From: Candidatus Poribacteria bacterium
GTDB lineage: Bacteria > Poribacteria > WGA-4E > WGA-3G
Direction of reading: 5' to 3'
DNA length: 64,000 nt
NCBI GenBank assembly: GCA_965221425.1
Contig: OZ244889.1
Span: forward strand, 3,077,415 to 3,141,414
Part shown: positions 1 through 64,000 of the stretch, piece after piece
How the letters are laid out: every line of letters starts with the position of its first letter
Position numbering within the stretch: position 1 is the first letter of the stretch
Made by a program: the position numbers and the translations under genes
The notes under the pieces: model-generated
The model's input: only the letters and a program-made list of their open reading frames with translations
What the model was told of the DNA's origin: nothing
Database searches by the model: none

Positions 1-69
1 ATAGTCGGACTCTTTTGTTATAAAGATTCTATAGAAAAATGTATAATAAACACAGGCACATCAATACCT

Positions 70-315
70 TTGTTTATCTTAATTTCAACAATAATAATTG
101 ATGGAAAGGTAAGAGTCATGGAATGGGCTGCAATTAAGCGAGAAAGACGTTTACGTCAAGTAAGAGAACGTGAACAACAAATTCGTGCTCAAGCTCAAGC
201 TGAAAGAGAAGCTGAATGGATTGAATGGGCAGCTAATGGTAAAGATCCTGACAAAATGCCATCAGTTGTCAATCCTATAGAAGTCCAAACGACTACAAAG
301 ACTTCTAAAAAATAA
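70..315 (+). CDS. hypothetical small charged coiled-coil protein (R/E/Q-rich); lies in an AT-rich segment at the window edge
   Basis: ORF track only. No recognisable domain. Local AT content is higher than the rest of the window. Confidence 0.25.
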   Translation: MFILISTIIIDGKVRVMEWAAIKRERRLRQVREREQQIRAQAQAEREAEWIEWAANGKDPDKMPSVVNPIEVQTTTKTSKK

Positions 316-382
316 CATTTCCTTACGCTGCTGGCAAGGGTTCCTACGCATTCCCCCTTGATAAGGGGGTTAGGGGGATTAA

Positions 383-637
383 ATGGAAACACAAGAATTT
401 CAGAAAATAGTTATTGACAAGTTCAGTATCATAGAATCCGATTTAAAAGATATTCGTAAGGATATACATGATTTAGATACACGTCTCAGCAATCGTATTT
501 CTGAAGTAGAGAAATCCTTAGCCATTTTTGAAGCACGTGATGCAGAGAAATCCAAAATCAATGCATGGTTATCTAAACTATTTCTTATCGTTATTGGAGG
601 TGCAATCGCAATCTTTGGCAGATATTTAATTCCTTAA
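383..637 (+). CDS. small membrane protein with N-terminal coiled coil and C-terminal TM helix, XhlA/holin-associated-like topology
   Basis: 84 aa. Charged heptad-like N-terminus (DLKDIRKDIHDLDTRLSNRISEVEKSL) followed by a single hydrophobic C-terminal helix (LFLIVIGGAIAIFG). This layout resembles phage XhlA-type proteins. AT-rich context. Confidence 0.4.
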   Translation: METQEFQKIVIDKFSIIESDLKDIRKDIHDLDTRLSNRISEVEKSLAIFEARDAEKSKINAWLSKLFLIVIGGAIAIFGRYLIP

Positions 638-674
638 CGACTTGTACCAGTTACCTGATTGTTTTTGGAACACA

Positions 675-804
675 GCGAGGTTCAGAAACCTCGCCAGCAG
701 ACGGGGCATATTGTCTGAATCGCGGATGAACGCAGATGACGCGGATGGGGTTGGAAAACACAAAATCACTTCCGGGTCATCCGTGATAATCCGCGATGCA
801 GACA
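675..804. repeat. solo core hairpin (GCGAGGTTCAGAAACCTCGCCAGCAG) plus inverted pair of 'TCTGAATCGCGGAT' units
   Basis: The core hairpin at 675-700 is a variant of the dispersed GCGAGGTTAGGAAACCTCGC unit. 'tctgaatcgcggatgaacgcagatgacgcggatgggg' (713-750) and the inverted 'atccgcgatgcagaca' (789-804) reappear at 55010-55290. Confidence 0.5.
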
Positions 805-812
805 ACACAACC

Positions 813-3422
813 CTACCGAATCACAGCCAATCGGTGAATACTCTCCGCCTTTTTATCGTCAAGCACAGCACGGACTTTGTAAAAATAGACACCGTTTGCA
901 AGCGGTGTGCCTTCCGCGTCTTGTGCGTTCCATGCCACCTCGTTATAGCCTTCCTTCGCGGAAACATCTTTCAAAACGTGAATACGCCGTCCGGACACGT
1001 TATAAATTGTAATCTGCACCGTATCCGCATCAAGTGTCAGTTGATAAGTAAACGTAGTATTCCGCTTGAGCGGGTTCGGATAATTGTAGACGTTAGAGAT
1101 ACGCAATTCGGTCTCTTCGGGTGAAAAAGTTTCGTCATGTTTTTGGAGCGTTCGGTAGTCGAAACTGGAGAGAAATGTAACCTCTTCTTTTAAAGTCTTT
1201 ACCAATTCCACCTCATTTGTCTGGTGCGAATACCCGAAAAGCGGACCAAATTCGTTAAATTGCTTGATTAGAGGTTGTATAGACCTTGAGAACTCTGCAG
1301 CGCTGGCAAGTTTAGCACTAATGGCGCTGCCGGTGTTACGTTCATAGCCGAGCGCAATAGCTTCTACCAGTTTTTCGCGGCTCTGAAATAGTAAAACCCA
1401 TAGATTCATTAAGTACACGGCATCGTTCAAATCGTGTGCTGCGGCAAGGTCTACCGGTTCCGCGATTTCGTGTGCTTCCTGTATCTCGTTTGCTGCGCGT
1501 TGTTGCGGTGCTAAAAGTGCCGTGAATCGACTTGCGGCGGTCTGTGCAATTTTTAATTCCGGGATTGCCAACGTATTTTTCACTGCTCTCTCACCAATCA
1601 AGTTCCAAAACCGTGTAGCTAAACCAGCCGACCCGCTGCCGTAGGTGCCACCGATGGAAAGCGAACTTGCATAATCTGAAAAGTAGCTGGCTAACGTCCA
1701 ACCGTTGGTCCGGAGCGCGCTGAGAATCAAGTCAGCTGCCGCCGTGTTGCCGTAGCGTGCCACCAATTCATTATGCATTAGCTGGAGGTGGTCAAGTTGC
1801 ATATCCCAATTAATACGCGCGCTTACGAGACGGTCAAGGTAACCTAAGCCCTGCGTTGCACCTTGCACAGTAAACCCGCTTAACCCAACAACGTCAGGTG
1901 AGTTCGCAAGCTGACGCACCCCTTGTACAAACAGATCGCTTTCAAGCATCCAGAACGGCATAACCTCCTCAACATCATGTGAAAGCACAATGAATCGGTG
2001 TCCCATCTCTCCGAGCGTGTTCATCTGCTCAATCGGAATATTCGGATCGGTGATCGGTTCTCCATCTGCCCCCCATTTTTGCGAAAAAATCGTGCCTTTC
2101 GGTAATTGGCGTGCATAGTCACCATCGGGGTCTTGCAGCCAACTTCTGTTATAGCCTGAAATGTAAAACTTGAAATCGGGTCGGACTTCCTGTGCGGCTT
2201 TAATAATCGTGAAGTATACCTCCCACAGTTTCGCTTGTCCTTGCGGGGAGCGGTCACCACATTCGGGGCAATTGCATGCCCGCGTCTCATGCCCCCAAGA
2301 TCGCAAGTGAAAGCCCGCAAGGGTCGGGTAGGTCTTCACAATTTCCTGCGTTAATTGGCGTGCTAACGTGTGGAACTCCGGTTTTGACCAGCAAAACGGA
2401 CGATAAGAAACCTCGTTCCTTGATGCCCCATATAACACTTCCGGCCCCAACAGATCGGGACGCGCTTGAATAAGTGCCTCTGTCGGTTCACCTGTTAAAT
2501 ACATAAATAGGTACGCATCAATACCGCGATCTCTCAGTGCATTAAACCGGTTTTGAAGCGTTTCGATTCTTTTCAATCGTTGTGAGCGCGGTTCATCTTG
2601 CAGTTCTGAAAACGCGGGAGTGTCCACATATTTGAAGGCAGTGCCAAATCCGTCTTCAATCCCGGTTCCTGTCCAAACACCTTCACCCCCGCTCATATTC
2701 ACACGTTGCCTTGCAAGCCAATCCGGATCATCTATTTCCAATACGGCGCGAATAGGATAAAATGGGCGGGCAGTTGTGTCTAACTGCGGCAAAGACAGCG
2801 AAGGTGCGCGCTTCACTGCTATATCAGGATGGACAGGTTTAAGACCTGTTAACTCGGTAATACATGCCTCAATAAAGGCATAAGTGCCGTAAATCACACC
2901 GCGCGGCGTCCGGGCAGATATGACAATAACGATTTCTGCTCCAAGATCAGCGGATTTAATCTGATACCCCTCATCACCCAATTCTTCTGATAACACTAAA
3001 TCCATCTTTGTGCGAAGCGACTGAATCGTAGGATTTGAGGTCGGTGTGCCTAAAACGATGACCGTTCGCGTTGTCGTTGACTGTTGATTGGTGCGAAGTT
3101 CAAGTTGCGCGCCTGTCCATTTTTCAATAAAAGTTCGGATTTCGGCTGCAGCAAACCGCTCTTGTGTTGAAGCGTTAGCACCGATTTGCACGGTCGCTCT
3201 GGGTTCACCAGATACAACAATCGGTACCGCTGCCGCCTCCGCGTGCATAGCTACTATTAAAAGGCAGAATGTTATTTGCAGAAGAAGACACGCTTTTGTC
3301 CCGGATCGTCTGAATGTACTATTAATGTAACCCGATGACGCGCTGCTGGCAAGGTTTCCTAACCTTGCAGATCGTCTGACTGTACTATTAATGTAACCCA
3401 AGTTACCACCTATGTAGCACAA
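813..3422 (-). CDS. secreted glycoside-hydrolase-like protein with C-terminal Por/T9SS sorting domain (FlgD-Ig-like CTD); true start uncertain, probably near 3296
   Basis: The C-terminal ~80 aa (NYPNPLKRNTTFTYQL..ITIYNVSGRRIHVL..GVYFYKVRA) match the T9SS C-terminal sorting domain pattern. The central region has a CxCxxC motif and TIM-barrel GH-like character. A hydrophobic signal-like segment (KACLLLQITFCLLIVAM) has no in-frame ATG/GTG/TTG just upstream. The ORF 5' end at 3300-3422 translates through MITE-like repeat DNA. Confidence 0.7.
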   Translation of the reverse strand: MCYIGGNLGYINSTVRRSARLGNLASSASSGYINSTFRRSGTKACLLLQITFCLLIVAMHAEAAAVPIVVSGEPRATVQIGANASTQERFAAAEIRTFIEKWTGAQLELRTNQQSTTTRTVIVLGTPTSNPTIQSLRTKMDLVLSEELGDEGYQIKSADLGAEIVIVISARTPRGVIYGTYAFIEACITELTGLKPVHPDIAVKRAPSLSLPQLDTTARPFYPIRAVLEIDDPDWLARQRVNMSGGEGVWTGTGIEDGFGTAFKYVDTPAFSELQDEPRSQRLKRIETLQNRFNALRDRGIDAYLFMYLTGEPTEALIQARPDLLGPEVLYGASRNEVSYRPFCWSKPEFHTLARQLTQEIVKTYPTLAGFHLRSWGHETRACNCPECGDRSPQGQAKLWEVYFTIIKAAQEVRPDFKFYISGYNRSWLQDPDGDYARQLPKGTIFSQKWGADGEPITDPNIPIEQMNTLGEMGHRFIVLSHDVEEVMPFWMLESDLFVQGVRQLANSPDVVGLSGFTVQGATQGLGYLDRLVSARINWDMQLDHLQLMHNELVARYGNTAAADLILSALRTNGWTLASYFSDYASSLSIGGTYGSGSAGLATRFWNLIGERAVKNTLAIPELKIAQTAASRFTALLAPQQRAANEIQEAHEIAEPVDLAAAHDLNDAVYLMNLWVLLFQSREKLVEAIALGYERNTGSAISAKLASAAEFSRSIQPLIKQFNEFGPLFGYSHQTNEVELVKTLKEEVTFLSSFDYRTLQKHDETFSPEETELRISNVYNYPNPLKRNTTFTYQLTLDADTVQITIYNVSGRRIHVLKDVSAKEGYNEVAWNAQDAEGTPLANGVYFYKVRAVLDDKKAESIHRLAVIR

Positions 3423-3605
3423 TCTGTATGAAGATTAAATAAATATTTCGGTAAGGGGGCGAGGTTAGGAAACCTCGCCAGCAGTGGTGTATCCGTACCT
3501 TGGTAATTTTGCGAGGTTAGGAAACCTCGCAAAATTACCGATTTATCTTTTAATTTTCATTTAGATTGTGCATCCGTGAACGCAAACTAACAGTTTGCTC
3601 TACAA
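3412..3605. repeat. MITE-like element, family A, complete copy with ~40 bp TIRs and two GCGAGGTTAGGAAACCTCGC hairpins
   Basis: Left end 'tgtagcacaatctgtatgaagattaaataaatatttcggtaa'. Right end 'ttaccgatttatcttttaattttcat' followed by 'gtgcatccgtgaacgcaaactaacagtttgctctacaa'. The core hairpin is present twice (3459-3478, 3511-3530). Immediately upstream (3303-3400) a 30 bp direct repeat 'gatcgtctgaMtgtactattaatgtaaccc' brackets an inverted core. Confidence 0.7.
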
Positions 3606-3628
3606 AAATCGCTCATGCCGAACTTACA

Positions 3629-4399
3629 TTAATGTACATGCTCATGCTCTAACCCAGGAATAAAATACATAACACATAACGTTACAATCAATCCGACAAC
3701 AAACGCTATTTTCGTAGCAGTACTAATTTTTTCTGCAGATGGCTCATGTCCGCCGCGTAAACCGTCCATCACAACATGTAACAAGGTACCCAAAGCAAAA
3801 GCGAATAAATAGTCCGCTAAATCTTTAAAAATACTGTGTAGTAAACGTTCTCCTATGAATGCCCCGATGAACGGCGCAATTAGAAGGGGGGTGAGCCATA
3901 ACGCTGTCTGTCCAAATCCGTAAACTTGGCGTAACGCTGTCGTTATCACTGTTGCTACAGGTAACCGGTGAAGTAGTATTCCAAGAGCAAGCGCGATACC
4001 CTCTTTTGGTTTTCCTGCTGCGATACTGAGATTAAATCCATCTACAATGGAGTGAATTGATAACCCAATAATGGTTAAGTCTACGCCCCAATGTTGTTTC
4101 TTCTTAACTTTTACCTGATCGCCGAGACGCACCTGCATCCGATGTGTAAGATGTTCCAACAACCAGATCAATAGGAAGCCTCCCCACATCACTATAATTG
4201 GAACTAAAATAGCGAGGGAACCGTCCTCTCTGAAGGGTTGTACCAGACGGTACATAAACATCAAAACGAAGCCGAGGACTGCACCGGCAGTAAAACCGAA
4301 AATGAGGCGGAATTCAGCCTGTTTGTGCCAGAAAACCAGCGCAATTCCTGCACCAATCAGCACTGTTACCGATGCAATTACCAAATATAATAGCAACAT
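3629..4399 (-). CDS. ZIP-family divalent metal (zinc) transporter, ZupT-like
   Basis: Eight predicted TM segments. HSIVDGFNLSIAAG matches the ZIP TM4 HSxxDG signature. Second motif HRLPVA (degenerate HExPE). His-rich C-terminus (LEHEHVH). Confidence 0.55.
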   Translation of the reverse strand: MLLLYLVIASVTVLIGAGIALVFWHKQAEFRLIFGFTAGAVLGFVLMFMYRLVQPFREDGSLAILVPIIVMWGGFLLIWLLEHLTHRMQVRLGDQVKVKKKQHWGVDLTIIGLSIHSIVDGFNLSIAAGKPKEGIALALGILLHRLPVATVITTALRQVYGFGQTALWLTPLLIAPFIGAFIGERLLHSIFKDLADYLFAFALGTLLHVVMDGLRGGHEPSAEKISTATKIAFVVGLIVTLCVMYFIPGLEHEHVH

Positions 4400-4572
4400 A
4401 ATATCAATATATCATATTTTTTTTTTGAATTCAAGCGAAACTTGTGTTATACTTTTGCTATACTGTATTTTGTAAGTTTAGCAATTTGCTATCTGAAAAT
4501 TCCGTATAGCAAATTTTAAGTTTAAACTTGAAACGTTTTTTCATGTCTAATACAACATAAACTTTTAGGAAA

Positions 4573-4735
4573 ATGAAGATTAAATAAATATTTCGGTAAG
4601 GGGGCGAGGTTAGGAAGAAATCAACGGTATGAATGCCATTTAGGCATTCCCCGCCTCGCCAGCAGCAGGTGCACATATCCGCTGACGAGGTTTCCTAACC
4701 TCGCCAAAATACCCAATTTATTTTTATCTTATATT
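4573..4735. repeat. MITE-like element family A copy carrying an extra internal 'AATGCCATTTAGGCATT' hairpin module
   Basis: 'atgaagattaaataaatatttcggtaagggggcgaggttaggaag..tcaacggtatgaatgccatttaggcattcc..ccagcagcaggtgcacatatccgctg..gaggtttcctaacctcgcc..acccaatttatttttatctt'. The 'cattcataccgttgatttcttcctaacc' module is shared with copies at 30400-30740 and 59170-59250. Confidence 0.65.
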
Positions 4736-4851
4736 CCTAAAAGTATGGTAGATCACCGAAAAGTGATGTGTCTAATAATTTGTAATTCACTATAATCCGT
4801 TTTCTCTCTAAAGAAAATGTAATTAAGAAAGACCTAAGGAGTCTAAATTTT

Positions 4852-7593
4852 ATGAAAGTTACAGTGATTTTAAAAACAACCTTAATAGCGATGTCCATCG
4901 CTTTAGCAATTTGTATGGTTTATTTGCCTGGCGCAGTAGCGCAGGAAGAAAGCACAGAAGAAACTGACGCTGCCTCTGAAGAAGAGGCCGTTGAACTTGA
5001 AAGCGTAGTGGTTGTCGGTACTCGGGCAAAGCCGCGTTCCGTTTTGGATTCAGCGGTACCGATCGATATTGTGTCAAGTGATGCCTTTGAAAAACAGGGT
5101 GGCGCGGATCTGCCGGATCTGCTGAGAACTTTGGTGCCATCTTACAACGTCAATACGCAGCCGATTAGTGATGCGTCAACAGTGGTCCGTCCGGCGAATT
5201 TACGGGGACTTGCCCCAGACCATACACTGGTACTCGTCAATAGCAAGCGACGCCACCGTGCCGCAGTGATTCACTGGCTCGGGAACGGTTTGTCTGATGG
5301 TTCACAGGGACCTGACCTGGCACCTATTCCCGCAATTGCTCTGCAACAGGTAGAGGTGCTACGCGACGGTGCATCGGCACAATACGGTTCTGATGCTATT
5401 GCTGGTGTGATGAACTTCCAATTGAAAGACAATTTTGAAGGCGGTTCGATTGAATTTAAACCCGGTATCTACCAACACGGCGACGGTAGACAATTTGCGC
5501 TCGCTGGCAACATCGGTTTAGGGGATACAGACGCGTGGACTAGCCTCAGTTTTGAATACGGTGGCGCAGATCCGACCATCCGTTCTGTGCAACGCGATGA
5601 CGCTATAAACCTGATTAACGCAGGCAATTTTAGTGTGAAAGACCCCGCGCAAATTTGGGGACAGCCGATTATAGAGAATGATGTCAAATTGTTTGCCAAC
5701 TACGGCGCTACCATCACAGATACCATCGAATTCTATGGACACGCCAACTACGCAAGTAAGCGCGTCGAAGGTGGGTTCTATTTCCGAAACCCAAACACTC
5801 GCAATGGTGTGTTTAGCCCAACCGGGAAAGATGATACGTTGCTCGTCGGGGATTTGCGAGGTTTGACAGATGAGATGGCAGCCTGGGAAACCCGAAAGGC
5901 AGAGTGGGAAGCCGAAAATGCGGCAGCAGTGGAAGCCGGGGAAACATTTCCTGAACTCTCACCTCACGATGCTGACGATATCCCAATAATAGATCACGAA
6001 CCGGATCCCGAAAAGTTGCAAGCCGTTAAGAATGACCCGAATCTATTCAATTTTCAAGAGATGTTCCCAGGCGGATTCACCCCCAGATTTGGTGCATTCA
6101 TGTGGGATAGTGCTGTCGTCGTTGGCGTTAAAGGCACCGCGTTCGAAGACACCTTGGATAACGACTTAACTTGGGATCTGAGCGGTTCTTTTGGACGTAA
6201 CCATGCTGATTTCTTTATCTTCAACACTGTTAATGCTTCGCTTGGCCCAGATACACCGACCCATTTTGATCCGGGTGACTATATCCAGACGGATTATAAC
6301 CTCAACTTTGATGTAACCTATCCGCTCAACGACACGGTGTTCCTCGCTTCTGGTTTGGAATATCGGGACGAAGGATTTGAAATCATAGAGGGCGAACGCG
6401 AGTCGCATCAGATCGGACCCCTCGCAGCGCAAGGCTTCACGGCTGCCTCCAACGGATTTTCGGGGTTCAGCCCAGTTGCAGCAGGCAAGTGGCACCGTTA
6501 CAACGTTGCCGCCTATGTGGAAACTGAAATCAGACCGATTGATCCGCTCCTGCTCGCGCTCGCTGTGCGCGGTGAACAATTTGAAATTTTCGGTAGCACC
6601 CTGAACTACAAAGCCGCTGCAAACTACAAGGTTACGGAAACGATGCGGTTGCGGGGAAGTTATAGTAGCGGGTTCCGCGCACCAACACCCGGACAGCAAA
6701 ATACGTTCAACATTACCACTGAATACGATTTTGAGAAGGGTGATCTCGTTAATAAAGGAACAATTCCTTCCACCAACGAGGCTGTTGGTGTTGTGACAGG
6801 CGAGGAAGATAACTCGCTTGACCCGGAAACATCAAATAACCTCACTGCTGGGTTTACCGTCGATATTCTGGGGGTAAACTTCACCGCTGATATTTTTGAT
6901 ATTCGGCTGAAAAACCGGTTATCGGTGTCACAACACTATACATTGGAAGACGAGCAGAAGGCGCAGCTCATTGCCGCAGGTGTAACCAGCGCTGCGAATC
7001 TGGAAACATTCCAGTTCTTTATCAATGACTTCAATACCACAACCCAAGGTGTTGATACTGTCATTACGGCACCAATACCGAATGGTACGCTCATTGCCGT
7101 GTATAACTTCACGGCAACTGAGGTTACCCATATCGTAATCGACGGAGAACTCGTCGAATTAACTTCTGAATTTGATGATCCTGATTATGAAGAGTGGAAA
7201 AAAGCCACACTGGACGCGCATCGAACCAGGGAACTGGAAGAGAATTTACCCAAACACCGCGCCAGCCTGACGCTCGCGCAATCCATAACGGATGCGTGGG
7301 GAGTAATCGCGCGCGCCAATTATTTTAGTGGTTGGTTCGATTCTGAAGATTACCTACAGAATCCAGATGTAGAAGGCACTGGAGAATACACTGGAAAGGT
7401 TACTGTCGACTTGGAAACCACTTACACCGTGGACTCCGGATTGGCACTCACGCTCGGTGGAAGAAATATCCTCAATACCTATCCTGATGAAAATCCGAAT
7501 GGTGCTGCTTCTGTCGGCAACAAATATGGGCAATTCAGTCCGTTCGGTTTTGACGGTGCATACTGGTATGCTAAAGTTGGTTACAGTTTCTAA
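4852..7593 (+). CDS. TonB-dependent outer-membrane receptor (paralog 1)
   Basis: Signal peptide, then an acidic linker (EESTEETDAASEEEAVELE). Plug-domain motifs (VVVGTR..PANLRGLAPDHTLVLVNSKRR; VLRDGASAQYGSDAIAGVMNFQLKD). ~650 aa barrel ending in aromatic 'GYSF'. RBS AAGGAG 10 nt upstream. Confidence 0.8.
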   Translation: MKVTVILKTTLIAMSIALAICMVYLPGAVAQEESTEETDAASEEEAVELESVVVVGTRAKPRSVLDSAVPIDIVSSDAFEKQGGADLPDLLRTLVPSYNVNTQPISDASTVVRPANLRGLAPDHTLVLVNSKRRHRAAVIHWLGNGLSDGSQGPDLAPIPAIALQQVEVLRDGASAQYGSDAIAGVMNFQLKDNFEGGSIEFKPGIYQHGDGRQFALAGNIGLGDTDAWTSLSFEYGGADPTIRSVQRDDAINLINAGNFSVKDPAQIWGQPIIENDVKLFANYGATITDTIEFYGHANYASKRVEGGFYFRNPNTRNGVFSPTGKDDTLLVGDLRGLTDEMAAWETRKAEWEAENAAAVEAGETFPELSPHDADDIPIIDHEPDPEKLQAVKNDPNLFNFQEMFPGGFTPRFGAFMWDSAVVVGVKGTAFEDTLDNDLTWDLSGSFGRNHADFFIFNTVNASLGPDTPTHFDPGDYIQTDYNLNFDVTYPLNDTVFLASGLEYRDEGFEIIEGERESHQIGPLAAQGFTAASNGFSGFSPVAAGKWHRYNVAAYVETEIRPIDPLLLALAVRGEQFEIFGSTLNYKAAANYKVTETMRLRGSYSSGFRAPTPGQQNTFNITTEYDFEKGDLVNKGTIPSTNEAVGVVTGEEDNSLDPETSNNLTAGFTVDILGVNFTADIFDIRLKNRLSVSQHYTLEDEQKAQLIAAGVTSAANLETFQFFINDFNTTTQGVDTVITAPIPNGTLIAVYNFTATEVTHIVIDGELVELTSEFDDPDYEEWKKATLDAHRTRELEENLPKHRASLTLAQSITDAWGVIARANYFSGWFDSEDYLQNPDVEGTGEYTGKVTVDLETTYTVDSGLALTLGGRNILNTYPDENPNGAASVGNKYGQFSPFGFDGAYWYAKVGYSF

Positions 7594-7607
7594 ACCTATA
7601 AAATAAA

Positions 7608-7650
7608 CTCAGTAGGCGTGTTTGTAAATCTGCAATTCACGCCTACTTAC
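7608..7650 (+). terminator. stem-loop downstream of TBDT paralog 1 (stem GTAGGCGTG/CACGCCTAC)
   Basis: 9 bp perfect stem starting 15 nt after the stop codon, followed by T-rich 'ttactttgtaagtt'. Confidence 0.4.
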
Positions 7651-7705
7651 TTTGTAAGTTCTGTTGTAAACCAAGTATTTTCATAACATAAGGGGAGATT
7701 AAATT

Positions 7706-10309
7706 ATGAAAGTCACAATTATCATTAAACCGCTTCTGCTTGCGTTTTACATAGCATTAGCGGTTTCTATGGTCTTTTCACCTGTTGTTGAAGCAGATAA
7801 CCATGAAAGTGAAACTGAACCAAGCGAAGCAGCATCTGATGAAGAAGTCGTAGAGCTTGAAGGATTGGTTATTGTCGGTACGCGTGCAAAACCACGTTCC
7901 GTTCTTGAATCCACTGTACCGATTGATGTTGTGCTTAGCGATGACTTTGTTAAACAGGGTGGCGCAGATGTGCCCGACCTGTTAAGAAATTTGGTACCTT
8001 CTTACAATGTAAATGCACAGCCTATCGCTGACGCAGCAACTGTGGTGCGCCCTGCAAATCTTAGGGGGTTAGCACCTGATCACACGTTGTTGCTTGTCAA
8101 CGGCAAACGTCGGCACCGAGCATCTGTGATTACTTGGCTTGGCAACGGATTATCCGATGGTTCACAAGGTGCGGATCTCTCACCTATTCCTGCTATCGCG
8201 ATCAAACAGATGGAAGTCCTACGGGATGGGGCATCCGCGCAATACGGTTCCGATGCTATTGCTGGTGTGATGAACTTACAATTGAAAGATAGTTACAAAG
8301 GCGGCTCTTTAGTAATTAAACCCGGTATTTATCAAGCAGGTGATGGACTCACATATTCTGTCGCCGGTAATATTGGTTTGGGTAGAGAAGATATCTGGGC
8401 AAATCTCAGTTTGGAATATGGCAACGCAGATGAAACAGAGCGTTCCGTACAACGAGACGATGCCGCCGCTCTGTCCGCTGCAGGGAATAGCTATGTTGCT
8501 AATCCTGCTCAACCTTGGGGACACCCGATTATTAGAGATGACATCAAATTCTTTGCAAATTATGGGGTCGACATTGTTAATAACATTCAACTCTACGGTC
8601 ATGCCAACTACGCACAAAAACAGGTTGAAGGTGGATTCTATTTCCGAAATCCCAATACTCGACCTGCCGTATTTAGCAATGACGGTGGAGAAACCTTGCT
8701 TGTGGGACGTGTAGCTGGGGAGGGTGAAGTTCCTGTGGTCAAGATAACTGATAATGTCCCAGACCCAGAGGCTTTACAAATGGTCTTTGATGACCCCAAC
8801 CTTTTCACATTCCAAGAACTCTTCCCGGGTGGTTTTACGCCCCGCTTCGGAGCTGACACGCAAGACCTTTCTGGTCTTGTTGGACTGAGAGGAACAGTCG
8901 CTGAGGATTTGGGATGGGATTTAAGTGCCTCTTATGGACGGCACGCTTCTGATTTCTTCATCAAGAATACTGTTAACGCCTCCCTTGGACCAGATACACC
9001 TACCGAATTTGATCCGGGTGATTATATCCAAGCGGATACGAACATTAACCTTGACCTTACTTATCCACTGCACGACCTTGTCTTTCTCGCTGCAGGTGGT
9101 GAATATCGAACTGAGACTTTCGAAATTGTGCAGGGTCAGGAGGAGTCTTGGAAAATTGGTCCATTGGCAAGTCAAGGATTCAGTTCCGGTTCAAACGGAT
9201 TCCCCGGCTTCAGTGATATTGCACAAGGCGATTGGACACGTTCCAATTTTGCGGGATATTTGGAAACCGAATTGAAACCGATTGACCCATGGGTTGTTAG
9301 CGCCGCTATCCGAGCCGAAAACTTTGAGGATTTTGGTAGCACAATCAATTACAAAGTTGCAACGAGTTATGCTTTTAGCAACGATCTCAAGGAACTTCTT
9401 ACACTTGATCCCGGGGTTGACTTGAGAGTTCGTGGCAGTTATAGCACAGGTTTCCGGGCACCGACGCCAGGACAACAAAATGCCTTTAACGTCACAACGG
9501 AATTCGGTGAAAACAATACGTTGGTCAATAAAGGCACTATTCCTTCCACGCATGCTGCCGCAGAATTAGTAGGTGGTAAAGCACTTGAACCTGAAAAGTC
9601 AAAAAACTTTACTGTGGGAACGGTGATCAGTGATGATGTCGTTAGTGTTACAATAGATTATTTCAATATCAAGGTTGAGGATCGGTTGGCGCCCACTAAA
9701 GACTTCCAACGCGGCGAAGATATTACTGAGGAACAGATCCAGCAACTCGTTGATGAAGGCATTACAAGTGCCGGAAACTTGCAAGAATTCCGATTCTTTA
9801 CTAATGAATTTGAAACAAGTACCCAAGGTATTGATATTGTGCTGACAGCACCTGTCGCCAAAGGCGCTGTGAGTTTGGCATATAACTACACCAATACTGA
9901 GGTTACCAAACGCAACGCTGATATCCTGGACGATACACGTGTCCGGTTATTGGAAGAAGGACTACCCAAACACCGTGGGAACGTGACGTTAACACAAAAT
10001 GTTGTAGGTAATTTAGGGGTTTTGGGACGCGTCAATTACTACGGACCTTGGTATGAGTATGCTGTCGGTTCACAAATCTATGACGACGTGTTTTTAGTTG
10101 ATCTTGAATTTAACTATGCATTTGCGGATAACTTAGGTATCACCGTTGGTGTGAATAATGTTTTTAATGTTGAACCTAATAACGTCACATGGTCAGACCC
10201 GAATATTGAGAACTTTACCGGTTCAATCGTTGGAAGACCTTTTGGTGAATATAGCCCTTACGGATTTGGCGGAGCGTTTTGGTATACCAAAATCGGTTAC
10301 AATTTCTAA
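7706..10309 (+). CDS. TonB-dependent outer-membrane receptor (paralog 2, tandem duplicate of 4852-7593)
   Basis: Same architecture: signal, acidic linker, conserved plug blocks (ANLRGLAPDHTLLLVNGKRRHRA..VLRDGASAQYGSDAIAGVMNLQLKD), terminal 'GYNF'. Extensive collinear similarity to paralog 1 by eye. RBS GGGGAG. Confidence 0.8.
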   Translation: MKVTIIIKPLLLAFYIALAVSMVFSPVVEADNHESETEPSEAASDEEVVELEGLVIVGTRAKPRSVLESTVPIDVVLSDDFVKQGGADVPDLLRNLVPSYNVNAQPIADAATVVRPANLRGLAPDHTLLLVNGKRRHRASVITWLGNGLSDGSQGADLSPIPAIAIKQMEVLRDGASAQYGSDAIAGVMNLQLKDSYKGGSLVIKPGIYQAGDGLTYSVAGNIGLGREDIWANLSLEYGNADETERSVQRDDAAALSAAGNSYVANPAQPWGHPIIRDDIKFFANYGVDIVNNIQLYGHANYAQKQVEGGFYFRNPNTRPAVFSNDGGETLLVGRVAGEGEVPVVKITDNVPDPEALQMVFDDPNLFTFQELFPGGFTPRFGADTQDLSGLVGLRGTVAEDLGWDLSASYGRHASDFFIKNTVNASLGPDTPTEFDPGDYIQADTNINLDLTYPLHDLVFLAAGGEYRTETFEIVQGQEESWKIGPLASQGFSSGSNGFPGFSDIAQGDWTRSNFAGYLETELKPIDPWVVSAAIRAENFEDFGSTINYKVATSYAFSNDLKELLTLDPGVDLRVRGSYSTGFRAPTPGQQNAFNVTTEFGENNTLVNKGTIPSTHAAAELVGGKALEPEKSKNFTVGTVISDDVVSVTIDYFNIKVEDRLAPTKDFQRGEDITEEQIQQLVDEGITSAGNLQEFRFFTNEFETSTQGIDIVLTAPVAKGAVSLAYNYTNTEVTKRNADILDDTRVRLLEEGLPKHRGNVTLTQNVVGNLGVLGRVNYYGPWYEYAVGSQIYDDVFLVDLEFNYAFADNLGITVGVNNVFNVEPNNVTWSDPNIENFTGSIVGRPFGEYSPYGFGGAFWYTKIGYNF

Positions 10310-10332
10310 CGTTATTACTTCTTGATAGGGAG

Positions 10333-10357
10333 TGGTTTCAAACCGCTCCCTAACACA
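10333..10357. terminator. REP-like hairpin GGGAGTGGTTTCAAACCGCTCCC, 24 nt after TBDT-2 stop
   Basis: 11 bp stem around a GGTTTCAAACC core. Same core as the hairpin at 13478-13504. Overlaps the 5' end of ORF 10322, arguing that gene starts downstream. Confidence 0.45.
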
Positions 10358-10384
10358 TACCAAAATCAAATGAAAGGAAACTTG

Positions 10385-11557
10385 ATGTACTTTCTACTGA
10401 ACAGAACTATGTTCAGAAACATCCCGATTTTTATAGCTCTCACTGCATTTTTCTTTTTAGGTTGTGAGCGAATCCAACATGTCCTCCCACCAGAAGCTTT
10501 AGAAACAACAATCAAAATCGGTTTCATCTATAGTCCTATTGATCCAGGAACCACCCGCAACGGTGTAGAGTTAGCAGTTGCCCTCGCGAATGAAGCGGAC
10601 GGAATCAATGGTAAACCGATAGAGCTTCTCATTAGAGAAAGTAACAGAGAACCTGCACTCAGTGTTCAACATGCAATAGGCTTGATCGCTGAAGGAGCAT
10701 TAGTGATCTTAGGTCCAGATTACAGTGATGAAGCAGTAGAGGTGGGGGTGGTTGCACAAGAACACGGTATCCCGATGATGACAACCTATCCAACGAATCC
10801 AAAGGTTACCAGAAATGGGAATTTCTCATTCCAGGGGGCTATCCTCGATCCAGACCAAGCAAAGATAATGGCAAAGTTCGCAATACAAGAATTGAAAGCG
10901 ATAACTGCCGCTGTCCTTACAGAAATAGGTGATAGCTACTCGGAAGAACTGTCGGAAGCGTTTATTGAAAATTTTGAAGCACAAGGTGGCACAGTTGCTA
11001 CACAACAATTTTATGAGAGGGGAACAGTAGATTTTACTGTACAATTAACTGAAATAAATGCTGTGGATCCTGCTGTAGATATCATCTTTTTGGCAGGTTT
11101 AGGTTCTGAATTTCCATTAGCAGTGAAACAAGCTAAGTCTGAGGAATTCGGTATTGCAGCAACTTTTCTTGGTGGTGATGGCTGGGATCGTCCGGACTTA
11201 GTGGATATCGGTGGAACAGCACTTGAAGGAAGCTTTTTTGCAAATCACTTTTCTCCTGATGCTCAATTAAGTGAACTTGGGAATCTATTTGTTAACTTAT
11301 ATATAGAAAAATTCAGGATTGCTCCTAATGGCCCTGCTGCCCTTGGGTTTGATTCTACGAATATTGTTATTGAAGCAATGCGTAGAACAACAAATTTGAC
11401 ACCAGCAGCAATCCGGGACGAAATAGAAGCAACCCAGAACTACAACGGCGCAATGATGTTGTCCCGTTTTGATGAAAATCGGCAGGCAATCAAAAGTTTA
11501 GTCATTAACACGGTTAAAGATGGAAAGATACAATTCTATCAATCTATTGCACCGTAA
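10385..11557 (+). CDS. periplasmic binding protein type I (Leu/Ile/Val-binding / amide receptor family) lipoprotein; orphan, no ABC permease or ATPase adjacent
   Basis: Start chosen at MYFLL because of the AAAGGAAA RBS. Signal with lipobox FFFLGC. Type I PBP fold features (GPDYSDEAVEVGVVAQEHGIPMMT; FLAGLGSEFPLAVKQA; GDGWD). Confidence 0.65.
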   Translation: MYFLLNRTMFRNIPIFIALTAFFFLGCERIQHVLPPEALETTIKIGFIYSPIDPGTTRNGVELAVALANEADGINGKPIELLIRESNREPALSVQHAIGLIAEGALVILGPDYSDEAVEVGVVAQEHGIPMMTTYPTNPKVTRNGNFSFQGAILDPDQAKIMAKFAIQELKAITAAVLTEIGDSYSEELSEAFIENFEAQGGTVATQQFYERGTVDFTVQLTEINAVDPAVDIIFLAGLGSEFPLAVKQAKSEEFGIAATFLGGDGWDRPDLVDIGGTALEGSFFANHFSPDAQLSELGNLFVNLYIEKFRIAPNGPAALGFDSTNIVIEAMRRTTNLTPAAIRDEIEATQNYNGAMMLSRFDENRQAIKSLVINTVKDGKIQFYQSIAP

Positions 11558-11629
11558 TATTTTTATTTATCGTAGTTGTGAGGTACTTGTATCGCACCTT
11601 CAACTTTATTGAAAGAGAGGTAAATTAAC

Positions 11630-12466
11630 ATGAACAATCAAAACAGAGATGCAGAATATACAATGGGTAGGAGCGAATCTGAAACGGACCGACTGATTGA
11701 GCAGTCCGTGCTTTATGACGATGTAACGCGGCGTTTTCTACTAAGGAGTGGTATTGCCAAAGACATGAAAGTGCTTGATGTTGGCAGTGGTGCTGGGGAC
11801 GTGGCACTAACACTTGCCGAATTTGTTGGTTCAGAGGGAACTGTGGTTGGTGTAGATGTCAATGCTGATATCCTTGAAACAGCGAAAGCACGTGCGGACG
11901 CAGCAGGTTTCACAAACATTGAATTCATTGCAGGCGACACCCGGACATTGGAACTTCCTAACGATTTTGATGCTGTTGTCGGCAGACTTGTACTAATGTA
12001 TATGGCAGACCCAGCAGATGCGCTCAAACATTTAGCAACGCACGTCCGCCCCGGCGGTATCGTCGCTTTCCAAGAAGTTGATTTTTCACCTTATACTGTT
12101 GCTGTACATCCAGATACGCCTTTGATAAACGATTTAATTAAATGGGGACGCACCGTGTTTGAAAAATCAGGCGCGCATGTTGAAATGGGTATGGAACTCT
12201 ACAAAGCCTATGTTGATGCTGGTTTGCCCGAACCCGCACTACATTTTGAGGCTCCCATGGGCGGTCCTGAAGATTGGCCCGGATTTGCATATCTTGAGAA
12301 TAGTTTTCGAAGCATCTTACCGTTAATAGAGGCTTACGAAATTGCCACAGCAGCTGAAGTAGATATTGATACACTTGCAGTCCGTATACAAGCAGAAGTC
12401 GCTGCGTCTAAACGACCAATAATGCTGCCTCCGCACGTCACAGCCCACGTATCTCTTCCAACGTAA
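11630..12466 (+). CDS. class I SAM-dependent methyltransferase (paralog 1)
   Basis: Motif I VLDVGSGAGDV, motif post-I VVGVDVN, motif II/III region (VGRLVLMYMADP..PGGIVAFQE). Confidence 0.75.
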   Translation: MNNQNRDAEYTMGRSESETDRLIEQSVLYDDVTRRFLLRSGIAKDMKVLDVGSGAGDVALTLAEFVGSEGTVVGVDVNADILETAKARADAAGFTNIEFIAGDTRTLELPNDFDAVVGRLVLMYMADPADALKHLATHVRPGGIVAFQEVDFSPYTVAVHPDTPLINDLIKWGRTVFEKSGAHVEMGMELYKAYVDAGLPEPALHFEAPMGGPEDWPGFAYLENSFRSILPLIEAYEIATAAEVDIDTLAVRIQAEVAASKRPIMLPPHVTAHVSLPT

Positions 12467-12477
12467 AAGTTCAAAGC

Positions 12478-13338
12478 ATGGCAGAAAACCATTCACAGAA
12501 ATCGCATGCATCAAATCGAGATGCCACCTACACCTTAGGGCGAACCTCACACGAAACAACACGCCTCATTGAACAATCAAAAATCTATGGGGAGTCAACA
12601 AAGCTTCTCTGTGAACGCGCTGGTATAAAAATAGGGATGCGTGTGCTTGAAATCGGTAGCGGGGCTGGTGATGTTGCTCTCATGCTTGCGGAACTTGTCG
12701 GCACACCAGGGCAGGTTGTTGGCGTTGATATTAACTCCGCGATACTGGAAACGGCACGCCAACGTGCAGCGGATGCTGAGATAAAAAACGTTAAATTTGT
12801 AGCGGCTGACGCGCGAACACTTACATTTGCAGACAAATTTGATGCGCTTGTTGGTCGGTTTGTGTTGATGTATATGGCTAACCCTGTGGAGGCGCTGCAA
12901 AAACTCGTAGCACATTTAAAGCCGGGTGGAATCGTCGCGTTTCAGGAACCGGAATATACACTTTATCCCGCTATTTCACATCCAGGGACACCGCTTATGA
13001 ATCAACTTATCCAGTGGATTTTGGATGTGTTTGAACATTCAGGCGCACATCTCAATATGGGTATTGGACTCTATCGGGCTTTTGTTGAGGTAGGGTTGCC
13101 ACCACCAGAGATGCACCTCCATGCCCCTATCGGTGCAGCAGCGAATTGGGCAGGATACCGATACATGGTAACTATTTTTCAAAGTCTCCTGCCACTTCTT
13201 GAAAAATACGGTATTGCGACAGCGGAACAGGTCGGTATAAACACATTAAGGGAAAGAATCCGTGAGGAAGCGCTTACATCAAAACGTCCATTTTTCTTAC
13301 CTCTACATGTAACAGCGCATGCACGCCTGACATCATGA
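12478..13338 (+). CDS. class I SAM-dependent methyltransferase (paralog 2, tandem)
   Basis: VLEIGSGAGDV..VVGVDINSA..VGRFVLMYMANP..PGGIVAFQE. Collinear with 11630-12466 over the full length. Confidence 0.75.
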   Translation: MAENHSQKSHASNRDATYTLGRTSHETTRLIEQSKIYGESTKLLCERAGIKIGMRVLEIGSGAGDVALMLAELVGTPGQVVGVDINSAILETARQRAADAEIKNVKFVAADARTLTFADKFDALVGRFVLMYMANPVEALQKLVAHLKPGGIVAFQEPEYTLYPAISHPGTPLMNQLIQWILDVFEHSGAHLNMGIGLYRAFVEVGLPPPEMHLHAPIGAAANWAGYRYMVTIFQSLLPLLEKYGIATAEQVGINTLRERIREEALTSKRPFFLPLHVTAHARLTS

Positions 13339-13388
13339 TACCGAAAAAGACAGGCACATTATAGTAAAACCACAATTACCTTCACATT

Positions 13389-13506
13389 AGCGAGGTTAGA
13401 AACCTCGCCAGCGAGAGCGTATCGGGAGTGTTGTCCATTGAGATGTCCACATATTTTCGGATTTTACGATAAAACGGTAGGCGCGGTTTCAAACCGCGCC
13501 TACAGG
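13389..13506. repeat. solo core hairpin GCGAGGTTAGAAACCTCGCCAGCGAG plus perfect 13 bp REP-like hairpin GTAGGCGCGGTTTCAAACCGCGCCTAC between convergent genes
   Basis: Core at 13389-13412. Hairpin at 13478-13504, likely a bidirectional terminator for the methyltransferase (+) and the LamG gene (-). Confidence 0.55.
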
Positions 13507-13536
13507 AATTTTCCACATATTCAGATTTACTATGAA

Positions 13537-14334
13537 TTAACGATGAGAAGACTTTAAACTTCCCCATGTAGTCGTCATTTTGCCACGCGCTTCAACAGCC
13601 AGATGTTCAACGATACCAGCATTCATAATGGATTCAACTTCTTCATGCGTTAATCCGCGCTTCCAGACATTTAGTTCATCCATGAGTCCATTAAAAGGGC
13701 GGTTATTGTCAATATTATAACCGACGCGCGCGCCCTGCCCCCAATCCCCTGCGATCGGATCTGGAAAAGCTGCTTTTGCCTCTCCTACCTGTAAGCCGTT
13801 GATATACAGGTAAGCCATGCCTTCTTCGCGACTGAACGTACCAGCGTAATGTACCCATTCGTTCGCCACGTTTTTGCCAGCACGGATATTAAAAAGCGTT
13901 TTCCCTGGATTATGTCCCCGATTGAGCCAACGATAGTCACCTTCAGCTCGAGCTTCTGGATGCACGAGCCACGTACCGTCACCAGCGCGGGCATTGAAGA
14001 TCGCCATATTTGTAATGGCTTCAACATTAATCCACGCGACGACGCTCATCCCTTCAGTCGGAATATGTTCAGGATCAACGTTTGCACCGTCTAAATCAAG
14101 AAAACTACCTGATGCAAAATGCGCCGCCATTCCAAACTTACCTTCGTTTGACTGCGTGACTTTTCCCATGATTTTACCATCATAACCATGCCCAGATTTT
14201 TCTATAACATTTCCACCTTTAAACTCTTCAAAATCAAAATAAAGCACTAAATCCGGATCTAACACATCAGCGGACAAACCGCTTATTTGAGATGTAAATA
14301 GCACACATATAAGAATTACTACACTACGTTTCAT
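13537..14334 (-). CDS. secreted concanavalin A-like lectin/LamG-domain protein
   Basis: Signal peptide. LamG-type beta-sandwich hallmarks (SFLDLDG..GMSVVAWI..LYINGLQVG..FNGLMDELNVWKRGLTHEEV). Confidence 0.55.
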   Translation of the reverse strand: MKRSVVILICVLFTSQISGLSADVLDPDLVLYFDFEEFKGGNVIEKSGHGYDGKIMGKVTQSNEGKFGMAAHFASGSFLDLDGANVDPEHIPTEGMSVVAWINVEAITNMAIFNARAGDGTWLVHPEARAEGDYRWLNRGHNPGKTLFNIRAGKNVANEWVHYAGTFSREEGMAYLYINGLQVGEAKAAFPDPIAGDWGQGARVGYNIDNNRPFNGLMDELNVWKRGLTHEEVESIMNAGIVEHLAVEARGKMTTTWGSLKSSHR

Positions 14335-14506
14335 TTTTTCGCTCCTTTTGTATAAAATAATGGGGCAATCTCCTGATCATTATTCCGTTGTGTTTACAGT
14401 ATATCATTTTTTGTTAGTCTCTGCAATGAAAAATACGATTAGTTTTTCCTTGATTATTAAGGCGTATTAAGATAAATTAAAAGTCAAGTATTTTGGAGAA
14501 ACGTAT

Positions 14507-16297
14507 ATGAATATTTCACCTATTGATTGGGCAATTATTGTCGGCTATATTCTTTTTGCGCTTGGACTCGGTATCTATTTTTCTAAACGCGCTGGAAAAA
14601 ACATCGACGAATTTTTTATTTCTGGACGGAACCTGCCGTGGTGGTTAGCTGGTACATCTATGGTAGCAACAACCTTCGCGACAGATACACCGTTGGCAGT
14701 CACAAAGCTCGTAGTCAAAGAAGGGATTGCTGGCAATTGGTTATGGTGGAACGTTGTTTTGAGTGGTATGTTAGCCACATTCCTGTTTGCACGATTATGG
14801 CGCCGTTCCGAAATCATTACAGATGTTGAATTTACCGAACTACGCTACTCAGGACCATCTGCAAGTTTCCTGCGCGGTTTCCGCGCCCTTTATATCGGTT
14901 TACCGATTAACTGTATTACGATGGGATGGGTTATCCTCGCAATGCAGAAAATCGTTGTGTTGACCTTTGACCTCCAGGATGATGCAACTACAAAGATATT
15001 GGTAGTCTTGGGATGCCTACTGATTGCAGGTATCTATTGTGTATTATCAGGATTTTGGGGTGTTGTCATAACAGACATTGTACAGTTCGGCATGGCGATG
15101 GTAGGTTCAATCGCACTTGCAATTATCGCCGTTAATAAAATAGGCGGAATTGGCGCTCTCAAAGAAAAACTTATAGGTATCTATGGTGTAGAACATAACA
15201 TATTGAATTTCACTCCTGATTTCAGTGCAGGAAAAATGGCTATTATAACGTTTGGTGTCTATCTCGGCATGCAATGGTGGGCATCAAACGATGTAGATGG
15301 TACTGGTTTTGTTAAACAACGAATGTTTTCAGCACAAAATGAACGGCATTCACTTCTCGCTACATTGTGGTTCAACATTGCGCATTACACATTACGCCCG
15401 TGGCCGTGGATACTTGTTGCATTAGTCGCGATGGTGGCCTACCCCGGACTTGGTAACCCCGACCATGTTGATCCTGCTCTGCACGATGCCGAACTCGGCT
15501 ATCCAATGCTAATGCTTGATTATCTACCTGTTGGATTGCTGGGACTCATGCTCACTGCATTTTTGGCAGCATTCATGTCAACGATTGACACGCATCTGAA
15601 TTGGGGAGCATCCTATCTTGTTAACGATTTCTATAAACGTTTTTTTAAACCCGAAGCGACACCTAAACACTATGTTGCTGCCTCGCGCATCTCAGTAATA
15701 CTTATCATGCTGGTTGCAGGCGTAACAAGCTTATTTATGACTTCCATTACGGAGGCATGGAAATTTCTCATCGCACTAAACGCAGGGATCGGACTTGTGC
15801 AAATTCTACGATGGTACTGGTGGCGAATCAACGCATGGTCGGAAATATCTGCAATGGTAGCATCATTAATTGTTTCAATCATTGTGTTTATACATCCAGC
15901 AACGAAGGATGTTTTCGCATTCCAAATGCTAATTATTGTGCCAATTTCTACTATAGTCTGGATAGTCGTTACGTTCTTAACAGAACCTGTTTCGACTGAA
16001 ACGTTAACAAACTTCTATAACAAAGTTAGACCAAGTAAAAGTGGTTGGAAACTTATAGCAGCGGAGACAAAAGAAGCACCAGATGAAACAGATAGACAAA
16101 ACCACCAAACAGATTCTAAAACGCCTGCTTTGGTTAACTGGGTTATCGGGGTAGTCTTCATCTACTCATTCTTATTCAGTATCGGCAAACTCTTATTAGG
16201 TTTTACCGGAACTGGATTTATTTTTTTATTAATCGCAATTATTAGTGGGGCGATAATGTATTATAATTTACCGCGTAAAGAGAGAAACAACAATTGA
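14507..16297 (+). CDS. sodium:solute symporter family (SSF) transporter
   Basis: ~13 TM segments. SSF N-terminal consensus (GRNLPWWLAGTSMVATTFATDTPLAV). Confidence 0.85.
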   Translation: MNISPIDWAIIVGYILFALGLGIYFSKRAGKNIDEFFISGRNLPWWLAGTSMVATTFATDTPLAVTKLVVKEGIAGNWLWWNVVLSGMLATFLFARLWRRSEIITDVEFTELRYSGPSASFLRGFRALYIGLPINCITMGWVILAMQKIVVLTFDLQDDATTKILVVLGCLLIAGIYCVLSGFWGVVITDIVQFGMAMVGSIALAIIAVNKIGGIGALKEKLIGIYGVEHNILNFTPDFSAGKMAIITFGVYLGMQWWASNDVDGTGFVKQRMFSAQNERHSLLATLWFNIAHYTLRPWPWILVALVAMVAYPGLGNPDHVDPALHDAELGYPMLMLDYLPVGLLGLMLTAFLAAFMSTIDTHLNWGASYLVNDFYKRFFKPEATPKHYVAASRISVILIMLVAGVTSLFMTSITEAWKFLIALNAGIGLVQILRWYWWRINAWSEISAMVASLIVSIIVFIHPATKDVFAFQMLIIVPISTIVWIVVTFLTEPVSTETLTNFYNKVRPSKSGWKLIAAETKEAPDETDRQNHQTDSKTPALVNWVIGVVFIYSFLFSIGKLLLGFTGTGFIFLLIAIISGAIMYYNLPRKERNNN

Positions 16298-17046
16298 TAA
16301 GTGTAGGAATTATTCCAGCCCGATATGCTTCAAGCCGCTTTGAAGGAAAAGCATTAGCAGATATTTTTGGCAAACCGATGATCCAGCATGTCCATGAACG
16401 TGCTTGTAAATCAAAAATGCTAAGCCAAGTTATTGTTGCCACAGATGACCAACGTATCTATGATGCTGTTAAAGGCTTTGGTGGAAATGTTCAGATGACA
16501 GGCGAGTGTGCTACTGGAACCGATCGAGTGTCTGTCGTGGCTGAAAAACTGACATGTGATGTTGTTGTCAACGTACAAGGCGATGAACCATTGCTTGAAC
16601 CAGAACAGATTGATATGATGCTTCGACCTTTTATAGAAAGACCATCTGTCCAAGTTTGTACATTAAAAGAGCGAATTCACACGATGGAGGATTTTCTTGA
16701 TCGGAACGTCGTTAAAGTTGTTACTAATCTTGATGGGGATGCGTTGTACTTTTCAAGAAGTTCTATTCCCAACACACCGATAAACAAACAGCAAATCTTT
16801 GACGAAAACGCATTAGTATATCGGCATATTGGATTATATGCCTTTAGAAAAGAGCAACTACTTGCATTCACATCGTGGGAACGTACTCCTTATGAAATTG
16901 CTGAGGGTTTAGAACAGTTACGTTTTTTGGAACACGGAGTCCCTATTCATGTTGTTGAAACCGACACACCCGTTATTGGAGTTGATGTGCCTGCAGATTT
17001 GGAACGGGTAAAACAGATTTTAGAAAAGGGAGGCCCTCATTTTTGA
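16294..17046 (+). CDS. kdsB: 3-deoxy-manno-octulosonate cytidylyltransferase (CMP-KDO synthetase)
   Basis: N-terminal IIPARYASSRFEGKALADIFGKPMIQHV is the KdsB signature. TTG start overlaps the SSF stop (TTGA). Confidence 0.85.
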   Translation: MISVGIIPARYASSRFEGKALADIFGKPMIQHVHERACKSKMLSQVIVATDDQRIYDAVKGFGGNVQMTGECATGTDRVSVVAEKLTCDVVVNVQGDEPLLEPEQIDMMLRPFIERPSVQVCTLKERIHTMEDFLDRNVVKVVTNLDGDALYFSRSSIPNTPINKQQIFDENALVYRHIGLYAFRKEQLLAFTSWERTPYEIAEGLEQLRFLEHGVPIHVVETDTPVIGVDVPADLERVKQILEKGGPHF

Positions 17047-17056
17047 AGGGAAGAAA

Positions 17057-18670
17057 ATGACAAAATATATCTTTGTGACAGGCGGCGTTATCTCAGGAAT
17101 AGGCAAAGGCATTACAACCGCAGCGTTAGGCAGATTGCTCATTAACCGAGGCTTTAGAGTAAATGTCATCAAAATTGATCCATATCTGAATGTTGATGCG
17201 GGGGTGATGAATCCCTTCCAACACGGCGAGGTGTTTGTCACACACGATGGTGCTGAAACAGACTTAGACTTAGGCAATTATGAACGTTTTCTCGGCGTTG
17301 ACTTGAATAAACATTCTAACTTTACAACAGGTTCAGTTTATAAGGAAGTAATTGAGAAAGAACGACGGGGCGATTACCTCGGTCAAACGGTTCAATTGAT
17401 TCCACATATTACGGATGAAATTAAACACCGCATCTACCAGATTGGAAAAGATAGTGATGTTGACATCGTTATCACGGAAATCGGAGGCACTATCGGTGAT
17501 TTTGAAACACCCCCGTTTGTAGAAGCTATCCGACAAATGGCTGTGGAGGTCGGGCGCGAAAATACGTTGTTCCTCCACGTCTCGCTCATCTACACCTTAC
17601 CTAATGGTGAAAGCAAAAGTAAACCGACTCAGCATAGCATTAGGAAACTTCAAGAGTTAGGTATCCACCCGGATTTATTATTATGCCGCACGAGTCAACA
17701 TATTGATGATAGCGTCCGGAGAAAAATTGCGCTGCTCTGTGGTATCAGTGAAGATTTTATTTTGGAAGGTTTAGATACAAAATGCGTAGATGAAATTCCA
17801 CTCAACTTTGAAGAACAAGGCATGGGACATCTCGTCGCTAAAAAATTAGGTCTTGAGCGGCGCGCAACTTTGGATGCGGAATGGGTAGCCATGGTGGAAA
17901 GACTTAAAAATCCTAAGCATACCACGAACATCGCTATCGTAGGAAAATATACAACTGGAAACGATGCTTATATCAGTGTCCAAGAGGCTATTAAACATGG
18001 TGGCATAGCAAACGAAGCAGAAGTCCATATTGAATGGATAGAAGCTGAAATGTTGACAGACCATTCCAATCTTGATAAACTGTTTGAGAATATTGACGGA
18101 ATTTTGGTGCCCGGTGGATTTGGTGATCGTGGTATTGAAGGTATGATATTAGCGGCTAAATACGCGCGTGAAAACCGCATCCCTTACTTTGGGTTGTGCC
18201 TCGGCATGCAGTGTCTTGTAATTGAGTTTGCTCGAAACGTGGCGAACCTAAAAAATGCAAACAGCACCGAAGTTGATGAGGAAACACCGTATCCTGTTAT
18301 AGATTTGATGTTAGAACAACGTTCAATAGCCGACAAAGGGGCAACGATGCGGCTTGGACATTATCCTTGTGTTCTCAAGGAAGGGACCAAGAGTTACGAA
18401 GCATATCAACAACCTATTATTTTAGAACGGCATAGACATCGCTATGAATTGAATAACAACTACCGTTCGCAATTGAAAGAAGACGGCCTAAGTTTTAGTG
18501 GTGTATCACCCGACGGAAGCCTTGTTGAGATTGCTGAGGTGCCCGATCACCCATGGATGGTTGGTTCCCAATTTCATCCGGAATTTCAATCTAAACCCCT
18601 CACACCACACCCACTATTCCGTGAATTTATTGCAGCAGTACTGCGTTATCAGCAAGAAAAAACCGATTAG
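17057..18670 (+). CDS. pyrG: CTP synthase
   Basis: N-terminal KYIFVTGGVISGIGKGITTAALGRLL. Glutamine amidotransferase domain with GLCLGMQ catalytic Cys. Confidence 0.95.
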   Translation: MTKYIFVTGGVISGIGKGITTAALGRLLINRGFRVNVIKIDPYLNVDAGVMNPFQHGEVFVTHDGAETDLDLGNYERFLGVDLNKHSNFTTGSVYKEVIEKERRGDYLGQTVQLIPHITDEIKHRIYQIGKDSDVDIVITEIGGTIGDFETPPFVEAIRQMAVEVGRENTLFLHVSLIYTLPNGESKSKPTQHSIRKLQELGIHPDLLLCRTSQHIDDSVRRKIALLCGISEDFILEGLDTKCVDEIPLNFEEQGMGHLVAKKLGLERRATLDAEWVAMVERLKNPKHTTNIAIVGKYTTGNDAYISVQEAIKHGGIANEAEVHIEWIEAEMLTDHSNLDKLFENIDGILVPGGFGDRGIEGMILAAKYARENRIPYFGLCLGMQCLVIEFARNVANLKNANSTEVDEETPYPVIDLMLEQRSIADKGATMRLGHYPCVLKEGTKSYEAYQQPIILERHRHRYELNNNYRSQLKEDGLSFSGVSPDGSLVEIAEVPDHPWMVGSQFHPEFQSKPLTPHPLFREFIAAVLRYQQEKTD

Positions 18671-18681
18671 GGAGAGGAATT

Positions 18682-19941
18682 ATGGACAACGTTGCTACAG
18701 TTCGCTCTGGTGCTTGGCACGGAGATAACGAAGTGATGCTAACATTTCCAACCGGTTGGGAAGTGGAAATGTTGAAACCCAAGGACGCTCCTACACTTTC
18801 TGACGCACAAATTGAGCAGGCATTTGCAGAACCAATCGGGACAAAACGGATTTCTGAATTAGCAAAGGGGAAAAAGAGTGCTACCATCATCGTAGATGAC
18901 CTAAGCCGTCCGACCCCAGCATTTAAAGTAATTCCTTTTCTGTTGCGAGAACTCACGACAGCAGGGGTGCCAAAAGCAGAAATCAGATTTGTCGTTGGTG
19001 TCGGCGCACACCGTCCTATCTCCGAGGAAGAGATGGCAAAGAAAGTTGGAACTGACATCGCAGCAGAATATGAGATAACCAACCATAATTTCCTGAGCGG
19101 TGACCTTCGTGCCTTGGGACACCTTGAAAACGGCACACCTGTCTATATCAATCGGACTGTTGCAGATGCTGACTTCAAAATCTGCCTTGGTGGTATCTAT
19201 CCGCATAGCTCAGTCGGTTTTACGGGTGGTGCTAAACTTATTGTTCCCGGTACCGCAGGGTTTTCCACGATGTATTATTTCCATACCTTTCCACAGGGAC
19301 GTGGCCCCGCAGTGATTGAAGGGCAGAGCGATGAACCAGATCGTCGCGACACCATTGAAATGGCAGCGGCCGTGCTTGGGCTCGACGCTATCGCCAATGT
19401 TGTCCTTAATAGTCAACGTGAAATCTGTGGATTATTTGTAGGGGATTTCATAAAAGCACATCGTAAAGGCGCACATTTTGCGATGGATACTTATAAAACG
19501 AAAATCTCGGAAAAAACCCGCACAGAGAGTGATCTTGTTATAATTAACTGTTATCCACTTGATGCTGATGCTATTCAACTTGATAAAGCACTTGCCGCTT
19601 TTTCTTATTTTGAAGACGCTTGGACAATAGCACTTTATCCCGCAACCGATGGAACCTGCTTCCACGGATTGTTTGACAGACTTGATTATCAAAAGTATCT
19701 CCAGCAGAAAGTAGAGCACGTACCCACTAATCCATCACCCGCACCAAAACTTGGAAGACGATCTCAACTACATGTTTGGTCTGAGCATTTTGAAAGAGAT
19801 GATTTCTACAAAGAGTATCCATCCTCGCTTCTTTTCCGCGACTTAGATCAGTTAATTCGATTGTTGATACAGAAACTTCCTAAACGCGCCAAAGTTGCTA
19901 TTTTGCCTGTAGCAGGAATTCAAGTATTAACACCACACTAA
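18682..19941 (+). CDS. LarA-family (DUF2088) nickel-pincer-cofactor-dependent racemase/epimerase homolog, paralog 1
   Basis: IIVDDLSRPTPAFKVIPFLLREL..IRFVVGVGAHRPISEEE matches the LarA N-terminal domain pattern. 'GGAK' lysine precedes LIVPG, the position of the cofactor-tethering Lys in LarA (from memory, unverified). Confidence 0.7.
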   Translation: MDNVATVRSGAWHGDNEVMLTFPTGWEVEMLKPKDAPTLSDAQIEQAFAEPIGTKRISELAKGKKSATIIVDDLSRPTPAFKVIPFLLRELTTAGVPKAEIRFVVGVGAHRPISEEEMAKKVGTDIAAEYEITNHNFLSGDLRALGHLENGTPVYINRTVADADFKICLGGIYPHSSVGFTGGAKLIVPGTAGFSTMYYFHTFPQGRGPAVIEGQSDEPDRRDTIEMAAAVLGLDAIANVVLNSQREICGLFVGDFIKAHRKGAHFAMDTYKTKISEKTRTESDLVIINCYPLDADAIQLDKALAAFSYFEDAWTIALYPATDGTCFHGLFDRLDYQKYLQQKVEHVPTNPSPAPKLGRRSQLHVWSEHFERDDFYKEYPSSLLFRDLDQLIRLLIQKLPKRAKVAILPVAGIQVLTPH

Positions 19942-19996
19942 CAGGAAATCACTAATGTGTTGGATGTTTCTATAGAAGAATTGAATAAAAAATCTG

Positions 19997-20248
19997 ATGA
20001 CTAAAAAAAGAATTGCCACTGGCGTGGTACATAGAGTGCCAGCGGATCTACGAAAGACACTTATTTCTGCAAGTGCGGTGCAAGACGCATGGAATGACCT
20101 TACTCCCCTTGCCCGTAATGAATGGATTTGCTGGGTGACCTCCGTCAAAAAGCCGGAAACCAGAATACGTCGTATTGAGCGAGTGCGCACAGAGTTATTA
20201 GAAGGAAAACGTCGACCTTGTTGTTGGCCCGGTTGTCCTCACCGTTGA
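19997..20248 (+). CDS. YdeI/OmpD-associated (OmdA) family small protein
   Basis: C-terminal NEWICWVTSVKKPETRIRRIERV resembles the YdeI/OmdA family motif. Confidence 0.45.
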   Translation: MTKKRIATGVVHRVPADLRKTLISASAVQDAWNDLTPLARNEWICWVTSVKKPETRIRRIERVRTELLEGKRRPCCWPGCPHR

Positions 20249-20313
20249 AATAGGGAATCAGCGCGCAACATCAGTTGTTCGTTCAAATGGGTGTAAGAAA
20301 ATGGAGATCAGAC

Positions 20314-21573
20314 ATGAACAACACTGCAACGATCCACTCCCGTGCTTGGTATGGTGATGAGGAGTTAACGTTGAATTTTCCAAAGGGTTGGGAAGTAGAA
20401 ATGCTGGGACCAAAGGACGCACCAGCACTTTCTGACAAGCAGATGGAACGCGCGTTCGCTGAGCCAATTGGGACGCCACGCATTGCTGAACTTGCAAAAG
20501 GCAAAAAGAGTGCTGCCATTGTTGTAGATGACCTTAGCCGTCCTACCCCTGCAGCCGAAGTTATCCCGTTCCTACTACGTGAACTCATCTCAGCAGGTGT
20601 TCCAAAATCAGAAACCCGATTTGTCGTAGGCGGTGGGTCGCACCGACCTCTTACAGATGAAGAAATAGCAAAGAAAATTGGGGCTGACATTGCAGCAGAA
20701 TATGAGGTAACAAGTCATGATTTTATGAGTGGTGACCTGCGTGGATATGGAAGTCTTGAAAATGGCATGCCTATCTATATCAATAGAGTTGTTGCAGATG
20801 CGGATTTCAAAATCTGTTTGGGTGGCATCTATCCGCACGGTGCTGTCGGTTTTGGAGGCGGAGCAAAATTGATTGTCCCCGGTGTTTCTGGGTTCGCAAC
20901 GATGTTCTATTTTCATACCTTTTCACCGAGCCGTGGACATGCGGTCATTGAAAGAAAAGACAGCACCCCTGACCATCGAGATTTTGCGGAAGAAATTGCA
21001 GCTGTCATCGGTCTCGATGTTATCGCTAATGTTGTGCTAAATTCTCGACGCGAGATTTGTGGGTTGTTTGTTGGCGACTTTGTACAGGCACATCGCGCAG
21101 GGGCACATTTCGCTTTGGCAACATACAGTACAGAAATACCGATGCAATCCCGAAAAGAGACTGATCTGGTTGTGCTAAATTGTTATCCGCTTGATAGTGA
21201 CCCTATCCAAACAGGAAAAGCGTTGTGGGCATCCAGTTATTTTGAGAAGACATATAAAATGGCACTAAATCCTGCCAGCGATGGTATCTGCTACCATGGG
21301 TTATTTGATCAAATTGATTATAACCGTTTTCTTGAACAAAGAGCAGAGAAGATTCCGCCTGAACTCCCCGAACCTAAACTTGGAAATATTGATCAACTGC
21401 ACGTCTGGTCCGAAAATTTTCTCGTAGACGATTTTTATAAAAAACACCCAAATGCCCTCCTTTTCCGCGACTTGGAACAGCTTCTCCAACTGTTCTCTGA
21501 AAAACTTCCAGCAAAAGCGAAAGTCGCTGTCCTACCTTCAGCAGGAATTCAGGTATTAGCAAAGAACAAATAA
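20314..21573 (+). CDS. LarA-family (DUF2088) racemase/epimerase homolog, paralog 2
   Basis: Start moved to MNNTATIHSRAW (GGAG RBS 8 nt upstream) to match paralog 1. AIVVDDLSRPTPAAEVIPFLLREL..GGGSHRPLTDEE..GGGAKLIVPG. Confidence 0.7.
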   Translation: MNNTATIHSRAWYGDEELTLNFPKGWEVEMLGPKDAPALSDKQMERAFAEPIGTPRIAELAKGKKSAAIVVDDLSRPTPAAEVIPFLLRELISAGVPKSETRFVVGGGSHRPLTDEEIAKKIGADIAAEYEVTSHDFMSGDLRGYGSLENGMPIYINRVVADADFKICLGGIYPHGAVGFGGGAKLIVPGVSGFATMFYFHTFSPSRGHAVIERKDSTPDHRDFAEEIAAVIGLDVIANVVLNSRREICGLFVGDFVQAHRAGAHFALATYSTEIPMQSRKETDLVVLNCYPLDSDPIQTGKALWASSYFEKTYKMALNPASDGICYHGLFDQIDYNRFLEQRAEKIPPELPEPKLGNIDQLHVWSENFLVDDFYKKHPNALLFRDLEQLLQLFSEKLPAKAKVAVLPSAGIQVLAKNK

Positions 21574-21585
21574 CAAAGGACTCTT

Positions 21586-22128
21586 ATGCAATCTTCCTTC
21601 AGAAACTACCTACAGCGTGTAAATACCCTGCTTGGTAAATTTGAAATCGGTGTGTTATGTCTGATTGTGGCAATGCTGGTAGGACTGGCAGTCCTCAAAA
21701 TCGTCGCGCGTTACATATTGCCTCATTTAGGAATCCAATGGGTTTTGACATGGAGTGCCCCGATGTTGCAGCATTTAACTCTCTGGTTGTGTTTTTTTGG
21801 GGCAGCACTCGCCTCCTGTGAAAGACGACACATTAGTATAGACATTCTCAACCGAATTTTACCGAAACGTGTCATGCGTTTTAGTTCCTATATTATTGAT
21901 ATTCTCAGTCTGATTATCGTGAGTATTTTAGCCTATTTCGGTTTTGAGTTTCTTATGGAAGAACAGGAGAGTCCCGCAACACTGATAGGACCTATTCCGC
22001 TTTGGTGGGCAAAAACGATTATCCCGATAGGGTTTGTCCTTATCGGGATTCATTTGGTGCTGCAGATTTTTATCAATTTGACAGAACGTGAAAACGCTCA
22101 AGATAATATTGAAGGAGACTTGGAATAA
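21586..22128 (+). CDS. TRAP transporter small permease (DctQ-like), 4 TM
   Basis: 180 aa, four TM helices with DctQ family pattern (KIVARYILPHLG..W..ELT.WLCFFGAALASCERRHISIDIL). 12 bp after LarA-2 stop. Confidence 0.65.
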   Translation: MQSSFRNYLQRVNTLLGKFEIGVLCLIVAMLVGLAVLKIVARYILPHLGIQWVLTWSAPMLQHLTLWLCFFGAALASCERRHISIDILNRILPKRVMRFSSYIIDILSLIIVSILAYFGFEFLMEEQESPATLIGPIPLWWAKTIIPIGFVLIGIHLVLQIFINLTERENAQDNIEGDLE

Positions 22129-23435
22129 TGGGATTACTCATTGGCATCGGATTAGCAGCCTTCGCACTTCTTGGCGGCGCGCTGTTTGTTTTGCTCGGTG
22201 GGGCATCAATTATCGGATACGCCACTTATGCCGTATCAGAAGAAGAACCACTTTCAATGCTCCAAGCGATTCTAATTGAATTCAATAGTCTTACCGATAA
22301 TCCGTCTATTCTGATTATTCCGCTCTTTACGTTCGCTGGATATGTTATTGCCGAAGGAAAAGCGCCACAACGATTGGTTGGATTTGCGCGTGCAAGTGTC
22401 GGTTGGCTGCCGGGTGGTATCGCTATTGTAGTGCTTGGGACTTGTGCTTTTTTTACAACATTCACAGGGGCTTCTGGTATAACAATTGTAGCACTCGGCG
22501 GTTTGCTCTATCCTATCCTTAAACGTAGTTACAGTGAGCAATTCTCCCTCGGTTTGGTCACAGCTTCCGGCAGCATTGGGCTCCTGTTTCCACCAAGCAT
22601 CCCTCTCATCCTTTATGCCATTGTTGCTCAAGTCAGGATTGATACCATGTTCTTTGCTGGGATTATTCCGGGAATACTTATTCTCACCATCCTTAGCCTC
22701 TACTGCAGCGGATGGAGCGTTTTCAAGCGGACAGAGACGATCCAATTTAGTTTGTCAGATTTCGCACGCACACTCTGGGATGCTAAGTGGGAACTACTCT
22801 TACCATTTCTTGTATTAGGAGGCATCCTCTCAGGTAAGGTTCTGATTGATGAAGTTGCTGCATTAACAGTCATATATGTCTGTGTCGTAGAAATCTGTAT
22901 TCACCGATCAATTTCTGTAAAAAAGTTACCATATCTTGTCAAAGAGAGCATGTTGCTGGTCGGGGCAATCCTAATTATCCTCGGTCTCGCCTTGGGATTA
23001 AAAAGCTATTTGGTCACACTTGAAGTTCCCCAAAACGTCGTGGAGTGGATTCAATCCATAACTTCAAACCGAGTTATTACACTCATTGGTCTTAATATAT
23101 TCCTACTTATAGTTGGGTGTTTAGTGGACATCTTTTCCGCTATTGTTATTGTTGTCCCACTGCTTTTACCCATCGCTGAAGAACTCGGTATTAATAAAGC
23201 ACACCTCGGTATTATTATATTAACAAATCTTGAAATCGGTTACCTCACACCGCCAGTAGGAATGAATTTGTTTATTTCAAGCATGAAATTTGATAAATCG
23301 GTTGTCCTACTCTACAGGTCTGTTTTATTGTTTATCGGTTTGTTGTTAATAGCTTTAATACTTGTAACTTATATTCCAGAGTTGAGTCTATGGCTGCCGG
23401 AGGTACTTGGGAAAACGACAGAGTCGTTGTTTTGA
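22128..23435 (+). CDS. dctM: TRAP transporter large permease (DctM-like)
   Basis: 435 aa polytopic membrane protein. Start ATG overlaps the DctQ stop (ATAATGG), the typical QM coupling. Confidence 0.8.
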   Translation: MGLLIGIGLAAFALLGGALFVLLGGASIIGYATYAVSEEEPLSMLQAILIEFNSLTDNPSILIIPLFTFAGYVIAEGKAPQRLVGFARASVGWLPGGIAIVVLGTCAFFTTFTGASGITIVALGGLLYPILKRSYSEQFSLGLVTASGSIGLLFPPSIPLILYAIVAQVRIDTMFFAGIIPGILILTILSLYCSGWSVFKRTETIQFSLSDFARTLWDAKWELLLPFLVLGGILSGKVLIDEVAALTVIYVCVVEICIHRSISVKKLPYLVKESMLLVGAILIILGLALGLKSYLVTLEVPQNVVEWIQSITSNRVITLIGLNIFLLIVGCLVDIFSAIVIVVPLLLPIAEELGINKAHLGIIILTNLEIGYLTPPVGMNLFISSMKFDKSVVLLYRSVLLFIGLLLIALILVTYIPELSLWLPEVLGKTTESLF

Positions 23436-23545
23436 ACTGCCATAGACTGACTGTAAATATGGTGAACCTAAACTCCCTGATTTTTGCTGAGTTATCTAAA
23501 ATTTGAATTTTAGGCAACTTTACAATTTACAACCCTTGACAAATA

Positions 23546-23554
23546 TGTTATAAT
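23546..23554 (+). promoter_or_regulatory. extended -10-like element TGtTATAAT upstream of BMP gene
   Basis: 'atgttataat' lies 35 nt upstream of ATG 23589. The nearby TTGACA is only 7 nt away, so it is not a canonical -35. Promoter consensus for this lineage is unknown. Confidence 0.25.
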
Positions 23555-23588
23555 AGTCTCAGTCAATACTATACAGGAGAAACATTTT

Positions 23589-24626
23589 ATGAAACAAGTT
23601 TGTTGGTCAAATAAGATTAGCACAAAAGTTGTGCTGTGCATAGGATGCCTATTCGCTCTCGGATCCCTGCTTGTTGGATGTGCAGATACAACGACAAAAG
23701 ATGGATTTAAGGTTGCGATGCTGCTTCCAGCCGATATTACCGACGCAGGGTGGAATGCTTTAGCTTATGAAGGGCTTCAAGCAATCGAAAAGGAACTTGG
23801 GGCAACAGTTAAATATGTTGTGAGTGGCACACCTACCGAACAAGAACAACACTTCCGTTTTTACGCGGAAAAAGGGTACGACCTCGTCTTTGGGCACGGT
23901 TATGAATTTCAAGGCCCCGCAAAAGCGGTAGCCTCCGATTTTCCTGACACAATTTTTATTACGTCTTCGGGAGGCACTATTACTGACAATATTTCCCCAG
24001 TGAATTTTCGCGTTGAGCAACCCGCCTACCTTTTAGGTATTATGGCAGGCATGATGACACAAGAAAATAAACTTGGCACTATTGGCGGCGATGAAATTCC
24101 TTCTGTCAAGAGTACTTTTATCGCTTTTGAAGCTGGCGCGAAAAGTGTTAATCCTGATATAGAGGTCCGCAAGGTATATGTGGGCAATTGGGAAGATGCT
24201 GTGAAAGGCAAGGAACTCTCATTAGCACTTATTAATGAAGGTGTTGACTTTCTGTTCCCAAATGCAGATGCGGCAGGACTTGGCGCTTTTCACGCTGCGG
24301 AAAACGCCCAAGCAGAGGGAAAAACTGTATACACGTTCGGTGCAAATCGAGACAAAAGTGAAATTTCCGCAACAACAGTGCTTGCAAACGCTGTGATTAC
24401 CCCGAAAGCCTTTGTTAAGATTGCTAAAGTCGTTAAAGAAGGTAAATTCAAAAAACAGATCTACACATTCAACATGCTGACAGATCAAGCAATCACGCTA
24501 ACTTATAACCCTAAGCTGAAAGATAAAATACCGCAAGAGGTGCTTGATGCCGTTGAAGCGGCAAAAGCCAAAATCCTTTCTGGTGAACTCGAGGTTCCGC
24601 AAATTGATTTCACTGAAGAGGAATGA
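23589..24626 (+). CDS. BMP-family (PnrA/Med-like) substrate-binding lipoprotein
   Basis: Lipoprotein signal LLVGC. BMP-family blocks (FKVAMLLPADITDAGWNALAYEGL..YDLVFGHGYEFQGPAKAVASDFPDTIFITSSGG). AGGAGA RBS. Confidence 0.75.
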   Translation: MKQVCWSNKISTKVVLCIGCLFALGSLLVGCADTTTKDGFKVAMLLPADITDAGWNALAYEGLQAIEKELGATVKYVVSGTPTEQEQHFRFYAEKGYDLVFGHGYEFQGPAKAVASDFPDTIFITSSGGTITDNISPVNFRVEQPAYLLGIMAGMMTQENKLGTIGGDEIPSVKSTFIAFEAGAKSVNPDIEVRKVYVGNWEDAVKGKELSLALINEGVDFLFPNADAAGLGAFHAAENAQAEGKTVYTFGANRDKSEISATTVLANAVITPKAFVKIAKVVKEGKFKKQIYTFNMLTDQAITLTYNPKLKDKIPQEVLDAVEAAKAKILSGELEVPQIDFTEEE

Positions 24627-24680
24627 TATTTGACTTATTCTGCACAATCTGTAACCCCCGGTAAGATGGAAGCACGGACT

Positions 24681-27377
24681 ATGGCGAAAAAAATGCAAAT
24701 TGATGACGTTGAAGTCACCTTTTCCGAGGGAGAAACTGTGCTTGAAGTTGCACAACGGCATCAAAAAGATATTCCGACTCTTTGTTACGATCCACGCCTG
24801 GAACCGTTTGGTGGATGCCGCTTGTGCATCGTTGAATTAGAAGGTGCACGTAATCCTGTTGCATCTTGTACAACAAAAGCCACCGCTGGGATGGTTATCC
24901 GTACTGCAACCGATACAATAGAAACGTATCGGAAGACACTGCTTGAGATGGTGATTGGTGAAAATAGAGAGATAGATGTCCATCCATTACGCGGCTACGC
25001 TGCCAGCGAGTTGATGAGTCTTCGTGACAGGTACGAAATCGAGAATACAAATATAATAGGGGCAAAATCCGGCACCAGCAAAGCCGATGATAATCCTTTT
25101 ATACTCAGAGATTATGAGCTCTGTATCTCTTGTTACCGTTGTGTAAGGGTGTGTGCTGAACAAGAGGGTGATCATGCTATCAATGTGATGAACCGCGGGT
25201 TTCACACACAGATCACAACAGAATTTGATGGTCTTCTCAAAGACTCCGCTTGTACTTTTTGTGGACAATGTATCCAGACCTGTCCGACAGGTGCACTTGC
25301 CGACAAAAAAGCGCTCCGCGCTGTTGATGAGGTTACTGACGCTGCACTCAACAAAACCCGTACCATTTGCCCTTATTGCGGCGTTGGTTGTTCTGTAGAT
25401 GTGCTAACAAATGACGAAAAAATTGTTGGTATCCATCCTGCTATGGACGGTCCTGCTAATCAAGGCGCCCTCTGTGTTAAAGGACAGTTCGCTTACGACT
25501 TCGTTCAACATCCAGATCGATTGAAAACACCGCTTGTCCGTGGTGAAGATGGTGAACTCCACGAAGCCACGTGGGAAGATGCGCTTGATAAAGCTGCTGA
25601 AGGTTTTAGGAACGTCCATGCCGGGTATGGCAGATACAGCATCTACGGTATCGCTTCTGGGCGTGCGCCGAGTGAAGCTGCGTATCTGATGCAGAAGTTT
25701 ATCCGTGCAGGTTTTGGCACAAACTATATTGACAATTGCAGCCGTGCCTGACACGCTCCGACTGTTGCCGGTCTGGCAGCAACAATCGGACGTGGGGCGA
25801 TGTCTAATCCGCTCGTTGATATGCAGAAACCTGACGTTATTTTCTGCATCGGAACAAATATGACAGAATGCCATCCGGTTGCAGCAACTGGATTGAAAAA
25901 GGCAATTGCACGTGGAGCCAAACTCATTGTGGCAGACCCAAGACGCATCGGGTTAGCAGAGATGTCCCATCTCTATCTGCCGCTTCGTGTCGGATCAGAT
26001 ACTGCGCTACTGCTTGGAATGGCGCACGTTATTGCTCGTGAAGGGTTAATTGATGAAGAATTCATCGAAAATCGCACAACAGGATTTGATGATTTCTTTG
26101 AACATATCAGTCAATGGACACCAGAATGGGCAGAATCTATCACAGGTGTGCCAGCAAAGGACATTGAAACGGCGGCAATGTGGTACGGCACTGCAAATAA
26201 AAGTGCTATCTACTATACGCTTGGTATTACAGAACATATCTGCGGTGTGGAGAATGTTCAGAGCTTGTGCAACCTTGCACTGATGACAGGCAATATCGGA
26301 CGCGAGGGAACAGGTATTAACCCGATGCGTGGGCAAAATAACATCCAAGGCGCGGGAGATAGCGGTGCGCTACCTAACAACTATCCAGGTTTTCAATCTG
26401 TCACTGATCCCAAACATCAGACAAAATTTAAAGAGGTATACGGTAGAGAGATTGACCTTGAGAAGGGCATCACGAAGGTTACTGCCTTGGAACTTTGCGG
26501 TGATAGTATCCATGCAATGCTCATTGATGGTGAAAATACATTGCTGTCCGACCCTGACCGTGAACATTGTGAGCATGCACTTCGTTCTTTAGAGCATCTC
26601 GTAGTAGTTGACATCTTCCTGACCGAAACCGCAGAACTTGCCGATATAGTGCTGCCCGCAACAGCCTGGGGCGAAACGGATGGGGTTTGCACTAATACAG
26701 AACGCCGCGTCCAACGAATGCGTGCTGCTGCCCCGCCTCCCGGTGAGGCAAAACCTGATTGGTGGATTATCTGTCAAATTGCAAAGCGACTCGGATTCGA
26801 AGGGTTTGATTTTGACGCGCCAAAACCGATTTTCAACGAACTTTGCCACCTTTCGCCTATCTACGCAGGATTGGATTGGGAACGCATTGAAAAAAGTGAA
26901 TATCAGTGGCCTGTTCCACATAAAGAACACCCTGGCACACCGCGCTTACACGAAGATACATTCGTGAATGGAAAAGGAATCTTTTCCAACGTTCACTACC
27001 GAGACCCTGCTGAGACAATTAGTGATGAGTTCCCTGTATGGCTAACAACAGGAAGGCGTTTGCAATCCTATCACACACGGACTCAAACGGGTAGAGCGCA
27101 GGGAATTGATTATCTGTTACCCGAAGAATCCCTTGAAGTAAATCCTGCCGACCTCCAAAAATGGAAATTGATGGATGGTGAATGGTGTAAAATGAGCAGT
27201 GCACGGGGGAGTATCAATATTAAAGTCAAAGCAACAAACCGATCACCGCGAGGCACCGTTTTTGCCAGTTTCAGTTTCGCCGATGTGCCTGTCAATCTTT
27301 TAACAGGTTCAGGCTACGATCCCATTACGCACACCGCTGAGTTGAAGGTGTGTCCAGTGAAATTAGAACCACTATAA
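24681..27377 (+). CDS. selenocysteine-containing formate dehydrogenase catalytic subunit (FdhF/FdsA-like: 2Fe-2S + 4Fe-4S N-terminal domains + Mo-bisPGD domain); in-frame TGA at 25749-25751 read as Sec
   Basis: ORFs 24630-25751 and 25800-27377 are in the same frame. Joined through the TGA they read ..NYIDNCSRA-U-HAPTVAGLAATIGRGAMSNP.., collinear with E. coli FdhF ..NCARV-U-HGPSVAGL..GNGAMSN. Downstream regions also match FdhF (RGQNNIQGAGDSGALPNNYPGFQ; IVLPATAWGETDGVCTNTERR). 5' start is ambiguous (ATG at 24666, 24681 or 24693). Confidence 0.85.
25752..25790 (+). promoter_or_regulatory. bacterial SECIS-like hairpin directing Sec insertion at UGA 25749-25751
   Basis: UGA + 11 nt, then the stem 25763-25769/25775-25781 with apical loop GGUCU. 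This has the same spacing and the same GGUC(U) loop as the E. coli fdhF SECIS (..GGUUGCAGGUCUGCACC..). Confidence 0.6.
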
Positions 27378-27387
27378 GGAGAACAAA

Positions 27388-27684
27388 ATGAAATGGAAAA
27401 CACGTTGGTTAGAAGAAAATGAAGATGTTGATACATTAAAAGCGCAATTACAATCAGAGGGATTCGACCCATATCAGTGGTCTGGTCGTCCAGGTGGTGC
27501 ATATCTTGATTATATTCATACTCAGGATGAAGTTGTTTGTGTGTTGTCTGGTACTGCAGAAGCAAAAGTTGCCGATGCGGAAGGCACTGTGGAAAAAGGG
27601 GACCGAATTGATGTTCCTGCAAATACTTATCATTCTTTAACGGTGACAAGTGATGAACCGCTGGTTGTTTTGACGGGTATGTGA
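27388..27684 (+). CDS. small cupin-domain protein
   Basis: 98 aa. Cupin-like beta-barrel motifs (VVCVLSGTAEAKV..GDRIDVPANTYHSL). 10 nt downstream of the FDH stop; possible co-transcription. Confidence 0.45.
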   Translation: MKWKTRWLEENEDVDTLKAQLQSEGFDPYQWSGRPGGAYLDYIHTQDEVVCVLSGTAEAKVADAEGTVEKGDRIDVPANTYHSLTVTSDEPLVVLTGM

Positions 27685-27883
27685 AAATCTAAATAGCAGT
27701 CTGCTGTTAGTTATCAGCAGTCGGCAAGAAACCTAAAGCGAGAACTATTTAAAGTCGGTTCGTATATAAATCATCCTTCAATAGATCAAAAGCCGATAGA
27801 CTATTCCGAAACAGTTCGCGTTGGAACAAAAAATATAATCATCGTTGAAGAGTTTATTAAGTTTTAAAAGGGAAGTTTTGACT

Positions 27884-28612
27884 ATGGGTAAGGTCATCGT
27901 GATAACTTCTGGAAAGAGGGGAGTCGGTAAAACGACATCAACTGCAAACCTTGGTGCCGCCTTAGCGATGATTGGCAAAACAGTAGTTATGGTTGACGCT
28001 GACATTGGCTTGCGTAATCTTGATGTTGTAATGGGATTAGAGAGTCGAATAGTTTATACGTCTATGGATGTAATTGAAAAACGATGTGATCTTAATAAAG
28101 CCCTCGTAAAGGACCGACGTGTTGAAGGTTTAACGCTACTCGCTGCTTCGCAATGGAACAGAAGAAACGATATCAAACCGGAACAGATGCAGGAAATTTA
28201 TGAAAAACTCAAAGAAGATTATGACTTTGTTCTTGTTGACTCCCCCGCAGGAGTTGAGCAAGGATTTCAAAGTGCTGCCGTCGGTGCTAACGAAGCTATC
28301 ATCATCACAACCCCTGACGTATCAGCTATCCGAGATGCTGACAGGACTATTGACCTCTTGCAAAATCAAGGAATTGAATCTATCAACTTGATATTGAATC
28401 GATTGTCACCAACACTCGTTGAAAAAGAGAATAAGATTAGTAAGAATGACGTATTAGATATGCTTAACATTGATCTTCTCGGTGTTGTGCCTGAGGATAC
28501 TGGCATTTTCACCTCTACGAACCGCGGTGTGCCGCTTGTTTATAATGAAGGATCGTCGGGAGCTGAGGCGTATATGCGGATAGCACGCCGTATGACGGGA
28601 CACATACTTTAA
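27884..28612 (+). CDS. minD: MinD/ParA-family P-loop ATPase (MinD-like), orphan without MinC/MinE
   Basis: Deviant Walker A GKVIVITSGKRGVGKTT. Downstream MinD-like blocks (VVMVDADIGLRNLD; DFVLVDSPAG). GGGAAG RBS. Confidence 0.7.
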   Translation: MGKVIVITSGKRGVGKTTSTANLGAALAMIGKTVVMVDADIGLRNLDVVMGLESRIVYTSMDVIEKRCDLNKALVKDRRVEGLTLLAASQWNRRNDIKPEQMQEIYEKLKEDYDFVLVDSPAGVEQGFQSAAVGANEAIIITTPDVSAIRDADRTIDLLQNQGIESINLILNRLSPTLVEKENKISKNDVLDMLNIDLLGVVPEDTGIFTSTNRGVPLVYNEGSSGAEAYMRIARRMTGHIL

Positions 28613-28654
28613 TGCCTACTTTTGCACTTCACTATAAATAGAAAGGAAACATAT

Positions 28655-30142
28655 ATGAACATTACTGTCGAAATTGGCGATTTTCGTCAATCAGAAACCG
28701 ATGCTGTGCTTATCCCTGTGCTTGAAGATGACTTCCACAATGAGTTAATCTTAGCCGCTGACGCTGCTTTAGAGGGACGTATCCAAGCGTTTTTGAATCT
28801 TGGTGACTTCAAAGGTAAACCGAAGACAACCAGTGTGCTTTATACAAACGGTGCTATAACTGCCCCACGTATCATCTTGGTAGGTCTCGGTGTATATGCA
28901 GAACTCAATGCGGAAAAAGTACGCCAAGTCGCTGGACATACCGCTCGTCAGGCACGCGATATGGGACTGAAATCTATCACTGTTCCCATTCCCCCCGAAA
29001 CACAGGACGATTGGGCACAAGCAGCCGTTGAGGCAAGTCTTCTCTCACTCTATGAATTTAAACAACACAAAACACAAAAAGACGATAATGAAGACAAAGA
29101 TAAAACACTTGAATCTATGTCTCTTCTCGTAGGAAGTAAGGCAGAAAAATCGTCCCTGGAACGTATTGTTGAAAGAGGACAGACGATTGCTAAAGGTACT
29201 ATCCTTGCTCGCGATCTCAGCAACCAACCCGGGAACCACCTTACACCGACCCTACTTGCTGAAAAGGCTGAGGAGGTAGCAGAAACGGTGGGACTCAACT
29301 GCACAGTTTTTGACAAACCGACACTTGAGGAAAAAGGTTTCCGCACACTGTTAGCCGTTGCGCAAGGCAGTGCCGAAGATCCGCGCTTCATCATTTTGGA
29401 ATATACCCCTGAAGGAGAAGGACACGATACCGTAGCACTCGTTGGAAAGGGGATTACCTTTGACACGGGTGGCATTTCACTTAAATCTGGAAGCGGTATG
29501 CACGAAATGAAACATGACATGTCTGGTGCTGCAGCGGTTTTAGGCGCGATGCAGGTAATCGGACACCTGAAACCCAACGTACGCGTTATCGGTATAATTG
29601 CGACAACAGAAAACATGCCCGGATCAACCGCAATTAAACCGGGAGACGTTGTCACCTCCTACGGTGGAAAAACAATTGAAATCCTCAATACCGATGCCGA
29701 GGGGAGGCTAATTTTGGCTGATGCACTCGGATGGACTGCCCAGTATGAACCGCAAGGTGTTATTGATTTAGCTACGCTTACCGGTGCTGTAATTACCTGT
29801 CTCGGACATATCGCCGCAGGAGCAATGGGAACTGATGACACCTTAATGGAAAAAATAAAGAAGGCAGCTGAAAAAACGCATGAACGGGTCTGGGAATTAC
29901 CGCTTTGGGACGATTATGATGAAGGGGTAAAAAGTAAAGTTGCCGATGTGCAGAACATTGGGGATGGCACTGCTGGCACACTTGCAGGTGGCGCATTTCT
30001 GAAGAAATTTGCTGAAGGATACCCATGGGTTCACCTTGATATTGCAGGTACTGCTTGGGGAGTGAAAAATTCTACCTATATCCCAGAAGGAGCGTCTGGC
30101 TACGGTGTTCGGTTGTTGGTGCAATTGGTTGAAGATTGGTAG
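28655..30142 (+). CDS. pepA: leucyl aminopeptidase (M17)
   Basis: NTDAEGRLILADAL and VALVGKGITFDTGG signatures. GAAAGGAAA RBS before MNITVEI. Confidence 0.9.
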   Translation: MNITVEIGDFRQSETDAVLIPVLEDDFHNELILAADAALEGRIQAFLNLGDFKGKPKTTSVLYTNGAITAPRIILVGLGVYAELNAEKVRQVAGHTARQARDMGLKSITVPIPPETQDDWAQAAVEASLLSLYEFKQHKTQKDDNEDKDKTLESMSLLVGSKAEKSSLERIVERGQTIAKGTILARDLSNQPGNHLTPTLLAEKAEEVAETVGLNCTVFDKPTLEEKGFRTLLAVAQGSAEDPRFIILEYTPEGEGHDTVALVGKGITFDTGGISLKSGSGMHEMKHDMSGAAAVLGAMQVIGHLKPNVRVIGIIATTENMPGSTAIKPGDVVTSYGGKTIEILNTDAEGRLILADALGWTAQYEPQGVIDLATLTGAVITCLGHIAAGAMGTDDTLMEKIKKAAEKTHERVWELPLWDDYDEGVKSKVADVQNIGDGTAGTLAGGAFLKKFAEGYPWVHLDIAGTAWGVKNSTYIPEGASGYGVRLLVQLVEDW

Positions 30143-30865
30143 AAAGTGTTTGTAGATATGTGCCAAACCTTTAGGTGTCAACTTAAGTACAAATTGCTTG
30201 ATCCTCTCTTGTAGGATTTATAAAGTTTCCACCACCTCTGTAGGCGCGTTTTGTAAACGCGCCGTTTATAGCGTCTGCTGTTTAGGCTCGGCGCGTTTAC
30301 AAAACGCGCCTACCAGGGTGGCGAACCGCTAAATTGATGCATAAGGTGCAGAAACGGAATACAAACTAACAGTTTGTCCTACAACACAGCGGTAGGTGGG
30401 GAATCATGGCGAATACCATACGCGTATTCGCCTAAATGGCATTCATACCGTTGATTTGGAGGTTTCCTAACCGCGCCGATGCAGAGTGTCAAAGTCCTTC
30501 TAAAATCTACTATGGTAAAACCTATAATTAATGGGACACTTCTGAGCATCAACCTGTTAGTTTGTGCAGATACGGACACAAACTAAATAAAGATTAAAAA
30601 TAAATTGGGTAATGTAGCGAGGTTAGGAAACCTCGCCAGCAGAGATATACACTTGCTGCTGGCAAGGCGGGGAATGCCTAAATGGCATTCATACCCGGGG
30701 AATGACTAAACGTCATTCATACCGTTGATTTCTTGATTTCTTCCTAACCTTGCCAATTACCGAAATATTTATTTAAACTTCATACAGTTTGTGCTACAAC
30801 CCCCTGGTAGGTTCGGTTTCCAACCGAACCGAACATAATGTCCAATTAATTCTAAAATCTACTAT
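30143..30865. repeat. 720 bp intergenic nest of at least five repeat units
   Basis: Units in order: 24 bp-stem palindrome pair 'taggcgcgttttgtaaacgcgcc..ggcgcgtttacaaaacgcgccta' (30236-30318); family B hairpins (30352-30390, 30528-30585); partial and complete family A MITE copies (30395-30480, 30588-30799); REP-like hairpin 'ggttcggtttccaaccgaacc' (30803-30826). Confidence 0.7.
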
Positions 30866-30895
30866 ATGCCCGTGCCAAACCTGAAAGGGGTAAAA

Positions 30896-31291
30896 ATGAG
30901 CAATGACTCAAACTACGAAGATTTACAAACCCATATCCGTGGACTGGAAACACCATCAATTGAGACATGGGTAAATCAGTATAGCCACCGGAATTATACA
31001 ATTGAGATTACCAACTTAGAATTCACGGCTGTCTGCCCCAAAACAGGATTGCCAGATTTTGCTACGATCTGTATCACTTATGTGCCAGACCAGCAGTGTG
31101 TTGAACTGAAGTCCTTAAAGGAGTACTTTATGTTTTTTAGGGATGTCGGTATTTTTCATGAGCACGTTATAAATAAAGTGCTTGAGGATTTTATTGCGGC
31201 GTGTCAACCACGAGCCGTAGAGGTTGTAGGTGATTTTAACATCCGTGGTGGAATTAAAACAGTCGTACGTGCAAGTTATGAGAAGGAGTAG
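30896..31291 (+). CDS. queF: NADPH-dependent 7-cyano-7-deazaguanine (preQ0) reductase
   Basis: FTAVCPKTGLPDFATICITYVPDQQCVELKSLKEYFMFFRDVGIFHE is the type I QueF consensus. Catalytic Cys present. Confidence 0.85.
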   Translation: MSNDSNYEDLQTHIRGLETPSIETWVNQYSHRNYTIEITNLEFTAVCPKTGLPDFATICITYVPDQQCVELKSLKEYFMFFRDVGIFHEHVINKVLEDFIAACQPRAVEVVGDFNIRGGIKTVVRASYEKE

Positions 31292-31330
31292 GTTTTGGGA
31301 CAGATATAAAAATCCGTCCCGATAGAAATA

Positions 31331-32359
31331 TTACAGGATTGGTACTGAGCGTCCTATCCGAGCAGATTCATAAAGCGCGTCAAAGATTTTTGCCACGTTC
31401 AATACTTCTTCTGCTGGTACAGGTGAAGGTAAATCCTCTCGAATAGCTGTATGGAAAGATTCAAATTCCCCCGGTAATCCTTTAAGAAGTTCGGGCTTGT
31501 AATTAACCATTTCGTCCTTTTTATCAAGATATATCTGAAGCGGCTTATAGGTGGCACCAGCTAAATCACCCATAAAGAATGTGCCGCCGATATTCTGAAT
31601 ATGCGATGCCCAAGCAGTTTCTAAGGTAACTGTCAATTCACCCTCAAACTTTATTGTTCCCATAGCGAAATCTTCCACATCAAAATCTTCAGGATTCCAT
31701 TTCCCCCATTTATTTAAAGTATCAGGTCTATCTCCAAATTTCTTCGCTGTCATTCCGAATGCCTCAATAGGTTTGGGACACCCTATCATCCAGAGCAGGA
31801 CATCAAGGATATGCACGCCTATATCAATGAGCGGTCCACCCCCTGCGATTGCTTTACTGATAAACGATGGTGATGCTGGCACACCGCGCCGCCGCATTGC
31901 CATCGCGCGGGCATAGTAGACATCGCCAAAGAATCCTTCTGCGTGAAGTTTACGTAGCGTCTGTGAGCCAGCACGAAATCGAGATTGTAACCCAATCTGT
32001 AGTATTTTGCCACTCGCCTTTTGTGCGTCTACCATCGCTTGACCATCAATCGCATTGGCAGCGATCGGTTTTTCACAGATAACGTGTTTTCCTGCATTCA
32101 AAGCCGCAATAGTCGGTCCCGCATGAAAGTTATTTGGGGTACAGACACTCACCGCATTGAGTTCATCCATCTCAACTAACTTTTCGTAATCGGTGAAAAC
32201 GTGCGGGATATCATGTTTTTTAGCAAAAGATTTCGCGCGTGCTTTATCAATATCACATGCTGCAATAACTGATACATCTTTAACGCTGTTATGTCCAGGG
32301 AGATGTTTTCCTCCGGCGATACCACCACAGCCAACAATACCAACCTTTATTTTTTTCAT
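31331..32359 (-). CDS. Gfo/Idh/MocA-family NAD(P)-dependent oxidoreductase
   Basis: N-terminal Rossmann KVGIVGCGGIAGGKHLPG..VSVCTPNNFHAGPTIAALNAGKHVICEKP. Confidence 0.85.
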   Translation of the reverse strand: MKKIKVGIVGCGGIAGGKHLPGHNSVKDVSVIAACDIDKARAKSFAKKHDIPHVFTDYEKLVEMDELNAVSVCTPNNFHAGPTIAALNAGKHVICEKPIAANAIDGQAMVDAQKASGKILQIGLQSRFRAGSQTLRKLHAEGFFGDVYYARAMAMRRRGVPASPSFISKAIAGGGPLIDIGVHILDVLLWMIGCPKPIEAFGMTAKKFGDRPDTLNKWGKWNPEDFDVEDFAMGTIKFEGELTVTLETAWASHIQNIGGTFFMGDLAGATYKPLQIYLDKKDEMVNYKPELLKGLPGEFESFHTAIREDLPSPVPAEEVLNVAKIFDALYESARIGRSVPIL

Positions 32360-32402
32360 TTTATTTCTTTCGTAAAAGTGATGTGAATCCTATTTGCACG
32401 AA

Positions 32403-33218
32403 CTAAATTGTGACGACCTGTGGTGCTTGTTCCAGTTTTAAATTATGATCTGCTGCCCATTGTGCCGCTGCACCGCCACCTCCACCGAGAAATTGTTTGC
32501 CAAGGTCATCAACGTTTTTCAGCACATCATCGTCAGGCTGCTGTTTGTCATTGTAATGTAAAAGATACCCTTCTGGTTTGAGCCAAGCGTAATGGTACCC
32601 GTAAATCACAATTTTAGCGGTTTTATCAGTAAAGTTGAGCCCTGTAGAGTGATAGATGCGGTTTTCAAAGAAATATACATCCCCTGCGCGGAGAAGCGGT
32701 TCAGCATAGGGTTCAATCGGGTCAATTTCACCTTCGGGAATGCCCAAAGGTTCTCCTGAAGTGTGGCTTTTTGGGACAAACAACGTAGCACCAGAATTCG
32801 GAACGGTGAGATCCGTCAAGCAGTAAGCGACCTTCAACCCAACACGCGGGCAATTTTTGTGTCCGAGGTCTAAATGCAAACCGACGTCACGATGCCATCC
32901 ACGATCTTCAGGCATCTCGTGTGGCTGTGGGCGTTTGTAGAGAAGCGCGGTATTGGTAATATGTATATTTGTGCCAAGCAATTGAATAACTAATGGGATT
33001 GCTTTTGTCTGTGATGTAAGTTCTGCAAATGCGGGGTCTTGCACCAATCCGTCCCGCTTGTGGACGTACTGTGCGTCTGTTTCAAGCGAATCCACAATGC
33101 GGTCACCTGCTTCAGTCAAACGAGCTATCATCTCTTCATCAAGTACCGACCGCATGATGAAAAACCCGTTTTCCTCAAATTCCTCACGTTGTTCTTCTGT
33201 CAACTGAACGAATTCCAT
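32403..33218 (-). CDS. phytanoyl-CoA dioxygenase (PhyH)-family Fe(II)/2-oxoglutarate oxygenase
   Basis: GWHRD..H facial-triad context and PhyH-like length (271 aa). Confidence 0.65.
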   Translation of the reverse strand: MEFVQLTEEQREEFEENGFFIMRSVLDEEMIARLTEAGDRIVDSLETDAQYVHKRDGLVQDPAFAELTSQTKAIPLVIQLLGTNIHITNTALLYKRPQPHEMPEDRGWHRDVGLHLDLGHKNCPRVGLKVAYCLTDLTVPNSGATLFVPKSHTSGEPLGIPEGEIDPIEPYAEPLLRAGDVYFFENRIYHSTGLNFTDKTAKIVIYGYHYAWLKPEGYLLHYNDKQQPDDDVLKNVDDLGKQFLGGGGGAAAQWAADHNLKLEQAPQVVTI

Positions 33219-33301
33219 GTGTTATGCTCCTTTGCTGCCGAAAGCGATTGGTATAATGGTCCCATAAATAGAAAATAGCGTCTATTATACCCCAAGTTGC
33301 T

Positions 33302-33470
33302 TTGTAGCACAATCTGTCCGAAGATTAATTCGGTAATTTTCCATCCGCGCGAGGCACATATACCCGACTGCTGGCGAGGTTTCCGAACCTCGCCAAATTA
33401 CCGATTTATTTTCTTAATCTTCATTTCGATTGTGCCTGTGAGTGTGCAAACTGAAAGTTTACGCTACGAC
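33302..33470. repeat. MITE-like element family A copy (single core) with family B tail
   Basis: 'ttgtagcacaatctgtccgaagattaattcggtaa..ctgctggcgaggtttccgaacctcgccaaattaccgatttattttcttaatcttcat' then 'gtgcaaactgaaagtttacgctacgac'. Confidence 0.65.
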
Positions 33471-33664
33471 TTCCATTGTCCGTTATGTTTCCAAACAGGT
33501 TTATCAAAGTGTCCCAATAATTTCAAAGTTCACTATATGTCTCTATATTATCATGAAAGGCAGTTCTATCAAAGCGAAATTTCTACAGACATAAACCTTG
33601 AAAATTTTCATTTCACTTAATATAATGGAGAGCATACCCATGGCAAAATCCCATATAAACTGAA

Positions 33665-36103
33665 ATGACACGCAAACCACGCCCCGCGCTCTATTTTCTC
33701 ATTCCGTTTTCGCTCGGAATATTAATAAGCAGTTATACATCAATTCCGATGCTTTGGTTATGGTTATGTGTGTTGATATGTCTTATTGGCAGTATTCTGG
33801 CGCGGATTAGGACAAAATATCTCTGTTATGTGCTGCTTCACATTGCGGTGTTTGCAAGTGGGATGGTGAGATTGGAAATTGCTACTGTCCCATCAATCCC
33901 TTCTCACTTTTTCGACCAACCGGTTAGCTTTACAGGCAAAACTGTGTATCAGCCGGAACGCGGTGAAACTTGGGAAGCAGGTTATGCTGCTGGACAGGTT
34001 CAACTTTTATCAGAACCATCACAGACAGTATCGGCAAAGTTCTTGATAAGGTTTCAGGAATTGATACCACTACGCTACGGTAAACATATAACTTTGACAG
34101 GTGTGCTACGTCAACCCGATACGCGAAGAAATCCTGGCGGTTTTGATTATCGCGCCTATCTTGCGCGGCAAAATGTCTCTGGAATCATATATCACCAAGG
34201 ATTACTTCGTATAGAAGATAAACAATCTGGATTTCCACCGTTGCGTTGGACAGAGGCACTTCGCCTTAAAACTGAAAAGATTATAGAAGAAACTTATTAC
34301 AAAGACTCATTACATGTGAAGTTGCTAAAAGGAATCCTACTTGGGAAACGCGGAGATGTACCATCAGAGACTTTAGACATCTTTCGCAACAGTGGTACTT
34401 TTCATGTGCTGGCGGTGTCGGGTTTACACGTTGGACTCGTTGCGATGTTTTGTTACTTCGGTTTGTCTCCTTTTAGAATTCCCAAAAAGCTGCTTTCTCT
34501 CTTAACAATTGTAGTGGTTCTTATCTACGCTTGTTTAGTCGGATTCCGTCCTTCTGTCTTTCGTGCTACACTCATGGCAACTCTATACTTATTTGCCACA
34601 ATAATTGATCGTGATGCAAACATCTACAATATGCTCGGAGTCGCTGCCTTGGTATTACTCCTCTTAAATCCAATGCAGTTATGGGATGTAGGTTTTCAGC
34701 TATCATTTGTTGCGGTCGCGTCCATTGTCTATTTTGTTCCAAAAATGGAGAAACCTTTACAGAGTCTGTGGAGTTCTGATAAATCTGATGATAGAAATAT
34801 TCTGCTCAAATTTAAGAATACCGCCATAAAATGGATAATGCTATCCTATCTTGTGACATTCGCTGCACAACTCGGGACTGGACCTCTCATCGCTTTTCAC
34901 TTTTATAAGGCATATCCATTCGGCATAATTGTGGGACCGTTTGCGGTTGGGCTTGTTTCGTTAATCGTTGGTGTAGGCATAGTATCGGTCTGTATAGGTT
35001 TTGTGTTGCTTCCATTTGCTAAACTGTTGGCACTGGTTAATCACGTGATCATCTTCATTTTTCTAAAACTCATCGGAATTTTTGGACAAGAATGGAGTGT
35101 AATGAAGATAGCACCGCCAACATTTGGTCTCATCGTTGTCTACATAGCAATATGTTTAGGCATTACACATTGGCGATACGTGTATAAACAATGGAAAGTG
35201 GCAAGTCTCATCGGATTATTGGTTGTGGCAATCTGGATTTGGGACAGTGCTTTTCATGAAAAAGGCCGTTTGTTAGAAGTAGTTACGCTTGATGTTGGAC
35301 AAGGGGATGCAGCTATTGTCAAATTTCCTGATAAACGAACAATGTTGATTGACGGTGGCATCCAACACTCATATTACGATGAAAAGCGGCGGAGGGAAGT
35401 TGAATATGACGTAGGTAAACGAATTATTGAACCGTATCTTAATGCTCATGGGATTCGGAAGCTTGATTTGGTGATGCTTACGCACCCAGACATTGATCAT
35501 GGAGGTGGAATTGCCTACATTCTTCAAAACTTTAAAGTGAAGCATATCCTTGGAATACCGGACAGGAAACTTGCTTCTCAAATCCATCAACGATTGCGGA
35601 GCATTGCCAGAACGCAAGACATTCCCTATTCTTTTCCGTACGCAGAAGAAATAAAATTCACGCCAACTGCTACGCTTAATCTACTACATCCGATTGATGC
35701 TGCGTCCACCGATCTAATGGACACGGATAAAAACAATGATTCGCTTGTGCTGAAACTCAGTTATGGCGAAGTAGATATCTTGTTCACTGGCGATATTGAA
35801 GCAAAAGCTGAAACTCAATTAATCGCATCCCGACAAGATTTAAGATCAGAAATAATAAAGGTCCCGCATCACGGAAGCCGAACCTCAAGCAGCACGATGT
35901 TTATAGATACTGTTCAACCACGTTATGCTATCTTTTCACTTGGTCAAAGGAATCGGTTTCAATTTCCGCATACAGAAGTCGTTGCAAGGTATAGAGAACG
36001 TAATTGTGTTCAACTCAGAACAGATCAACTTGGTGCGATTACACTGAAAACTGATGGAGTAAGGTGTTGGTTTAGGTATACCGTCGTGCCAGATAGAATT
36101 TAA
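33665..36103 (+). CDS. comEC: DNA internalization competence protein ComEC/Rec2 (competence domain + C-terminal metallo-beta-lactamase domain)
   Basis: Competence-domain block FRNSGTFHVLAVSGLHVGLVA. MBL block VVTLDVGQGDAAIVKF..LIDGG..LVMLTHPDIDHGGG. Polytopic N-terminus. Confidence 0.85.
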   Translation: MTRKPRPALYFLIPFSLGILISSYTSIPMLWLWLCVLICLIGSILARIRTKYLCYVLLHIAVFASGMVRLEIATVPSIPSHFFDQPVSFTGKTVYQPERGETWEAGYAAGQVQLLSEPSQTVSAKFLIRFQELIPLRYGKHITLTGVLRQPDTRRNPGGFDYRAYLARQNVSGIIYHQGLLRIEDKQSGFPPLRWTEALRLKTEKIIEETYYKDSLHVKLLKGILLGKRGDVPSETLDIFRNSGTFHVLAVSGLHVGLVAMFCYFGLSPFRIPKKLLSLLTIVVVLIYACLVGFRPSVFRATLMATLYLFATIIDRDANIYNMLGVAALVLLLLNPMQLWDVGFQLSFVAVASIVYFVPKMEKPLQSLWSSDKSDDRNILLKFKNTAIKWIMLSYLVTFAAQLGTGPLIAFHFYKAYPFGIIVGPFAVGLVSLIVGVGIVSVCIGFVLLPFAKLLALVNHVIIFIFLKLIGIFGQEWSVMKIAPPTFGLIVVYIAICLGITHWRYVYKQWKVASLIGLLVVAIWIWDSAFHEKGRLLEVVTLDVGQGDAAIVKFPDKRTMLIDGGIQHSYYDEKRRREVEYDVGKRIIEPYLNAHGIRKLDLVMLTHPDIDHGGGIAYILQNFKVKHILGIPDRKLASQIHQRLRSIARTQDIPYSFPYAEEIKFTPTATLNLLHPIDAASTDLMDTDKNNDSLVLKLSYGEVDILFTGDIEAKAETQLIASRQDLRSEIIKVPHHGSRTSSSTMFIDTVQPRYAIFSLGQRNRFQFPHTEVVARYRERNCVQLRTDQLGAITLKTDGVRCWFRYTVVPDRI

Positions 36104-36287
36104 TTAATTGGGTGTGCATAAAGAATTCAATGTCATGTCCGTCCTTAAAGGTAGTCCGTATTAACTGGGACGTTTTGTAAGATGAAAGTGCCTTTGTCAA
36201 AGCCTATTTTTAACGGTGTCATTCTTTCAACTTCTTCGGTGCGTTATCCTAACTCATTTCGCGAACGGGTTCAATGACTTCTGTCCT

Positions 36288-36482
36288 CTATTTTGGCTTT
36301 TGTGCTTGTTGAATCTCCTTGAGGATCATTTTGATATCTTGTTCAGGTAGTTTATGTCGATCAATAGTGTAATCACCTTTACCGCTTTTGTCTTTAAGGA
36401 TTTTATCTAAAAGTGCATGAAGTTCCGGATCGCTATACTGTAGTTCTTCCATCTTTTTATTCAGTATCGCTTGGGTGTTCAT
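36288..36482 (-). CDS. hypothetical small protein in AT-rich spacer
   Basis: ORF only; no recognisable domain. Confidence 0.2.
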   Translation of the reverse strand: MNTQAILNKKMEELQYSDPELHALLDKILKDKSGKGDYTIDRHKLPEQDIKMILKEIQQAQKPK

Positions 36483-36653
36483 CAGGTTTCAAGATAGATT
36501 TTCAAGTTTTGAAATTGATTTTGCAATTGCTGATCCTATAACAGTTTCATTAATTTCTTATGCATTTACATTTGAATTATACCATACTTTCTGTTAATAT
36601 AAAAGAAATTTGGTTAACGCAAAACAGAAAAATTACAAGAAAGGAAAGAATCT

Positions 36654-37619
36654 GTGCCGAAACTCATAATAACGCCGCCACAGAACGCGGAATCACACGT
36701 GTGGGCAGAACGTATACAAAACGAAGTGCCCACATACAACATCGTCTTACCGAAAACAGAAGCAGACGTAAATACACACCTCCCCGATGCAGATGCTGTT
36801 TACGGTTGGGTGTCTCCTGAACAACTACCATTAGCAAAAAATCTACGATGGTTACAAAGTCCTGCCGCTGGTCCTTCTCCCGGCTTCTATTATCCTGCAC
36901 TGATTGAGCACCCGGTTGTTGTTTGCAACCCACGTGGTATCTATAATGACCACATCGCACAACATATTATGATGTTTGTGCTTGCGCTTGCACGCGGATT
37001 GCCCTATTACATGGATGCCCAACGTGAAAGCATTTGGAACAATAACGCACGCAAAAATGGATATATTGACCTTGCAGAGGCAACTGCGTTAATTGTCGGT
37101 GTAGGTGGTATTGGGCACGAAACAGCACGACTCTGTGATGTGTTCGGCATGAAGGTGATAGGTGTTGATGCAAGATGGGAATATGCTGTGCCGTTTGTGG
37201 AAAAACATGAACCGGCGGAATTAGACACACTCCTTCCACTTGCTGACTTTGTGATAGTTACGACACCTCACACACCAGAAACGGAGGGCATGTGGCATAA
37301 AGATCGCTTTAAGCTGATGAAAAAGACAGCTTATTTCATTAATATCGGTCGCGGTAAAACAACAAAACTTGCCGATCTTGTTGAAGCACTTGAGCAGGGA
37401 ACAATTGCGGGATGTGGATTAGATGTTTTTGAAGTTGAACCGTTGCCTACTGAAAGTCCGCTGTGGCAAATGCCGAATGTTCTAATAACGCCACATATTG
37501 CTGTTAAGGATGCCGAAAATATCTCGGAACGCCACTTTGAGGTCTTTTTAGAAAACGCGCGTCGGTTTGCTGAAGGTGAACCGTTGCAGAATGTTGTTGA
37601 TAAAGCGGCATGGTATTAA
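36654..37619 (+). CDS. D-isomer-specific 2-hydroxyacid dehydrogenase (NAD-binding)
   Basis: GTG start with AAGGAAAG RBS. GVGGIGHETARL NAD motif. Catalytic region INIGRG..GLDVFEVEP..PHIA. Confidence 0.85.
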   Translation: MPKLIITPPQNAESHVWAERIQNEVPTYNIVLPKTEADVNTHLPDADAVYGWVSPEQLPLAKNLRWLQSPAAGPSPGFYYPALIEHPVVVCNPRGIYNDHIAQHIMMFVLALARGLPYYMDAQRESIWNNNARKNGYIDLAEATALIVGVGGIGHETARLCDVFGMKVIGVDARWEYAVPFVEKHEPAELDTLLPLADFVIVTTPHTPETEGMWHKDRFKLMKKTAYFINIGRGKTTKLADLVEALEQGTIAGCGLDVFEVEPLPTESPLWQMPNVLITPHIAVKDAENISERHFEVFLENARRFAEGEPLQNVVDKAAWY

Positions 37620-37692
37620 GAAGTTGTGGAAAGAATCCCATCCCAGAATGTTCTCAACTGGTAGATAGGAGGGTTGGCAGCATCTTATCAAT

Positions 37693-39117
37693 CTAACTAA
37701 GCGTCGCTGTCCTGAGAATAATCCTGTCCTCTGTCCAATTGTCCCGATACCATGTGCAAGCCTCAAAGGTGTCGTTGAGGGCATCCATACGTTGCTTTAA
37801 CATGTTACGAAAATCATCTCGGAGTGCTTGTGATGTGGGGTCATCTGCCAAATTACGGGTTTGGAACGGGTCTGCCATATTATCAAAAAGTTTCTCACAT
37901 CCATCAGGACGGTGAACAGCATAAGTATGTTGCTTTGTTCGGAGTGCTCGCCATTCATAACCATCCTCCCATTTTGCTGTACATCCCATTCCTTGCATAA
38001 ACGCTGCGTCCGGTTCATCAAAAGCTTGATTAAACGCCGCTTGACTTAGGTCAGAGCCTTCAACATCTTTAGGAATAGGTAGATTCATCATTGACAGGAA
38101 TGTCGGCATGATGTCGGGTGTATTTAAACAAGTGTCCGCGACATGTCCCTGCGGAATTTGATTAGACCAACGCACAAGAAATGGAACACGCACTGATTCT
38201 TCATAAAAGATATTTTTTGCACGACGTCCCTGTGCACCGAACATTTCGCCATGATCAGAAGTAAAGACAAAGATGGTGTTGTCCCGCAATCCAAATTCAT
38301 CTATAGCTTGCAGCAGCCTCCCGATATTCCAATCCAGATTAGTTGTCATGGCGTAATAGACACGCATCCATTCAGGAATTTTGGCGCGATCTGCTGCGGA
38401 CATCATTGCCCACGTATCGCCATAAGGATCGTTGTCTGCTTTGTAATTCGGTGGCAGTGGGAAGTCAACATCTTTGAACATCTCGTAATATTCATTCGGA
38501 ACATTGTTTGGTGTCCACGGGTCATGTGGCGTGCCGATTGAAAGGAAAAGCGCGAAAGGATCGTTTTCTGCTGATGCGCGTTGTAGGTAATCAATCGCCA
38601 TATCTGTCTGCCCATCCGGTTCATAGCCGGGAATCGTTATCTTTTCTGGACTGTCTTTATGATAATATGTGTCAAAATAGGTATGATGAAAATTGTATGC
38701 AGACCATTCCCCATCAAAACCGAGACGGTGCGGTCCTGGTGGAATATACGAATTCTGAGGGTCGTGATGTTTTCCCAACTGATTAGCCCACAGATGCCAT
38801 TTTCCGATATAACTTGTCTGGTAGTCGTTGCGATGCAAAACGTGACCAAAGCAGTCATGGTCGGAGTTCATGCGGAGTTCATTGATTGCCATGCCGGTGC
38901 TGCTCGCGTATTTGCCGGTGAAAAGCGAGGCACGATAAGGTGCACACATCGGACTGCCAGAGACAGCATTGCAGAAATTCGCCCCCTCTGTGGCAAGCCG
39001 GTCGATGTTTGGCGTGCGCGCACGGGTATCCCCTGCATAACCACACGACTGATAACGAAGCTGATCTGCAAAAACATAGACGAGATTCGGTTGCTTTTTG
39101 CTTGAATGAGACATCAA
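37693..39117 (-). CDS. sulfatase (formylglycine-dependent, Cys-type)
   Basis: N-terminal LVYVFADQLR..SPMCAPYRASLFTGKY contains the C-x-P-x-R signature. C-terminal SDHGEMFG block. Confidence 0.9.
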   Translation of the reverse strand: MMSHSSKKQPNLVYVFADQLRYQSCGYAGDTRARTPNIDRLATEGANFCNAVSGSPMCAPYRASLFTGKYASSTGMAINELRMNSDHDCFGHVLHRNDYQTSYIGKWHLWANQLGKHHDPQNSYIPPGPHRLGFDGEWSAYNFHHTYFDTYYHKDSPEKITIPGYEPDGQTDMAIDYLQRASAENDPFALFLSIGTPHDPWTPNNVPNEYYEMFKDVDFPLPPNYKADNDPYGDTWAMMSAADRAKIPEWMRVYYAMTTNLDWNIGRLLQAIDEFGLRDNTIFVFTSDHGEMFGAQGRRAKNIFYEESVRVPFLVRWSNQIPQGHVADTCLNTPDIMPTFLSMMNLPIPKDVEGSDLSQAAFNQAFDEPDAAFMQGMGCTAKWEDGYEWRALRTKQHTYAVHRPDGCEKLFDNMADPFQTRNLADDPTSQALRDDFRNMLKQRMDALNDTFEACTWYRDNWTEDRIILRTATLS

Positions 39118-39395
39118 AATATTCCTTTCGATTTGTAATGTCTACAACATAGCATATTTCAGTAGATTCTTCAAGGTAAAAACGAAAACGTATTCTCTTC
39201 CAGATTGGCATATAGAAGTCAAAAAATCGGTGAAGAGAACACGGTGTCCTCCAGAAAAGTCCACAAGGGAGATACAAGGTCTTTTCTACTGACCTCTTTT
39301 GAAAAATTTGGTATACTCTTGCCTATTGTTGATTGTAGTGGTAAACTGAAAATATCACAAATCTGGTCTAACCCAATTAAGAAGGAGTATTTTTA

Positions 39396-42266
39396 ATGCA
39401 GAATAAGGAACCTTTCGTTCCGAATGTAATAGGGCTGAAAGCCAACATTACAAAAATAGTTTTCTCTATTTTACTGTTAGGTATTCTCATGCCTGCCTTC
39501 TCTCAAAACGAAGAGGGTTTTAAACTTCAACTGCTCCACGCAGCAGACATGGAGGGCGGGATTGAGGCACTCGAAAATGCACCTCGCTTCTCATCGGTGC
39601 TGAATGCGCTCAAAGCTGATGTTGAAAACACAGTGATCATCGGTGCCGGCGATAGTTATATTCCCGGTCCGTTTTTTGCAGCTGGCAATAACCAGAGCCT
39701 TCGTGAAGTATTAGGGAGGGAAGGTTCAGGACGCGCCGATATTCTGATGCTCAACGCGATGGGCTTCATGGCGGGTGCACTTGGAAATCATGAATTCGAC
39801 GCAGGCACCGGGACACTTGCAAGTTTGATCGCAGCAGATAGAGATTACGTAGGTACAGCATTTCCATTTTTGAGCGCGAACTTAGATTTTAGTCTTGATA
39901 GTAATCTCGCTTCCCTTGTTGTTGAACCGGGACAGGAAGCAAGCACAATTCCCAACAGTATCACGAAAAGTGTCGTTATCACCACGCCTTCCGGCGAAAA
40001 GATCGGTGTAGTCGGTATTACAACACCGCGGCTCGGCAGCCTTTCTGTACCTGGGAACGTTGGAATTGCACCGGCAAACCCAAACGATATGGCGGCATTG
40101 GCAGCTATTGTTCAAGAATCCGTTGACGCACTGATAGCAGCAGGCATCAATAAGATTATTCTCACCGGACATCTCCAACAGATTAGTCTTGATGAAGAAA
40201 TCGCAATGCACATCAAGGATGTTGACATTATCATTTCAGGTGGTTCAAATACGCTTCTCGCCGATGAAACAGATCGTCTCCATCCCGGTGATACCGCGGA
40301 CCGCCCCTATCCGATCTTGACGCAGTCCGCATCAGGCGAACCAATTGTAATTGTTGGAACAGATGGAAATTACCGATACGTTGGACGGTTAGTCGTTGAT
40401 TTTGATGCGGCAGGTGTTTTAATTCCTGAATCAATTGACGCGGCAGTCAGCGGTGCCTTTGTCACCGATGCGCAAGGTGTTGTAGACACGGGTAATGCGA
40501 AACCTGCAGCACGTGTGGTTGAAATCATAGAGGCGGTACGAAATGTTGTGGTTGCAAAGGACGGTAATATCTTTGGACAAACGAGTGTCTATCTGAACGG
40601 AAACCGTGGCTCTGTCCGCACGGAGGAAACAAACATCGGTAACCTAATCGCCGAGGCGAACCTTGCCGCAGGGAAACAGGTTGATCCAAACGTAGTTGTG
40701 TCTTTGAAAAACGGCGGAGGCATTCGCGCCCCAATTGGTGTTACTATAGGTAGTGAACTGTCCCCACCGCCTGCAAATGCCTTGGTTGGTAAAGCGATGG
40801 GGCAGATTTCACAGATTGACATCGAAAATACGCTTCGGTTCAACAACGGATTGACGCTTTTGACCTTAAGCGCAGCAGAACTGCTTGAAGTCATTGAGCA
40901 CGCAGTCGGTGCCTCTGGTGAAGGCTCAATCCCCGGACGTTTCCCGCAAATCGCAGGCATGGCATTCAGCTTTGATACTTCACTGCCGGTGGGTTCAAGG
41001 GTTCAGTCACTTGTTATTACTGACGCAGATGGAAATCCGATAGACACAATCGCCCAAAACGGTGAAATCGTAGGCGATGTGGATCGCACGTTCCGAATGG
41101 TCACGATCACCTTCCTTGTTGATGGCGGAGACAGCTATCCGTATGCTAATTTCCCGAATACGAATCGTGTTGACCTTGCTGAAGTGATGACAGAGGAAGA
41201 ATCTGGTGGGCAAGCGACTTTTGCTGCTCCCGGCACAGAGCAAGACGCGCTTGCAGAATATCTTGCGGAGAACTTCTCTGAAGTCCCGTTTGCAATTGCG
41301 GATGTTGGTCCCAAGAACGATGAACGCATTCAAAACCTTGCATTCCGCGCCGACAGCCTGATGATGCCAAGGGCAAGCGAGAACGTTTATGACATATCAC
41401 TCAGCGCGGGTTTGAATATGATCAGTCTACCACTGATGCCAAATGAACCGGACACAGCGCGTTCTTTCATGGAAAAAACCGGCGCGACTATTATCATTGA
41501 ATTAGATGCCGCTGCGCAAAGGTTCATCGGATGGACAGCAAATTCTATCGGCAATGGATTTTCAATTGAAGGTGGAAAGGGGTATATTATCAACGTCCCT
41601 ACACCGAAGACTGTCAGTTTCAGCGGTAGTGCTTGGCAAAACACCACCTCGACAGCAGCGGCTCCGATGCAGCCATCAATTCCGAAGACGTGGGCATTTG
41701 TTCTCCGCGCGCAGCTTGAAGGTGTCAGTGGTGTCCGGCTCACTGTCTATAATGGACACACCAGAGTCGCTGAGGCGGTTGAGAGTAACAATTTTCATGC
41801 TGCTTGGGCAGATATGAACCTTCAAGCAGTTGTCTCTGTTAGTGATATGTTAACGATCGAAGTACGTGATACAACTGGAACTCTGATTCGCACACTCCAA
41901 CACGAAATCAGTGCCACAGACGTTCACCGAGCGTTCACGGAACTCCGACTCACACCTACTGATCTAATTCCGAAACGGACTGTACTGCTTGCCAATTACC
42001 CGAACCCGTTCAATCCAGAAACGTGGTTGCCGTATCAGTTGGCAAATGATGCTGAGGTCACAATTCGCATCTATTCATTAGTGGGACAACTCGTCCGAAA
42101 TCTGGATATGGGATTTCAACAGGCGGGATACTACATCGGCAAGTCTCGCGCGGCTTATTGGGATGGTCGTAATGATTCGGGTGAACGGCTCGCTTCAGGT
42201 GTCTACTTCTACCAGTTAAGTACTTCTGAATCATCGGAGACTCGCAAGATGGTTATTAGGAAATAG
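39396..42266 (+). CDS. secreted 5'-nucleotidase/metallophosphoesterase-family protein with C-terminal Por/T9SS sorting domain
   Basis: GNHEFD metallophosphatase motif. 5'-nucleotidase C-domain blocks (VSLKNGGGIRAPIG; NTLRFNNGLTLLTLSAAEL). The first metal motif is divergent (LLHAADMEGG, no DxH). CTD NYPNPFNPET..VTIRIYSLVGQLV..WDGRNDSGERLASGVYFYQL matches the T9SS C-terminal domain. Confidence 0.75.
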   Translation: MQNKEPFVPNVIGLKANITKIVFSILLLGILMPAFSQNEEGFKLQLLHAADMEGGIEALENAPRFSSVLNALKADVENTVIIGAGDSYIPGPFFAAGNNQSLREVLGREGSGRADILMLNAMGFMAGALGNHEFDAGTGTLASLIAADRDYVGTAFPFLSANLDFSLDSNLASLVVEPGQEASTIPNSITKSVVITTPSGEKIGVVGITTPRLGSLSVPGNVGIAPANPNDMAALAAIVQESVDALIAAGINKIILTGHLQQISLDEEIAMHIKDVDIIISGGSNTLLADETDRLHPGDTADRPYPILTQSASGEPIVIVGTDGNYRYVGRLVVDFDAAGVLIPESIDAAVSGAFVTDAQGVVDTGNAKPAARVVEIIEAVRNVVVAKDGNIFGQTSVYLNGNRGSVRTEETNIGNLIAEANLAAGKQVDPNVVVSLKNGGGIRAPIGVTIGSELSPPPANALVGKAMGQISQIDIENTLRFNNGLTLLTLSAAELLEVIEHAVGASGEGSIPGRFPQIAGMAFSFDTSLPVGSRVQSLVITDADGNPIDTIAQNGEIVGDVDRTFRMVTITFLVDGGDSYPYANFPNTNRVDLAEVMTEEESGGQATFAAPGTEQDALAEYLAENFSEVPFAIADVGPKNDERIQNLAFRADSLMMPRASENVYDISLSAGLNMISLPLMPNEPDTARSFMEKTGATIIIELDAAAQRFIGWTANSIGNGFSIEGGKGYIINVPTPKTVSFSGSAWQNTTSTAAAPMQPSIPKTWAFVLRAQLEGVSGVRLTVYNGHTRVAEAVESNNFHAAWADMNLQAVVSVSDMLTIEVRDTTGTLIRTLQHEISATDVHRAFTELRLTPTDLIPKRTVLLANYPNPFNPETWLPYQLANDAEVTIRIYSLVGQLVRNLDMGFQQAGYYIGKSRAAYWDGRNDSGERLASGVYFYQLSTSESSETRKMVIRK

Positions 42267-42319
42267 TATCAAATGACCATAGGATAGTTGGAAGGCGGTA
42301 TTCTTTTCTTTGCCTGCTT

Positions 42320-43732
42320 TCACTTATCAGGCAGCTTTCTCCATTGTCCCGCAGTGACTTGTTCTATCAATATGCGCGCTTTCTGACTCTCGCGCACCTG
42401 TCTCTCAATTTCAACAGGATTCCATTCTGCTAATAGTTGTGCTTCCAATTCACGACAAATTGTCTGATACATCGACTCATTGGCAAGATTGTGGAATTCC
42501 CCTGGATCTTCCGTTACATCGTAAAGCTCAGATGGGTCGCCGAGGCTATAGTTAAATTTGTATCTTCCCTTCCGCAGCATCGCCATCGGACGTTCAACAC
42601 CGTGGGCGAGATATTCCGAGAACGCAAAATCTTTCCAGTCGGTTGCTGTACCTTGGACCAAAGGAAGCAGACTATCACCATCAAATTGACTAAAAGAATG
42701 CCCCCTCGCAATATCAACCAGCGTTGCCGTCAAGTCAACCAGTGAAATGACTTCATCAATCCGTTTACCTGCGGATAGATGATCGGGAAACATAATCTGT
42801 AGTGGCACGCGAGCAGATGCCTCGTAGAAGTTTGATTTGCGCCACATGCCGTGTTCTCCGTTCATTTCACCGTGATCACTGGTATAGATGACAACGGTAT
42901 TCTCCGATTGCCTAGTCTCTTCAAGCGTCTGAAGCAGCCTTCCGATTTTTTCGTCAAGATAGGTAATCAACCCGTAATAGCCAGCGCGTGCGCGGCGGAC
43001 TAAATCTTCAGGAAAATCAACACACCCGAACATACGCCGCATCCGTTGATAGACTGGATGCTGGTTTTCAAGGTGTCCTTCTGGGATATTGGGCAGGTCA
43101 ATCTCATCAAGCGGATAGAGGTCCCAAAACCTTTGCGGAACAACAAGCGGAAAATGCGGGGCGATGAACGAGACGTTGAGTGCCCAGGGTTGTTCCTGCC
43201 GTGCGGAATCCCGAAGATATTTCAGTGCCTCCGATTCGGCAAGATCATCAACTTCAATTTCCTCCGTTGTTCCAGGACCGGCTTGTGCGAGTCCTTGCCA
43301 TGGACGGGATGCTGGCGGTGTACCGTTATCCCAATCCGTCAGTCCGTGTTGTCTTTCTGCGTGGAGGTCGCGGGCGAGTTGCGCACGAAATCCGTGCAAT
43401 TGATCCATTCCGCCAAAGTGCTGTTTTCCTGAGAGAACGACATCGTAGCCTGCATCGCGCAAGATGTGTGCCCATGTGACAGCATCTGGACGCAACGGAG
43501 CTGCGTTGTCCCATGCACCAATGTGATGGATATACCGACCTGTCATGAACGACATCCGCGAGGGCATACAGAGCGGTGAATTGCAGTAGGCATTTGTGAA
43601 AGTAATACCGTCTTTAGCAAGTCTATCTATATGTGGGGTTTTAACTATCGGATGGCCGTAGGGTCCGCTGAACATCGGGGCATGTTCGTCAGACATGATA
43701 ATAAGGATATTGGGAGGTTGGTTTGCGGGCAT
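42320..43732 (-). CDS. sulfatase (Cys-type)
   Basis: ILIIMSDEHAP..SPLCMPSRMSFMTGRY (C-x-P-x-R). TSDHGEMNGEHGMWRK. Confidence 0.9.
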   Translation of the reverse strand: MPANQPPNILIIMSDEHAPMFSGPYGHPIVKTPHIDRLAKDGITFTNAYCNSPLCMPSRMSFMTGRYIHHIGAWDNAAPLRPDAVTWAHILRDAGYDVVLSGKQHFGGMDQLHGFRAQLARDLHAERQHGLTDWDNGTPPASRPWQGLAQAGPGTTEEIEVDDLAESEALKYLRDSARQEQPWALNVSFIAPHFPLVVPQRFWDLYPLDEIDLPNIPEGHLENQHPVYQRMRRMFGCVDFPEDLVRRARAGYYGLITYLDEKIGRLLQTLEETRQSENTVVIYTSDHGEMNGEHGMWRKSNFYEASARVPLQIMFPDHLSAGKRIDEVISLVDLTATLVDIARGHSFSQFDGDSLLPLVQGTATDWKDFAFSEYLAHGVERPMAMLRKGRYKFNYSLGDPSELYDVTEDPGEFHNLANESMYQTICRELEAQLLAEWNPVEIERQVRESQKARILIEQVTAGQWRKLPDK

Positions 43733-43918
43733 GATATACTACTAATCCAACATAATTTTTTTGTAGGATACCACTCCTTGCTTAAACTGTCAATAGAAAA
43801 ATCCCATTATAATTTGCCAATCTCTTAAAAAAGCTCTGCTGATTCTTACCATCTCCAAAATGATACCATATTTAGCAAAAGAATGAGTTGCGAAGTTGTA
43901 AGTTTGTAATATAAATCG

Positions 43919-44992
43919 CTAAGGCACTAACTGTACCTTAATCGAATCGGCACCTTTCTGAACCATCTCAAAGGCGGTGAGAAAATCTTCCAGCGGGAGT
44001 TGATCCGTAACCATAAGACTTACGTCTATAGCACCGCTTTGAATATAATCAATAGCAAGCGGATATGCATAGGGACCTAAGTGAGATCCGTGGATATTGA
44101 GCTCTTTCGTATCACCTATGATGGTCCAATCAACGGTTACCGGTTCCCGCATGACGCTGAATTCGACGAAAGTGCCAGCCTTTCGGATCATGTGGAGCCC
44201 TTGTTCAACTGCCTTTGGGTGTCCTGTTGCTTCAATATAGACATCACATCCGTACCCATCGGTTAAATCTAACACTTGTTGAACAGCATCCGTTTCCGAT
44301 GGATTGATGGTGATATCTGCCCCCAATTTCTGTGCCACATTTAACCGCTTAGGGATAAGGTCAATAGCAATGAGTGTGCCTGGGTTTTTCAGCTTTGCCG
44401 CACCTATCATGCCAAGACCGAGCGTGCCAGCACCTGCTACAACGACAACGTCTCCGAATTCAATGTTTCCGCGTTGAACAGCATGAATAGAACAAGCAAG
44501 CGGTTCAATCATCGCTGCACTTGCGGTAGGCATATCAGGTGGCACTTTATAAACAAGTGAGCGCGCGGGAAACTTCATATAGTCTGCCATACCACCGTTG
44601 ACAACTGGCTGAAATCCGTAGATGTTGTGGACTTGGCAGAGCCAATACTTTCCGGTTCGGCAGTAGCGGCATTCCCAACACGGGACGATCTGTTCTGCAA
44701 TGGCGATGTCTCCGAGTTGCAATCCGTACTTTTCACCTGCACCATCACCGAGTTGAACAACTTGTCCAATAAATTCATGTCCAGCAATCACGGGTGCTTC
44801 CACGTAAGGCTCGCGGTTTTCATCACCCCAAAAAAGGGGTGCACCTGTATAACATTTAATGTCGCTCGCGCAAACACCACAAGCGTTGACCTTAATTACA
44901 ACTTCACCATGACCAGCCTGCGGCATCGGGACATCTTCAAGATCATAATCTTGCGGTCCACGGCACATTATAGCGCGCATCGTTTTGGACAT
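43919..44992 (-). CDS. Zn-dependent alcohol/polyol dehydrogenase (MDR family)
   Basis: GHEFIG catalytic-zinc motif. Structural-zinc cysteines CWECRYC. GAGTLGLG Rossmann. Confidence 0.85.
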   Translation of the reverse strand: MSKTMRAIMCRGPQDYDLEDVPMPQAGHGEVVIKVNACGVCASDIKCYTGAPLFWGDENREPYVEAPVIAGHEFIGQVVQLGDGAGEKYGLQLGDIAIAEQIVPCWECRYCRTGKYWLCQVHNIYGFQPVVNGGMADYMKFPARSLVYKVPPDMPTASAAMIEPLACSIHAVQRGNIEFGDVVVVAGAGTLGLGMIGAAKLKNPGTLIAIDLIPKRLNVAQKLGADITINPSETDAVQQVLDLTDGYGCDVYIEATGHPKAVEQGLHMIRKAGTFVEFSVMREPVTVDWTIIGDTKELNIHGSHLGPYAYPLAIDYIQSGAIDVSLMVTDQLPLEDFLTAFEMVQKGADSIKVQLVP

Positions 44993-45541
44993 CTAAATTT
45001 CCTTTGACGCATGTAAAATATGGTAGGCTGCGATTCCAAGCGACACATGAACGTTCATTGACGCACCTTTTCCATACATTGGAAGAAAAATAACCGTATC
45101 ACAAACAGCGAGTGTTCGTTTTGTCACCCCATGATCTTCATGTCCCACGACAAGGCAGATTTTATCAGGATATTCAACTTCATAATAGGGAATAGACTCG
45201 GCAGTAAGTTCTAACGCACAGATCATATATCCTTCTTCTTTGAGCAAAAGTATTACGTCTGACGCTTGTTCTGTATAACGCCATTGGACGCGTTTCTGTT
45301 TTCCGCGTGCCACCTTTCGGAGCAGCGGGTGGGGTGGTTGTGCGCTAATGCCAGTCAAAATAAGTTCTTGAACACGGCACGCATCTGCTATTCGAAATGC
45401 AGAACCAACATTAATTGGGTCTTGTACGTCTTGCAGAATAAAGATCAGTTCTTTTTCATGGTGTTTTACCTGTTTCAAAAAGTCCTTGAGCGGTTTGCCA
45501 CGTAGCTGCTTCATATCTAAATAGGTGGATTTAAGAAACAC
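44993..45541 (-). CDS. SpoU/TrmH-family RNA 2'-O-methyltransferase
   Basis: SPOUT motifs (NVGSAFRIADA; LVVGHEDHGV; VIFLPMYG..SMNVHVSLGIAAYH). Confidence 0.8.
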   Translation of the reverse strand: MFLKSTYLDMKQLRGKPLKDFLKQVKHHEKELIFILQDVQDPINVGSAFRIADACRVQELILTGISAQPPHPLLRKVARGKQKRVQWRYTEQASDVILLLKEEGYMICALELTAESIPYYEVEYPDKICLVVGHEDHGVTKRTLAVCDTVIFLPMYGKGASMNVHVSLGIAAYHILHASKEI

Positions 45542-45552
45542 AACGAGAGACG

Positions 45553-46347
45553 TTATGCTGCCTTACTTTGAACAAGACGTCTTCGCGCGCTTGCCCGTGC
45601 CAATCCAACATCCAGTGTGATATGCTGATCTTCAGTCATGCCGAGGTTAATCGCGTGTGCTGTTTCAAGATTGAAACCCCACTCAATCCATTCAGGCCTA
45701 TCTGCTTCGGGAATATCTCCCGCTACGACAACCTTCATAATACTAATACCTTTGCCGAGGTTGTATGCACGTTGGATATATTCCAGGTGTTTTTCAAAGG
45801 GGCCACCCTCTAACATTCTGCCTTCCTTGTTCGCTGTCGTGAGAATAACATCAATCTCCGGATGATCAATCACGGCATCCATGACTGCCCCTGTGTATAT
45901 GTGAGTGGAACACCCGATAACGCGGACTTTACCAGCGGCTTTCGCTTCTCGAAAAGCATCAAACGCACCTTCACGTTCCCGTGTTGCCAAATCGTCTGGG
46001 GAAGAGATTGCGTGTAACAACATAACATCTATATACGCTGTTTGCAGTTCGCGCAGTGCTTTTTCTATGCTGGCTGATGCGCTTTTGTGATCTTTGTTAG
46101 CAGTTTTCGTTTGGATGACGATTTCTTCGCGGTTAATCTGTCGAATTGCTTCGCCGAGGTGCGGTTGCGTTCCGTAGCCTTCGGCAGTGTCCCAAAAGGT
46201 AACGCCCTCATCAAGTGCCTTCAACATCAGTTTAGCACCGGATTCATGCGTTTTACATGTATCTCCGAGTCGCCCCGCGCCGAAGCAGAGTCGTGAGATT
46301 TCCAAACCTGTTTTTCCATACGTTAGATATTCCATTACTGCCTCCAT
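45553..46347 (-). CDS. aldo/keto reductase
   Basis: LGFGAGRLGD-type N-terminus. FWDTAEGYG motif. Confidence 0.8.
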   Translation of the reverse strand: MEAVMEYLTYGKTGLEISRLCFGAGRLGDTCKTHESGAKLMLKALDEGVTFWDTAEGYGTQPHLGEAIRQINREEIVIQTKTANKDHKSASASIEKALRELQTAYIDVMLLHAISSPDDLATREREGAFDAFREAKAAGKVRVIGCSTHIYTGAVMDAVIDHPEIDVILTTANKEGRMLEGGPFEKHLEYIQRAYNLGKGISIMKVVVAGDIPEADRPEWIEWGFNLETAHAINLGMTEDQHITLDVGLARASARRRLVQSKAA

Positions 46348-46474
46348 ATTTACATGTTGCCCATGTGATCAGTCTGGATTCGTTCAAGGTTTAACATACA
46401 TTAACCGAATTTGACAAAAAAAGCAACACTTTTTTCTGGCAATAAATCAATTTTTAGTTTATAGTAAACCCATA

Positions 46475-47626
46475 ATGAAATTCAGTGGACATACCATTTT
46501 TGATAACATACCCGTTGAAATTACTATTGCGAACAATTGCGTTCAATCAATGCGTGAGGTTACATCTGTTGATAGTAACGCGTGGATTGCGCCTGCCTTA
46601 GTAGATATTCAGGTAAATGGATTTGCGGGATTTGATCTCAATGTTGCCACCGTAACAGCAGCGGATGTATGTGCAATGGTTCGTGCGCTCTGGTGTGTTG
46701 GGACCGGTTTCTTATGTCCAACAGTAGTGACAGCGTCCTTTGAAAGTATTTGTAATTCTCTCCGTGCCGTTGTCCAAGCATGTGCAACAGACCCACTGGT
46801 TGCACACACAGTCCTTGGTATACATCTTGAGGGTCCCTATATCTCAACAGAAGATGGCCCACGCGGTGCGCATCCGTTAGAACATACCAGAGATCCAGAT
46901 TGGGACGAATTTCGGCGATGGCAGGACATCGCGGAGGGCATGATACGTATCGTAACCCTTGCGCCTGAGAAAGAGGGTGCTATTCCGTTTATTGAGAAAT
47001 TGGTTGCAAATGGGATAGTTGTGGCATTAGGACATACGAATGCGGCTGGGGAAGATATTCGCGCGGCAGTTAGTGCTGGAGCCAAACTTTCTACACACCT
47101 CGGCAACGGCGCGCATGCTATGATGCAAAGACATCCGAACTATATTTGGGAGCAACTCGCTGCAGATGAACTTAACGCAAGCCTTATTGTAGATGGACAT
47201 CACCTTCCGCCTGCTGTTGTCAAATCAATGATACGTGCCAAGACGCTTGATAGGTGTATTCTCATCAGCGATGCTACTGCATTAGCAGGGATGCCGCCTG
47301 GGGAGTATCAGTTCGCGGGACAACCTGTGGAACTGACTTCGGATCGGTGTGTCCGTTTAGCTGGCACGGAGTACCTTGCAGGTTCTGCTATTGAATTAGC
47401 ACGAGGTATTGAAAATAGTGTGCGATTTGCTGGAATTACTTTGAAAGAGGCGATTTCTCTTGCAACGTTACAACCTGCGCGGTTACTCGGTGTGGTAGAA
47501 GATATTGGCAGTATGGATGAGAATAGTCGACCTAACCTGATTTTATTTCAGTGGAATGATGCAACTTGTGAAATAGATTTGACAACCATGATTCTGGCGG
47601 GACAGGTGGTTTATCAGAGAGATTAA
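46475..47626 (+). CDS. nagA: N-acetylglucosamine-6-phosphate deacetylase
   Basis: ALVDIQVNGFAGFDLN, IHLEGPYIS, ALGHTNA, STHLGNGA and ISDATALAG are NagA metal- and substrate-site blocks. Confidence 0.85.
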   Translation: MKFSGHTIFDNIPVEITIANNCVQSMREVTSVDSNAWIAPALVDIQVNGFAGFDLNVATVTAADVCAMVRALWCVGTGFLCPTVVTASFESICNSLRAVVQACATDPLVAHTVLGIHLEGPYISTEDGPRGAHPLEHTRDPDWDEFRRWQDIAEGMIRIVTLAPEKEGAIPFIEKLVANGIVVALGHTNAAGEDIRAAVSAGAKLSTHLGNGAHAMMQRHPNYIWEQLAADELNASLIVDGHHLPPAVVKSMIRAKTLDRCILISDATALAGMPPGEYQFAGQPVELTSDRCVRLAGTEYLAGSAIELARGIENSVRFAGITLKEAISLATLQPARLLGVVEDIGSMDENSRPNLILFQWNDATCEIDLTTMILAGQVVYQRD

Positions 47627-47667
47627 TTGTTGCTTCATTAAGTTTTTATAGTAGAGCATATAATTAC

Positions 47668-47800
47668 TTGGACATTTCTGAGCATCAACCTGTTAGGTTG
47701 TGCAGAAACGGAACACAACCTAACAGGTTGTGCTACAACACATGCAGTCCGTTAGGTTGCTAAACGCATGGATAAAAGTGTGCAGGTAATTCTAAAATCT
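47668..47800. repeat. family B palindromic repeat unit between convergent genes
   Basis: 'ggacatttctgagcatcaacctgttaggttgtgcagaaacggaacacaacctaacaggttgtgctacaaca', then the 'aattctaaaatctactat' motif also seen at 30500 and 30850. Inverted copy at 58315-58380. Confidence 0.65.
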
Positions 47801-47826
47801 ACTATAGGTGCTAAGATAAGTAAGGT

Positions 47827-48570
47827 TCAAGCCTTTTTGTGGCAAACCATAGCAGTGATCCAACAGAAACGCTTAAGTATCGGAAGCATTCGCAAAAAAG
47901 TTCTATCAATCAATCTGAGCAGTTGGAGTGTCCCCCGATAAAATAACGGAATTGGAATAACCTTTTGCCAAAACAACGCGCCTAAAGAGAAGAGATGGAA
48001 TTCACGGTGTTCCATCTCCTCAAATTCTTTGCCGATTGCCTTAATATCAGAGATCGAGAAATAATGCAACTCGCGGGAGTATTTGAGAAACAGTTTGCGG
48101 TAGAGCCATACCATCGGATGATTCCGCATATTTTCAATGAAAATTGCTTTTCCGCCCGGTTTAAGGACACGGTGACACTCTTTCGCTGTTTGCGCATGTT
48201 CGGTAAACACTAACACAGATTTAGAGATGATAAAATCGAAGGTATTGTCTGAAAAAGCGAGTTGCGTTGCATCCATCAGCGAAAAATCAACAGCATTTGC
48301 GACATTGTGTTGGTTTACCCTCTCTTTTGCTTCACCAAGCCGAAAGGGCAACAAATCAATTCCAACAACAGATGCCCCCTGTTTTGCAAGCATCGTTGCC
48401 GTGCCGCCTGTGCCCGTGCCTAACTCAAGCACTTTTTTTCCTTCCAATGCCCCCATCTTGGGTAGGACGTACTCAAAGATGGGTAGGTAAAAGTCTTCCC
48501 ACCAGAGCAAAAGGTCTGTCTCAACTGCGTTGACACTACCTTTCGGTTGCGATGCATCGGGTTTACGCAA
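47827..48570 (-). CDS. class I SAM-dependent methyltransferase
   Basis: Motif I VLELGTGTGG, post-I VVGIDL, motif III PGGKAIF. Confidence 0.8.
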   Translation of the reverse strand: MRKPDASQPKGSVNAVETDLLLWWEDFYLPIFEYVLPKMGALEGKKVLELGTGTGGTATMLAKQGASVVGIDLLPFRLGEAKERVNQHNVANAVDFSLMDATQLAFSDNTFDFIISKSVLVFTEHAQTAKECHRVLKPGGKAIFIENMRNHPMVWLYRKLFLKYSRELHYFSISDIKAIGKEFEEMEHREFHLFSLGALFWQKVIPIPLFYRGTLQLLRLIDRTFLRMLPILKRFCWITAMVCHKKA

Positions 48571-48572
48571 AC

Positions 48573-49331
48573 CTAAATTTTCCCCATCTTTCGTAGATTT
48601 TCAAGACATTTTTCGGCACATTCAAGCGGCGGATATGCATAACTTTCCTGCTCTACGATGTACCATTCGGTGCCGCCGACGGTTTCAAAGGCATGGAACA
48701 GATCACCCCACGGTATATCCCCTTCTCCGATAAGTGCCTTGTCATTCGTGGCAGAGTATTCTTTGATATGTACGAGTTTTGACCTGCCGGGGTAACGTTC
48801 GATAAACGTAACATTGTCTGCTCCTGCACGGAGGACATGTCCAGTGTCAATTTGTAGGACAACACTGTCATGGGTGTTACTGCCAAACGTATCCCACGGC
48901 ACTTCACCTTCTAAAGGTTTAAATTCACCCGTGTGGTTGTGGTAGCCAACAAACATGTCTTGGTCGGCGATTTTTTCGGCAATTTCGTTGAAAAGTTTTG
49001 CTGTGTTTCGCCACGCCTCCTGCGAATTTGTGTATTCTCCTCCCAGTCCTGGTACAATCAGATAGGGATTGCCGAGTATTTTATTGAATTCCACTGTCTT
49101 GGCGAGTGCGTCCCCAAGGAGTGTATTCAATCCTGTATGTGTGCCAACGACTTTTAATTCGAGGTCATCACACATGCCGCGCAATTCTTCTGCGGTTCGG
49201 TCATGGTATCCGGCAAATTCTACGCCTTCATATCCCATCTGTGCGACTGCCTGAAGTGTAAGGGATAGGTCTTGCGCACAATCACCTCTAACGGAATATA
49301 ACTGTAAGGCTATCGGTATTCTTTCGCTCAA
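48573..49331 (-). CDS. sugar phosphate isomerase/epimerase (xylose-isomerase-like TIM barrel)
   Basis: IPIALQLYSVR..GYEGVEFAGY N-terminal pattern of AP_endonuc_2 / Xyl_isomerase-like barrels. Confidence 0.8.
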   Translation of the reverse strand: MSERIPIALQLYSVRGDCAQDLSLTLQAVAQMGYEGVEFAGYHDRTAEELRGMCDDLELKVVGTHTGLNTLLGDALAKTVEFNKILGNPYLIVPGLGGEYTNSQEAWRNTAKLFNEIAEKIADQDMFVGYHNHTGEFKPLEGEVPWDTFGSNTHDSVVLQIDTGHVLRAGADNVTFIERYPGRSKLVHIKEYSATNDKALIGEGDIPWGDLFHAFETVGGTEWYIVEQESYAYPPLECAEKCLENLRKMGKI

Positions 49332-49398
49332 TTAAGTTCTCCTTGTTTGAAATTGGGTTGTGAAAAGCGTCCAAGAAATTATATAAATTATCGTCTAT

Positions 49399-50427
49399 CT
49401 ATGTCATCGGCAGATTGACAACCTGACCACTATCTGCAGAAACAAGTCCTGCTTCCAAGATTTCTTGTGCATCTCGACTTATGTATGGACAGCATAAACC
49501 ATCTATCGGTTCACCTGTTTCGAGGCAGTGAATTAAGTATTCTGGAGCATTCCGCTTACCTTCAGGAAGTGGGTCAGGGTCTATAACTTGAGCATCACCA
49601 CCAGCGGGATTTAGGTTGACTTGGTTACCAGTTACTGTCAATGCCCCCTCTGTGCCGTAGACCACAGGATTAGGTGTGACATAACCTGTTTTTTGTGTCC
49701 ACGATGCTTCCGTGACACCGAATGCATTGCCGTATTTCATCAGGATAACGGCATTATCGTCAGGAAGTGGATAGTCTTTGACAAAGGTGCCGCGGAAGGC
49801 GGTTACCTGCTCTGGCTTTCCCAACAAATATGCACACATATCGGCACAATAACAGCAGTAGTCCATCAATGCCCCCGCGCCATTTTTCTCTTCATCGTAT
49901 AACCACTCGTAGAAGTAGCGAGAACATCCAATCTCTTTTGGTCCGTTGTGTGCTGAACGCCATTTGAAATAGAAAACCTCACCGATTGCACCGTCTTTGA
50001 TAAGCTGCATAGCAGTATTCAGTGCTGGGCTCCATGCAGTGGGCCAATTGATCATGAGTGAAATGCCAGCGTTTTGTGCAGCGTTTAACATCTGATCTGC
50101 TTGCGATAGTCGTGCTGACATCGGTTTTTCTGAAACGACGTGAATGCCTTTCGCCGCTGCCGCTTCAACGATCTCCGGACCAGCGTTATTTTCTGCACAT
50201 GCTTGAACGATGTCTAATTCCTCTTTTTCCAGCAATTCTTGCCAAGAATCATAAACGTTTTCAACACCCGTTTCTGATTTGAACTGGTCACGTAATTCAG
50301 CGTTGACATCGCCTGCAGCGACGATCTCAACGTTTGGGTGTTCCTTCCAACGATTCAGTTCGCCCCAGACATGGTCATGTACGAGCGAAGCAAAGCCAAC
50401 GCGATAGGTTTTTGACATAAGTTGCAT
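49399..50427 (-). CDS. Gfo/Idh/MocA-family oxidoreductase
   Basis: N-terminal Rossmann YRVGFASLVHDH..VEIVAAGD. Typical size. Confidence 0.8.
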   Translation of the reverse strand: MQLMSKTYRVGFASLVHDHVWGELNRWKEHPNVEIVAAGDVNAELRDQFKSETGVENVYDSWQELLEKEELDIVQACAENNAGPEIVEAAAAKGIHVVSEKPMSARLSQADQMLNAAQNAGISLMINWPTAWSPALNTAMQLIKDGAIGEVFYFKWRSAHNGPKEIGCSRYFYEWLYDEEKNGAGALMDYCCYCADMCAYLLGKPEQVTAFRGTFVKDYPLPDDNAVILMKYGNAFGVTEASWTQKTGYVTPNPVVYGTEGALTVTGNQVNLNPAGGDAQVIDPDPLPEGKRNAPEYLIHCLETGEPIDGLCCPYISRDAQEILEAGLVSADSGQVVNLPMT

Positions 50428-50492
50428 CTCCTATATTCAATTATTTGTTTTTCTTTACCAAATTAACAAGGTTTATCTTATTTTATTGGAGT

Positions 50493-50527
50493 CAGGTGCG
50501 GTTAGGAAACCGCACCTACCGAGACGG
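50493..50527 (-). terminator. REP-like hairpin AGGTGCGGTTAGGAAACCGCACCT downstream of ADH gene
   Basis: 10 bp stem with the GGTTAGGAAACC loop core shared with the family A core hairpin. 18 nt after the stop of 50545-51597. Confidence 0.45.
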
Positions 50528-50544
50528 ATCACGTTAATTTGGTA

Positions 50545-51597
50545 TTATTCCTCGGCGCGGACAGCAATTTTGATGGCTGTTTCGCCACTGAGACGGTAGC
50601 CGCCATCAAGCGCCTTAAATCCATCTTCAACCTGTGAGAGCGGTAACTGATGGCTAACCATATCGGCAAACGGTAATTCACTTTTTTCAAGGAGTGGAAG
50701 TCCTCGGACGAAGTGTTCATATTGACTTCCCCAGATAGCCTCAACACGAAGGTTTTTGCGCATAAGTAACTGATTGATATTGAAATCAATTGAACCCATA
50801 TCCACAAAGTGACCAACTTCCACAAAAGTCCCGCTACGTCTTGTATAACCTAATCCCTCTGGCGTTGCGGGGAGAAAGCCAGCACATTCAAAGACAACAT
50901 CTGCTCCTCCATTGCGCGGTGTTTCAGATTTAACGAGTTCTGTTCGCTCCTCAGGGGAAGTAACCTTTTCAATATCAATTGTGACATCTGCCCCGAACCG
51001 TTTTGCGAGTTCCAATCGTCCTGCAGGCCCACCGACCATAATTATTTTTCCTGCGCCGCTCAATTTCGCGCAGGCAAGGGTTACCAAACCGATTGCGCCC
51101 GAACCTTGCACAACGACGGTATCACCGAATTTTATCTCACCTCGCATGACAGCGTGAACACCGACAGTGAAAGGCTCTGTCAGGACAGCAACCTCTGGTG
51201 AAACCTCTGTTTTCATAAAACAGGTATTCGGGTAGGTGAGATACATGTAATCCGCAAACCCACCACGGAAATGGGGGGCTTCATCCGGGTTCCATTGAAA
51301 ACCGTAACCGCCGTAGTCGGTGCCGGGTGCAAATATCACCCTGTCCCCTTCTTTGATCGATTTGCCGACATAGTCTGTCTTCACGCCTTCCCCAATTGCT
51401 TCAACAATACCGACATTTTCATGCCCTAATAGAATCTCTGTTTTGAATCCATTCTGCCAGTTATGGAGGTCGGTGCCACAGATACCTGCTAACTCTTGAC
51501 GGAGTAGCAATGTATTCGGTGCAGGATCAGGCACCGGATATTCGCGGATCTCAAAATCTTTACCATAAGCAACTACGGCTCTACCGGTTCGAGGCAT
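50545..51597 (-). CDS. Zn-dependent alcohol dehydrogenase (MDR family)
   Basis: Start set at MPRTG (GGAG RBS); the longer ORF overlaps the upstream gene. GHENVGIVEAIGEGV catalytic Zn site. VVVQGSGAIGL Rossmann. Confidence 0.85.
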   Translation of the reverse strand: MPRTGRAVVAYGKDFEIREYPVPDPAPNTLLLRQELAGICGTDLHNWQNGFKTEILLGHENVGIVEAIGEGVKTDYVGKSIKEGDRVIFAPGTDYGGYGFQWNPDEAPHFRGGFADYMYLTYPNTCFMKTEVSPEVAVLTEPFTVGVHAVMRGEIKFGDTVVVQGSGAIGLVTLACAKLSGAGKIIMVGGPAGRLELAKRFGADVTIDIEKVTSPEERTELVKSETPRNGGADVVFECAGFLPATPEGLGYTRRSGTFVEVGHFVDMGSIDFNINQLLMRKNLRVEAIWGSQYEHFVRGLPLLEKSELPFADMVSHQLPLSQVEDGFKALDGGYRLSGETAIKIAVRAEE

Positions 51598-51659
51598 AGC
51601 TATCTCCTTTATAAATGTGAGGTAAGGCTGTGAGTCCAACCTTACCTCGCAATCTATTT

Positions 51660-51950
51660 TTATACATATTTTCGCTTTTTTCGCGAGAGAATGAAGAAAA
51701 TTACAACAATGCCGATGATTGAAATCCACAACCAATTGGCTTTAAAAATCTCAAAGAAAAAGTTAAACGCTATCCAAATAAGGATTTCCAATCCGACAAT
51801 TGCGATAGCTTTTCCCCACGGAAAATCTGCATTTTTATAACGTTCACGCAATTTGTAGGCATATAACCATGAAACACCTAAAGTGCCTAACACAACTACG
51901 AGAAACAGCAAATTAACGAGTCCCTGAATGCCGCTCAAAATGGAATCCAT
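51660..51950 (-). CDS. small membrane protein (3 TM), unknown function
   Basis: Three hydrophobic helices, KKRK C-terminus. Confidence 0.4.
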   Translation of the reverse strand: MDSILSGIQGLVNLLFLVVVLGTLGVSWLYAYKLRERYKNADFPWGKAIAIVGLEILIWIAFNFFFEIFKANWLWISIIGIVVIFFILSRKKRKYV

Positions 51951-52051
51951 GAAAATTTACTCCTTTTAGTTTACTTATCCTATAGAGACGCCACATCTCA
52001 AAAAGATAGCAGAATTTGCCGGCACAATTAGAATTGTCTGTTCATATCTTC

Positions 52052-52903
52052 CTATTCACTGAAAATCCGATCAGGATGACTATAAACTGCCATACGTTCT
52101 CCGCGCATGAAACCGATTAATGTAAGATTTCCTTCATCTGCTAAGTCAACAGCAAGTGTAGATGCTGCTGAAACAGCGACAACGATAGGAATCCGTGCAA
52201 ACAGTGCTTTTTGCACTATCTCAAAACTTGCGCGTCCACTCACCATTAAAATGTGTTTGTCAAGCGGCAGCATCTCTGCTAACAAAGCCTGCCCGATGAC
52301 TTTATCAACGGCATTATGCCTACCGATGTCTTCTCTAACAATAAGGAGTTCACCATTTTCATTGAAAAGCCCTGCTGCATGGAGTCCACCCGTCTTTTCA
52401 AAAACGGATTGCGCAGCGCGTAACCGATCATTGAGTTTGTAAAATACCCTCTGATGTAAGCGGAATACCGAATCCAGAGGAGCTACTTGATGTTTAACAG
52501 ACTCAATTGTCATTTTACCACAGAGGCCGCAGCTTGCATTTGCATGGAAATTCCGTTGCCATCCTTGCTGATCCTCAATTTTCAATTCCTCAGTAAGACG
52601 AACATTGACAATGTTCTGCATTGTTTCCAAACCCACACCGTGGCCGTTAGTTTTTTCATTGGCAGTATTTTCGGTACAGTATGCTATGATTTCAATGTCA
52701 TCTCCCGATTTGATGAGGCTTTCGGTATAAAGGAACCCTGCTGCAAGTTCAAAATCATGTCCAGGTGTTCGCATGACAACGATCAAGCTCTGTTCTCCCA
52801 CCCGAATTTCAAGCGGTTCTTCTACAACCAATTCGTCTTCAACAGATGTCGGTTTTGACTGATGCCAGCGGATGACCTGTTTTGTACTTGTCTGTTGTTG
52901 CAT
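52052..52903 (-). CDS. fdhD: formate dehydrogenase accessory sulfurtransferase FdhD
   Basis: DIGRHNAVDKVIGQAL, the CGLCGK cysteine loop and MVSGRASFEIVQKA are FdhD hallmarks. Start set at MQQQTST after the upstream stop. Confidence 0.85.
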   Translation of the reverse strand: MQQQTSTKQVIRWHQSKPTSVEDELVVEEPLEIRVGEQSLIVVMRTPGHDFELAAGFLYTESLIKSGDDIEIIAYCTENTANEKTNGHGVGLETMQNIVNVRLTEELKIEDQQGWQRNFHANASCGLCGKMTIESVKHQVAPLDSVFRLHQRVFYKLNDRLRAAQSVFEKTGGLHAAGLFNENGELLIVREDIGRHNAVDKVIGQALLAEMLPLDKHILMVSGRASFEIVQKALFARIPIVVAVSAASTLAVDLADEGNLTLIGFMRGERMAVYSHPDRIFSE

Positions 52904-52938
52904 GATTACATAAGTAAAGTGTTCGGCTGTCCAAAATC

Positions 52939-54876
52939 CTATTCTTCCGTCTGGCTGAATTTTTGTTTCTCTATCATCAGCATGCCTTTGTTGGTACCTA
53001 TCCACGCGCGATCGTTGTCAATTGCAATACACTGGACAGATAGATCTTCCAATACTATTTTCGGGTAGTCAATAGTACCCACATACTTATCACTATGTAG
53101 GTCATAAATAGTAACGTAGTGTTTTACAGCAACCCATAGGTATTCTTTGCCAGCAACTCCAGTAACGAAGATGTCATTTAAATCTTCCTTTACCTCTAAA
53201 TCGGATTCCACGGGATAAGAAACACCATCCGCACCATCCCAGTTTGCCTTAAAAAAGCCGTTTCCCCTATTTTCTTCATTATACCAAGAAAATAGTGTTT
53301 TGTCTTCAACAACATCAAACCTTACAACTTGTGTCTCTGGTTCAATCTCCAAAAAATTTTTAGATTCCCAAAGTTCTAATTCACGATCAAAAACAGCGAT
53401 GTCGTTTCCTGATGTGCCAACCCATACCGTTTTGGGGGTGAGTGTTATAGTGTGAACGTCATTAGGAATGTTGCTGTTTTCTTGATTATAATGGGCTTCT
53501 ATTATTCCGGTCTTAAGATTCTGTCGTACAACGCCAGCATCTGTGGCAAACCAAATTTCTTCATTATCCATCTTGATATCTCGGATCCACATGCTGGGCA
53601 AACCGTCGGCAATTGTGTAATTTTTTACTTCGGTCGTTTTTTTGTTAAAATGTAAGACACCTTGATTTCGAGTGCCAACCCACACTTCAGATTTGTTCAC
53701 TGCAATTGCGCTGACATCAGGTGTTGTGGAAACATGCTTGTTATCGTTAATTCGCCATGCGGCGGCTTCATTCGCTTTCCATCCGCCAGTGCCGTCGGTT
53801 TCGATTTGGGCAATCCCCTTTGGTGTCCCTATCCACAGCGATGTTCCATCAACGGCAATAGCCTGGATATTCGGATCAGGTAAATTGTCTGTGTAGATGT
53901 TCCACGCGCTCGCTTGTAATACATCGTTTGCTTGTTCAATAATGGTGGTGTCATCACTATTTTGCCGGACAAGGTTCGCTACGTTAACAGCGTTTTTTCT
54001 ATCCCCGACTTGTAAATAAATTATCGCGCGTTTTAAGTGGGCATCATCAACCCAATCGCTGTTTGGATAGATCCTACTGAATTGTTTCAGAATATTTAAG
54101 GCGTTTTCGAATTCTCCGGTTTCAGCTTGTAATACCGCTATTTGGTAAACAGCCTCTTCATGTTCAGGTAAATTAGGAAATTGATTGACCGCTTTTTGTA
54201 ATAATTCAAGCCCTGCTGGAACGTCTTTTAATTCTTTTACCAGAAGGAATCCTGTTTGGTAACTAAGTTTTGCAACAGATTCATGTTCAGGATAATGCTT
54301 GAGTATTAACTGGAAGGCGTTAACTGTGTGGATATAGTTTCCAATAGCAATGGCATTATTACCAATCTCTTGAAGTAGCGGTACAAGGTCAAAATTCTGT
54401 GCATCTATGAGTGCAACAGAACGGAACCTTACTAATGTTTTATCTATATCTCCATCTATTTTATAAAGTAGTCCGAGTTGATAATGTGCATCGGCAAACT
54501 TCGGAAATTCTTCTAATGCTGCTTCAAATTTTCGTTTTGCTAATTCTGGTGATTCTAAATCTAACAAGGCAAGCCCATTACGATAATGTTTTGCTGCGAT
54601 TTGGTTTGGAACATTTTCAAGGTCTGAGATAAAGCTAAGTGTGTGTCCTTTCAGTGGAAACCTTAAAACTTGTCCATTGTATTCAATTTCAAAATGTGTA
54701 TCAGTAGCATTGCGGAATATACCTGTGAGCCTGTCGCCGTTTTCACGGTCTACAATGACATATTGCTCACTACCAGAGAGGTCAGGACGTATTATATCAC
54801 AATAAGCAGTGCTTGTGAATAGCAGGAGCACCAGCGCGAGACTTGTTAATGAAAAGAGGGGGTAAGTGTTTTTCAT
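52939..54876 (-). CDS. secreted TPR-repeat + two-component-regulator-propeller (Reg_prop-like) beta-propeller protein, no kinase domain
   Basis: Signal peptide. Several TPR-like helical pairs. Five or more propeller repeats of type (W/F)(I/V)GT..G(V/I). Confidence 0.55.
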   Translation of the reverse strand: MKNTYPLFSLTSLALVLLLFTSTAYCDIIRPDLSGSEQYVIVDRENGDRLTGIFRNATDTHFEIEYNGQVLRFPLKGHTLSFISDLENVPNQIAAKHYRNGLALLDLESPELAKRKFEAALEEFPKFADAHYQLGLLYKIDGDIDKTLVRFRSVALIDAQNFDLVPLLQEIGNNAIAIGNYIHTVNAFQLILKHYPEHESVAKLSYQTGFLLVKELKDVPAGLELLQKAVNQFPNLPEHEEAVYQIAVLQAETGEFENALNILKQFSRIYPNSDWVDDAHLKRAIIYLQVGDRKNAVNVANLVRQNSDDTTIIEQANDVLQASAWNIYTDNLPDPNIQAIAVDGTSLWIGTPKGIAQIETDGTGGWKANEAAAWRINDNKHVSTTPDVSAIAVNKSEVWVGTRNQGVLHFNKKTTEVKNYTIADGLPSMWIRDIKMDNEEIWFATDAGVVRQNLKTGIIEAHYNQENSNIPNDVHTITLTPKTVWVGTSGNDIAVFDRELELWESKNFLEIEPETQVVRFDVVEDKTLFSWYNEENRGNGFFKANWDGADGVSYPVESDLEVKEDLNDIFVTGVAGKEYLWVAVKHYVTIYDLHSDKYVGTIDYPKIVLEDLSVQCIAIDNDRAWIGTNKGMLMIEKQKFSQTEE

Positions 54877-55009
54877 GGTTTAATTTCTATCTGTTTCCTT
54901 GATAAGTATATTGATATAATATCAGAAACAGTGTTAAATGTCAAGTAAGTTTCAGACTGATCATTTACACACCCAGAGTTGACAATGGGTGTGTAAATAT
55001 TTTGGCATG

Positions 55010-55290
55010 TGTGTCTGAATCGCGGATTACACGGAGGACGCGGAAGACGCGGATGGGAGATTGACAAGATAAGTTCCTTTTCAAGAGATTTAGGCAAACT
55101 TTGAATAGGAGTTTGGGAGGTGAAGATTAGGTTATTAGTTCAGTAATTTTCTGTCCAATGCAGGTGTACACCTCTGTTGGCGAGGTTTCCTAACCTCGCC
55201 AAATTACCTAATTTATTTTTTATCTTCATGCCCCAAACTTAATAATCCGCGAAATCTGTGACAATCCGCGATTCAGACAGAGTTGACAAG
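55010..55290. repeat. half MITE family A element flanked by inverted 'GTCTGAATCGCGGATT' units
   Basis: 55012-55060 'gtctgaatcgcggattacacggaggacgcggaagacgcggatggg'. 55161-55230 'caggtgtacacctctgttggcgaggtttcctaacctcgccaaattacctaatttattttttatcttcatg' (right half only). 55262-55282 'aatccgcgattcagac' inverted. Confidence 0.6.
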
Positions 55291-55338
55291 AACCCTTATT
55301 TATGATATTCTATTCCTGTTTTACAGTAAAAAACAAAT

Positions 55339-55995
55339 TTGAATGGAAGCATAAAAATGGGAAAAAATGGTCCGATTAAACCAATCACCGTTGGAATTAT
55401 GGGAGGTTCAGCCTCTGGAAAAACAACGTTTGCCACTGCTTTGGCAGAACAACTCGTTGAATTTTCACCTATCACGTTACATCAAGACTCCTACTTTCGG
55501 GATTGGTCAGAATACACACCTGAAGAACGCGAAAAGGTGGTAACAGCAAATCATCCAGATGCGGTGTGTTGGGATGTACTTATTACAGATGTTGAAAAAC
55601 TCCGAGCGCGAAATCCGATTGAAACACCTACACCCGGAACCCGTGCAGCGCAACGTGGTGATGAAAAGAAAATTATAGAATCAAGCGATGTCGTAATTGT
55701 AGAAGGACACCTTATCTATTGGAATCAGCAACTCCGAGAGTTAATAGATATTAAAATCTTTTTGGACGTTGACGCACATGAAAGGGTCCTGCGACGAATG
55801 CTGCGCGATGTCGGCACGCGCAGCGGAAGTCTTGAAAGTGCAATCAGTTGGTACCGACGGGATGTCCTACCTAATTTCCCAATTTACACGGAACCTTATA
55901 AAAAGTACGCCGATCTAATAATTCCGTTTTTGAATGATAATCCTGTTGCGTTACATACCGTTGCAGCGGGGATACGCGCTCAACTTTCTGAGTAA
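55339..55995 (+). CDS. udk: uridine kinase / PRK-family nucleoside kinase
   Basis: P-loop ITVGIMGGSASGKTT followed by the DSYF motif. Uridine kinase family size. Confidence 0.75.
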   Translation: MNGSIKMGKNGPIKPITVGIMGGSASGKTTFATALAEQLVEFSPITLHQDSYFRDWSEYTPEEREKVVTANHPDAVCWDVLITDVEKLRARNPIETPTPGTRAAQRGDEKKIIESSDVVIVEGHLIYWNQQLRELIDIKIFLDVDAHERVLRRMLRDVGTRSGSLESAISWYRRDVLPNFPIYTEPYKKYADLIIPFLNDNPVALHTVAAGIRAQLSE

Positions 55996-56147
55996 AAAAA
56001 AGAACCTACCTTCTCTGCCTATCTAAATTTACCCACAACTCTCCGACTATCACAACCCCGCCTTTTTGACATAGACACCATTTCAATATGGCACGGATAT
56101 GTCAATATGGCAGATTGATTTCCAAAGTTGTCTTATAAGAATCTTGC

Positions 56148-56178
56148 TTCAATCAATTTCTACAAAGGATTGATTGTG
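56148..56178. promoter_or_regulatory. inverted repeat CAATCAAT-N12-ATTGATTG upstream of the Hsp20 cluster (candidate operator)
   Basis: Perfect 8 bp arms ~200 bp upstream of the first Hsp20 ATG. Does not match CIRCE or HAIR consensus. Confidence 0.25.
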
Positions 56179-56255
56179 AATTTCTCTGGACTCCGTTAGC
56201 AGTATGGCAATATCCGGGTTTAATCGCTCATTATAGATAGGATAAAACGTTGTTT

Positions 56256-56271
56256 TGGCATATAAATTGCT
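56256..56271 (+). promoter_or_regulatory. sigma-54-like -24/-12 element TGGCAT-N5-TTGCT
   Basis: Matches YTGGCACG-N4-TTGCW in the GG and GC positions with correct spacing. ~100 nt upstream of the Hsp20-1 start. Confidence 0.3.
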
Positions 56272-56371
56272 CATACCTATTGTAGATGGAAAGCATTTTA
56301 GAATTGTGTCAAAAATTGGCACAGAACTTGCTAATTAAACTTACAAAAAACATAAATCTAAAGGAGAAAAA

Positions 56372-56825
56372 AATGAGACATTTAACAACACGCAGACCGA
56401 TAGGAAATCTATTCAACCTTCACAACGAGATGGGAAGAGTTTTTGGAGATCTGCTCTCCTCTCAGGACAGTGAAACTAATGCTGAAAATACGTCTTGGAT
56501 GCCCACGGTAGACATCTCTGAAACAGAAAATAGTTTTGAAATTCATGCTGAACTTCCTGGTGCCGTGGAAAGCGATGTCAACGTCTCAGTAACTGACAAC
56601 CTGCTCACAATTAAAGGTGAAAAGCGACAGGAAGAGAAGGCTGAAGGCAAAAACTTCCATCGTATAGAAAGAAGATACGGTAGTTTCCAAAGAAGTTTTA
56701 CGCTACCGAGGAATGTTGAAACCGCTGATATCAAAGCTGGATTCAAAGATGGTGTGTTGGCTCTTACAATTCCAAAAGCGGAAGCGGCAAAACCGACTGA
56801 AATTCCGATTTCGGTAAACTCTTAA
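56372..56825 (+). CDS. Hsp20/alpha-crystallin small heat-shock protein (1 of 3 tandem)
   Basis: ACD consensus WMPTVDISE..FEIHAELPGAVESDVNVSV..LTIKGEKRQE..RIERRYGSFQRSFTLP..GVLALTIPK. AAGGAGA RBS. Confidence 0.85.
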
Positions 56826-56908
56826 CCTAATAAAAACGGACGTGCCCTTCTCCAAAATACTATGAGGGCATGTCCTCCGATACGCATAACAAGATAAGGA
56901 GAAGAAAA

Positions 56909-57364
56909 ATGACTTATTTGACTTTACGCAAACCAGTAGCAAACCCTTTCAGGTTCTACAACTCTCTGTTTACGCCGTTATTTGCGCGACCCGAAACACA
57001 AGAATACAAATGGAGACCATCTGCTGACATTACAGAAACGGATGATAGTTTTGAAGTTCGGGCTGAACTCCCCGGTGTCACAAAGGATGATGTCCAAATC
57101 TCTGTTAAAGAGAACCTCTTAACGATAAAGGGAGAAAAACGGCAGGAAAAAACTGACGATTCCAAGAATTTTCGGCGAGTCGAACGACATTACGGAAGCT
57201 TCGAACGGAAATTTGCACTTCCTCCGAAGGTAGAAGCTGACAGCATCAAAGCCGAATTCAAGGACGGTGTCTTAACGGTGTCTATTCCAAAACCAGAAGA
57301 GGTAAAACCGAAAGAAATTCCGATTATTGCTGAATCGGCTGCGGATGCGCCGCAAGAGCGTTAA
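56909..57364 (+). CDS. Hsp20/alpha-crystallin small heat-shock protein (2 of 3)
   Basis: WRPSADITE..FEVRAELPGVTKDDVQISV..LTIKGEKRQE..RVERHYGSFERKFALP..GVLTVSIPK. AAGGAGA RBS. Confidence 0.85.
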   Translation: MTYLTLRKPVANPFRFYNSLFTPLFARPETQEYKWRPSADITETDDSFEVRAELPGVTKDDVQISVKENLLTIKGEKRQEKTDDSKNFRRVERHYGSFERKFALPPKVEADSIKAEFKDGVLTVSIPKPEEVKPKEIPIIAESAADAPQER

Positions 57365-57386
57365 AATAATCCTAAATTCAATAGGG

Positions 57387-57420
57387 TAGGCACAATTGGT
57401 TGTGCCTACCCTATTGACGT
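57387..57420 (+). terminator. 16 bp-stem hairpin AATAGGGTAGGCACAA/TTGTGCCTACCCTATT after Hsp20-2
   Basis: Near-perfect palindrome 23 nt after the stop codon. Confidence 0.4.
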
Positions 57421-57511
57421 TGCATCACTTAATCCGAACAATTTGAGAGGTATAGCGGTCAAAGAAAGTGAAGAATAAATTAGATTACAAATTTAGAAAA
57501 GGAGAATTGGA

Positions 57512-58186
57512 ATGAGAAATAGACCACAACGCGGTCCCAGAGGTGGACGGCGACATCAGTTCACACAGGGACGCGGTAGAAGACAGCGTCCTCATCGTTC
57601 GGGACACACTGAAGCAGAAAGACAGGGACCACCACTGCAAGCAAAAGGACGCCGACAACACCGATCACCTGAAACACGTGGAAATTGGGAACACCGTCCA
57701 CCGAGAGGTAGGAGAAATCGTCGCCGTTCAGCACAAGTGAACTTCAGACCACATCATCCAATGCGAGATATTTTTCTGCATCACAATCGGATGAGGCACG
57801 TTTTTGACAGAAGGTTCGCGTATCGTGAAGGAAAAACGAAAAGAGAAAAATCTAATTGGCGTCCACCCATTGAGTTTTCTGTTTCTGAAGATAAATATGA
57901 AGTATTAGTTGAACTCCCTGGCGTTTCACAAAACGATGTCAGTGTTTCTGTAACTGACAATCTATTAAAGATAAAAGGGGAAAAGGAGCGGAAGGACACA
58001 GATGAAAAGCAAAGGGTACGCCGATCTGATCTACGATACGGAAGTTTTAAACGTGCGCTGCCACTCCCACCAAATGCGAAAGCTGACGGTATAAAAGCCG
58101 AATTCAAGGATGGTGTTTTAACAATTGAGATTCCGAAAACAGAAGCGGCAAAACCAACTGAAATTCCTATCAACGCTGATGCTTAA
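57512..58186 (+). CDS. Hsp20/alpha-crystallin protein (3 of 3) with ~90 aa arginine/glycine-rich basic N-terminal extension
   Basis: ACD WRPPIEFSVSE..YEVLVELPGVSQNDVSVSV..LKIKGEKERKD..RRSDLRYGSFKRALPLP..GVLTIEIPK. N-terminal RGPRGGRRHQFTQGRGRRQRPHRSGH..RGRRNRRRS. The AAGGAGA RBS sits 7 nt before the ATG at 57512, the same context as the two upstream paralogs. The internal Met at 57764 lacks an RBS. Confidence 0.65.
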   Translation: MRNRPQRGPRGGRRHQFTQGRGRRQRPHRSGHTEAERQGPPLQAKGRRQHRSPETRGNWEHRPPRGRRNRRRSAQVNFRPHHPMRDIFLHHNRMRHVFDRRFAYREGKTKREKSNWRPPIEFSVSEDKYEVLVELPGVSQNDVSVSVTDNLLKIKGEKERKDTDEKQRVRRSDLRYGSFKRALPLPPNAKADGIKAEFKDGVLTIEIPKTEAAKPTEIPINADA

Positions 58187-58269
58187 TCCGATATATTGTG
58201 ATGTAAGGTCCCTGTGCCTTGCAATAATAAAAAAGTAAGGCTATAGTAAACTTTAGAATTAATTGGACA

Positions 58270-58380
58270 TTAGGATCGGTTCGGTCAGAAAACCGAAACT
58301 ACCGCAGGCACTGTCCCATAACCTATTAGGTTGTGTTCCGTTTCTGCACAACCTAACAGGTTATGCTACAAAATGTCCTT
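58270..58380. repeat. family B palindromic repeat (inverted orientation relative to 47668 copy) between convergent Hsp20-3 and aquaporin
   Basis: 'cctattaggttgtgttccgtttctgcacaacctaacaggttatgctacaa', preceded by 'ggacattaggatcggttcggtcagaaaaccgaaactaccgc'. Confidence 0.6.
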
Positions 58381-58422
58381 TTAATGCTAAAAGCATCAGC
58401 CTGTTTTCTTTTAGATTATTCA

Positions 58423-59076
58423 CTACTCAGCTTTAGCGTCTTTCTCTTTCAAAACACCAATATAGAGAAGTGCAGCAAGCACTGCCCCTATAAATGGACC
58501 AACAAAGTAGAGCCAAAGGTCAGCATAATTACCGCTTGCAATAGCAGGTCCAAGCGTCCGTGCAGGATTCAGAGATGCCCGCGTCAATGGACCACCCATC
58601 AGGATACAAAACACTAAAGTTAACCCGATGGCAAGTCCTGCAAGGTTTCTCGCTTTTCCGCTTACGGCTGTGTTGAAAATCGTATTAACGAGGAAGAAAG
58701 TTAGTATGATTTCAACTATTAACCCATTTATCGGTGTCACATTGGTAGCTAAAATAGTTACACCCAAATCACCATCTACCGGTAGTACTGCTTTAAGCAC
58801 CAATGCCCCTGCAATTCCACCAGCAAACTGCACAATCCAATATCCTATCGATGCAGCAAATCGGATTTCTCCTGCTACCAAGAGTCCGAGCGTCACAGCA
58901 GGGTTAATATGTGTGCCTGAGATATGCCCATAAGCATACGCAAACGCCACAATGACCAACCCGTGGGCAAGTGCAACGCCTACTAACCCTCCCTTGTCAA
59001 TTGCTAACGCACCAGCACCGATAAAAATTAGCGCGAAGGTACCGATAAATTCAACAACTAAATTCCGTGTATTCAT
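58423..59076 (-). CDS. aquaporin / MIP-family channel
   Basis: Two NPA boxes (SGTHINPAVTLG; SLNPARTLGPA). Six TM segments. Confidence 0.9.
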   Translation of the reverse strand: MNTRNLVVEFIGTFALIFIGAGALAIDKGGLVGVALAHGLVIVAFAYAYGHISGTHINPAVTLGLLVAGEIRFAASIGYWIVQFAGGIAGALVLKAVLPVDGDLGVTILATNVTPINGLIVEIILTFFLVNTIFNTAVSGKARNLAGLAIGLTLVFCILMGGPLTRASLNPARTLGPAIASGNYADLWLYFVGPFIGAVLAALLYIGVLKEKDAKAE

Positions 59077-59088
59077 AGAAAATCTATC

Positions 59089-59285
59089 TTGGGTTCAAAT
59101 GAAGTTTAAATAAATATTTCGGTAATGTGGCGAGGTTAGGAAACCTCACCAGCAGCAGGTGTACATCTCTGCTGGCGAGGCGGGGAATCATGCAGCATGC
59201 CACACGCGCATGCTGCCACGCGCATTCATACCGTTGATTTCTTCCTAACCTCGCTAAATTACCCAATTTATTTTTTAATCTTCAT
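59089..59285. repeat. MITE-like element family A, complete copy with both TIRs
   Basis: 'atgaagtttaaataaatatttcggtaatgtggcgaggttaggaaacctcaccagcagcaggtgtacatctctgctggcgagg..catgctgccacgcgcattcataccgttgatttcttcctaacctcgctaaattacccaatttattttttaatcttcat'. Confidence 0.7.
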
Positions 59286-59405
59286 AAGAACCCACCTCCC
59301 TTAGGTATGCACGCTTTACAAGCATGCTGTTTAAAGTTAAAACATCGTTTACAATATAGTGTGAGGTCATTACTTACACATCGTCCAAAACTGACGACTC
59401 GTACA

Positions 59406-60764
59406 TTAAACAGGCCATCTATTCTGGAATTGTTCAACCATTGCTTCTGGACCACCGTGCTGCCCCAAGAATTCCAAAAACGCTTGATAGAGTCGGCGTG
59501 CTTCGCCTGTATCCGACTCAAACCGATTCTGCATCTGTTCGGGATCCGAAGGAAGATGGAACAGATGTTGAGGTGATCCTTTATTTTCCAACAGTAGCGA
59601 CCATGTGCCATCCGTAACACTTCCGTGTGGACTTCCACCATCAGGACTCCATCCGCCGCCCCAAGCACCGTGGGTAATCGCATAATCTCTACCTGTGTCG
59701 GTGTCTCCCATGACGATTGGCAGCAAGCTATTACCTTCAACTTGCTTACCGCGTTCTGCGCCGAAAACATCAATCACTGTTGCTGGTATATCAATAATAC
59801 TGGCAAGCGCATCTGTGTGGCGAGGTGTAACCTCCGGATGATAAATGAGCAGCGGAATATGGACAATCTCCTCATACATACCGAGATTTTTTGCGATAAG
59901 TCCATGTTCACCCAACAGAAAGCCGTGGTCCGCCATAAAAATGATCATTGTATTTTCCATCAATCCCATATAGTCAATTTTCCGCAGCAGATGCCCTATC
60001 CAGTTATCTACGAGACACGCTTCGGATCGATATAAGGCATTGAGACGTTGGGTTGTGCGTTCATCCATATTGTTTGGACCGTAGGTTGGATAGATAGGTT
60101 CCGGTCCATCATAATCGTCTGGGTCAAACCGTCTGATGTACCACTCTGGCACGTCCCAAGGTTCATGCGGATCAAAGGTGTCTACCATCAGATAGAAATT
60201 TTCGTGTTGATAGTTGCGTTCCAGCCAGTCGCATGCAGTTTGTACCGTTTGTGCGACGAAGGTGTCCCCCTCATTCCTCCGAGAGTCACTATTTTTAAGG
60301 TGGTTGAAGAGTCCCGCGGGCAACTTGTTCGGATGTGGGCGCGTGTGTTCACGATAGCGCAGTCCTTCCTCTGTATCAAAGTCATAAGGGTGGGTTTCCA
60401 AAAGATCGCTTTCCTGTCCGCGAATCCATTTCCATCCTGTAAACCCTCTATTATATAGGAATCCGTTGTTGAGATGGTGCGGTGTGTCGGCGATCATCAT
60501 ACTGACAACATCCGCTTTTGTAAGTGCATTCGCAATCACAGGCACGTTGCGTTGCAGCGGTTCCCATCCACGACGACATATACCCACCTCCCCCGTCACT
60601 AAATCGCCACGGATCGGTACGGTTGGGTAGCTACAAACATAGGCTTTGTCAAAAACAACGCATTTTTCAGCAAAGGCGTTGAGTGCGGGACTGTAACCCT
60701 TGCCTCCATAAATCTCTAAGTTATCTCGTCTAAATGTATCTGAAATAATGTGGATTATATTCAT
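59406..60764 (-). CDS. sulfatase-family (alkaline-phosphatase superfamily) hydrolase with degenerate FGly motif
   Basis: IIHIISDTFRRD and MADHGFLLGEHGLIAKN are sulfatase-like. The active-site region reads CSYPTVPIRGDLVTG rather than a clean C-x-P-x-R. Start set at MNIIH (TGGAG RBS). Confidence 0.65.
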   Translation of the reverse strand: MNIIHIISDTFRRDNLEIYGGKGYSPALNAFAEKCVVFDKAYVCSYPTVPIRGDLVTGEVGICRRGWEPLQRNVPVIANALTKADVVSMMIADTPHHLNNGFLYNRGFTGWKWIRGQESDLLETHPYDFDTEEGLRYREHTRPHPNKLPAGLFNHLKNSDSRRNEGDTFVAQTVQTACDWLERNYQHENFYLMVDTFDPHEPWDVPEWYIRRFDPDDYDGPEPIYPTYGPNNMDERTTQRLNALYRSEACLVDNWIGHLLRKIDYMGLMENTMIIFMADHGFLLGEHGLIAKNLGMYEEIVHIPLLIYHPEVTPRHTDALASIIDIPATVIDVFGAERGKQVEGNSLLPIVMGDTDTGRDYAITHGAWGGGWSPDGGSPHGSVTDGTWSLLLENKGSPQHLFHLPSDPEQMQNRFESDTGEARRLYQAFLEFLGQHGGPEAMVEQFQNRWPV

Positions 60765-60803
60765 GTTTGGCTCCAAAATTTAACATCTATGCGGTTTGTT
60801 AGA

Positions 60804-62207
60804 TTATACCCTATTTTCGTTTTCTTGTGGTGTAATTTCCTTTTCTCGCTCCGCAATTTGCACAACGGCAGGCAGCAATCCGTAAATTCCCCAAAACGGC
60901 ACGCCGATGGCATCACCATTCAGAAGATTATTCACAACGAAATGCACCATTAAAGAAATTTCAGCTGCCATAAGTCCAATAACAATGGAGCGGTAAAAGC
61001 CATCCTCAATCCGTTTAAGGGCACGAAAGCCGTAGCGTAAAAACGCAAGATTCAACCACATCCATACTGCTAACCCGACAACTCCGAGTTCTGCCATAAC
61101 TTGAAGATATTCGCTGTGTGCCCCTAACTGAAACTGTGCGATGTAGCTACCCACAAGTCCAACATCTTCCTCATAAAGCAGGGCAAATGCTCCGTAACCT
61201 TTTCCCAAAATAGGGCTTTCAAGAAACATACTAACTGCCTGTCCCCACCGCATAAGTCTCGCTTGGTTGGAGGCGTAGCTTAAATCTATCGTTGATAAGA
61301 CTCGTTCCATAACCGAACTATAAACCCCTGGTAGACTTAAACACACTAATAAAACAAAACCTGCAGCCCCAATAAATAGAATCTTTTTGTGTGTAACACC
61401 TCTCCCTAATTGTATCAGCATGAATCCAACAGCAACGATAACTGAAAGCCATACCCCACGCGAAAAACACATAATCAGACCTACTCCGAAGCAGATAAAC
61501 CACCCTACCCACATGGCACGGTTATATTGTTGATTATCAAATAACAAGCGACTGAGGCAGATTAGAAAAAAGACTGCTGTAAATGAACCGTAGACAGAAT
61601 AATTTGTGAACGGAGAACTCCGATAAGCACTTGTCCACTGCCATTCGTCAATATGATAGAGGAGTACAAAAACTGTCCATACAACAGCAATTGCTGCACT
61701 CGGAAAGGAGGCGATAAATACGCGCTTTAAATTTTGCCGATGTTGGGCTAAATCGTACATCACTAAACTGAACATTATGTAGGTAGAAGCACGAAACGCA
61801 CCTTTCAAAGTGCCAAATAGGTCTGGCGTATTGATTACGGATAGGAAGGTAACAAATATCAAAAAGCAAACAGGTAGTAAAAATGGAAAGGTTGGAATGC
61901 GTTGCTGCTTTTCCAGCACAAAATCTAAGATCTTTTTTAACAAATAAACAGCACTGAGCATGCCTAACAACGGCTCAGTCGGTGTTTGAATTTCAAGAAG
62001 TTGAGGAATAATATAGCGAAAAGAGAAGGGTAAACAGATTAGCAGCACATAAAGTGCTAACTCCATCCCTACGAATACAAACGTTCCTATCGCGACTAAT
62101 AGACAGAGAAAAGCAAGCGGCGTTTCTGAGTAGCGTCCGAGGATTATCCCGAACATGAGACAAATTAGAAACGGAAGGATGCGGGTAGCGTATCGTTTGA
62201 AGTTCAT
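60804..62207 (-). CDS. O-antigen ligase/polymerase-like (Wzy_C-type) polytopic membrane protein
   Basis: ~11 TM segments with a large periplasmic loop near the C-terminal third. Family assignment from topology only. Start set at MNFKRY to avoid overlap with the upstream gene. Confidence 0.45.
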   Translation of the reverse strand: MNFKRYATRILPFLICLMFGIILGRYSETPLAFLCLLVAIGTFVFVGMELALYVLLICLPFSFRYIIPQLLEIQTPTEPLLGMLSAVYLLKKILDFVLEKQQRIPTFPFLLPVCFLIFVTFLSVINTPDLFGTLKGAFRASTYIMFSLVMYDLAQHRQNLKRVFIASFPSAAIAVVWTVFVLLYHIDEWQWTSAYRSSPFTNYSVYGSFTAVFFLICLSRLLFDNQQYNRAMWVGWFICFGVGLIMCFSRGVWLSVIVAVGFMLIQLGRGVTHKKILFIGAAGFVLLVCLSLPGVYSSVMERVLSTIDLSYASNQARLMRWGQAVSMFLESPILGKGYGAFALLYEEDVGLVGSYIAQFQLGAHSEYLQVMAELGVVGLAVWMWLNLAFLRYGFRALKRIEDGFYRSIVIGLMAAEISLMVHFVVNNLLNGDAIGVPFWGIYGLLPAVVQIAEREKEITPQENENRV

Positions 62208-62214
62208 CCAACGA

Positions 62215-62913
62215 TTAGAACTGCGTTCTAACTCCGATTCCAATCGCAGTTCCATCTAAAATTATATTAAACGGTTGAGGACCAGTGGTTTCAACGGTTT
62301 TCAGAATTCGTTTTAATTCTAAACTGATAATGGCATTTTTTCCGATGGTGGCGCGAGCACCGGGTTGCGACTCCCATTGAAACAACTCAATACCAGCAAT
62401 TACATAACCGATTGTTGATGATGCGCTGTCATTAAGCGCGATGCCTTGTTCTGCAAGCAAGTCAACCACGTTACCATCAAAATTAGCTCTTAAAAAACCG
62501 ATACCTGCCCCGAAATAAATGGGTAGATATTCATATAGTAGCACCGGACGGTAGATTAACTGATAGGATATAGGCATAAGCGTGGCTTTGAGTGATATTG
62601 AATTAGGCGGTGGTGTATCAAGTTGAGTGCGCCAATACCCAATTTCTAACCGAGAATCTAATTCAGGTATGTGTTGTAGAACAATTGAGAGTGTAGGCAT
62701 CATGGCAACAGGGGACTTGGATACGCCAGCACCCTGTAAAATCTGAGTCAAGTTACCCAGTTCAGGTTTATAAGAAAAAAGGGAAAACTGTAATGATGGC
62801 GTTTGATTCTGTAAAAAAGATGGAGGGTGTGATGTCTGCACATCGGAAAATTCAGCGTATGAAATGCCTGAGATGATAAAAATGGAAAATAGGATTATAA
62901 ATAGATAGCGCAT
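62215..62913 (-). CDS. putative outer-membrane beta-barrel protein
   Basis: Signal peptide. Alternating amphipathic strands. C-terminal aromatic (..GVRTQF). Confidence 0.4.
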   Translation of the reverse strand: MRYLFIILFSIFIISGISYAEFSDVQTSHPPSFLQNQTPSLQFSLFSYKPELGNLTQILQGAGVSKSPVAMMPTLSIVLQHIPELDSRLEIGYWRTQLDTPPPNSISLKATLMPISYQLIYRPVLLYEYLPIYFGAGIGFLRANFDGNVVDLLAEQGIALNDSASSTIGYVIAGIELFQWESQPGARATIGKNAIISLELKRILKTVETTGPQPFNIILDGTAIGIGVRTQF

Positions 62914-62984
62914 TATTCAGAGCATCCAAGCTATAAAGCTGAGGTAATACCATTTCTAAACAATGATTTCTCATTACTGAATTT

Positions 62985-63030
62985 CGTGAACTGCAATGTT
63001 GGACGGCACAAACTGGAAGTTTGTGCTACA
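62985..63030. repeat. family B hairpin fragment 'GGCACAAACTGGAAGTTTGTGCTACA'
   Basis: Shares the ACAAAC..GTTTGTGCTACA unit with 3580-3605, 30370-30390 and 30786-30800. Confidence 0.5.
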
Positions 63031-63184
63031 TAAGAGAATATATTATTCGAAACGGTATAATATCCGAATTTCAAAGAGTATAGACATAAAACGGTACAAA
63101 ACTTCAAAAAAGTAGGATGCCCCAAATTAGGACATCCTAACAATATTGGATAAAAAATTAAGGGCAAATCTGAAGGGTAAAAAG

Positions 63185-63967
63185 TTACATCATAGAACCG
63201 GATGGGTTCAGAATCACTTCTACCCGGCGATTCATTGCTCTACCAGCAGCGGTATTTTGTGACGCAACCGGATCAGTATGTGCTTTTCCAACAGCTTTAA
63301 TCCTGGCAGCGTCGACACCTTTGCTTTTCAAATATTTAACGACAGAGTTTGCTCGTGTCTGAGATAGATCCCAATTGCTTCGGTGACTACCACGTAATAC
63401 TGGCGTGCCATCTGCATGACCCTCTACAAGTATTTCAGCTTCTGGGTTTTCCATAATCTGACCAACGATGCCATCGAGCATCTCTTTAGCTTTGCTGGAC
63501 AAACCTGTCTGGCCACTGTTGAAATTGACGGTAGCCAAAAGCGCTGGTTTTGAGGCAGCATCAGCTTTGAGTTCGGCAATACCATCTGAATTAGCCGACA
63601 CTGCAGCCAATATTCTTTCAACCCTAGCCGTTAATGCCTTCAAACCACTGGAATTTGCCATAACATCTTTTTGGATTTTTGCATCTTCAGCTTTAGCGAG
63701 ATTCATTGTCTTTTCGCTCTGCATATCCATAGATTTTGTAATATCAGAACGAAGTTTGGCAATCTCTTCTTTGGTGTTTTGCTCAGCAGCAGCCATGGTG
63801 TCAGCATCTCCTTGCTGTGATGTGGCAATTGCCTCATCCTTTCCTTTAGAGATAGCCTCCATTGCGGCTTTATTATTCTGATCAACCTTTCCTTCAAGTT
63901 TCGTAACTTGTGCTTTTATTTCTGTATTGGATTGGTCGACCTGCATAACATGTTCATTTTTCCACAT
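63185..63967 (-). CDS. OmpA/MotB-domain peptidoglycan-associated protein with N-terminal coiled coil
   Basis: C-terminal OmpA-like block NFNSGQTGL..ILVEGHADGTP..SNWDLSQTRANSVVKYL..GRAMNRRVEVIL. N-terminal ~150 aa is charged coiled coil. Confidence 0.75.
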   Translation of the reverse strand: MWKNEHVMQVDQSNTEIKAQVTKLEGKVDQNNKAAMEAISKGKDEAIATSQQGDADTMAAAEQNTKEEIAKLRSDITKSMDMQSEKTMNLAKAEDAKIQKDVMANSSGLKALTARVERILAAVSANSDGIAELKADAASKPALLATVNFNSGQTGLSSKAKEMLDGIVGQIMENPEAEILVEGHADGTPVLRGSHRSNWDLSQTRANSVVKYLKSKGVDAARIKAVGKAHTDPVASQNTAAGRAMNRRVEVILNPSGSMM

Positions 63968-64000
63968 TTCAAACTCTTCTTGACTTAGCTTACCGCAACC

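What the first reader, a model, noticed from the sequence alone, without database searches (positions are those of the whole stretch)
3412..59285. Dense population of modular MITE-like elements with ~27-43 bp terminal inverted repeats and nested hairpin modules
Complete or partial copies lie at 3412-3605, 4573-4735, 30588-30799, 33302-33470, 55161-55230 and 59089-59285. Solo cores lie at 675-700 and 13389-13412.

All share the ends TTGTAGCACAAnCTGTATGAAGATTAAATAAATATTTCGGTAA / TTACCGAAATATTTATTTAAnCTTCAT. Inside is a GCGAGGTTAGGAAACCTCGC hairpin and a CCAGCAG-N15-CTGCTGG hairpin. Optional modules include AATGCCATTTAGGCATTC..CATTCATACCGTTGATTTCTTCCTAACC.

That is about one complete element per 10 kb, always intergenic and often between convergent genes. 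No transposase is in the window, so these are non-autonomous. The TIR could identify the parent IS family elsewhere in the genome.

This density and modularity (swappable internal hairpins) is unusual for bacterial MITEs. The elements could function as terminators, mRNA stabilisers or recombination hotspots.
Basis: seen in the sequence. Interest (0 to 1): 0.6.

Follow-up and report, generated by a model that had tools for sequence, protein, structure and literature searches.

The report
Hairpin-tip-seeking mini transposons in Poribacteria
The window, from a sponge-symbiont (Poribacteria) genome, holds six copies of a small non-coding mobile element that inserts at the tip of existing DNA hairpins, so elements pile up inside one another like Russian dolls.

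Summary
The six copies are real and far beyond chance.

The core family is a 82-300 bp palindromic, non-coding element. Its ends are 27-bp imperfect inverted repeats: ATGAAGWTTAAATAAATATTTCGGTAA ... TTACCSAATT..AAWCTTCAT. An exact 25-mer of one end hit 95+ stretches in 32 species-level genomes, 31 of them labelled Candidatus Poribacteria.

Among 79 complete copies:
- 73% sit between the two arms of a hairpin (random control 0.6%; intergenic YT-NNN-AR sites 2.5%), almost always two bases into the loop on each side.
- 63 of 79 duplicate one base.

Undisturbed hairpins of the same families have 3-base loops. Relatives carry the empty hairpin where the window has copy 59099-59285.

The "swappable modules" are subfamily-specific cores plus further nested small inserts.

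No transposase lies in the window, and none was found next to about 120 sampled ends. The mobilising enzyme is therefore unknown.

There is no support for a terminator role or for placement between convergent genes.

Verdict: a previously undescribed (in the searched literature) MITE-like family with structure-directed, hairpin-apex insertion and a 1-bp target duplication.

The parts
3428..3560 (+). Copy 1 of the element ('shell'). It runs from the A-end ATGAAGATTAAATAAATATTTCGGTAA to the B-end TTACCGATTTATCTTTTAATTTTCAT. The interior is rearranged, with two GCGAGGTTAGGAAACCTCGC hairpins.
3414..3427 (.). Left arm (GTAGCACAATCT) plus loop half (GT) of the GTAG-tagged REP-like host hairpin split by copy 1. 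The right half is TTAGATTGTGC at 3561-3571. The duplicated base is T.
3578..3605 (.). Second, uninterrupted REP-like hairpin of the doublet (CGCAAACT-AAC-AGTTTGC, then CTAC).
4573..4732 (+). Copy 2. The A-end is exact and the B-end is decayed (..ATCTTAT). It carries the small nested X module at 4617-4653. The host hairpin is CTTTTAGGA(AA) at 4562-4572 and (AT)TCCTAAAAG at 4733-4743. The duplicated base is A.
30587..30783 (-). Copy 3, inverted (B-end at left, A-end at right). It holds two tandem X cores at 30668-30723. It sits in the REP-like hairpin CACAAACT(AA) at 30577-30586 and (AC)AGTTTGTG-CTAC at 30784-30797. The duplicated base is A.
30511..30866 (.). An outer, different element whose ends resemble TATAGTAGATTTTAGAATTAATTGGACA. 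It carries the REP-like pair that hosts copy 3. An uninterrupted relative lies at 47647-47806.
33318..33424 (+). Copy 4, a dead copy. Its tip is mutated to CCGAAG and it has an 8-bp deletion in the A-end. It sits in a REP-like hairpin (33307-33317 and 33425-35). The same insertion is present at the orthologous site of L107.
55120..55229 (+). Copy 5, with a diverged A-end (GTGAAGATTAGG..). It sits in the hairpin GTTTGGG(AG)|(GC)CCCAAAC of another element. The duplicated base is G.
54986..55290 (.). Host of copy 5: a different MITE with ends TGTCTGAATCGCGGAT (55012-55027) and ATCCGCGATTCAGACA (55264-55279). It is bounded by the direct repeat CAGAGTTGACAA (54974-85 and 55278-89). The whole block is absent from L101, L102 and L104.
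59099..59285 (+). Copy 6, with intact ends. It carries an X-module remnant with a further insert at about 59175-59241. The host hairpin is TGGGTTC(AA) at 59090-59098 and (AA)GAACCCA at 59286-59294. The orthologous site is empty in L099/L100 and L104 (GGTTTC-TTT-AAACC).
675..700 (+). Solo REP-like hairpin of the core type (GCGAGGTTCAGAAACCTCGC + CAGCAG), lying outside any shell.
13389..13412 (+). Solo core-type hairpin GCGAGGTT-AGA-AACCTCGC + CAGCG, with a 3-base loop.
3343..3368 (-). Solo core-type hairpin CTGCTGG-CAAGGTT-TCCT-AACCTTG-C.
47647..47806 (.). Uninterrupted outer element with an intact REP-like pair (47680-47703 and 47713-47738). It serves as a paralogous 'empty site' for copy 3.
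58242..58381 (.). Another outer element with a REP-like pair. It is a 140-bp insertion absent from the orthologous spacer of L096, L097 and L099.

Best explanation
**What it is**
The loci are copies of a Poribacteria-wide family of non-autonomous palindromic DNA transposons (MITE-like).
- A copy is defined by 27-bp imperfect terminal inverted repeats: ATGAAGWTTAAATAAATATTTCGGTAA at one end and TTACCSAATT..AAWCTTCAT at the other.
- These enclose a subfamily-specific core that is itself a REP-like hairpin, or a doublet of them.

**How it most likely works**
- A trans-acting enzyme encoded elsewhere binds the ends. It has not been identified (inferred).
- It integrates the element at the apex of a pre-existing DNA hairpin or cruciform whose stem closes with Y-T...A-R (shown).
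- The joins lie two bases into the loop on each strand. At the usual 3-base loop this gives a 1-base stagger and duplicates the central loop base: N1N2[element]N2N3 (shown).
- Recognition of an extruded structure rather than a sequence is inferred. Complementarity extends 6-11 bp with no sequence conservation beyond YT/AR.

**Consequences**
- The element is a palindrome, so the host stem plus the element refolds as one longer hairpin with a fresh apical loop. Elements therefore nest.
For: **Family and distribution**
- An exact 25-mer of the A-end gave 95+ stretches in 32 species-level genomes, 31 labelled Poribacteria.
- A further 13 stretches were found in metagenomes; every one with enough flank shown is a short copy with a B-end.
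- At least 7 core subfamilies share the ends.

**Target**
- Of 79 complete copies, 73% are flanked by 6 or more contiguous complementary bases, against 0.6% at random positions. The offset is almost always 2+2.
- Only 2.5% of intergenic YT-NNN-AR sites have such stems.
- Position -3 is T in 62/70 sites and +3 is A in 63/70. The stems have 29 different 6-mers.

**Duplication**
- The same base lies on both sides in 63 of 79 copies.
- Uninterrupted hairpins of the same families have 3-base loops: 49/50, 25/25 and 5/5.

**Mobility**
- L099/L100 and L104 are colinear with the window and carry the hairpin GGTTTC-TTT-AAACC without the element. The window has GGGTTC-TT[187 bp]TT-GAACCC at that place.
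- Copy 4 is shared with L107, so insertions are of different ages.
- Copies within one genome share compensatory variants: 96% identity within genomes against 93% between.

**Folding and nesting**
- Host stem plus element folds as one hairpin, z = -10 to -11.
- One shell inside another shell was seen in L087.
Against: - No autonomous copy or cognate transposase was found. About 120 sampled A-ends are all short elements. The only transposase seen, an IS4-family one in L003, has its own ends and is nested inside a shell.
- A 1-bp duplication is not typical of any insertion-sequence family I know of (my own knowledge).
- Only one clean orthologous empty site was obtained, seen in two genomes.
- About a quarter of copies lack a good flanking stem.
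- Sites in 4-base AGGA/TCCT loops show no duplication, so the exact cutting rule ('3-base loops only' versus '2+2 ruler') is unsettled.
- Post-insertion selection, with insertions surviving only in hairpins, cannot be fully excluded.
Confidence: 0.78

Rival explanations
1. REPIN-like elements mobilised on single-stranded DNA by a single-copy, vertically inherited HUH/Y1 transposase (RAYT-like), not by a DDE transposase of a parent insertion sequence.
For: - The element is a long palindrome that folds as a hairpin.
- Most cores and most targets are GTAG-tagged REP-like hairpins.
- The family persists across many species of one phylum.
- No multi-copy autonomous parent was found among about 120 ends.
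- Targeting of single-strand hairpin loops fits single-stranded DNA chemistry.
Against: - Well-defined 27-bp terminal inverted repeats and a 1-bp target duplication point to staggered double-strand joining. IS200/IS605-type insertion gives no duplication (established knowledge of that family).
- The GTAG tag is not at the element ends.
- Insertion occurs in both orientations relative to the target loop: GT|TT 9 times, AA|AC 6 times.
- No RAYT-like ORF was found in 0.87 Mb of held Poribacteria DNA, though this is weak evidence.
Confidence: 0.17
2. One reading: one modular MITE family with 27-43 bp terminal repeats (TTGTAGCACAA..CGGTAA) and interchangeable internal hairpin modules.
For: Three window copies do show the 43-bp symmetry.
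Against: - The outer 14-16 bp differ from copy to copy and match whatever hairpin family was hit.
- The same REP-like hairpin occurs uninterrupted with a 3-base loop.
- Copy 59099 has a unique flank whose empty version exists in relatives.
Confidence: 0.03
3. Not mobile DNA but conserved structural or regulatory hairpins (terminators, mRNA stabilisers, small RNAs) kept by selection.
For: - Very strong predicted folding.
- Always intergenic.
- One terminator-like match overlaps copy 1 at 3500-3541.
Against: - Presence/absence at an orthologous site.
- Both orientations occur, and all contexts are divergent or tandem genes.
- No T-tract follows the stem, and terminator-like counts are not above shuffles.
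- No Rfam family matched.
- Decayed copies exist.
Confidence: 0.02

Closest known systems
Bacterial MITEs (e.g. Correia/NEMIS of Neisseria, Nezha of cyanobacteria, ERIC)
   Same: - Small, non-coding and multi-copy.
- About 26-bp terminal inverted repeats.
- Intergenic location.
- The whole element folds as a hairpin.
- Presence/absence polymorphism.
   Different: - Known MITEs duplicate a target of 2-9 bp chosen by sequence (for example TA for Correia; my own knowledge).
- Here the target is the apex of unrelated hairpins and the duplication is 1 bp.
- No parent insertion sequence has been identified.
REP-targeting insertion sequences (IS1397/ISKpn1/ISPsy8 of IS3; ISPpu9/10 and IS621 of IS110; ISRm22), Tobes and Pareja 2006, PMC1525189
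   Same: - Insertion into palindromic extragenic repeats.
- ISPsy8 and ISRm22 insert exactly at the symmetry axis.
- The flanking REP halves mimic longer inverted repeats.
   Different: - Those are autonomous insertion sequences, each tied to one REP sequence family, with direct repeats of 0, 2, 3 or 6 bp.
- Here a non-autonomous element uses at least 29 different stems and duplicates 1 bp.
REPINs / RAYT systems (Bertels and Rainey 2011, PMC3116915); GTAG-tagged REPs (Di Nocera et al. 2013, PMC3733652)
   Same: - Long hairpin-forming palindromes.
- Lineage-wide persistence.
- GTAG-tagged hairpins are abundant in these genomes.
- REPs nested in other palindromes have been noted in Anabaena.
   Different: - The element ends are not REPs with a GTAG tag.
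- Clear terminal inverted repeats and a 1-bp duplication.
- No RAYT has been linked to it.
IS30 family
   Same: - The terminal 12 bases TGAAGATTAAAT match E. coli IS30 TGTAGATTCAAT at 10 of 12 positions.
- IS30 prefers palindromic hot spots and makes very short duplications (my own knowledge).
   Different: - The similarity stops after 12 bases.
- The IS30A copy read here is flanked by a 2-bp repeat (AC).
- The shell has an extra invariant A/T outside TG..CA.
- No IS30-like ORF is present in the held Poribacteria DNA.
Small dispersed repeats (SDR) of Nostoc (Elhai et al. 2008)
   Same: Very small elements found nested within other repeats and mini-transposons. This resembles the X module and the GGGTTTTTGCTGGGGTGTTTC unit seen here.
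   Different: - A different phylum and different sequences.
- The paper could not be read here, so this comparison rests on memory.

Membership tests
MITE (generic) | Short (about 50-500 bp), no coding capacity | tested here: met
   Of 79 complete copies, 75 measure 82-299 bp. Four larger spans (368-1604 bp) are a tandem array, paired ends of separate copies, or a copy carrying a nested IS4-family element. No conserved ORF.
MITE (generic) | Terminal inverted repeats | tested here: met
   27-bp imperfect repeats, matching at 22 of 27 positions by my manual alignment of the A-end and the common B-end read.
MITE (generic) | Target-site duplication | tested here: met
   1 bp, seen in 63 of 79 copies. 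Consistent with 3-base loops in uninterrupted hairpins and with the empty site.
MITE (generic) | Multi-copy, with insertion polymorphism | tested here: met
   95+ stretches in 32 genomes. Empty site in L099 and L104.
MITE (generic) | Parent insertion sequence with matching ends and a transposase | tested here: not met
   None found among about 120 ends. Long end-to-end pairs enclose housekeeping genes. The IS4-family element in L003 has other ends. Complete genomes could not be scanned.
REPIN / REP (RAYT-associated) | Two inverted REPs, each with a conserved GTAG-type tag at the outer end | tested here: not met
   The ends are ATGAAG../..CTTCAT. GTAG-tagged hairpins occur in the core or as targets, not at the ends.
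REPIN / REP (RAYT-associated) | A cognate RAYT gene flanked by the repeats | tested here: inconclusive
   No homologue of E. coli RayT in 0.87 Mb of held loci.
IS30-derived element | Ends similar to IS30-family repeats | tested here: inconclusive
   10 of 12 terminal bases match, with nothing beyond.
IS30-derived element | 2-3 bp duplication; IS30-type DDE transposase present | tested here: not met
   The duplication is 1 bp. No IS30-like ORF in the held loci.
Intrinsic terminator | GC-rich hairpin directly followed by a T-run, at the 3' end of genes | tested here: not met
   Only one incidental match (3500-3541). Counts are not above shuffles. The copies lie between divergent or tandem genes.
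Known RNA family (Rfam) | Match at the gathering score | tested here: not met
   0 matches in the window.

The most novel reading that the evidence does not exclude
The elements are moved by an enzyme that reads DNA shape rather than sequence. It would capture an extruded hairpin or cruciform and join the element two bases into the loop on each strand. This would be a structure-guided transposition system, possibly run by a new or domesticated single-copy transposase kept throughout the phylum Poribacteria. By creating a new apical loop at each insertion, it would manufacture its own future targets.
Probability: 0.3. Interest if true: 0.8.

Novelty: new variant of a known kind. Interest (0 to 1): 0.6.

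Why it matters
- **Target rule.** It would be a clear case of a bacterial mobile element choosing its target by DNA secondary structure across unrelated sequences, with an unusual 1-bp duplication.
- **Origin of complex repeats.** It explains how complex 'modular' palindromic repeats can arise simply by repeated apex-into-apex nesting.
- **Use in Poribacteria genomics.** It gives Poribacteria, an uncultured and abundant sponge-symbiont phylum, a diagnostic repeat family. That family is useful for strain typing, for flagging assembly problems and for dating insertions.
- **Low-harm insertion.** Apex insertion of a self-folding element leaves the base of the host hairpin intact. This suggests a low-cost 'safe site' strategy.
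- **Possible tool.** If the enzyme is found, it could be of interest as a structure-directed integration tool.

Tried and rejected
1. **Cyanobacterial repeats.** My first guess was Nostoc SDR or Nezha elements. I dropped it after Pfam showed T9SS-tail and TonB-receptor genes and the genome scan hit only Poribacteria.
2. **Rfam at gathering scores.** Nothing matched.
3. **Viral contigs.** No hits.
4. **Search for an autonomous parent.**
   - The long A-end to B-end pairs in L030 and L064 enclose BamB-like genes, RecA and similar, so they are separate copies.
   - L003 holds an IS4-family transposase, but with its own ends, nested in the core.
   - All A-ends without a nearby B-end are decayed, truncated or repeat-stuffed copies.
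   - Clustering of ORFs gave only paralogous housekeeping families.
   - The metagenome scan gave 13 more stretches and no autonomous copy.
5. **IS30 lead.** Only the 12 terminal bases resemble IS30, and no IS30-like ORF was found.
6. **RAYT search.** No RayT-like ORF was found in the held loci.
7. **Abutted end-to-end junctions or cargo-free mini-shells.** None were found.
8. **Terminator or promoter role.** Counts were not above shuffles.
9. **Exact-protein look-ups of the source genome.** These failed. The source is inferred from a 100%-identical aquaporin on a 5.24-Mb NCBI/ENA contig, with relatives at 82-93% identity named Poribacteria.
10. **4-base AGGA/TCCT loops as excision footprints.** Considered and set aside, because only that loop type is common. 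It looks inherited within one hairpin family.


Full report
**1. Observation**

All six stated copies are present.
- The 27-base end ATGAAGWTTAAATAAATATTTCGGTAA occurs four times in the window with at most 3 mismatches. None is expected in 100 shuffles.
- The hairpin GCGAGGTTAGGAAACCTCGC occurs ten times, against none expected.
- Repeat finding recovers the same loci and shows that each copy is a long imperfect palindrome.
- Refined limits are 3428-3560, 4573-4732, 30587-30783 (inverted), 33318-33424, 55120-55229 and 59099-59285.

**2. Source organism**

I first suspected cyanobacterial repeats, but that was wrong.
- Flanking genes encode T9SS-tail proteins, TonB receptors and sulfatases.
They come from 32 genomes, 31 labelled Candidatus Poribacteria and one 'uncultured bacterium'.
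- The window's aquaporin is 100% identical to a protein on a 5.24-Mb NCBI/ENA contig. Homologues at 82-93% identity are named Poribacteria by their sources.
- The window therefore comes from a Poribacteria genome, an uncultured sponge-symbiont phylum.
- I found no paper in the held library that describes non-coding repeats in this phylum.

**3. Anatomy**

Across 108 A-ends the conserved part is a 'shell':
- an A-end ATGAAGWTTAAATAAATATTTCGGTAA;
- a B-end TTACCSAATT..AAWCTTCAT, which matches the A-end at 22 of 27 positions by my manual alignment.

The interior differs by subfamily.
- The window's type is GCGAGGTTAGGAAACCTCGC-CAGCAG-N13-CTGCTG-GCGAGGTTTCCTAACCTCGC.
- Other types are built around GATCGCGAGCACAGCTCGC, GTAGGGGCGGGGTTTCCCCGCCC, GGTAGGTGCGGTTTCTAACCGCACC, GTAGGGGCAGGTCTTGTGCCTGCCC and others.
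- Most of these cores are GTAG-tagged REP-like hairpins.
- Sizes cluster at 102, 105, 115 and 126 bp; the smallest is 82 bp.
- Each subfamily has its own B-end variant, so shell and core spread together.

**4. The key finding: the flanks**

Among 79 complete copies:
- 73% are flanked by at least 6 contiguous complementary bases, against 0.6% at 20,000 random positions.
- Two unpaired bases nearly always lie on each side of the element.
- The stems are unrelated: 29 different 6-mers among 70 distinct sites.
- Only the closing pairs are conserved. T is at -3 in 62/70 and A at +3 in 63/70; Y is at -4 and R at +4.
- Even among intergenic YT-NNN-AR sites, only 2.5% have such stems.
- The base next to the element is the same on both sides in 63 of 79 copies.

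Uninterrupted hairpins of the same families have 3-base loops:
- CACAAnCT-NNN-AGnTTGTG: 49 of 50;
- AGTCCC-GTA-GGGACT: 25 of 25;
- CCCCCTT-GAT-AAGGGGG: 5 of 5.

Filled sites read N1N2[element]N2N3: AAC becomes AA|AC, GTT becomes GT|TT, GTA becomes GT|TA, ACA becomes AC|CA. The element therefore inserts at the hairpin apex and duplicates the central loop base.

Sites of the AGGA/TCCT type read AG|GA and TC|CT. These fit either a 'two bases in from each side' ruler or rare AGA/TCT loops. This point stays open.

**5. Mobility**

- Orthologous loci were fetched through the aquaporin and QueF proteins.
- L099/L100 and L104 are colinear with the window across the sulfatase-aquaporin spacer. They read ..AAGGGAGGGGTTTC-TTT-AAACCTAAAA.. 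where the window, on the minus strand, reads GGGTTC-TT[187-bp element]TT-GAACCC.
- The hairpin therefore predates the insertion, and the difference is the element plus one T.
- Copy 4 (33318-33424) is shared with L107. Both have the same mutated tip (CCGAAG), so this is an old, dead copy.
- Copies within one genome share compensatory variants (GGCAAGG/CCTTGCC against GGCGAGG/CCTCGCC). Mean identity is 96% within genomes and 93% between them. This points to amplification after the lineages split.

**6.

- The 'TTGTAGCACAA' extension is the arm of a GTAG-tagged REP-like hairpin. That hairpin belongs to other mobile units:
  - an element with ends like TATAGTAGATTTTAGAATTAATTGGACA at 47647-47806, 58242-58381 and 30511-30866. 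The 58242 copy is a 140-bp insertion absent from three relatives;
  - an element with ends TAACTCAAGTTGCTAC, present in L096 and absent in L097.
- Copy 5 sits inside a third element. Its ends are TGTCTGAATCGCGGAT and it is bounded by a 12-bp direct repeat. The whole block is missing in three relatives.
- The 'optional modules' are a small unit (GAAATCAACGGTATGAATGCCATTTAGGCATTCCCCG) lodged in one arm of the core hairpin, sometimes in tandem or itself interrupted. I could not resolve its insertion rule.
- Host stem plus element folds as one continuous hairpin, z = -10 to -11.
- Shells occur inside shells (L087), and in both loops of a REP-like pair.

**7. Mechanism**

Shown:
- terminal repeats;
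- apex targeting;
- a 1-bp duplication;
- polymorphism between relatives;
- nesting.

Inferred:
- A trans-acting enzyme binds the 27-bp ends and captures an extruded hairpin or cruciform. Sequence-independent complementarity over 6-11 bp cannot be read on ordinary duplex DNA.
- It joins the element two bases into the loop on each strand, giving a 1-base stagger at 3-base loops.
- Both orientations relative to the loop occur. This fits a symmetric double-strand target.

The main rival is a RAYT-like single-strand mechanism. It is favoured by the absence of any autonomous copy among about 120 sampled ends and by the REP-rich setting. It is disfavoured by the terminal repeats and the duplication.

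**8. The enzyme**

- There is no transposase in the window.
- The only transposase next to a shell is an IS4-family element in L003. It has its own ends and is nested in the core hairpin.
- The terminal 12 bases resemble E. coli IS30 at 10 of 12 positions, but nothing else fits that family.
- No RayT-like ORF was found in the held loci.

**9. Function**

- None of the six copies lies between convergent genes.
- Terminator-like and promoter-like matches are not above shuffled expectation.
- No Rfam family matched.
- Apex insertion of a self-folding element should leave the base of the host hairpin intact. This is a plausible reason why such sites are tolerated, but it is an inference.

**10. 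Comparison and novelty**

- Insertion sequences that target REPs, some exactly at the symmetry axis, are known (PMC1525189). So are REPINs (PMC3116915) and REPs nested in other palindromes (PMC3733652).
- What is new here:
  - a non-autonomous family shared across a candidate phylum;
  - use of many unrelated hairpins as targets;
  - duplication of a single base.
- I rate it a new variant of a known kind.

**11. Limits**

- All A-ends were selected by an exact 25-mer.
- Only one clean orthologous empty site was obtained.
- Whole genomes could not be scanned for the parent.
- There are no experimental data.

Noticed in passing
window 24630-27377 (stop codon at 25749-25751): A formate-dehydrogenase-like molybdopterin oxidoreductase is split into two ORFs by an in-frame TGA (..SRA-TGA-HAPTVAGL..). 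The reading frame is the same on both sides. This is probably a selenocysteine codon, not a gene break.
   Followed up: partly
L003 3272-4741: An IS4-family insertion sequence (NF033592; ends CATAGGTGTCAATTTAGTG) is nested in the apical hairpin of a shell. The whole 19-bp hairpin GTGCGGTTTGTAACCGCAC is present on both sides. That is an unusually long, palindromic duplication. A solo look-alike end, TAGGTGTCAACTTAAGTAC, lies at window 30172-30190.
   Followed up: partly
window 30143-30895; L107 4611-5000; L109 4984-5000: The pepA-queF spacer is 17 bp in L109, about 390 bp in L107 and about 750 bp in the window. In the window the repeat-filled block is bounded by the direct repeat GTGCCAAACC (30160-30169 and 30872-30881). 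QueF homologues are 131 aa, so the real start is probably near 30896, not 30866.
   Followed up: partly
window 47647-47806, 58242-58381, 30511-30866: A separate MITE-like family has ends like TATAGTAGATTTTAGAATTAATTGGACA and carries a pair of GTAG-tagged REP-like hairpins. The 58242 copy is absent from three orthologous loci and is flanked by TA.
   Followed up: partly
window 54986-55290; also 712-746: Another MITE-like family has ends TGTCTGAATCGCGGAT. The copy at 54986 is bounded by a 12-bp direct repeat, CAGAGTTGACAA, which contains a TTGACA box. It is absent from L101, L102 and L104.
   Followed up: partly
L096 2735-2975 versus L097 2960-2975; window 3392-3409: A further element with ends TAACTCAAGTTGCTAC / GTAGCAACTTGAGTTA is present upstream of the aquaporin gene in L096. 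It is absent in L097. Only a remnant of one end occurs in the window.
   Followed up: partly
window 4617-4653, 30668-30732, 59175-59241, 30401-30457: A small nested unit, GAAATCAACGGTATGAATGCCATTTAGGCATTCCCCG, is lodged in one arm of REP-like hairpins. The two tandem cores at 30668-30723 differ by compensatory changes (GCC/GGC versus GAC/GTC). Its insertion rule is unresolved.
   Followed up: partly
L008, L011, L012, L031, L095, L111 (shell interiors): A non-palindromic unit of about 22 bases, GGGTTTTTGCTGGGGTGTTTC, recurs inside hairpin loops of shell cores, sometimes in tandem. It is reminiscent of the very small dispersed repeats of Nostoc.
   Followed up: no
L018, L050, L072, L078, L081: The repeat CTTTAGTCCCGTAGGGACGATATGTTTATAG recurs at short, irregular spacing. 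It looks CRISPR-like at first glance, but the spacers are too short. It is also a target of the shell, which inserts in its GTA loop.
   Followed up: no
L085 about 6300-6700 (minus strand): A tandem array, period about 132 bp, made of a half shell plus its left flank.
   Followed up: no
window 4852-10309, 18682-21573, 56286-58186: Tandem paralogues: two TonB-dependent receptors (about 72% DNA identity), two LarA-like genes and three HSP20 genes.
   Followed up: no

What the first reader, a model, noticed from the sequence alone, without database searches (positions are those of the whole stretch)
18682..27684. Contiguous locus of two LarA-family proteins, a TRAP permease lacking its binding protein, a BMP lipoprotein, Sec-FDH and a cupin: candidate uncharacterised hydroxy-acid uptake and conversion system
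Two DUF2088/LarA paralogs (18682-19941 and 20314-21573) retain the GGAK..PG lysine context expected for covalent nickel-pincer cofactor binding. They flank a YdeI-like gene.

The second paralog is followed 12 bp later by translationally coupled dctQ-dctM TRAP permease genes, with no DctP or TAXI substrate-binding gene. The only binding-protein gene nearby is a BMP-family lipoprotein (23589-24626), a family normally paired with ABC transporters. It is followed within 4-50 bp by the Sec-FDH-like Mo enzyme and a cupin.

No larB/larC/larE cofactor-biosynthesis genes are in the window.

A LarA-TRAP operon suggests uptake of a 2-hydroxy-carboxylate that is racemised or epimerised. The neighbouring molybdo-selenoenzyme and the D-2-hydroxyacid dehydrogenase elsewhere in the window would fit a pathway feeding on such acids. 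A BMP protein serving a TRAP permease would itself be unprecedented.
Basis: inference. Interest (0 to 1): 0.65.

Follow-up and report, generated by a model that had tools for sequence, protein, structure and literature searches.

The report
Poribacterial LarA pair with binding-protein-less TRAP permease
The stretch holds two separate gene blocks from a sponge-symbiont (Poribacteria) genome: a phylum-conserved pair of nickel-dependent hydroxy-acid racemase-like enzymes joined to a TRAP permease with no nearby binding protein, and an unrelated lipoprotein/formate-dehydrogenase block that sits next to it only in some lineages, so it is not one new pathway.

Summary
The window comes from a Candidatus Poribacteria genome.

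I compared it with 80 poribacterial species genomes. The conserved unit is kdsB-pyrG-larA(-larA)-dctQ-dctM. DctQM follows LarA in 79 of 80 genomes. No DctP-like gene lies within 10 kb in any of them.

Both LarA paralogs keep every catalytic, cofactor-binding and carboxylate-binding residue. They form two old lineages, with H-S-S or H-G-A/S after the catalytic histidine. They belong to an uncharacterised LarA clade that lacks the W358/T359 specificity segment.

Bmp-FdhA(Sec)-cupin-PepA is a different block. It follows DctM in only 17 of 61 assessable genomes. In the four orthologous blocks examined at other genomic positions it keeps the same order. Two of these lie beside a canonical BMP-type ABC transporter. 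A strong promoter-like site separates it from dctM here.

The idea of a BMP protein serving TRAP, and of a single LarA-TRAP-BMP-FDH-cupin pathway, is therefore not supported. LarA-TRAP linkage is already documented for another LarA group, there with DctP.

What remains modestly interesting is the phylum-wide absence of a binding-protein gene next to this TRAP permease, and the unknown substrate, possibly a sugar acid.

The parts
16294..17046 (+). kdsB (CMP-Kdo synthetase); first gene of the conserved co-oriented unit
   Evidence: NCBIfam TIGR00466 198.6 bits (cut-off 155.2) and NF003952 300 bits. Found upstream of LarA in 68 of 71 assessable poribacterial loci.
17057..18670 (+). pyrG (CTP synthase). 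Its stop is 11 nt before the LarA1 start.
   Evidence: TIGR00337 771 bits. GGAGAGG ribosome-binding site, then ATG at 18682. Conserved upstream in 68 of 71 loci.
18682..19941 (+). LarA paralog 1, 'H-S-S type': putative nickel-pincer-dependent 2-hydroxyacid racemase/epimerase
   Evidence: Lar_N E 1.1e-51. Best solved relative is malate racemase Mar2 6d6z, E 2e-43. The upstream copy has S-S after the catalytic His in 63 of 63 two-copy loci, and all key residues are invariant.
19997..20248 (+). OmdA/YdeI-like small gene; lineage-specific insert between the paralogs
   Evidence: PF13376 E 1.6e-17. Among the 80 related genomes it is present only in L003 and L067. Other genomes carry different inserts, such as an SNase-like gene in L001.
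20314..21573 (+). LarA paralog 2, 'H-G-A/S type'; the copy always adjacent to dctQ
   Evidence: Lar_N E 2.2e-49. AlphaFold model pLDDT 91.3. All 19 significant PDB fold matches are LarA-family chains, TM up to 0.80. Residue conservation.
21586..22128 (+). TRAP small membrane subunit DctQ
   Evidence: PF04290 E 2.1e-23. Starts 12 nt after the LarA2 stop.
22128..23435 (+). TRAP large membrane subunit DctM; start overlaps the dctQ stop (TAATG)
   Evidence: PF06808 E 1.6e-73. TIGR00786 313 bits, cut-off 268. Overlap shown.
23526..23554 (+). Promoter-like site (TTTACA-17-TATAAT, extended -10 TG) in the dctM-bmp gap; marks the junction between the two blocks
   Evidence: 11 of 12 consensus matches. 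The junction position agrees with the synteny break seen.
23589..24626 (+). BMP/PnrA-family lipoprotein; ABC-type substrate-binding protein; first gene of the separate block
   Evidence: PF02608 E 3.1e-58. Lipobox LLVGC. Orthologs lie next to ABC ATPase and permease genes in L087 and L098.
24681..27377 (+). Selenocysteine-containing formate dehydrogenase alpha subunit with an N-terminal NuoG-like Fe-S domain; TGA at 25749-25751
   Evidence: Translation shows ...NCSRA*HAPT.... Pfam Fer2_4, Fer4, Molybdop_Fe4S4, Molybdopterin and Molydop_binding. TIGR01591 gives 156 + 551 bits for the two halves.
25746..25804 (+). Bacterial SECIS-like hairpin directly after the UGA
   Evidence: Rfam SECIS_3 53.9 bits, E 3.5e-10, below the gathering score of 63. 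Hairpin -23.3 kcal/mol, z -2.2.
27388..27684 (+). Small cupin that always follows FdhA in Poribacteria
   Evidence: Cupin_2 E 3.4e-10. 81-84% identical orthologs follow FdhA in L086 and L001, and a Cupin_2 gene also follows FdhA in L087, L098 and L099.
28622..30142 (+). pepA (M17 leucyl aminopeptidase); last gene of the Bmp-FdhA-cupin-PepA syntenic block
   Evidence: Peptidase_M17 E 1.4e-122. Follows the cupin in L086, L087, L098 and L099 and in loci.

Best explanation
The interval spans two independent gene blocks of a Candidatus Poribacteria chromosome.

Block 1 is a phylum-conserved, tightly spaced unit: kdsB-pyrG-larA(H-S-S type)-larA(H-G-A/S type)-dctQ-dctM.
- The two LarA proteins are predicted nickel-pincer-nucleotide enzymes that invert C2 of a 2-hydroxy-carboxylate.
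- They belong to an uncharacterised LarA clade with small residues where lactate racemase has F175/F176, and without the W358/T359 specificity segment. This suggests a roomier pocket.
- DctQM is the membrane part of a TRAP carboxylate importer, and most likely supplies the substrate. A sugar acid or another polar hydroxy acid from the sponge host is my best guess.
- The periplasmic binding protein that TRAP systems need is not encoded nearby. It is presumably encoded elsewhere in the genome.

Block 2 is Bmp-FdhA(Sec)-cupin-PepA, a separate syntenic block. Its BMP lipoprotein belongs to an ABC transporter. A rearrangement in one poribacterial sublineage placed it downstream of dctM.

Shown: gene identities, residue conservation, synteny statistics and the separateness of the blocks.
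Inferred: co-transcription, the functional coupling of LarA with DctQM, the substrate class, and the existence of a distant binding-protein gene.
For: Organism: the closest homologs of LarA2, Bmp and DctM are all Poribacteria.

Conservation of block 1:
- DctQ-DctM lies directly after the LarA2 ortholog in 79 of 80 species genomes.
- kdsB and pyrG lie upstream in 68 of 71 assessable loci.
- Spacers are 11-12 nt and dctQ/dctM overlap.

LarA competence:
- The equivalents of Lp D72, R75, H108, H174, K184, H200, Q295 and K298 are invariant in 146 poribacterial sequences.
- The same residues align with the solved LarA structures.
- LarA fold model: pLDDT 91.3, TM up to 0.80 to 8ezf/5huq/9eid.

Two old paralog lineages: upstream copy S-S in 63 of 63; downstream copy G in 62 of 63, followed by A or S.

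Uncharacterised clade:
- Best NCBIfam LarAH model scores 238 bits against a cut-off of 500.
- The Lp 357-360 segment is deleted. The corresponding region, residues 346-361, is low-confidence coil in the model.

Sugar-acid hint: a 43%-identical relative sits between a DHDPS-family aldolase and a split UxaA/GarD-type dehydratase, next to an ABC sugar transporter and aldo-keto reductases.

Separateness of block 2:
- It follows dctM in only 17 of 61 assessable loci.
- At least 17 different downstream neighbours were seen. The commonest is a convergent LamG-like gene, in 30 loci.
- The block is found intact elsewhere in L086, L087, L098 and L099. L087 and L098 have divergent ABC ATPase and permease genes.
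- A promoter-like site lies in the gap.
Against: - No binding protein was found. TRAP permeases are thought to depend on one (review PMC5812351), so DctQM function here is unproven.
- The NPN biosynthesis genes larB/C/E are not in the window, and I could not search the rest of the genome.
- The most divergent poribacterial locus (L081) has kdsB-pyrG-X-larA but no dctQM.
- About 70 non-poribacterial relatives of this LarA clade have no TRAP genes within 8 kb.
- The LarA-DctQM link could therefore be inherited synteny rather than function.
- The substrate guess rests on one relative's neighbourhood. Neighbour families of the other relatives are heterogeneous.
- My DctP detector was a small profile built from six proteobacterial DctPs, so a very divergent binding protein could be missed.
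Confidence: 0.62

Rival explanations
1. First reader's model. LarA x2, DctQM, Bmp, Sec-FDH and the cupin form one hydroxy-acid uptake and conversion system, with the BMP lipoprotein acting as the binding protein of the TRAP permease.
For: - The genes are co-oriented and contiguous in the window.
- The same order is kept in the closest relatives, for example L001, L067 and L005.
- No DctP or TAXI gene lies nearby.
Against: - Bmp-FdhA-cupin is absent downstream of dctM in 44 of 61 assessable genomes.
- In L086, L087, L098 and L099 the block lies elsewhere without any dctQM. In L087 and L098 it is beside canonical BMP-type ABC transporter genes.
- The dctM-bmp gap is 153 bp and carries a near-consensus promoter-like site.
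- BMP proteins are established ABC-transporter binding proteins for nucleosides (PMC7093131).
Confidence: 0.03
2. The LarA-DctQM adjacency is inherited synteny with no shared function. LarA acts on an internally produced hydroxy acid. DctQM is an unrelated, possibly decaying or differently partnered, permease.
For: - Poribacteria keep long stretches of this region in the same order regardless of function, including kdsB, pyrG and the LamG genes.
- L081 has LarA without DctQM.
- Non-poribacterial relatives of this LarA clade never have TRAP neighbours.
- No binding protein is present.
Against: - The breakpoint directly after dctM has been used many times, giving at least 17 different neighbours.
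- Inserts accumulate between the two larA genes.
- Yet larA2-dctQ stays close in most genomes: the median distance from the end of the LarA2 match to the start of the DctQ match is 34 nt.
- DctM remains 74-97% identical and full length, so it is under purifying selection.
- LarA-TRAP pairing recurs independently in LarAH group 22.
Confidence: 0.2
3. The LarA paralogs work with KdsB/PyrG in cell-envelope sugar-acid metabolism, for example by epimerising an aldonic or ulosonic-acid-related intermediate. DctQM would then be secondary.
For: - kdsB-pyrG-larA is the most deeply conserved part. It is present even in L081, which lacks dctQM.
- Only 11 nt separate the pyrG stop from the larA start.
- From my own knowledge: LarC, which makes the LarA cofactor, uses CTP.
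Against: - KdsB and PyrG pass the equivalog cut-offs for housekeeping enzymes.
- From my own knowledge: kdsB-pyrG operons also exist in bacteria without LarA.
- Kdo is a 2-keto acid, not a 2-hydroxy acid, so it is not a LarA-type substrate.
- Relatives of this LarA clade outside Poribacteria are not next to kdsB or pyrG.
Confidence: 0.08

Closest known systems
LarA superfamily of nickel-pincer-nucleotide 2-hydroxyacid racemases/epimerases (L. plantarum LarA 5HUQ; malate racemase Mar2 6D6Z; I. pallida LarA 9EIA)
   Same: - Lar_N domain and overall fold.
- Both catalytic histidines, the cofactor-tethering lysine, the nickel-ligand histidine and the phosphate-binding arginine.
- The Q/K pair that binds the carboxylate.
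   Different: - Only about 25% identical to solved members.
- Far below every curated LarAH equivalog cut-off.
- S-S or G-A instead of F175/F176.
- The W358/T359 segment used to predict substrate class (PMC11770544) is deleted.
- Present as two conserved tandem paralogs.
LarAH group 22 neighbourhoods (Desguin et al. 2020, Sci Rep, Table S1): LarA homolog with a complete TRAP system and sugar-acid enzymes
   Same: A LarA-family gene next to TRAP permease genes, implying import of a hydroxy or sugar acid followed by C2 inversion.
   Different: - Group 22 neighbourhoods include the DctP binding protein (30% association) and dehydratase, kinase and isomerase genes.
- Here DctP is absent within 10 kb in all 80 genomes, and no catabolic enzymes are adjacent.
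- The poribacterial LarA scores best against the MAR and LAR models (190-238 bits), not the hexonate-epimerase model (23-26 bits).
DctPQM-type TRAP transporters (e.g. the SiaPQM and DctPQM systems covered in review PMC5812351)
   Same: Separate DctQ (4-TM class) and DctM subunits with overlapping genes. DctM passes TIGR00786.
   Different: - No DctP or TAXI gene in the operon, in the 64-kb window, or within 10 kb in related genomes.
- The nearest non-poribacterial DctM homologs (33-39% identical) all sit in complete DctPQM operons.
BMP/PnrA-family ABC nucleoside transporters (B. burgdorferi BmpD, T. pallidum PnrA)
   Same: - The Bmp gene product has the PF02608 domain and a lipoprotein signal.
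- Orthologs in L087 and L098 neighbour a double-domain ABC ATPase and two BPD_transp_2 permeases.
   Different: - In this window the ABC genes are not adjacent.
- In Poribacteria the gene is always followed by FdhA-cupin-PepA, an association with no known rationale.

Membership tests
LarA superfamily (NPN-dependent 2-hydroxyacid racemase/epimerase) | Lar_N domain and two-domain LarA fold | tested here: met
   PF09861 E 1e-52 and 2e-50. AlphaFold model pLDDT 91.3. Top 19 PDB matches are all LarA family, TM up to 0.80.
LarA superfamily (NPN-dependent 2-hydroxyacid racemase/epimerase) | Two catalytic histidines (Lp H108, H174) | tested here: met
   Aligned. Invariant in 146 poribacterial sequences.
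LarA superfamily (NPN-dependent 2-hydroxyacid racemase/epimerase) | Cofactor-binding residues: Lys184 (covalent tether), His200 (Ni ligand), Arg75 | tested here: met
   K185, H201 and R76 in LarA2 numbering. Invariant.
LarA superfamily (NPN-dependent 2-hydroxyacid racemase/epimerase) | Substrate carboxylate-binding Gln295/Lys298 | tested here: met
   Q299 and K302, invariant in Poribacteria.
LarA superfamily (NPN-dependent 2-hydroxyacid racemase/epimerase) | NPN biosynthesis genes larB, larC, larE in the same genome | not testable with these tools
   None in the 64-kb window. Whole poribacterial genomes could not be searched.
Characterised LarAH subgroups (LAR, MAR, HGR, GntE, HHR) | Score above the curated NCBIfam equivalog cut-off, and the subgroup's residues at Lp 175/176/358/359 | tested here: not met
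   Best score is NF052593 (MAR), 238 and 230 bits against a cut-off of 500. Residues are S-S or G-A at 175/176, and 357-360 is deleted. Rules taken from PMC11770544.
TRAP transporter (tripartite) | DctQ and DctM membrane subunits | tested here: met
   PF04290 and PF06808. TIGR00786 313 bits, cut-off 268.
TRAP transporter (tripartite) | Cognate DctP- or TAXI-type binding protein encoded with the permease | tested here: not met
   No Pfam hit in any ORF of 120 aa or more that is not nested inside a larger ORF. A DctP profile and phmmer gave zero hits at E<=10 and E<=1 respectively in 2402 ORFs from the window plus 87 loci, 1.69 Mb. TAXI was tested only in the window.
BMP/PnrA-type ABC substrate-binding lipoprotein | PF02608 domain with lipoprotein signal | tested here: met
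   E 3.1e-58. Lipobox LLVG|C.
BMP/PnrA-type ABC substrate-binding lipoprotein | Genetic association with a double-domain ABC ATPase and two BPD_transp_2 permeases | tested here: inconclusive
   Not in this window. Present divergently next to orthologs in L087 and L098. Absent in L086 and L099.
Selenocysteine formate dehydrogenase alpha subunit | In-frame UGA at the active-site Cys/Sec position, followed by a SECIS hairpin | tested here: met
   SRA-U-HAP context. SECIS_3 E 3.5e-10, though below the gathering score. Hairpin z -2.2. FdhD is also in the window.

The most novel reading that the evidence does not exclude
The poribacterial DctQM is a TRAP permease that works without a DctP/TAXI protein, or with an unconventional partner. 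It would be dedicated to feeding two specialised LarA enzymes that define a new substrate class of the nickel-pincer racemase family, for example sponge-derived sugar acids or other hydroxy acids.
Probability: 0.1. Interest if true: 0.65.

Novelty: new member of a known kind. Interest (0 to 1): 0.3.

Why it matters
If the LarA-DctQM unit is functional, it marks a hydroxy-acid or sugar-acid that nearly all sponge-associated Poribacteria import and stereo-invert. That would be a small but concrete clue to what these uncultivated symbionts take from their host.

The two conserved paralogs are ready-made candidates for extending the substrate map of nickel-pincer enzymes.

The consistent absence of a binding-protein gene gives a defined case for asking whether a TRAP permease can use a distant or non-canonical partner.

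The analysis also removes a tempting but wrong idea, a BMP protein serving a TRAP system. It shows that contiguity in a single genome was misleading here.

Tried and rejected
- An exact-sequence look-up of LarA2 found no contig.
- The third protein search, with DctM, returned only poribacterial orthologs, so it gave no substrate clue.
- The nearest plasmid DctM homologs (33-39% identical) sit in operons of varied function, including aromatic meta-cleavage and quinate/protocatechuate. No specificity can be inferred from them.
- I tested whether the cupin is a LarA partner, because a 59%-identical LarA in L083 is followed by a cupin. The two cupins are only 17% identical, so I dropped this.
- The 112-aa gene after the L094 LarA is a SAF domain, not a cupin.
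- Mapping the published specificity positions W358/T359 failed, because that segment is absent in this clade.
- Neighbour-family enrichment around 24 of the closest non-poribacterial relatives (39-46% identical to the query P0125) gave no recurrent family; the maximum was 3 of 79 ORFs.
- No riboswitch or other Rfam element lies upstream of larA or bmp.
- Literature searches for Poribacteria with lactate racemase or TRAP, and for binding-protein-independent TRAP, found nothing relevant.
- My script under-counted DctQM-positive loci (73). In six genomes dctQ overlaps the end of the LarA match. The table gives 79 of 80.

Full report
**What is there**

ORF listing and Pfam/NCBIfam scans show a long run of + strand genes:
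- an SSF-family symporter, 14507-16297
- kdsB, 16294-17046
- pyrG, 17057-18670
- LarA1, 18682-19941
- an OmdA/YdeI-like gene, 19997-20248
- LarA2, 20314-21573
- dctQ, 21586-22128
- dctM, 22128-23435
- a BMP lipoprotein, 23589-24626
- a formate dehydrogenase alpha subunit, about 24681-27377, with an in-frame TGA at 25749-25751
- a small cupin, 27388-27684
- a MinD-type ATPase, 27845-28612
- pepA, 28622-30142
- queF, 30866-31291

The descriptive part of the finding is therefore correct. The UGA is followed by a hairpin. The hairpin matches Rfam SECIS_3 with E 3.5e-10, although below the gathering score. FdhD lies elsewhere in the window. Pfam scans of every ORF of 120 aa or more that is not nested inside a larger ORF found no DctP, TAXI, LarB, LarC or LarE.

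**Source organism**

The closest homologs of LarA2, Bmp and DctM are all from Candidatus Poribacteria, at 77-97% identity. A scan of one genome per species returned 80 poribacterial loci.

**The LarA proteins**

The two copies are 68% identical. The closest solved relatives are malate racemase Mar2, L. plantarum LarA and the Isosphaera LarA, at E 1e-36 to 1e-43.

All residues that define the mechanism are present. In L. plantarum numbering these are D72, R75, H108, H174, K184, H200, Q295 and K298. They are invariant in 146 poribacterial sequences.

An AlphaFold model of LarA2 is confident (pLDDT 91.3). Its 19 significant PDB matches are all LarA-family chains.

The duplication is old. In 63 two-copy loci the upstream copy always has S-S after the catalytic histidine. 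The downstream copy has G followed by A or S.

The proteins score far below every curated LarAH subgroup model: 238 bits against a cut-off of 500. The segment that carries W358/T359 in lactate racemase is deleted. It is replaced by a low-confidence coil. A 2024 survey uses those positions to predict substrate class (PMC11770544), so that rule cannot be applied. This is an uncharacterised LarA clade with what looks like a more open pocket.

**Which neighbours are conserved**

I ran tblastn of the window's proteins against the 80 species loci.
- dctQ-dctM lies directly after the LarA2 ortholog in 79 of 80.
- kdsB-pyrG lies upstream in 68 of 71 assessable loci.
- Bmp-FdhA-cupin follows dctM in only 17 of 61 assessable loci.
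- YdeI is found in 2 of 80.

Downstream of dctM there are at least 17 different neighbours. The commonest is a convergent LamG-like gene, in 30 loci.

The one exception is the most divergent locus, L081. It keeps kdsB-pyrG-X-larA but has no dctQM.

**The Bmp block**

I examined four genomes in which Bmp orthologs lie away from dctQM. Three of these share a contig with a LarA locus that has no Bmp after dctM. In all four the same Bmp-FdhA-cupin-PepA order recurs.
- In L087 and L098 the block is divergently adjacent to a DUF6807 gene, a double-ABC_tran ATPase and two BPD_transp_2 permeases. That is the normal partner set for BMP binding proteins (PMC7093131).
- In L086 it is preceded by a transposase.
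- In the window, the 153-bp dctM-bmp gap holds a near-consensus promoter-like site.

The BMP protein therefore belongs to an ABC system. It ended up beside dctM through a lineage-specific rearrangement.

**The missing TRAP binding protein**

I built a small profile from six DctP proteins. They came from plasmid DctPQM operons that hold the nearest non-poribacterial DctM homologs. I searched it, and each DctP separately, against 2402 six-frame ORFs from the window and 87 loci, 1.69 Mb in total. There were no hits (E<=10 for the profile, E<=1 for the single sequences).

The absence of an adjacent DctP is therefore a phylum-wide feature, not an accident of this window. Whether a cognate protein is encoded elsewhere could not be tested.

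**Beyond Poribacteria**

A metagenome scan gave about 70 non-poribacterial relatives of this LarA clade. None has DctQ, DctM or DctP within 8 kb. Their neighbour families are heterogeneous.

One 43%-identical relative (L094) sits in a clear sugar-acid cluster. The cluster holds aldo-keto reductases, an ABC sugar transporter, a DHDPS-family aldolase and a split UxaA/GarD-type dehydratase. This is the only substrate hint.

A LarA-TRAP association is already on record for LarAH group 22, where DctP is included (Desguin et al. 2020, Table S1).

**Conclusion**

The best-supported reading is two modules.
- Module 1 is kdsB-pyrG-larA-larA-dctQM. The LarA pair probably inverts C2 of a carboxylate imported by DctQM. 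This is an inference from conserved tight linkage. The binding protein and the cofactor-synthesis genes remain unlocated.
- Module 2 is Bmp-FdhA(Sec)-cupin-PepA, which is unrelated to module 1.

The finding is a new member of known kinds. Two modest open points remain: the binding-protein-less TRAP permease conserved across a phylum, and the unknown substrates of two conserved LarA paralogs.

Noticed in passing
window 23589-30142; L086, L087, L098, L099: Bmp-FdhA(Sec)-cupin-PepA is a deeply conserved poribacterial block wherever it sits. L098 has three tandem Bmp copies. Why a BMP binding-protein gene always directly precedes a formate dehydrogenase gene is unexplained.
   Followed up: partly
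window 27845-28612: A MinD-type ATPase (TIGR01968, 329 bits) lies between the cupin and pepA. It has no counterpart at this position in any of the 82 related loci, and no minC or minE lies beside it. It looks like a lineage-specific insertion.
   Followed up: partly
window 30231-30322: A long hairpin or palindrome between pepA and queF matches miRNA-precursor covariance models on both strands (E 2e-4 and 5e-4). It is probably a terminator or a small repeat element.
   Followed up: no
window 13537-14334 (-); loci L017-L073: Secreted Laminin_G_3 (ConA-like) proteins flank the kdsB...dctM unit in most Poribacteria. There are one to three tandem copies upstream on the minus strand, and often a distant convergent copy just after dctM.
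   Followed up: partly
window 19942-20313; L001 9136-9828; L006: The spacer between the two larA genes is an insertion hotspot. It holds YdeI-like here and in L003 and L067, an SNase-like gene in L001, and more than 3 kb in L006.
   Followed up: partly
window 52052-53005 (-): An FdhD/NarQ-family gene, the sulfur-transfer factor for formate dehydrogenase maturation, lies about 25 kb from fdhA.
   Followed up: no
window 4852-13338: Two tandem TonB-dependent receptors are followed by an orphan Peripla_BP_6 (LivJ-like) binding protein and two SAM methyltransferases. The binding-protein and methyltransferase part is conserved in L001.
   Followed up: no
L094 275-8531: A 43%-identical LarA relative sits inside a sugar-acid catabolic cluster: aldo-keto reductases, an ABC sugar transporter, a DHDPS-family aldolase and a SAF plus GD_AH dehydratase. 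It is a good candidate for a new aldonate or aldarate 2-epimerase.
   Followed up: partly
window 56286-58186: Three tandem Hsp20 genes. An aquaporin (MIP) gene and a uridine-kinase-like gene lie nearby. The same PRK-Hsp20-MIP neighbourhood appears downstream of the Bmp block in L086.
   Followed up: no

What the first reader, a model, noticed from the sequence alone, without database searches (positions are those of the whole stretch)
24630..27377. In-frame UGA at 25749-25751 is a selenocysteine codon in an FdhF-type formate dehydrogenase; the ORF track splits one ~900 aa gene in two
ORFs 24630-25751 and 25800-27377 are in the same frame. The peptide across the TGA reads NCSRA-U-HAPTVAGL, collinear with the E. 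coli FdhF Sec140 motif (NCARV-U-HGPSVAGL). Eleven nt after the UGA sits a hairpin (stem 25763-69/25775-81, apical GGUCU). It reproduces the spacing and apical GGUC(U) loop of the E. coli fdhF SECIS. The enzyme has the 2Fe-2S/4Fe-4S N-terminal module of FdsA/NuoG-like FdhF. No beta or gamma partner is adjacent. This implies the genome encodes selA, selB, selD and tRNA-Sec elsewhere. It also shows automated annotation would mis-call two genes or a pseudogene here.
Basis: partly seen in the sequence, partly recalled or inferred. Interest (0 to 1): 0.7.

Follow-up and report, generated by a model that had tools for sequence, protein, structure and literature searches.

The report
Selenocysteine formate dehydrogenase gene, mis-split
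The in-frame TGA is a genuine selenocysteine codon, with a conserved recoding hairpin, inside one 898-codon formate dehydrogenase gene of a sponge-associated Poribacteria bacterium; this is a well-known kind of gene that public annotation routinely cuts in two.

Summary
Window 24681-27377 (+) is one gene for a formate dehydrogenase alpha subunit, 898 codons long. The true start is ATG 24681, not TTG 24630. TGA 25749-25751 aligns exactly with Sec140 of E. coli FdhF. The same codon is TGA in 79 of 80 orthologous loci from five phyla and TGC (Cys) in one. Both halves are intact and 69-96% identical everywhere.

The hairpin 25763-25781 (7 bp, loop GGUCU, 11 nt after UGA) shows compensatory changes at synonymous sites. 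Among 224 conserved four-fold-degenerate sites in the gene, the only four nearly frozen third positions lie in it. It matches Rfam's bacterial SECIS_3 model end to end (53.9 bits, E 5e-12), but below the curated cut-off of 63.

Corrections:
- The hairpin is SECIS_3-like, not the enterobacterial fdhF type.
- The longer lower stem is not conserved.
- The enzyme is closest to the NAD-linked Fdh1A/FdsA type.

Seventeen relatives have a NuoEF-like beta gene directly upstream; this window has none. No sel genes lie in the window, but published tables report SelA, SelB and SelD in three Poribacteria genomes. This is an ordinary member of the most widespread bacterial selenoprotein family, so interest is low.

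The parts
24681..27377 (+). Complete fdhA gene: formate dehydrogenase alpha subunit, 898 codons plus stop, with Sec at codon 357
   Evidence: Translation. Start set by homologue N-termini such as MTHKMEIDG. TIGR01591 scores 757 bits against a cut-off of 666. PDB hit 7vw6_A has E 8.6e-202 over residues 6-897.
24693..24911 (+). N-terminal [2Fe-2S] ferredoxin-like domain (aa 5-77)
   Evidence: Pfam Fer2_4, E 3.9e-17.
25095..25298 (+). Two-[4Fe-4S] ferredoxin domain, NuoG/Nqo3-like (aa 139-206)
   Evidence: Pfam Fer4_Nqo3, E 8.6e-12. The stretch between the 2Fe-2S domain and this one has no Cys, as in M. extorquens Fdh1A (7vw6) and unlike R. capsulatus FdsA.
25353..25511 (+). [4Fe-4S] domain of the catalytic module (aa 225-277), with the motif CPYCGVGC...CVKG
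   Evidence: Pfam Molybdop_Fe4S4, E 4.5e-20; sequence.
25518..26789 (+). Molybdopterin (Mo/W-bisPGD) oxidoreductase domain (aa 280-703). It spans the TGA, so the two ORFs cannot be separate functional units.
   Evidence: Pfam PF00384, E 2.3e-74, one continuous stretch covering 280-703.
25749..25751 (+). UGA selenocysteine codon (Sec357)
   Evidence: Aligned to X140 (Sec140) of E. coli FdhF 1aa6. TGA in 79 of 80 orthologous loci and TGC in L069.
25752..25754 (+). Catalytic His358 (equivalent of FdhF His141)
   Evidence: Alignment to 1aa6; invariant in all 80 loci.
25763..25781 (+). SECIS minihelix: stem 25763-25769 / 25775-25781 (7 bp including U•G), apical loop GGUCU at 25770-25774
   Evidence: Fold -10.3 kcal/mol, z -2.85. 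99% paired across 69 distinct sequences. Pair 15-33: CG 38, GC 25, UG 2, UA 1. Pair 18-30: UA 64, CG 5. 0 of 500 shuffles reach this. It contains the only 4 of 224 four-fold sites with major-allele frequency >=0.94.
25746..25804 (+). Full-length match to Rfam RF01989 (SECIS_3), below the gathering score
   Evidence: 53.9 bits against GA 63, E 4.6e-12, model positions 1-59 of 59.
26328..26330 (+). Catalytic Arg550 (equivalent of FdhF Arg333) in the motif NPMRGQNNIQGA
   Evidence: Ungapped alignment to the invariant RGQNNVQGA of four FDH structures. The offset to 1aa6 (query 1 = residue 263) puts this Arg at residue 333. Invariant as R177 of the C-terminal ORF alignment.
27039..27356 (+). Molybdopterin dinucleotide-binding domain (aa 787-892)
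   Evidence: Pfam PF01568, E 2.4e-22.

Best explanation
Window 24681-27377 encodes one 898-residue cytoplasmic Mo- or W-bisPGD formate dehydrogenase alpha subunit from a Poribacteria bacterium.

During translation, UGA 25749-25751 is read as selenocysteine rather than stop. The 19-nt hairpin starting 11 nt downstream is a bacterial SECIS. It presents G23/U24 in its apical loop at the same distance from the UGA as in E. coli fdhF. It would tether SelB·GTP·Sec-tRNA(Sec) to the ribosome so that Sec357 is inserted. Sec357 then ligates the Mo or W atom, with His358 and Arg550 completing the active site. Electrons from formate pass through the [4Fe-4S] chain to the N-terminal [2Fe-2S] module.

In relatives, a NuoE+NuoF-like flavoprotein beta subunit encoded directly upstream links this chain to NAD(H), as in the M. 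extorquens Fdh1AB enzyme. In this lineage that gene is not adjacent, so the partner must be encoded elsewhere or be different.

Shown: the codon's positional homology, conservation of the TGA, coding selection across the inter-ORF gap, RNA-level selection on the hairpin, and family membership. Inferred: actual Sec insertion, the presence of selABCD in this genome, the metal, and the electron acceptor.
For: 1. The TGA aligns to Sec140 of 1aa6 with His next to it. The Arg333 equivalent and the CxxCxxxC...CxK motif are present.
2. TIGR01591 scores above its curated cut-off. There are full-length matches to solved FDH alpha subunits.
3. 79 of 80 orthologous loci from Poribacteria, Gemmatimonadota, Latescibacterota, Verrucomicrobiota and Planctomycetota carry TGA, and one carries TGC. 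Both halves are intact at 69-96% identity.
4. In the 48 nt between the TGA and the next ATG, 18 sites vary. Fourteen are third positions, two are synonymous first positions (Leu, Arg), and two are non-synonymous, in four sequences. The gap is therefore translated.
5. The hairpin shows compensatory changes at synonymous sites, is 99% paired, and 0 of 500 shuffles match it. It holds the only near-frozen four-fold sites among 224 in the gene.
6. Rfam SECIS_3 matches end to end with E 4.6e-12. Orthologues score 48-57 bits.
7. The spacing and loop are identical to the verified E. coli fdhF SECIS.
8. SelA, SelB and SelD COGs are reported in three Poribacteria genomes, including WGA-3G, the source of locus L033, which has the same TGA.
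9. FdhA is the commonest bacterial selenoprotein (PMC1794560).
Against: - No selA, selB, selD or tRNA-Sec lies in the 64-kb window or in the flanks of the related loci: tRNA-Sec was sought in 60 of the 80 loci and sel-gene motifs in all 80. The Sec machinery of this particular genome is therefore unverified.
- The hairpin scores below Rfam's gathering threshold (53.9 vs 63). It also lacks the bulged U of the E. coli element.
- Four orthologues have G instead of U at loop position 24, which is critical in E. coli according to my memory of the SelB-SECIS literature.
- No beta subunit gene was found in the window.
- There are no experimental data (proteomics, 75Se labelling) and no read-level data.
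Confidence: 0.92

Rival explanations
1. UGA is recoded, but as cysteine rather than selenocysteine. A SelC*-like tRNA(ReC) charged with Cys would be delivered through the same SECIS/SelB route.
For: PMC13582414 reports that tRNA(ReC)-like tRNAs decode UGA as Cys when a SECIS lies downstream, and that they occur in about 13-17% of the genomes surveyed there. One orthologue (L069) works with a genomic Cys codon.
Against: FdhA is the archetypal Sec enzyme. SelA, SelB and SelD, the Sec-specific synthesis genes, are reported in Poribacteria. No tRNA of any such kind was seen in the window or in the 60 related loci scanned, although the rest of the genome was not available.
Confidence: 0.04
2. A genuinely split enzyme. 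Translation stops at the UGA and restarts at AUG 25800, giving a 356-aa Fe-S protein and a 525-aa catalytic protein that assemble.
For: Gene callers produce exactly these two ORFs in every public assembly. The AUG at 25800 is conserved.
Against: - The split would delete the metal-ligand residue, the catalytic His and 16 conserved residues.
- Those 16 codons evolve almost only synonymously, so they are translated.
- The Pfam Molybdopterin domain runs continuously across the site.
- The conserved Met is simply the GAMSN motif, which is also present in E. coli FdhF.
- The Cys orthologue L069 is a single 905-aa ORF.
Confidence: 0.02
3. A pseudogene or a sequencing/assembly error (TGC to TGA) in this window.
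For: A single-base change from TGC or TGT gives TGA, and one orthologue has TGC.
Against: The TGA is present in 79 of 80 independently assembled species-level genomes, including long-read complete chromosomes. There are no other disruptions, and both halves are 69-96% identical. The hairpin is under RNA-level selection.
Confidence: 0.01
4. The organism uses an alternative genetic code in which UGA is a sense codon (Trp or Gly).
For: Such codes exist in some uncultured bacterial lineages (from general knowledge).
Against: Eight of 47 long ORFs in the window end in TGA, including the Bmp gene immediately upstream. No other gene in the window needs an internal TGA. The site aligns to Sec or Cys in every solved FDH.
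Confidence: 0.005

Closest known systems
E. coli formate dehydrogenase H (FdhF, PDB 1aa6/1fdo) and its fdhF SECIS (Rfam RF01988, SECIS_2)
   Same: The Sec codon is at the homologous position (Sec140), followed by the catalytic His, and the Arg333 equivalent is present. The hairpin starts 11 nt after the UGA, with G22-G23-U24-C25 at identical distances from the UGA. The loop is encoded by the same conserved Gly-Leu.
   Different: FdhF has no N-terminal 2Fe-2S / 2x[4Fe-4S] module (match 224-898 only). The window hairpin has a 5-nt loop and a U17•G31 pair with one extra 3' nucleotide, instead of the bulged U. It scores 13.9 bits on SECIS_2 (GA 70), whereas E. coli scores 87.1.
Rfam RF01989 (SECIS_3), a bacterial FDH-type SECIS
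   Same: The match is end to end over all 59 model positions, E 4.6e-12. The consensus UGACaCG..CC.AC.GU.GC..GUCU.GC is shared.
   Different: The score of 53.9 is below the curated 63-bit threshold. The whole clade scores 48-57 bits, because the base of the upper helix uses a different register (covariation-supported 15-33 and 16-32) from the model's bulged-U geometry.
Methylobacterium extorquens NAD-dependent tungsten formate dehydrogenase Fdh1AB (PDB 7vw6/7e5z)
   Same: It is the best solved match to the alpha subunit over its full length (E 8.6e-202). Both lack the His/Cys3 cluster motif between the 2Fe-2S and dicluster domains. The beta subunit encoded next to fdhA in 17 relatives matches Fdh1B over its whole NuoE+NuoF length.
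   Different: Fdh1A has Cys at the metal-ligand position (HCTRLCHASSVAAL), whereas this protein has Sec. In the window the beta gene is not adjacent. The metal (Mo or W) is unknown here.
Rhodobacter capsulatus / Cupriavidus-type FdsABG(D) NAD-dependent Mo-FDH (PDB 6tg9)
   Same: The overall alpha architecture and catalytic residues are the same.
   Different: FdsA has Cys, not Sec. It carries an extra His-ligated [4Fe-4S] motif (HPLDCLTC...C) that is absent here. It uses separate beta and gamma subunits rather than a fused NuoEF-like beta.

Membership tests
Formate dehydrogenase alpha subunit (NCBIfam TIGR01591; Mo/W-bisPGD enzymes) | Profile score above the curated cut-off | tested here: met
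   757.3 bits against a cut-off of 666.25, covering profile positions 1-671 of 672.
Formate dehydrogenase alpha subunit (NCBIfam TIGR01591; Mo/W-bisPGD enzymes) | Sec or Cys metal ligand followed by the catalytic His, plus the catalytic Arg (FdhF Sec140/His141/Arg333) | tested here: met
   TGA aligns to X140 and His to 141. The Arg in NPMRGQNN falls at residue 333 by offset and is invariant.
Formate dehydrogenase alpha subunit (NCBIfam TIGR01591; Mo/W-bisPGD enzymes) | Proximal [4Fe-4S] motif CxxCxxxC...C-x-K at the start of the catalytic module | tested here: met
   CPYCGVGC...CVKG; Pfam Molybdop_Fe4S4, E 4.5e-20.
Formate dehydrogenase alpha subunit (NCBIfam TIGR01591; Mo/W-bisPGD enzymes) | Formate oxidation / CO2 reduction activity | not testable with these tools
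   Needs an enzyme assay.
Bacterial SECIS element | Stem-loop in the coding sequence immediately 3' of the UGA, with G in the first or second apical-loop position | tested here: met
   A 7-bp helix begins 11 nt after the UGA, with loop GGUCU. The G criterion is as stated in PMC13582414.
Bacterial SECIS element | Structure conserved in orthologues beyond what coding requires | tested here: met
   Compensatory pairs at 15-33 and 18-30, 99% paired. The only 4 of 224 four-fold sites that are near-frozen lie in the helix and loop.
Bacterial SECIS element | Reaches the curated score of an Rfam SECIS family | tested here: not met
   SECIS_3: 53.9 bits against 63 (E 4.6e-12). SECIS_2: 13.9 against 70. 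It is statistically significant but sub-threshold.
Bacterial SECIS element | Binds SelB and directs Sec insertion | not testable with these tools
   Needs a binding or reporter assay.
E. coli fdhF-type SECIS (SECIS_2) | Bulged U17 and GGUC tetraloop on a 17-nt minihelix | tested here: not met
   Here U17 pairs with G31 (UG in 66 of 69), the loop is 5 nt, and the helix has 7 bp. Only the spacing and the GGUC sequence are shared.
Sec-decoding trait (selA, selB, selC, selD in the same genome) | Presence of the four genes | not testable with these tools
   Absent from the 64-kb window and from the ±10-kb flanks of the related loci: tRNA-Sec was scanned in 60 of the 80 loci, sel-gene motifs in all 80. 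The rest of the genome is not available. COG1921, COG3276 and COG0709 are reported in Poribacteria bin44, bin70 and WGA-3G (PMC5649159 Table S4).
NAD-dependent FDH of the Fdh1AB type | Alpha subunit with NuoG-like N-terminal module lacking the His/Cys3 cluster | tested here: met
NAD-dependent FDH of the Fdh1AB type | NuoE+NuoF-like FMN/NAD-binding beta subunit encoded with the alpha | tested here: not met
   There is no homologue in the window (best tblastn E 0.11). One lies directly upstream in 17 of 80 related loci. It can be unlinked in related genomes (L082, L084, L085).

The most novel reading that the evidence does not exclude
In the main sponge-associated Poribacteria lineage, the Sec-containing FDH alpha subunit has been separated from its NuoEF-like NAD(H)-binding beta gene. 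It now sits in a conserved Bmp-fdhA-cupin-pepA cluster. It might therefore work with a different, undescribed redox partner or as a stand-alone enzyme. In addition, its SECIS is a distinct structural variant (no bulged U, 5-nt loop, U24G tolerated in four species), which implies a SelB with altered recognition.
Probability: 0.12. Interest if true: 0.4.

Novelty: new member of a known kind. Interest (0 to 1): 0.2.

Why it matters
The value is mainly practical. Every one of the 120 closest entries in a 5.8-billion-protein database is a truncated fragment of this enzyme, named 'molybdopterin-dependent oxidoreductase' or 'YjgC'. The hairpin scores just under Rfam's cut-off across the whole clade. 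Metabolic reconstructions of sponge symbionts can therefore miss or mis-score a functional formate dehydrogenase and selenium dependence. Biologically, the finding adds Poribacteria, and close copies in four other phyla, to the hosts of the commonest bacterial selenoprotein. It is consistent with the reported enrichment of selA and selB in sponge symbionts. It does not change what is known about Sec decoding or FDH chemistry.

Tried and rejected
- Gathering-threshold Rfam scans of the window and of six loci found no SECIS. Only the permissive scan revealed the sub-threshold SECIS_3 match.
- The extended lower stem and the shifted register of the RNAfold MFE structure were rejected. Their variable positions do not stay paired: 5-45 in 23 of 69, 9-42 in 16 of 69, 12-39 in 42 of 69, and alternative 15-36 in 6 of 69.
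- The idea that the Cys-free stretch between the N-terminal Fe-S domains is a peculiar cluster loss was rejected. M. extorquens Fdh1A has the same gap.
- Searches for tRNA-Sec (window plus 60 loci), for SelD/SelB sequence motifs and for other in-frame TGA genes in the window found nothing.
It was rerun with the C-terminal ORF.
- I tried to show that a genome with the window-type gene order encodes the beta subunit elsewhere.
- The window's own C-terminal ORF is not on record in the assembly index.
Full report
**Observation.** The window sequence shows ORF 24630-25751 and ORF 25800-27377 in one frame. They are separated by TGA at 25749-25751 and 48 further in-frame nucleotides. The peptide reads NYIDNCSRA*HAPTVAGLAATIGRGAMSN. 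Eleven nucleotides after the TGA, 25763-25769 pairs with 25775-25781 around the loop GGUCU. Folded alone, this segment gives -10.3 kcal/mol (z = -2.85, 1 of 200 shuffles as good). Folding 25749-25800 gives a longer stem-loop (-22.3 kcal/mol, z = -2.34). All coordinates in the finding are correct.

**What the protein is.** The joined translation carries Fer2_4, Fer4_Nqo3, Molybdop_Fe4S4, Molybdopterin (one continuous match across the TGA) and Molydop_binding. It scores 757 bits on NCBIfam TIGR01591 'formate dehydrogenase subunit alpha' (cut-off 666).

The best solved relatives are:
- the M. extorquens tungsten NAD-dependent FDH alpha (7vw6/7e5z, E 8.6e-202 over residues 6-897);
- R. capsulatus FdsA;
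- the HDCR FdhF;
- E. coli FdhF, for the catalytic part only.

HMMER places the TGA on residue 140 of 1aa6 (X = Sec140), with the catalytic His next. The Arg of NPMRGQNNIQGA falls on FdhF Arg333 by offset and is invariant. The CPYCGVGC...CVKG cluster motif is present. Homologue N-termini (MTHKMEIDG and similar; one lacks the second Met) put the start at ATG 24681. This gives 898 codons with Sec at 357.

**Is the TGA real and read through?** All 120 closest proteins in the 5.8-billion-sequence collection are 505-546 aa C-terminal fragments (75-96% identity, 56-60% coverage), so the break is universal in this family. I fetched 80 orthologous loci from species-representative genomes. About 70 are Poribacteria, and the rest are Latescibacterota, Gemmatimonadota, Verrucomicrobiota (Limisphaerales) and Planctomycetota.

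- The codon is TGA in 79 loci and TGC in one, L069.
- Both halves are intact everywhere. The N-terminal part is 69-92% identical and the C-terminal part 77-96%.
- In the 48 nt between the TGA and the next ATG, 18 sites vary. Fourteen are third positions, two are synonymous first positions (Leu, Arg), and two are non-synonymous, in four sequences. That stretch is therefore translated.
- TGA is used as an ordinary stop by 8 of 47 long ORFs in the window, including the gene just upstream. No other gene needs an internal TGA.

Sequencing error, pseudogene, split enzyme and alternative genetic code are thereby excluded or made very unlikely.

**Is the hairpin a SECIS?** I number from the U of UGA as position 1. 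The helix is 15-21/27-33 and the loop is G22 G23 U24 C25 U26.

Across 69 distinct sequences:
- Pair 15-33 is C-G in 38, G-C in 25, U-G in 2 and U-A in 1, and is unpaired in 3.
- Pair 18-30 is U-A in 64 and C-G in 5.
- These are third positions of Thr, Ala, Val and Ala codons, so the double changes are synonymous and compensatory.
- The helix is 99% paired against 16-68% for slid registers, and 0 of 500 shuffles reach the observed covariation.

The gene contains 224 four-fold-degenerate sites at conserved residues, with a median major-allele frequency of 0.44. Only four sites reach 0.94 or more. All four are nt 18, 21, 24 and 30 of this hairpin, and nt 21 is the only invariant such site in the gene. 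The RNA is therefore under selection beyond coding and codon bias.

The lower helix of the window's own MFE fold fails at its variable positions and is not conserved.

**Comparison with known SECIS models.**
- A permissive Rfam scan gives an end-to-end match to RF01989 (SECIS_3) at 25746-25804: 53.9 bits, E 4.6e-12, against a gathering score of 63.
- Orthologues score 48-57 bits, all sub-threshold.
- I verified the E. coli fdhF SECIS sequence against more than 5,400 genomes. It scores 87 bits on SECIS_2 and 36 on SECIS_3, whereas the window scores 14 on SECIS_2.

The element is nevertheless of the SECIS_3 kind. It has a U17•G31 pair and a 5-nt loop instead of the bulged U and tetraloop.

**Sec machinery.** No tRNA-Sec or sel-gene signature lies in the window, and none was found in the ±10-kb flanks of the related loci (tRNA-Sec scanned in 60 of the 80, sel-gene motifs in all 80). 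The rest of the genome is not available. Published COG tables list SelA, SelB and SelD in all three Poribacteria genomes analysed by Slaby et al. 2017: bin44, bin70 and WGA-3G (PMC5649159 Table S4). WGA-3G is the source of locus L033, which has the same TGA and hairpin. A 2026 survey lists Poribacteria among phyla with Sec-type [NiFeSe] hydrogenases. It also notes that tRNA(ReC) can decode UGA as Cys through a SECIS (PMC13582414). I keep that as a minor rival.

**Partners and context.** In about 50 Poribacteria loci the order Bmp - fdhA - cupin - PepA is conserved, as in the window. In 17 loci a 556-588 aa protein is encoded directly upstream of fdhA, often with FdhD nearby. These loci are deeper Poribacteria plus nearly all the other phyla. 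The protein carries 2Fe-2S_thioredx, Complex1_51K, SLBB and NADH_4Fe-4S domains. Its only full-length solved match is the beta subunit of the M. extorquens tungsten FDH.

The alpha subunit also shares with M. extorquens Fdh1A the absence of the His/Cys3 cluster motif that R. capsulatus FdsA has. The enzyme is thus an Fdh1AB-type, presumably NAD-linked, FDH with Sec in place of Cys.

The window has no beta homologue. Stand-alone beta genes exist in related genomes (L082, L084, L085). I could not tie one to a genome with the window-type arrangement. The electron acceptor in this lineage is therefore inferred, not shown.

**Distribution.** The exhaustive representative search shows the clade collapsing into one 50%-identity cluster, whose representative is itself a 533-aa fragment. 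The next relatives are at most 45% identical. They are a mixture of ~900-aa forms, ~540-aa fragments and ~1370-aa fusions. Identity of 77-79% between phyla, against 45% or less to anything else, suggests horizontal spread of this Sec-FDH. The window is about 84% identical in DNA to the nearest species representatives, so it is a distinct Poribacteria species.

**Verdict.** The finding is correct and well supported, but it is ordinary. FdhA is the most widespread bacterial selenoprotein, found in 67 of 75 Sec-using organisms (PMC1794560). Sec-to-Cys conversions with remnant hairpins, as in L069, are also described there. The useful outcomes are:
- an annotation correction: one 898-codon selenoprotein gene at 24681-27377;
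- a note that Rfam's SECIS_3 threshold misses this clade;
- the open question of the redox partner in sponge Poribacteria.

Noticed in passing
window 23589-24626, 27388-27684, 28622-30142: The gene order Bmp-family binding protein, fdhA, 98-aa cupin (starting 11 nt after the fdhA stop), then leucyl aminopeptidase PepA is conserved in about 50 Poribacteria loci. The small cupin may be co-transcribed with fdhA. Its role is unknown.
   Followed up: partly
L052, L054, L059, L060, L067-L074, L076-L080 (e.g. L054:5947-7632): A fused NuoE+NuoF-like beta subunit gene lies directly upstream of fdhA in 17 loci, often with fdhD nearby, but not in the window lineage. In L054 a PRiA4_ORF3-like gene (7619-8707) is inserted between beta and alpha.
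   Followed up: partly
L082:6001-7677, L084:8001-9677, L085:2554-4236: In related genomes, stand-alone beta genes (79-81% identical to the L054 beta) sit in a conserved AP_endonuc_2 - beta - AMP-binding context with no fdhA nearby. I could not establish whether these genomes are the ones with the window-type alpha.
   Followed up: partly
L069:9950-10004: This is the single orthologue with TGC (Cys) instead of TGA. It keeps the full hairpin (loop GGUUU, -12.5 kcal/mol) and is called as one 905-aa ORF. It looks like a recent Sec-to-Cys conversion with a remnant SECIS.
   Followed up: partly
L031, L042, L049, L050 (loop position 24, about locus 9973): Four Poribacteria species have GGG instead of GGU, giving the loop GGGCU, while keeping TGA. 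U24 is reported as critical for SelB binding in E. coli (from memory). This suggests relaxed or different recognition by their SelB.
   Followed up: no
L071-L080 versus window 24681-27377: The alpha subunit is 77-79% identical between Poribacteria and Gemmatimonadota, Planctomycetota, Verrucomicrobiota and Latescibacterota. The next relatives in a 1.8-billion-protein library are at most 45% identical. This pattern suggests horizontal transfer of the Sec-FDH, with its beta gene, between phyla.
   Followed up: no
window 18682-19941 and 20275-21573; 21586-23435: Two tandem LarA-like (lactate racemase N-terminal domain) paralogues are followed by TRAP transporter DctQ and DctM genes upstream of the Bmp-fdhA cluster. 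This block is conserved in only about 11 loci.
   Followed up: no
window 25746-25804 and orthologues (e.g. L001, L054, L073: 9947-10005): The whole clade scores 48-57 bits on Rfam SECIS_3, under the 63-bit gathering score. Standard Rfam annotation therefore reports no SECIS for any of these genes.
   Followed up: yes
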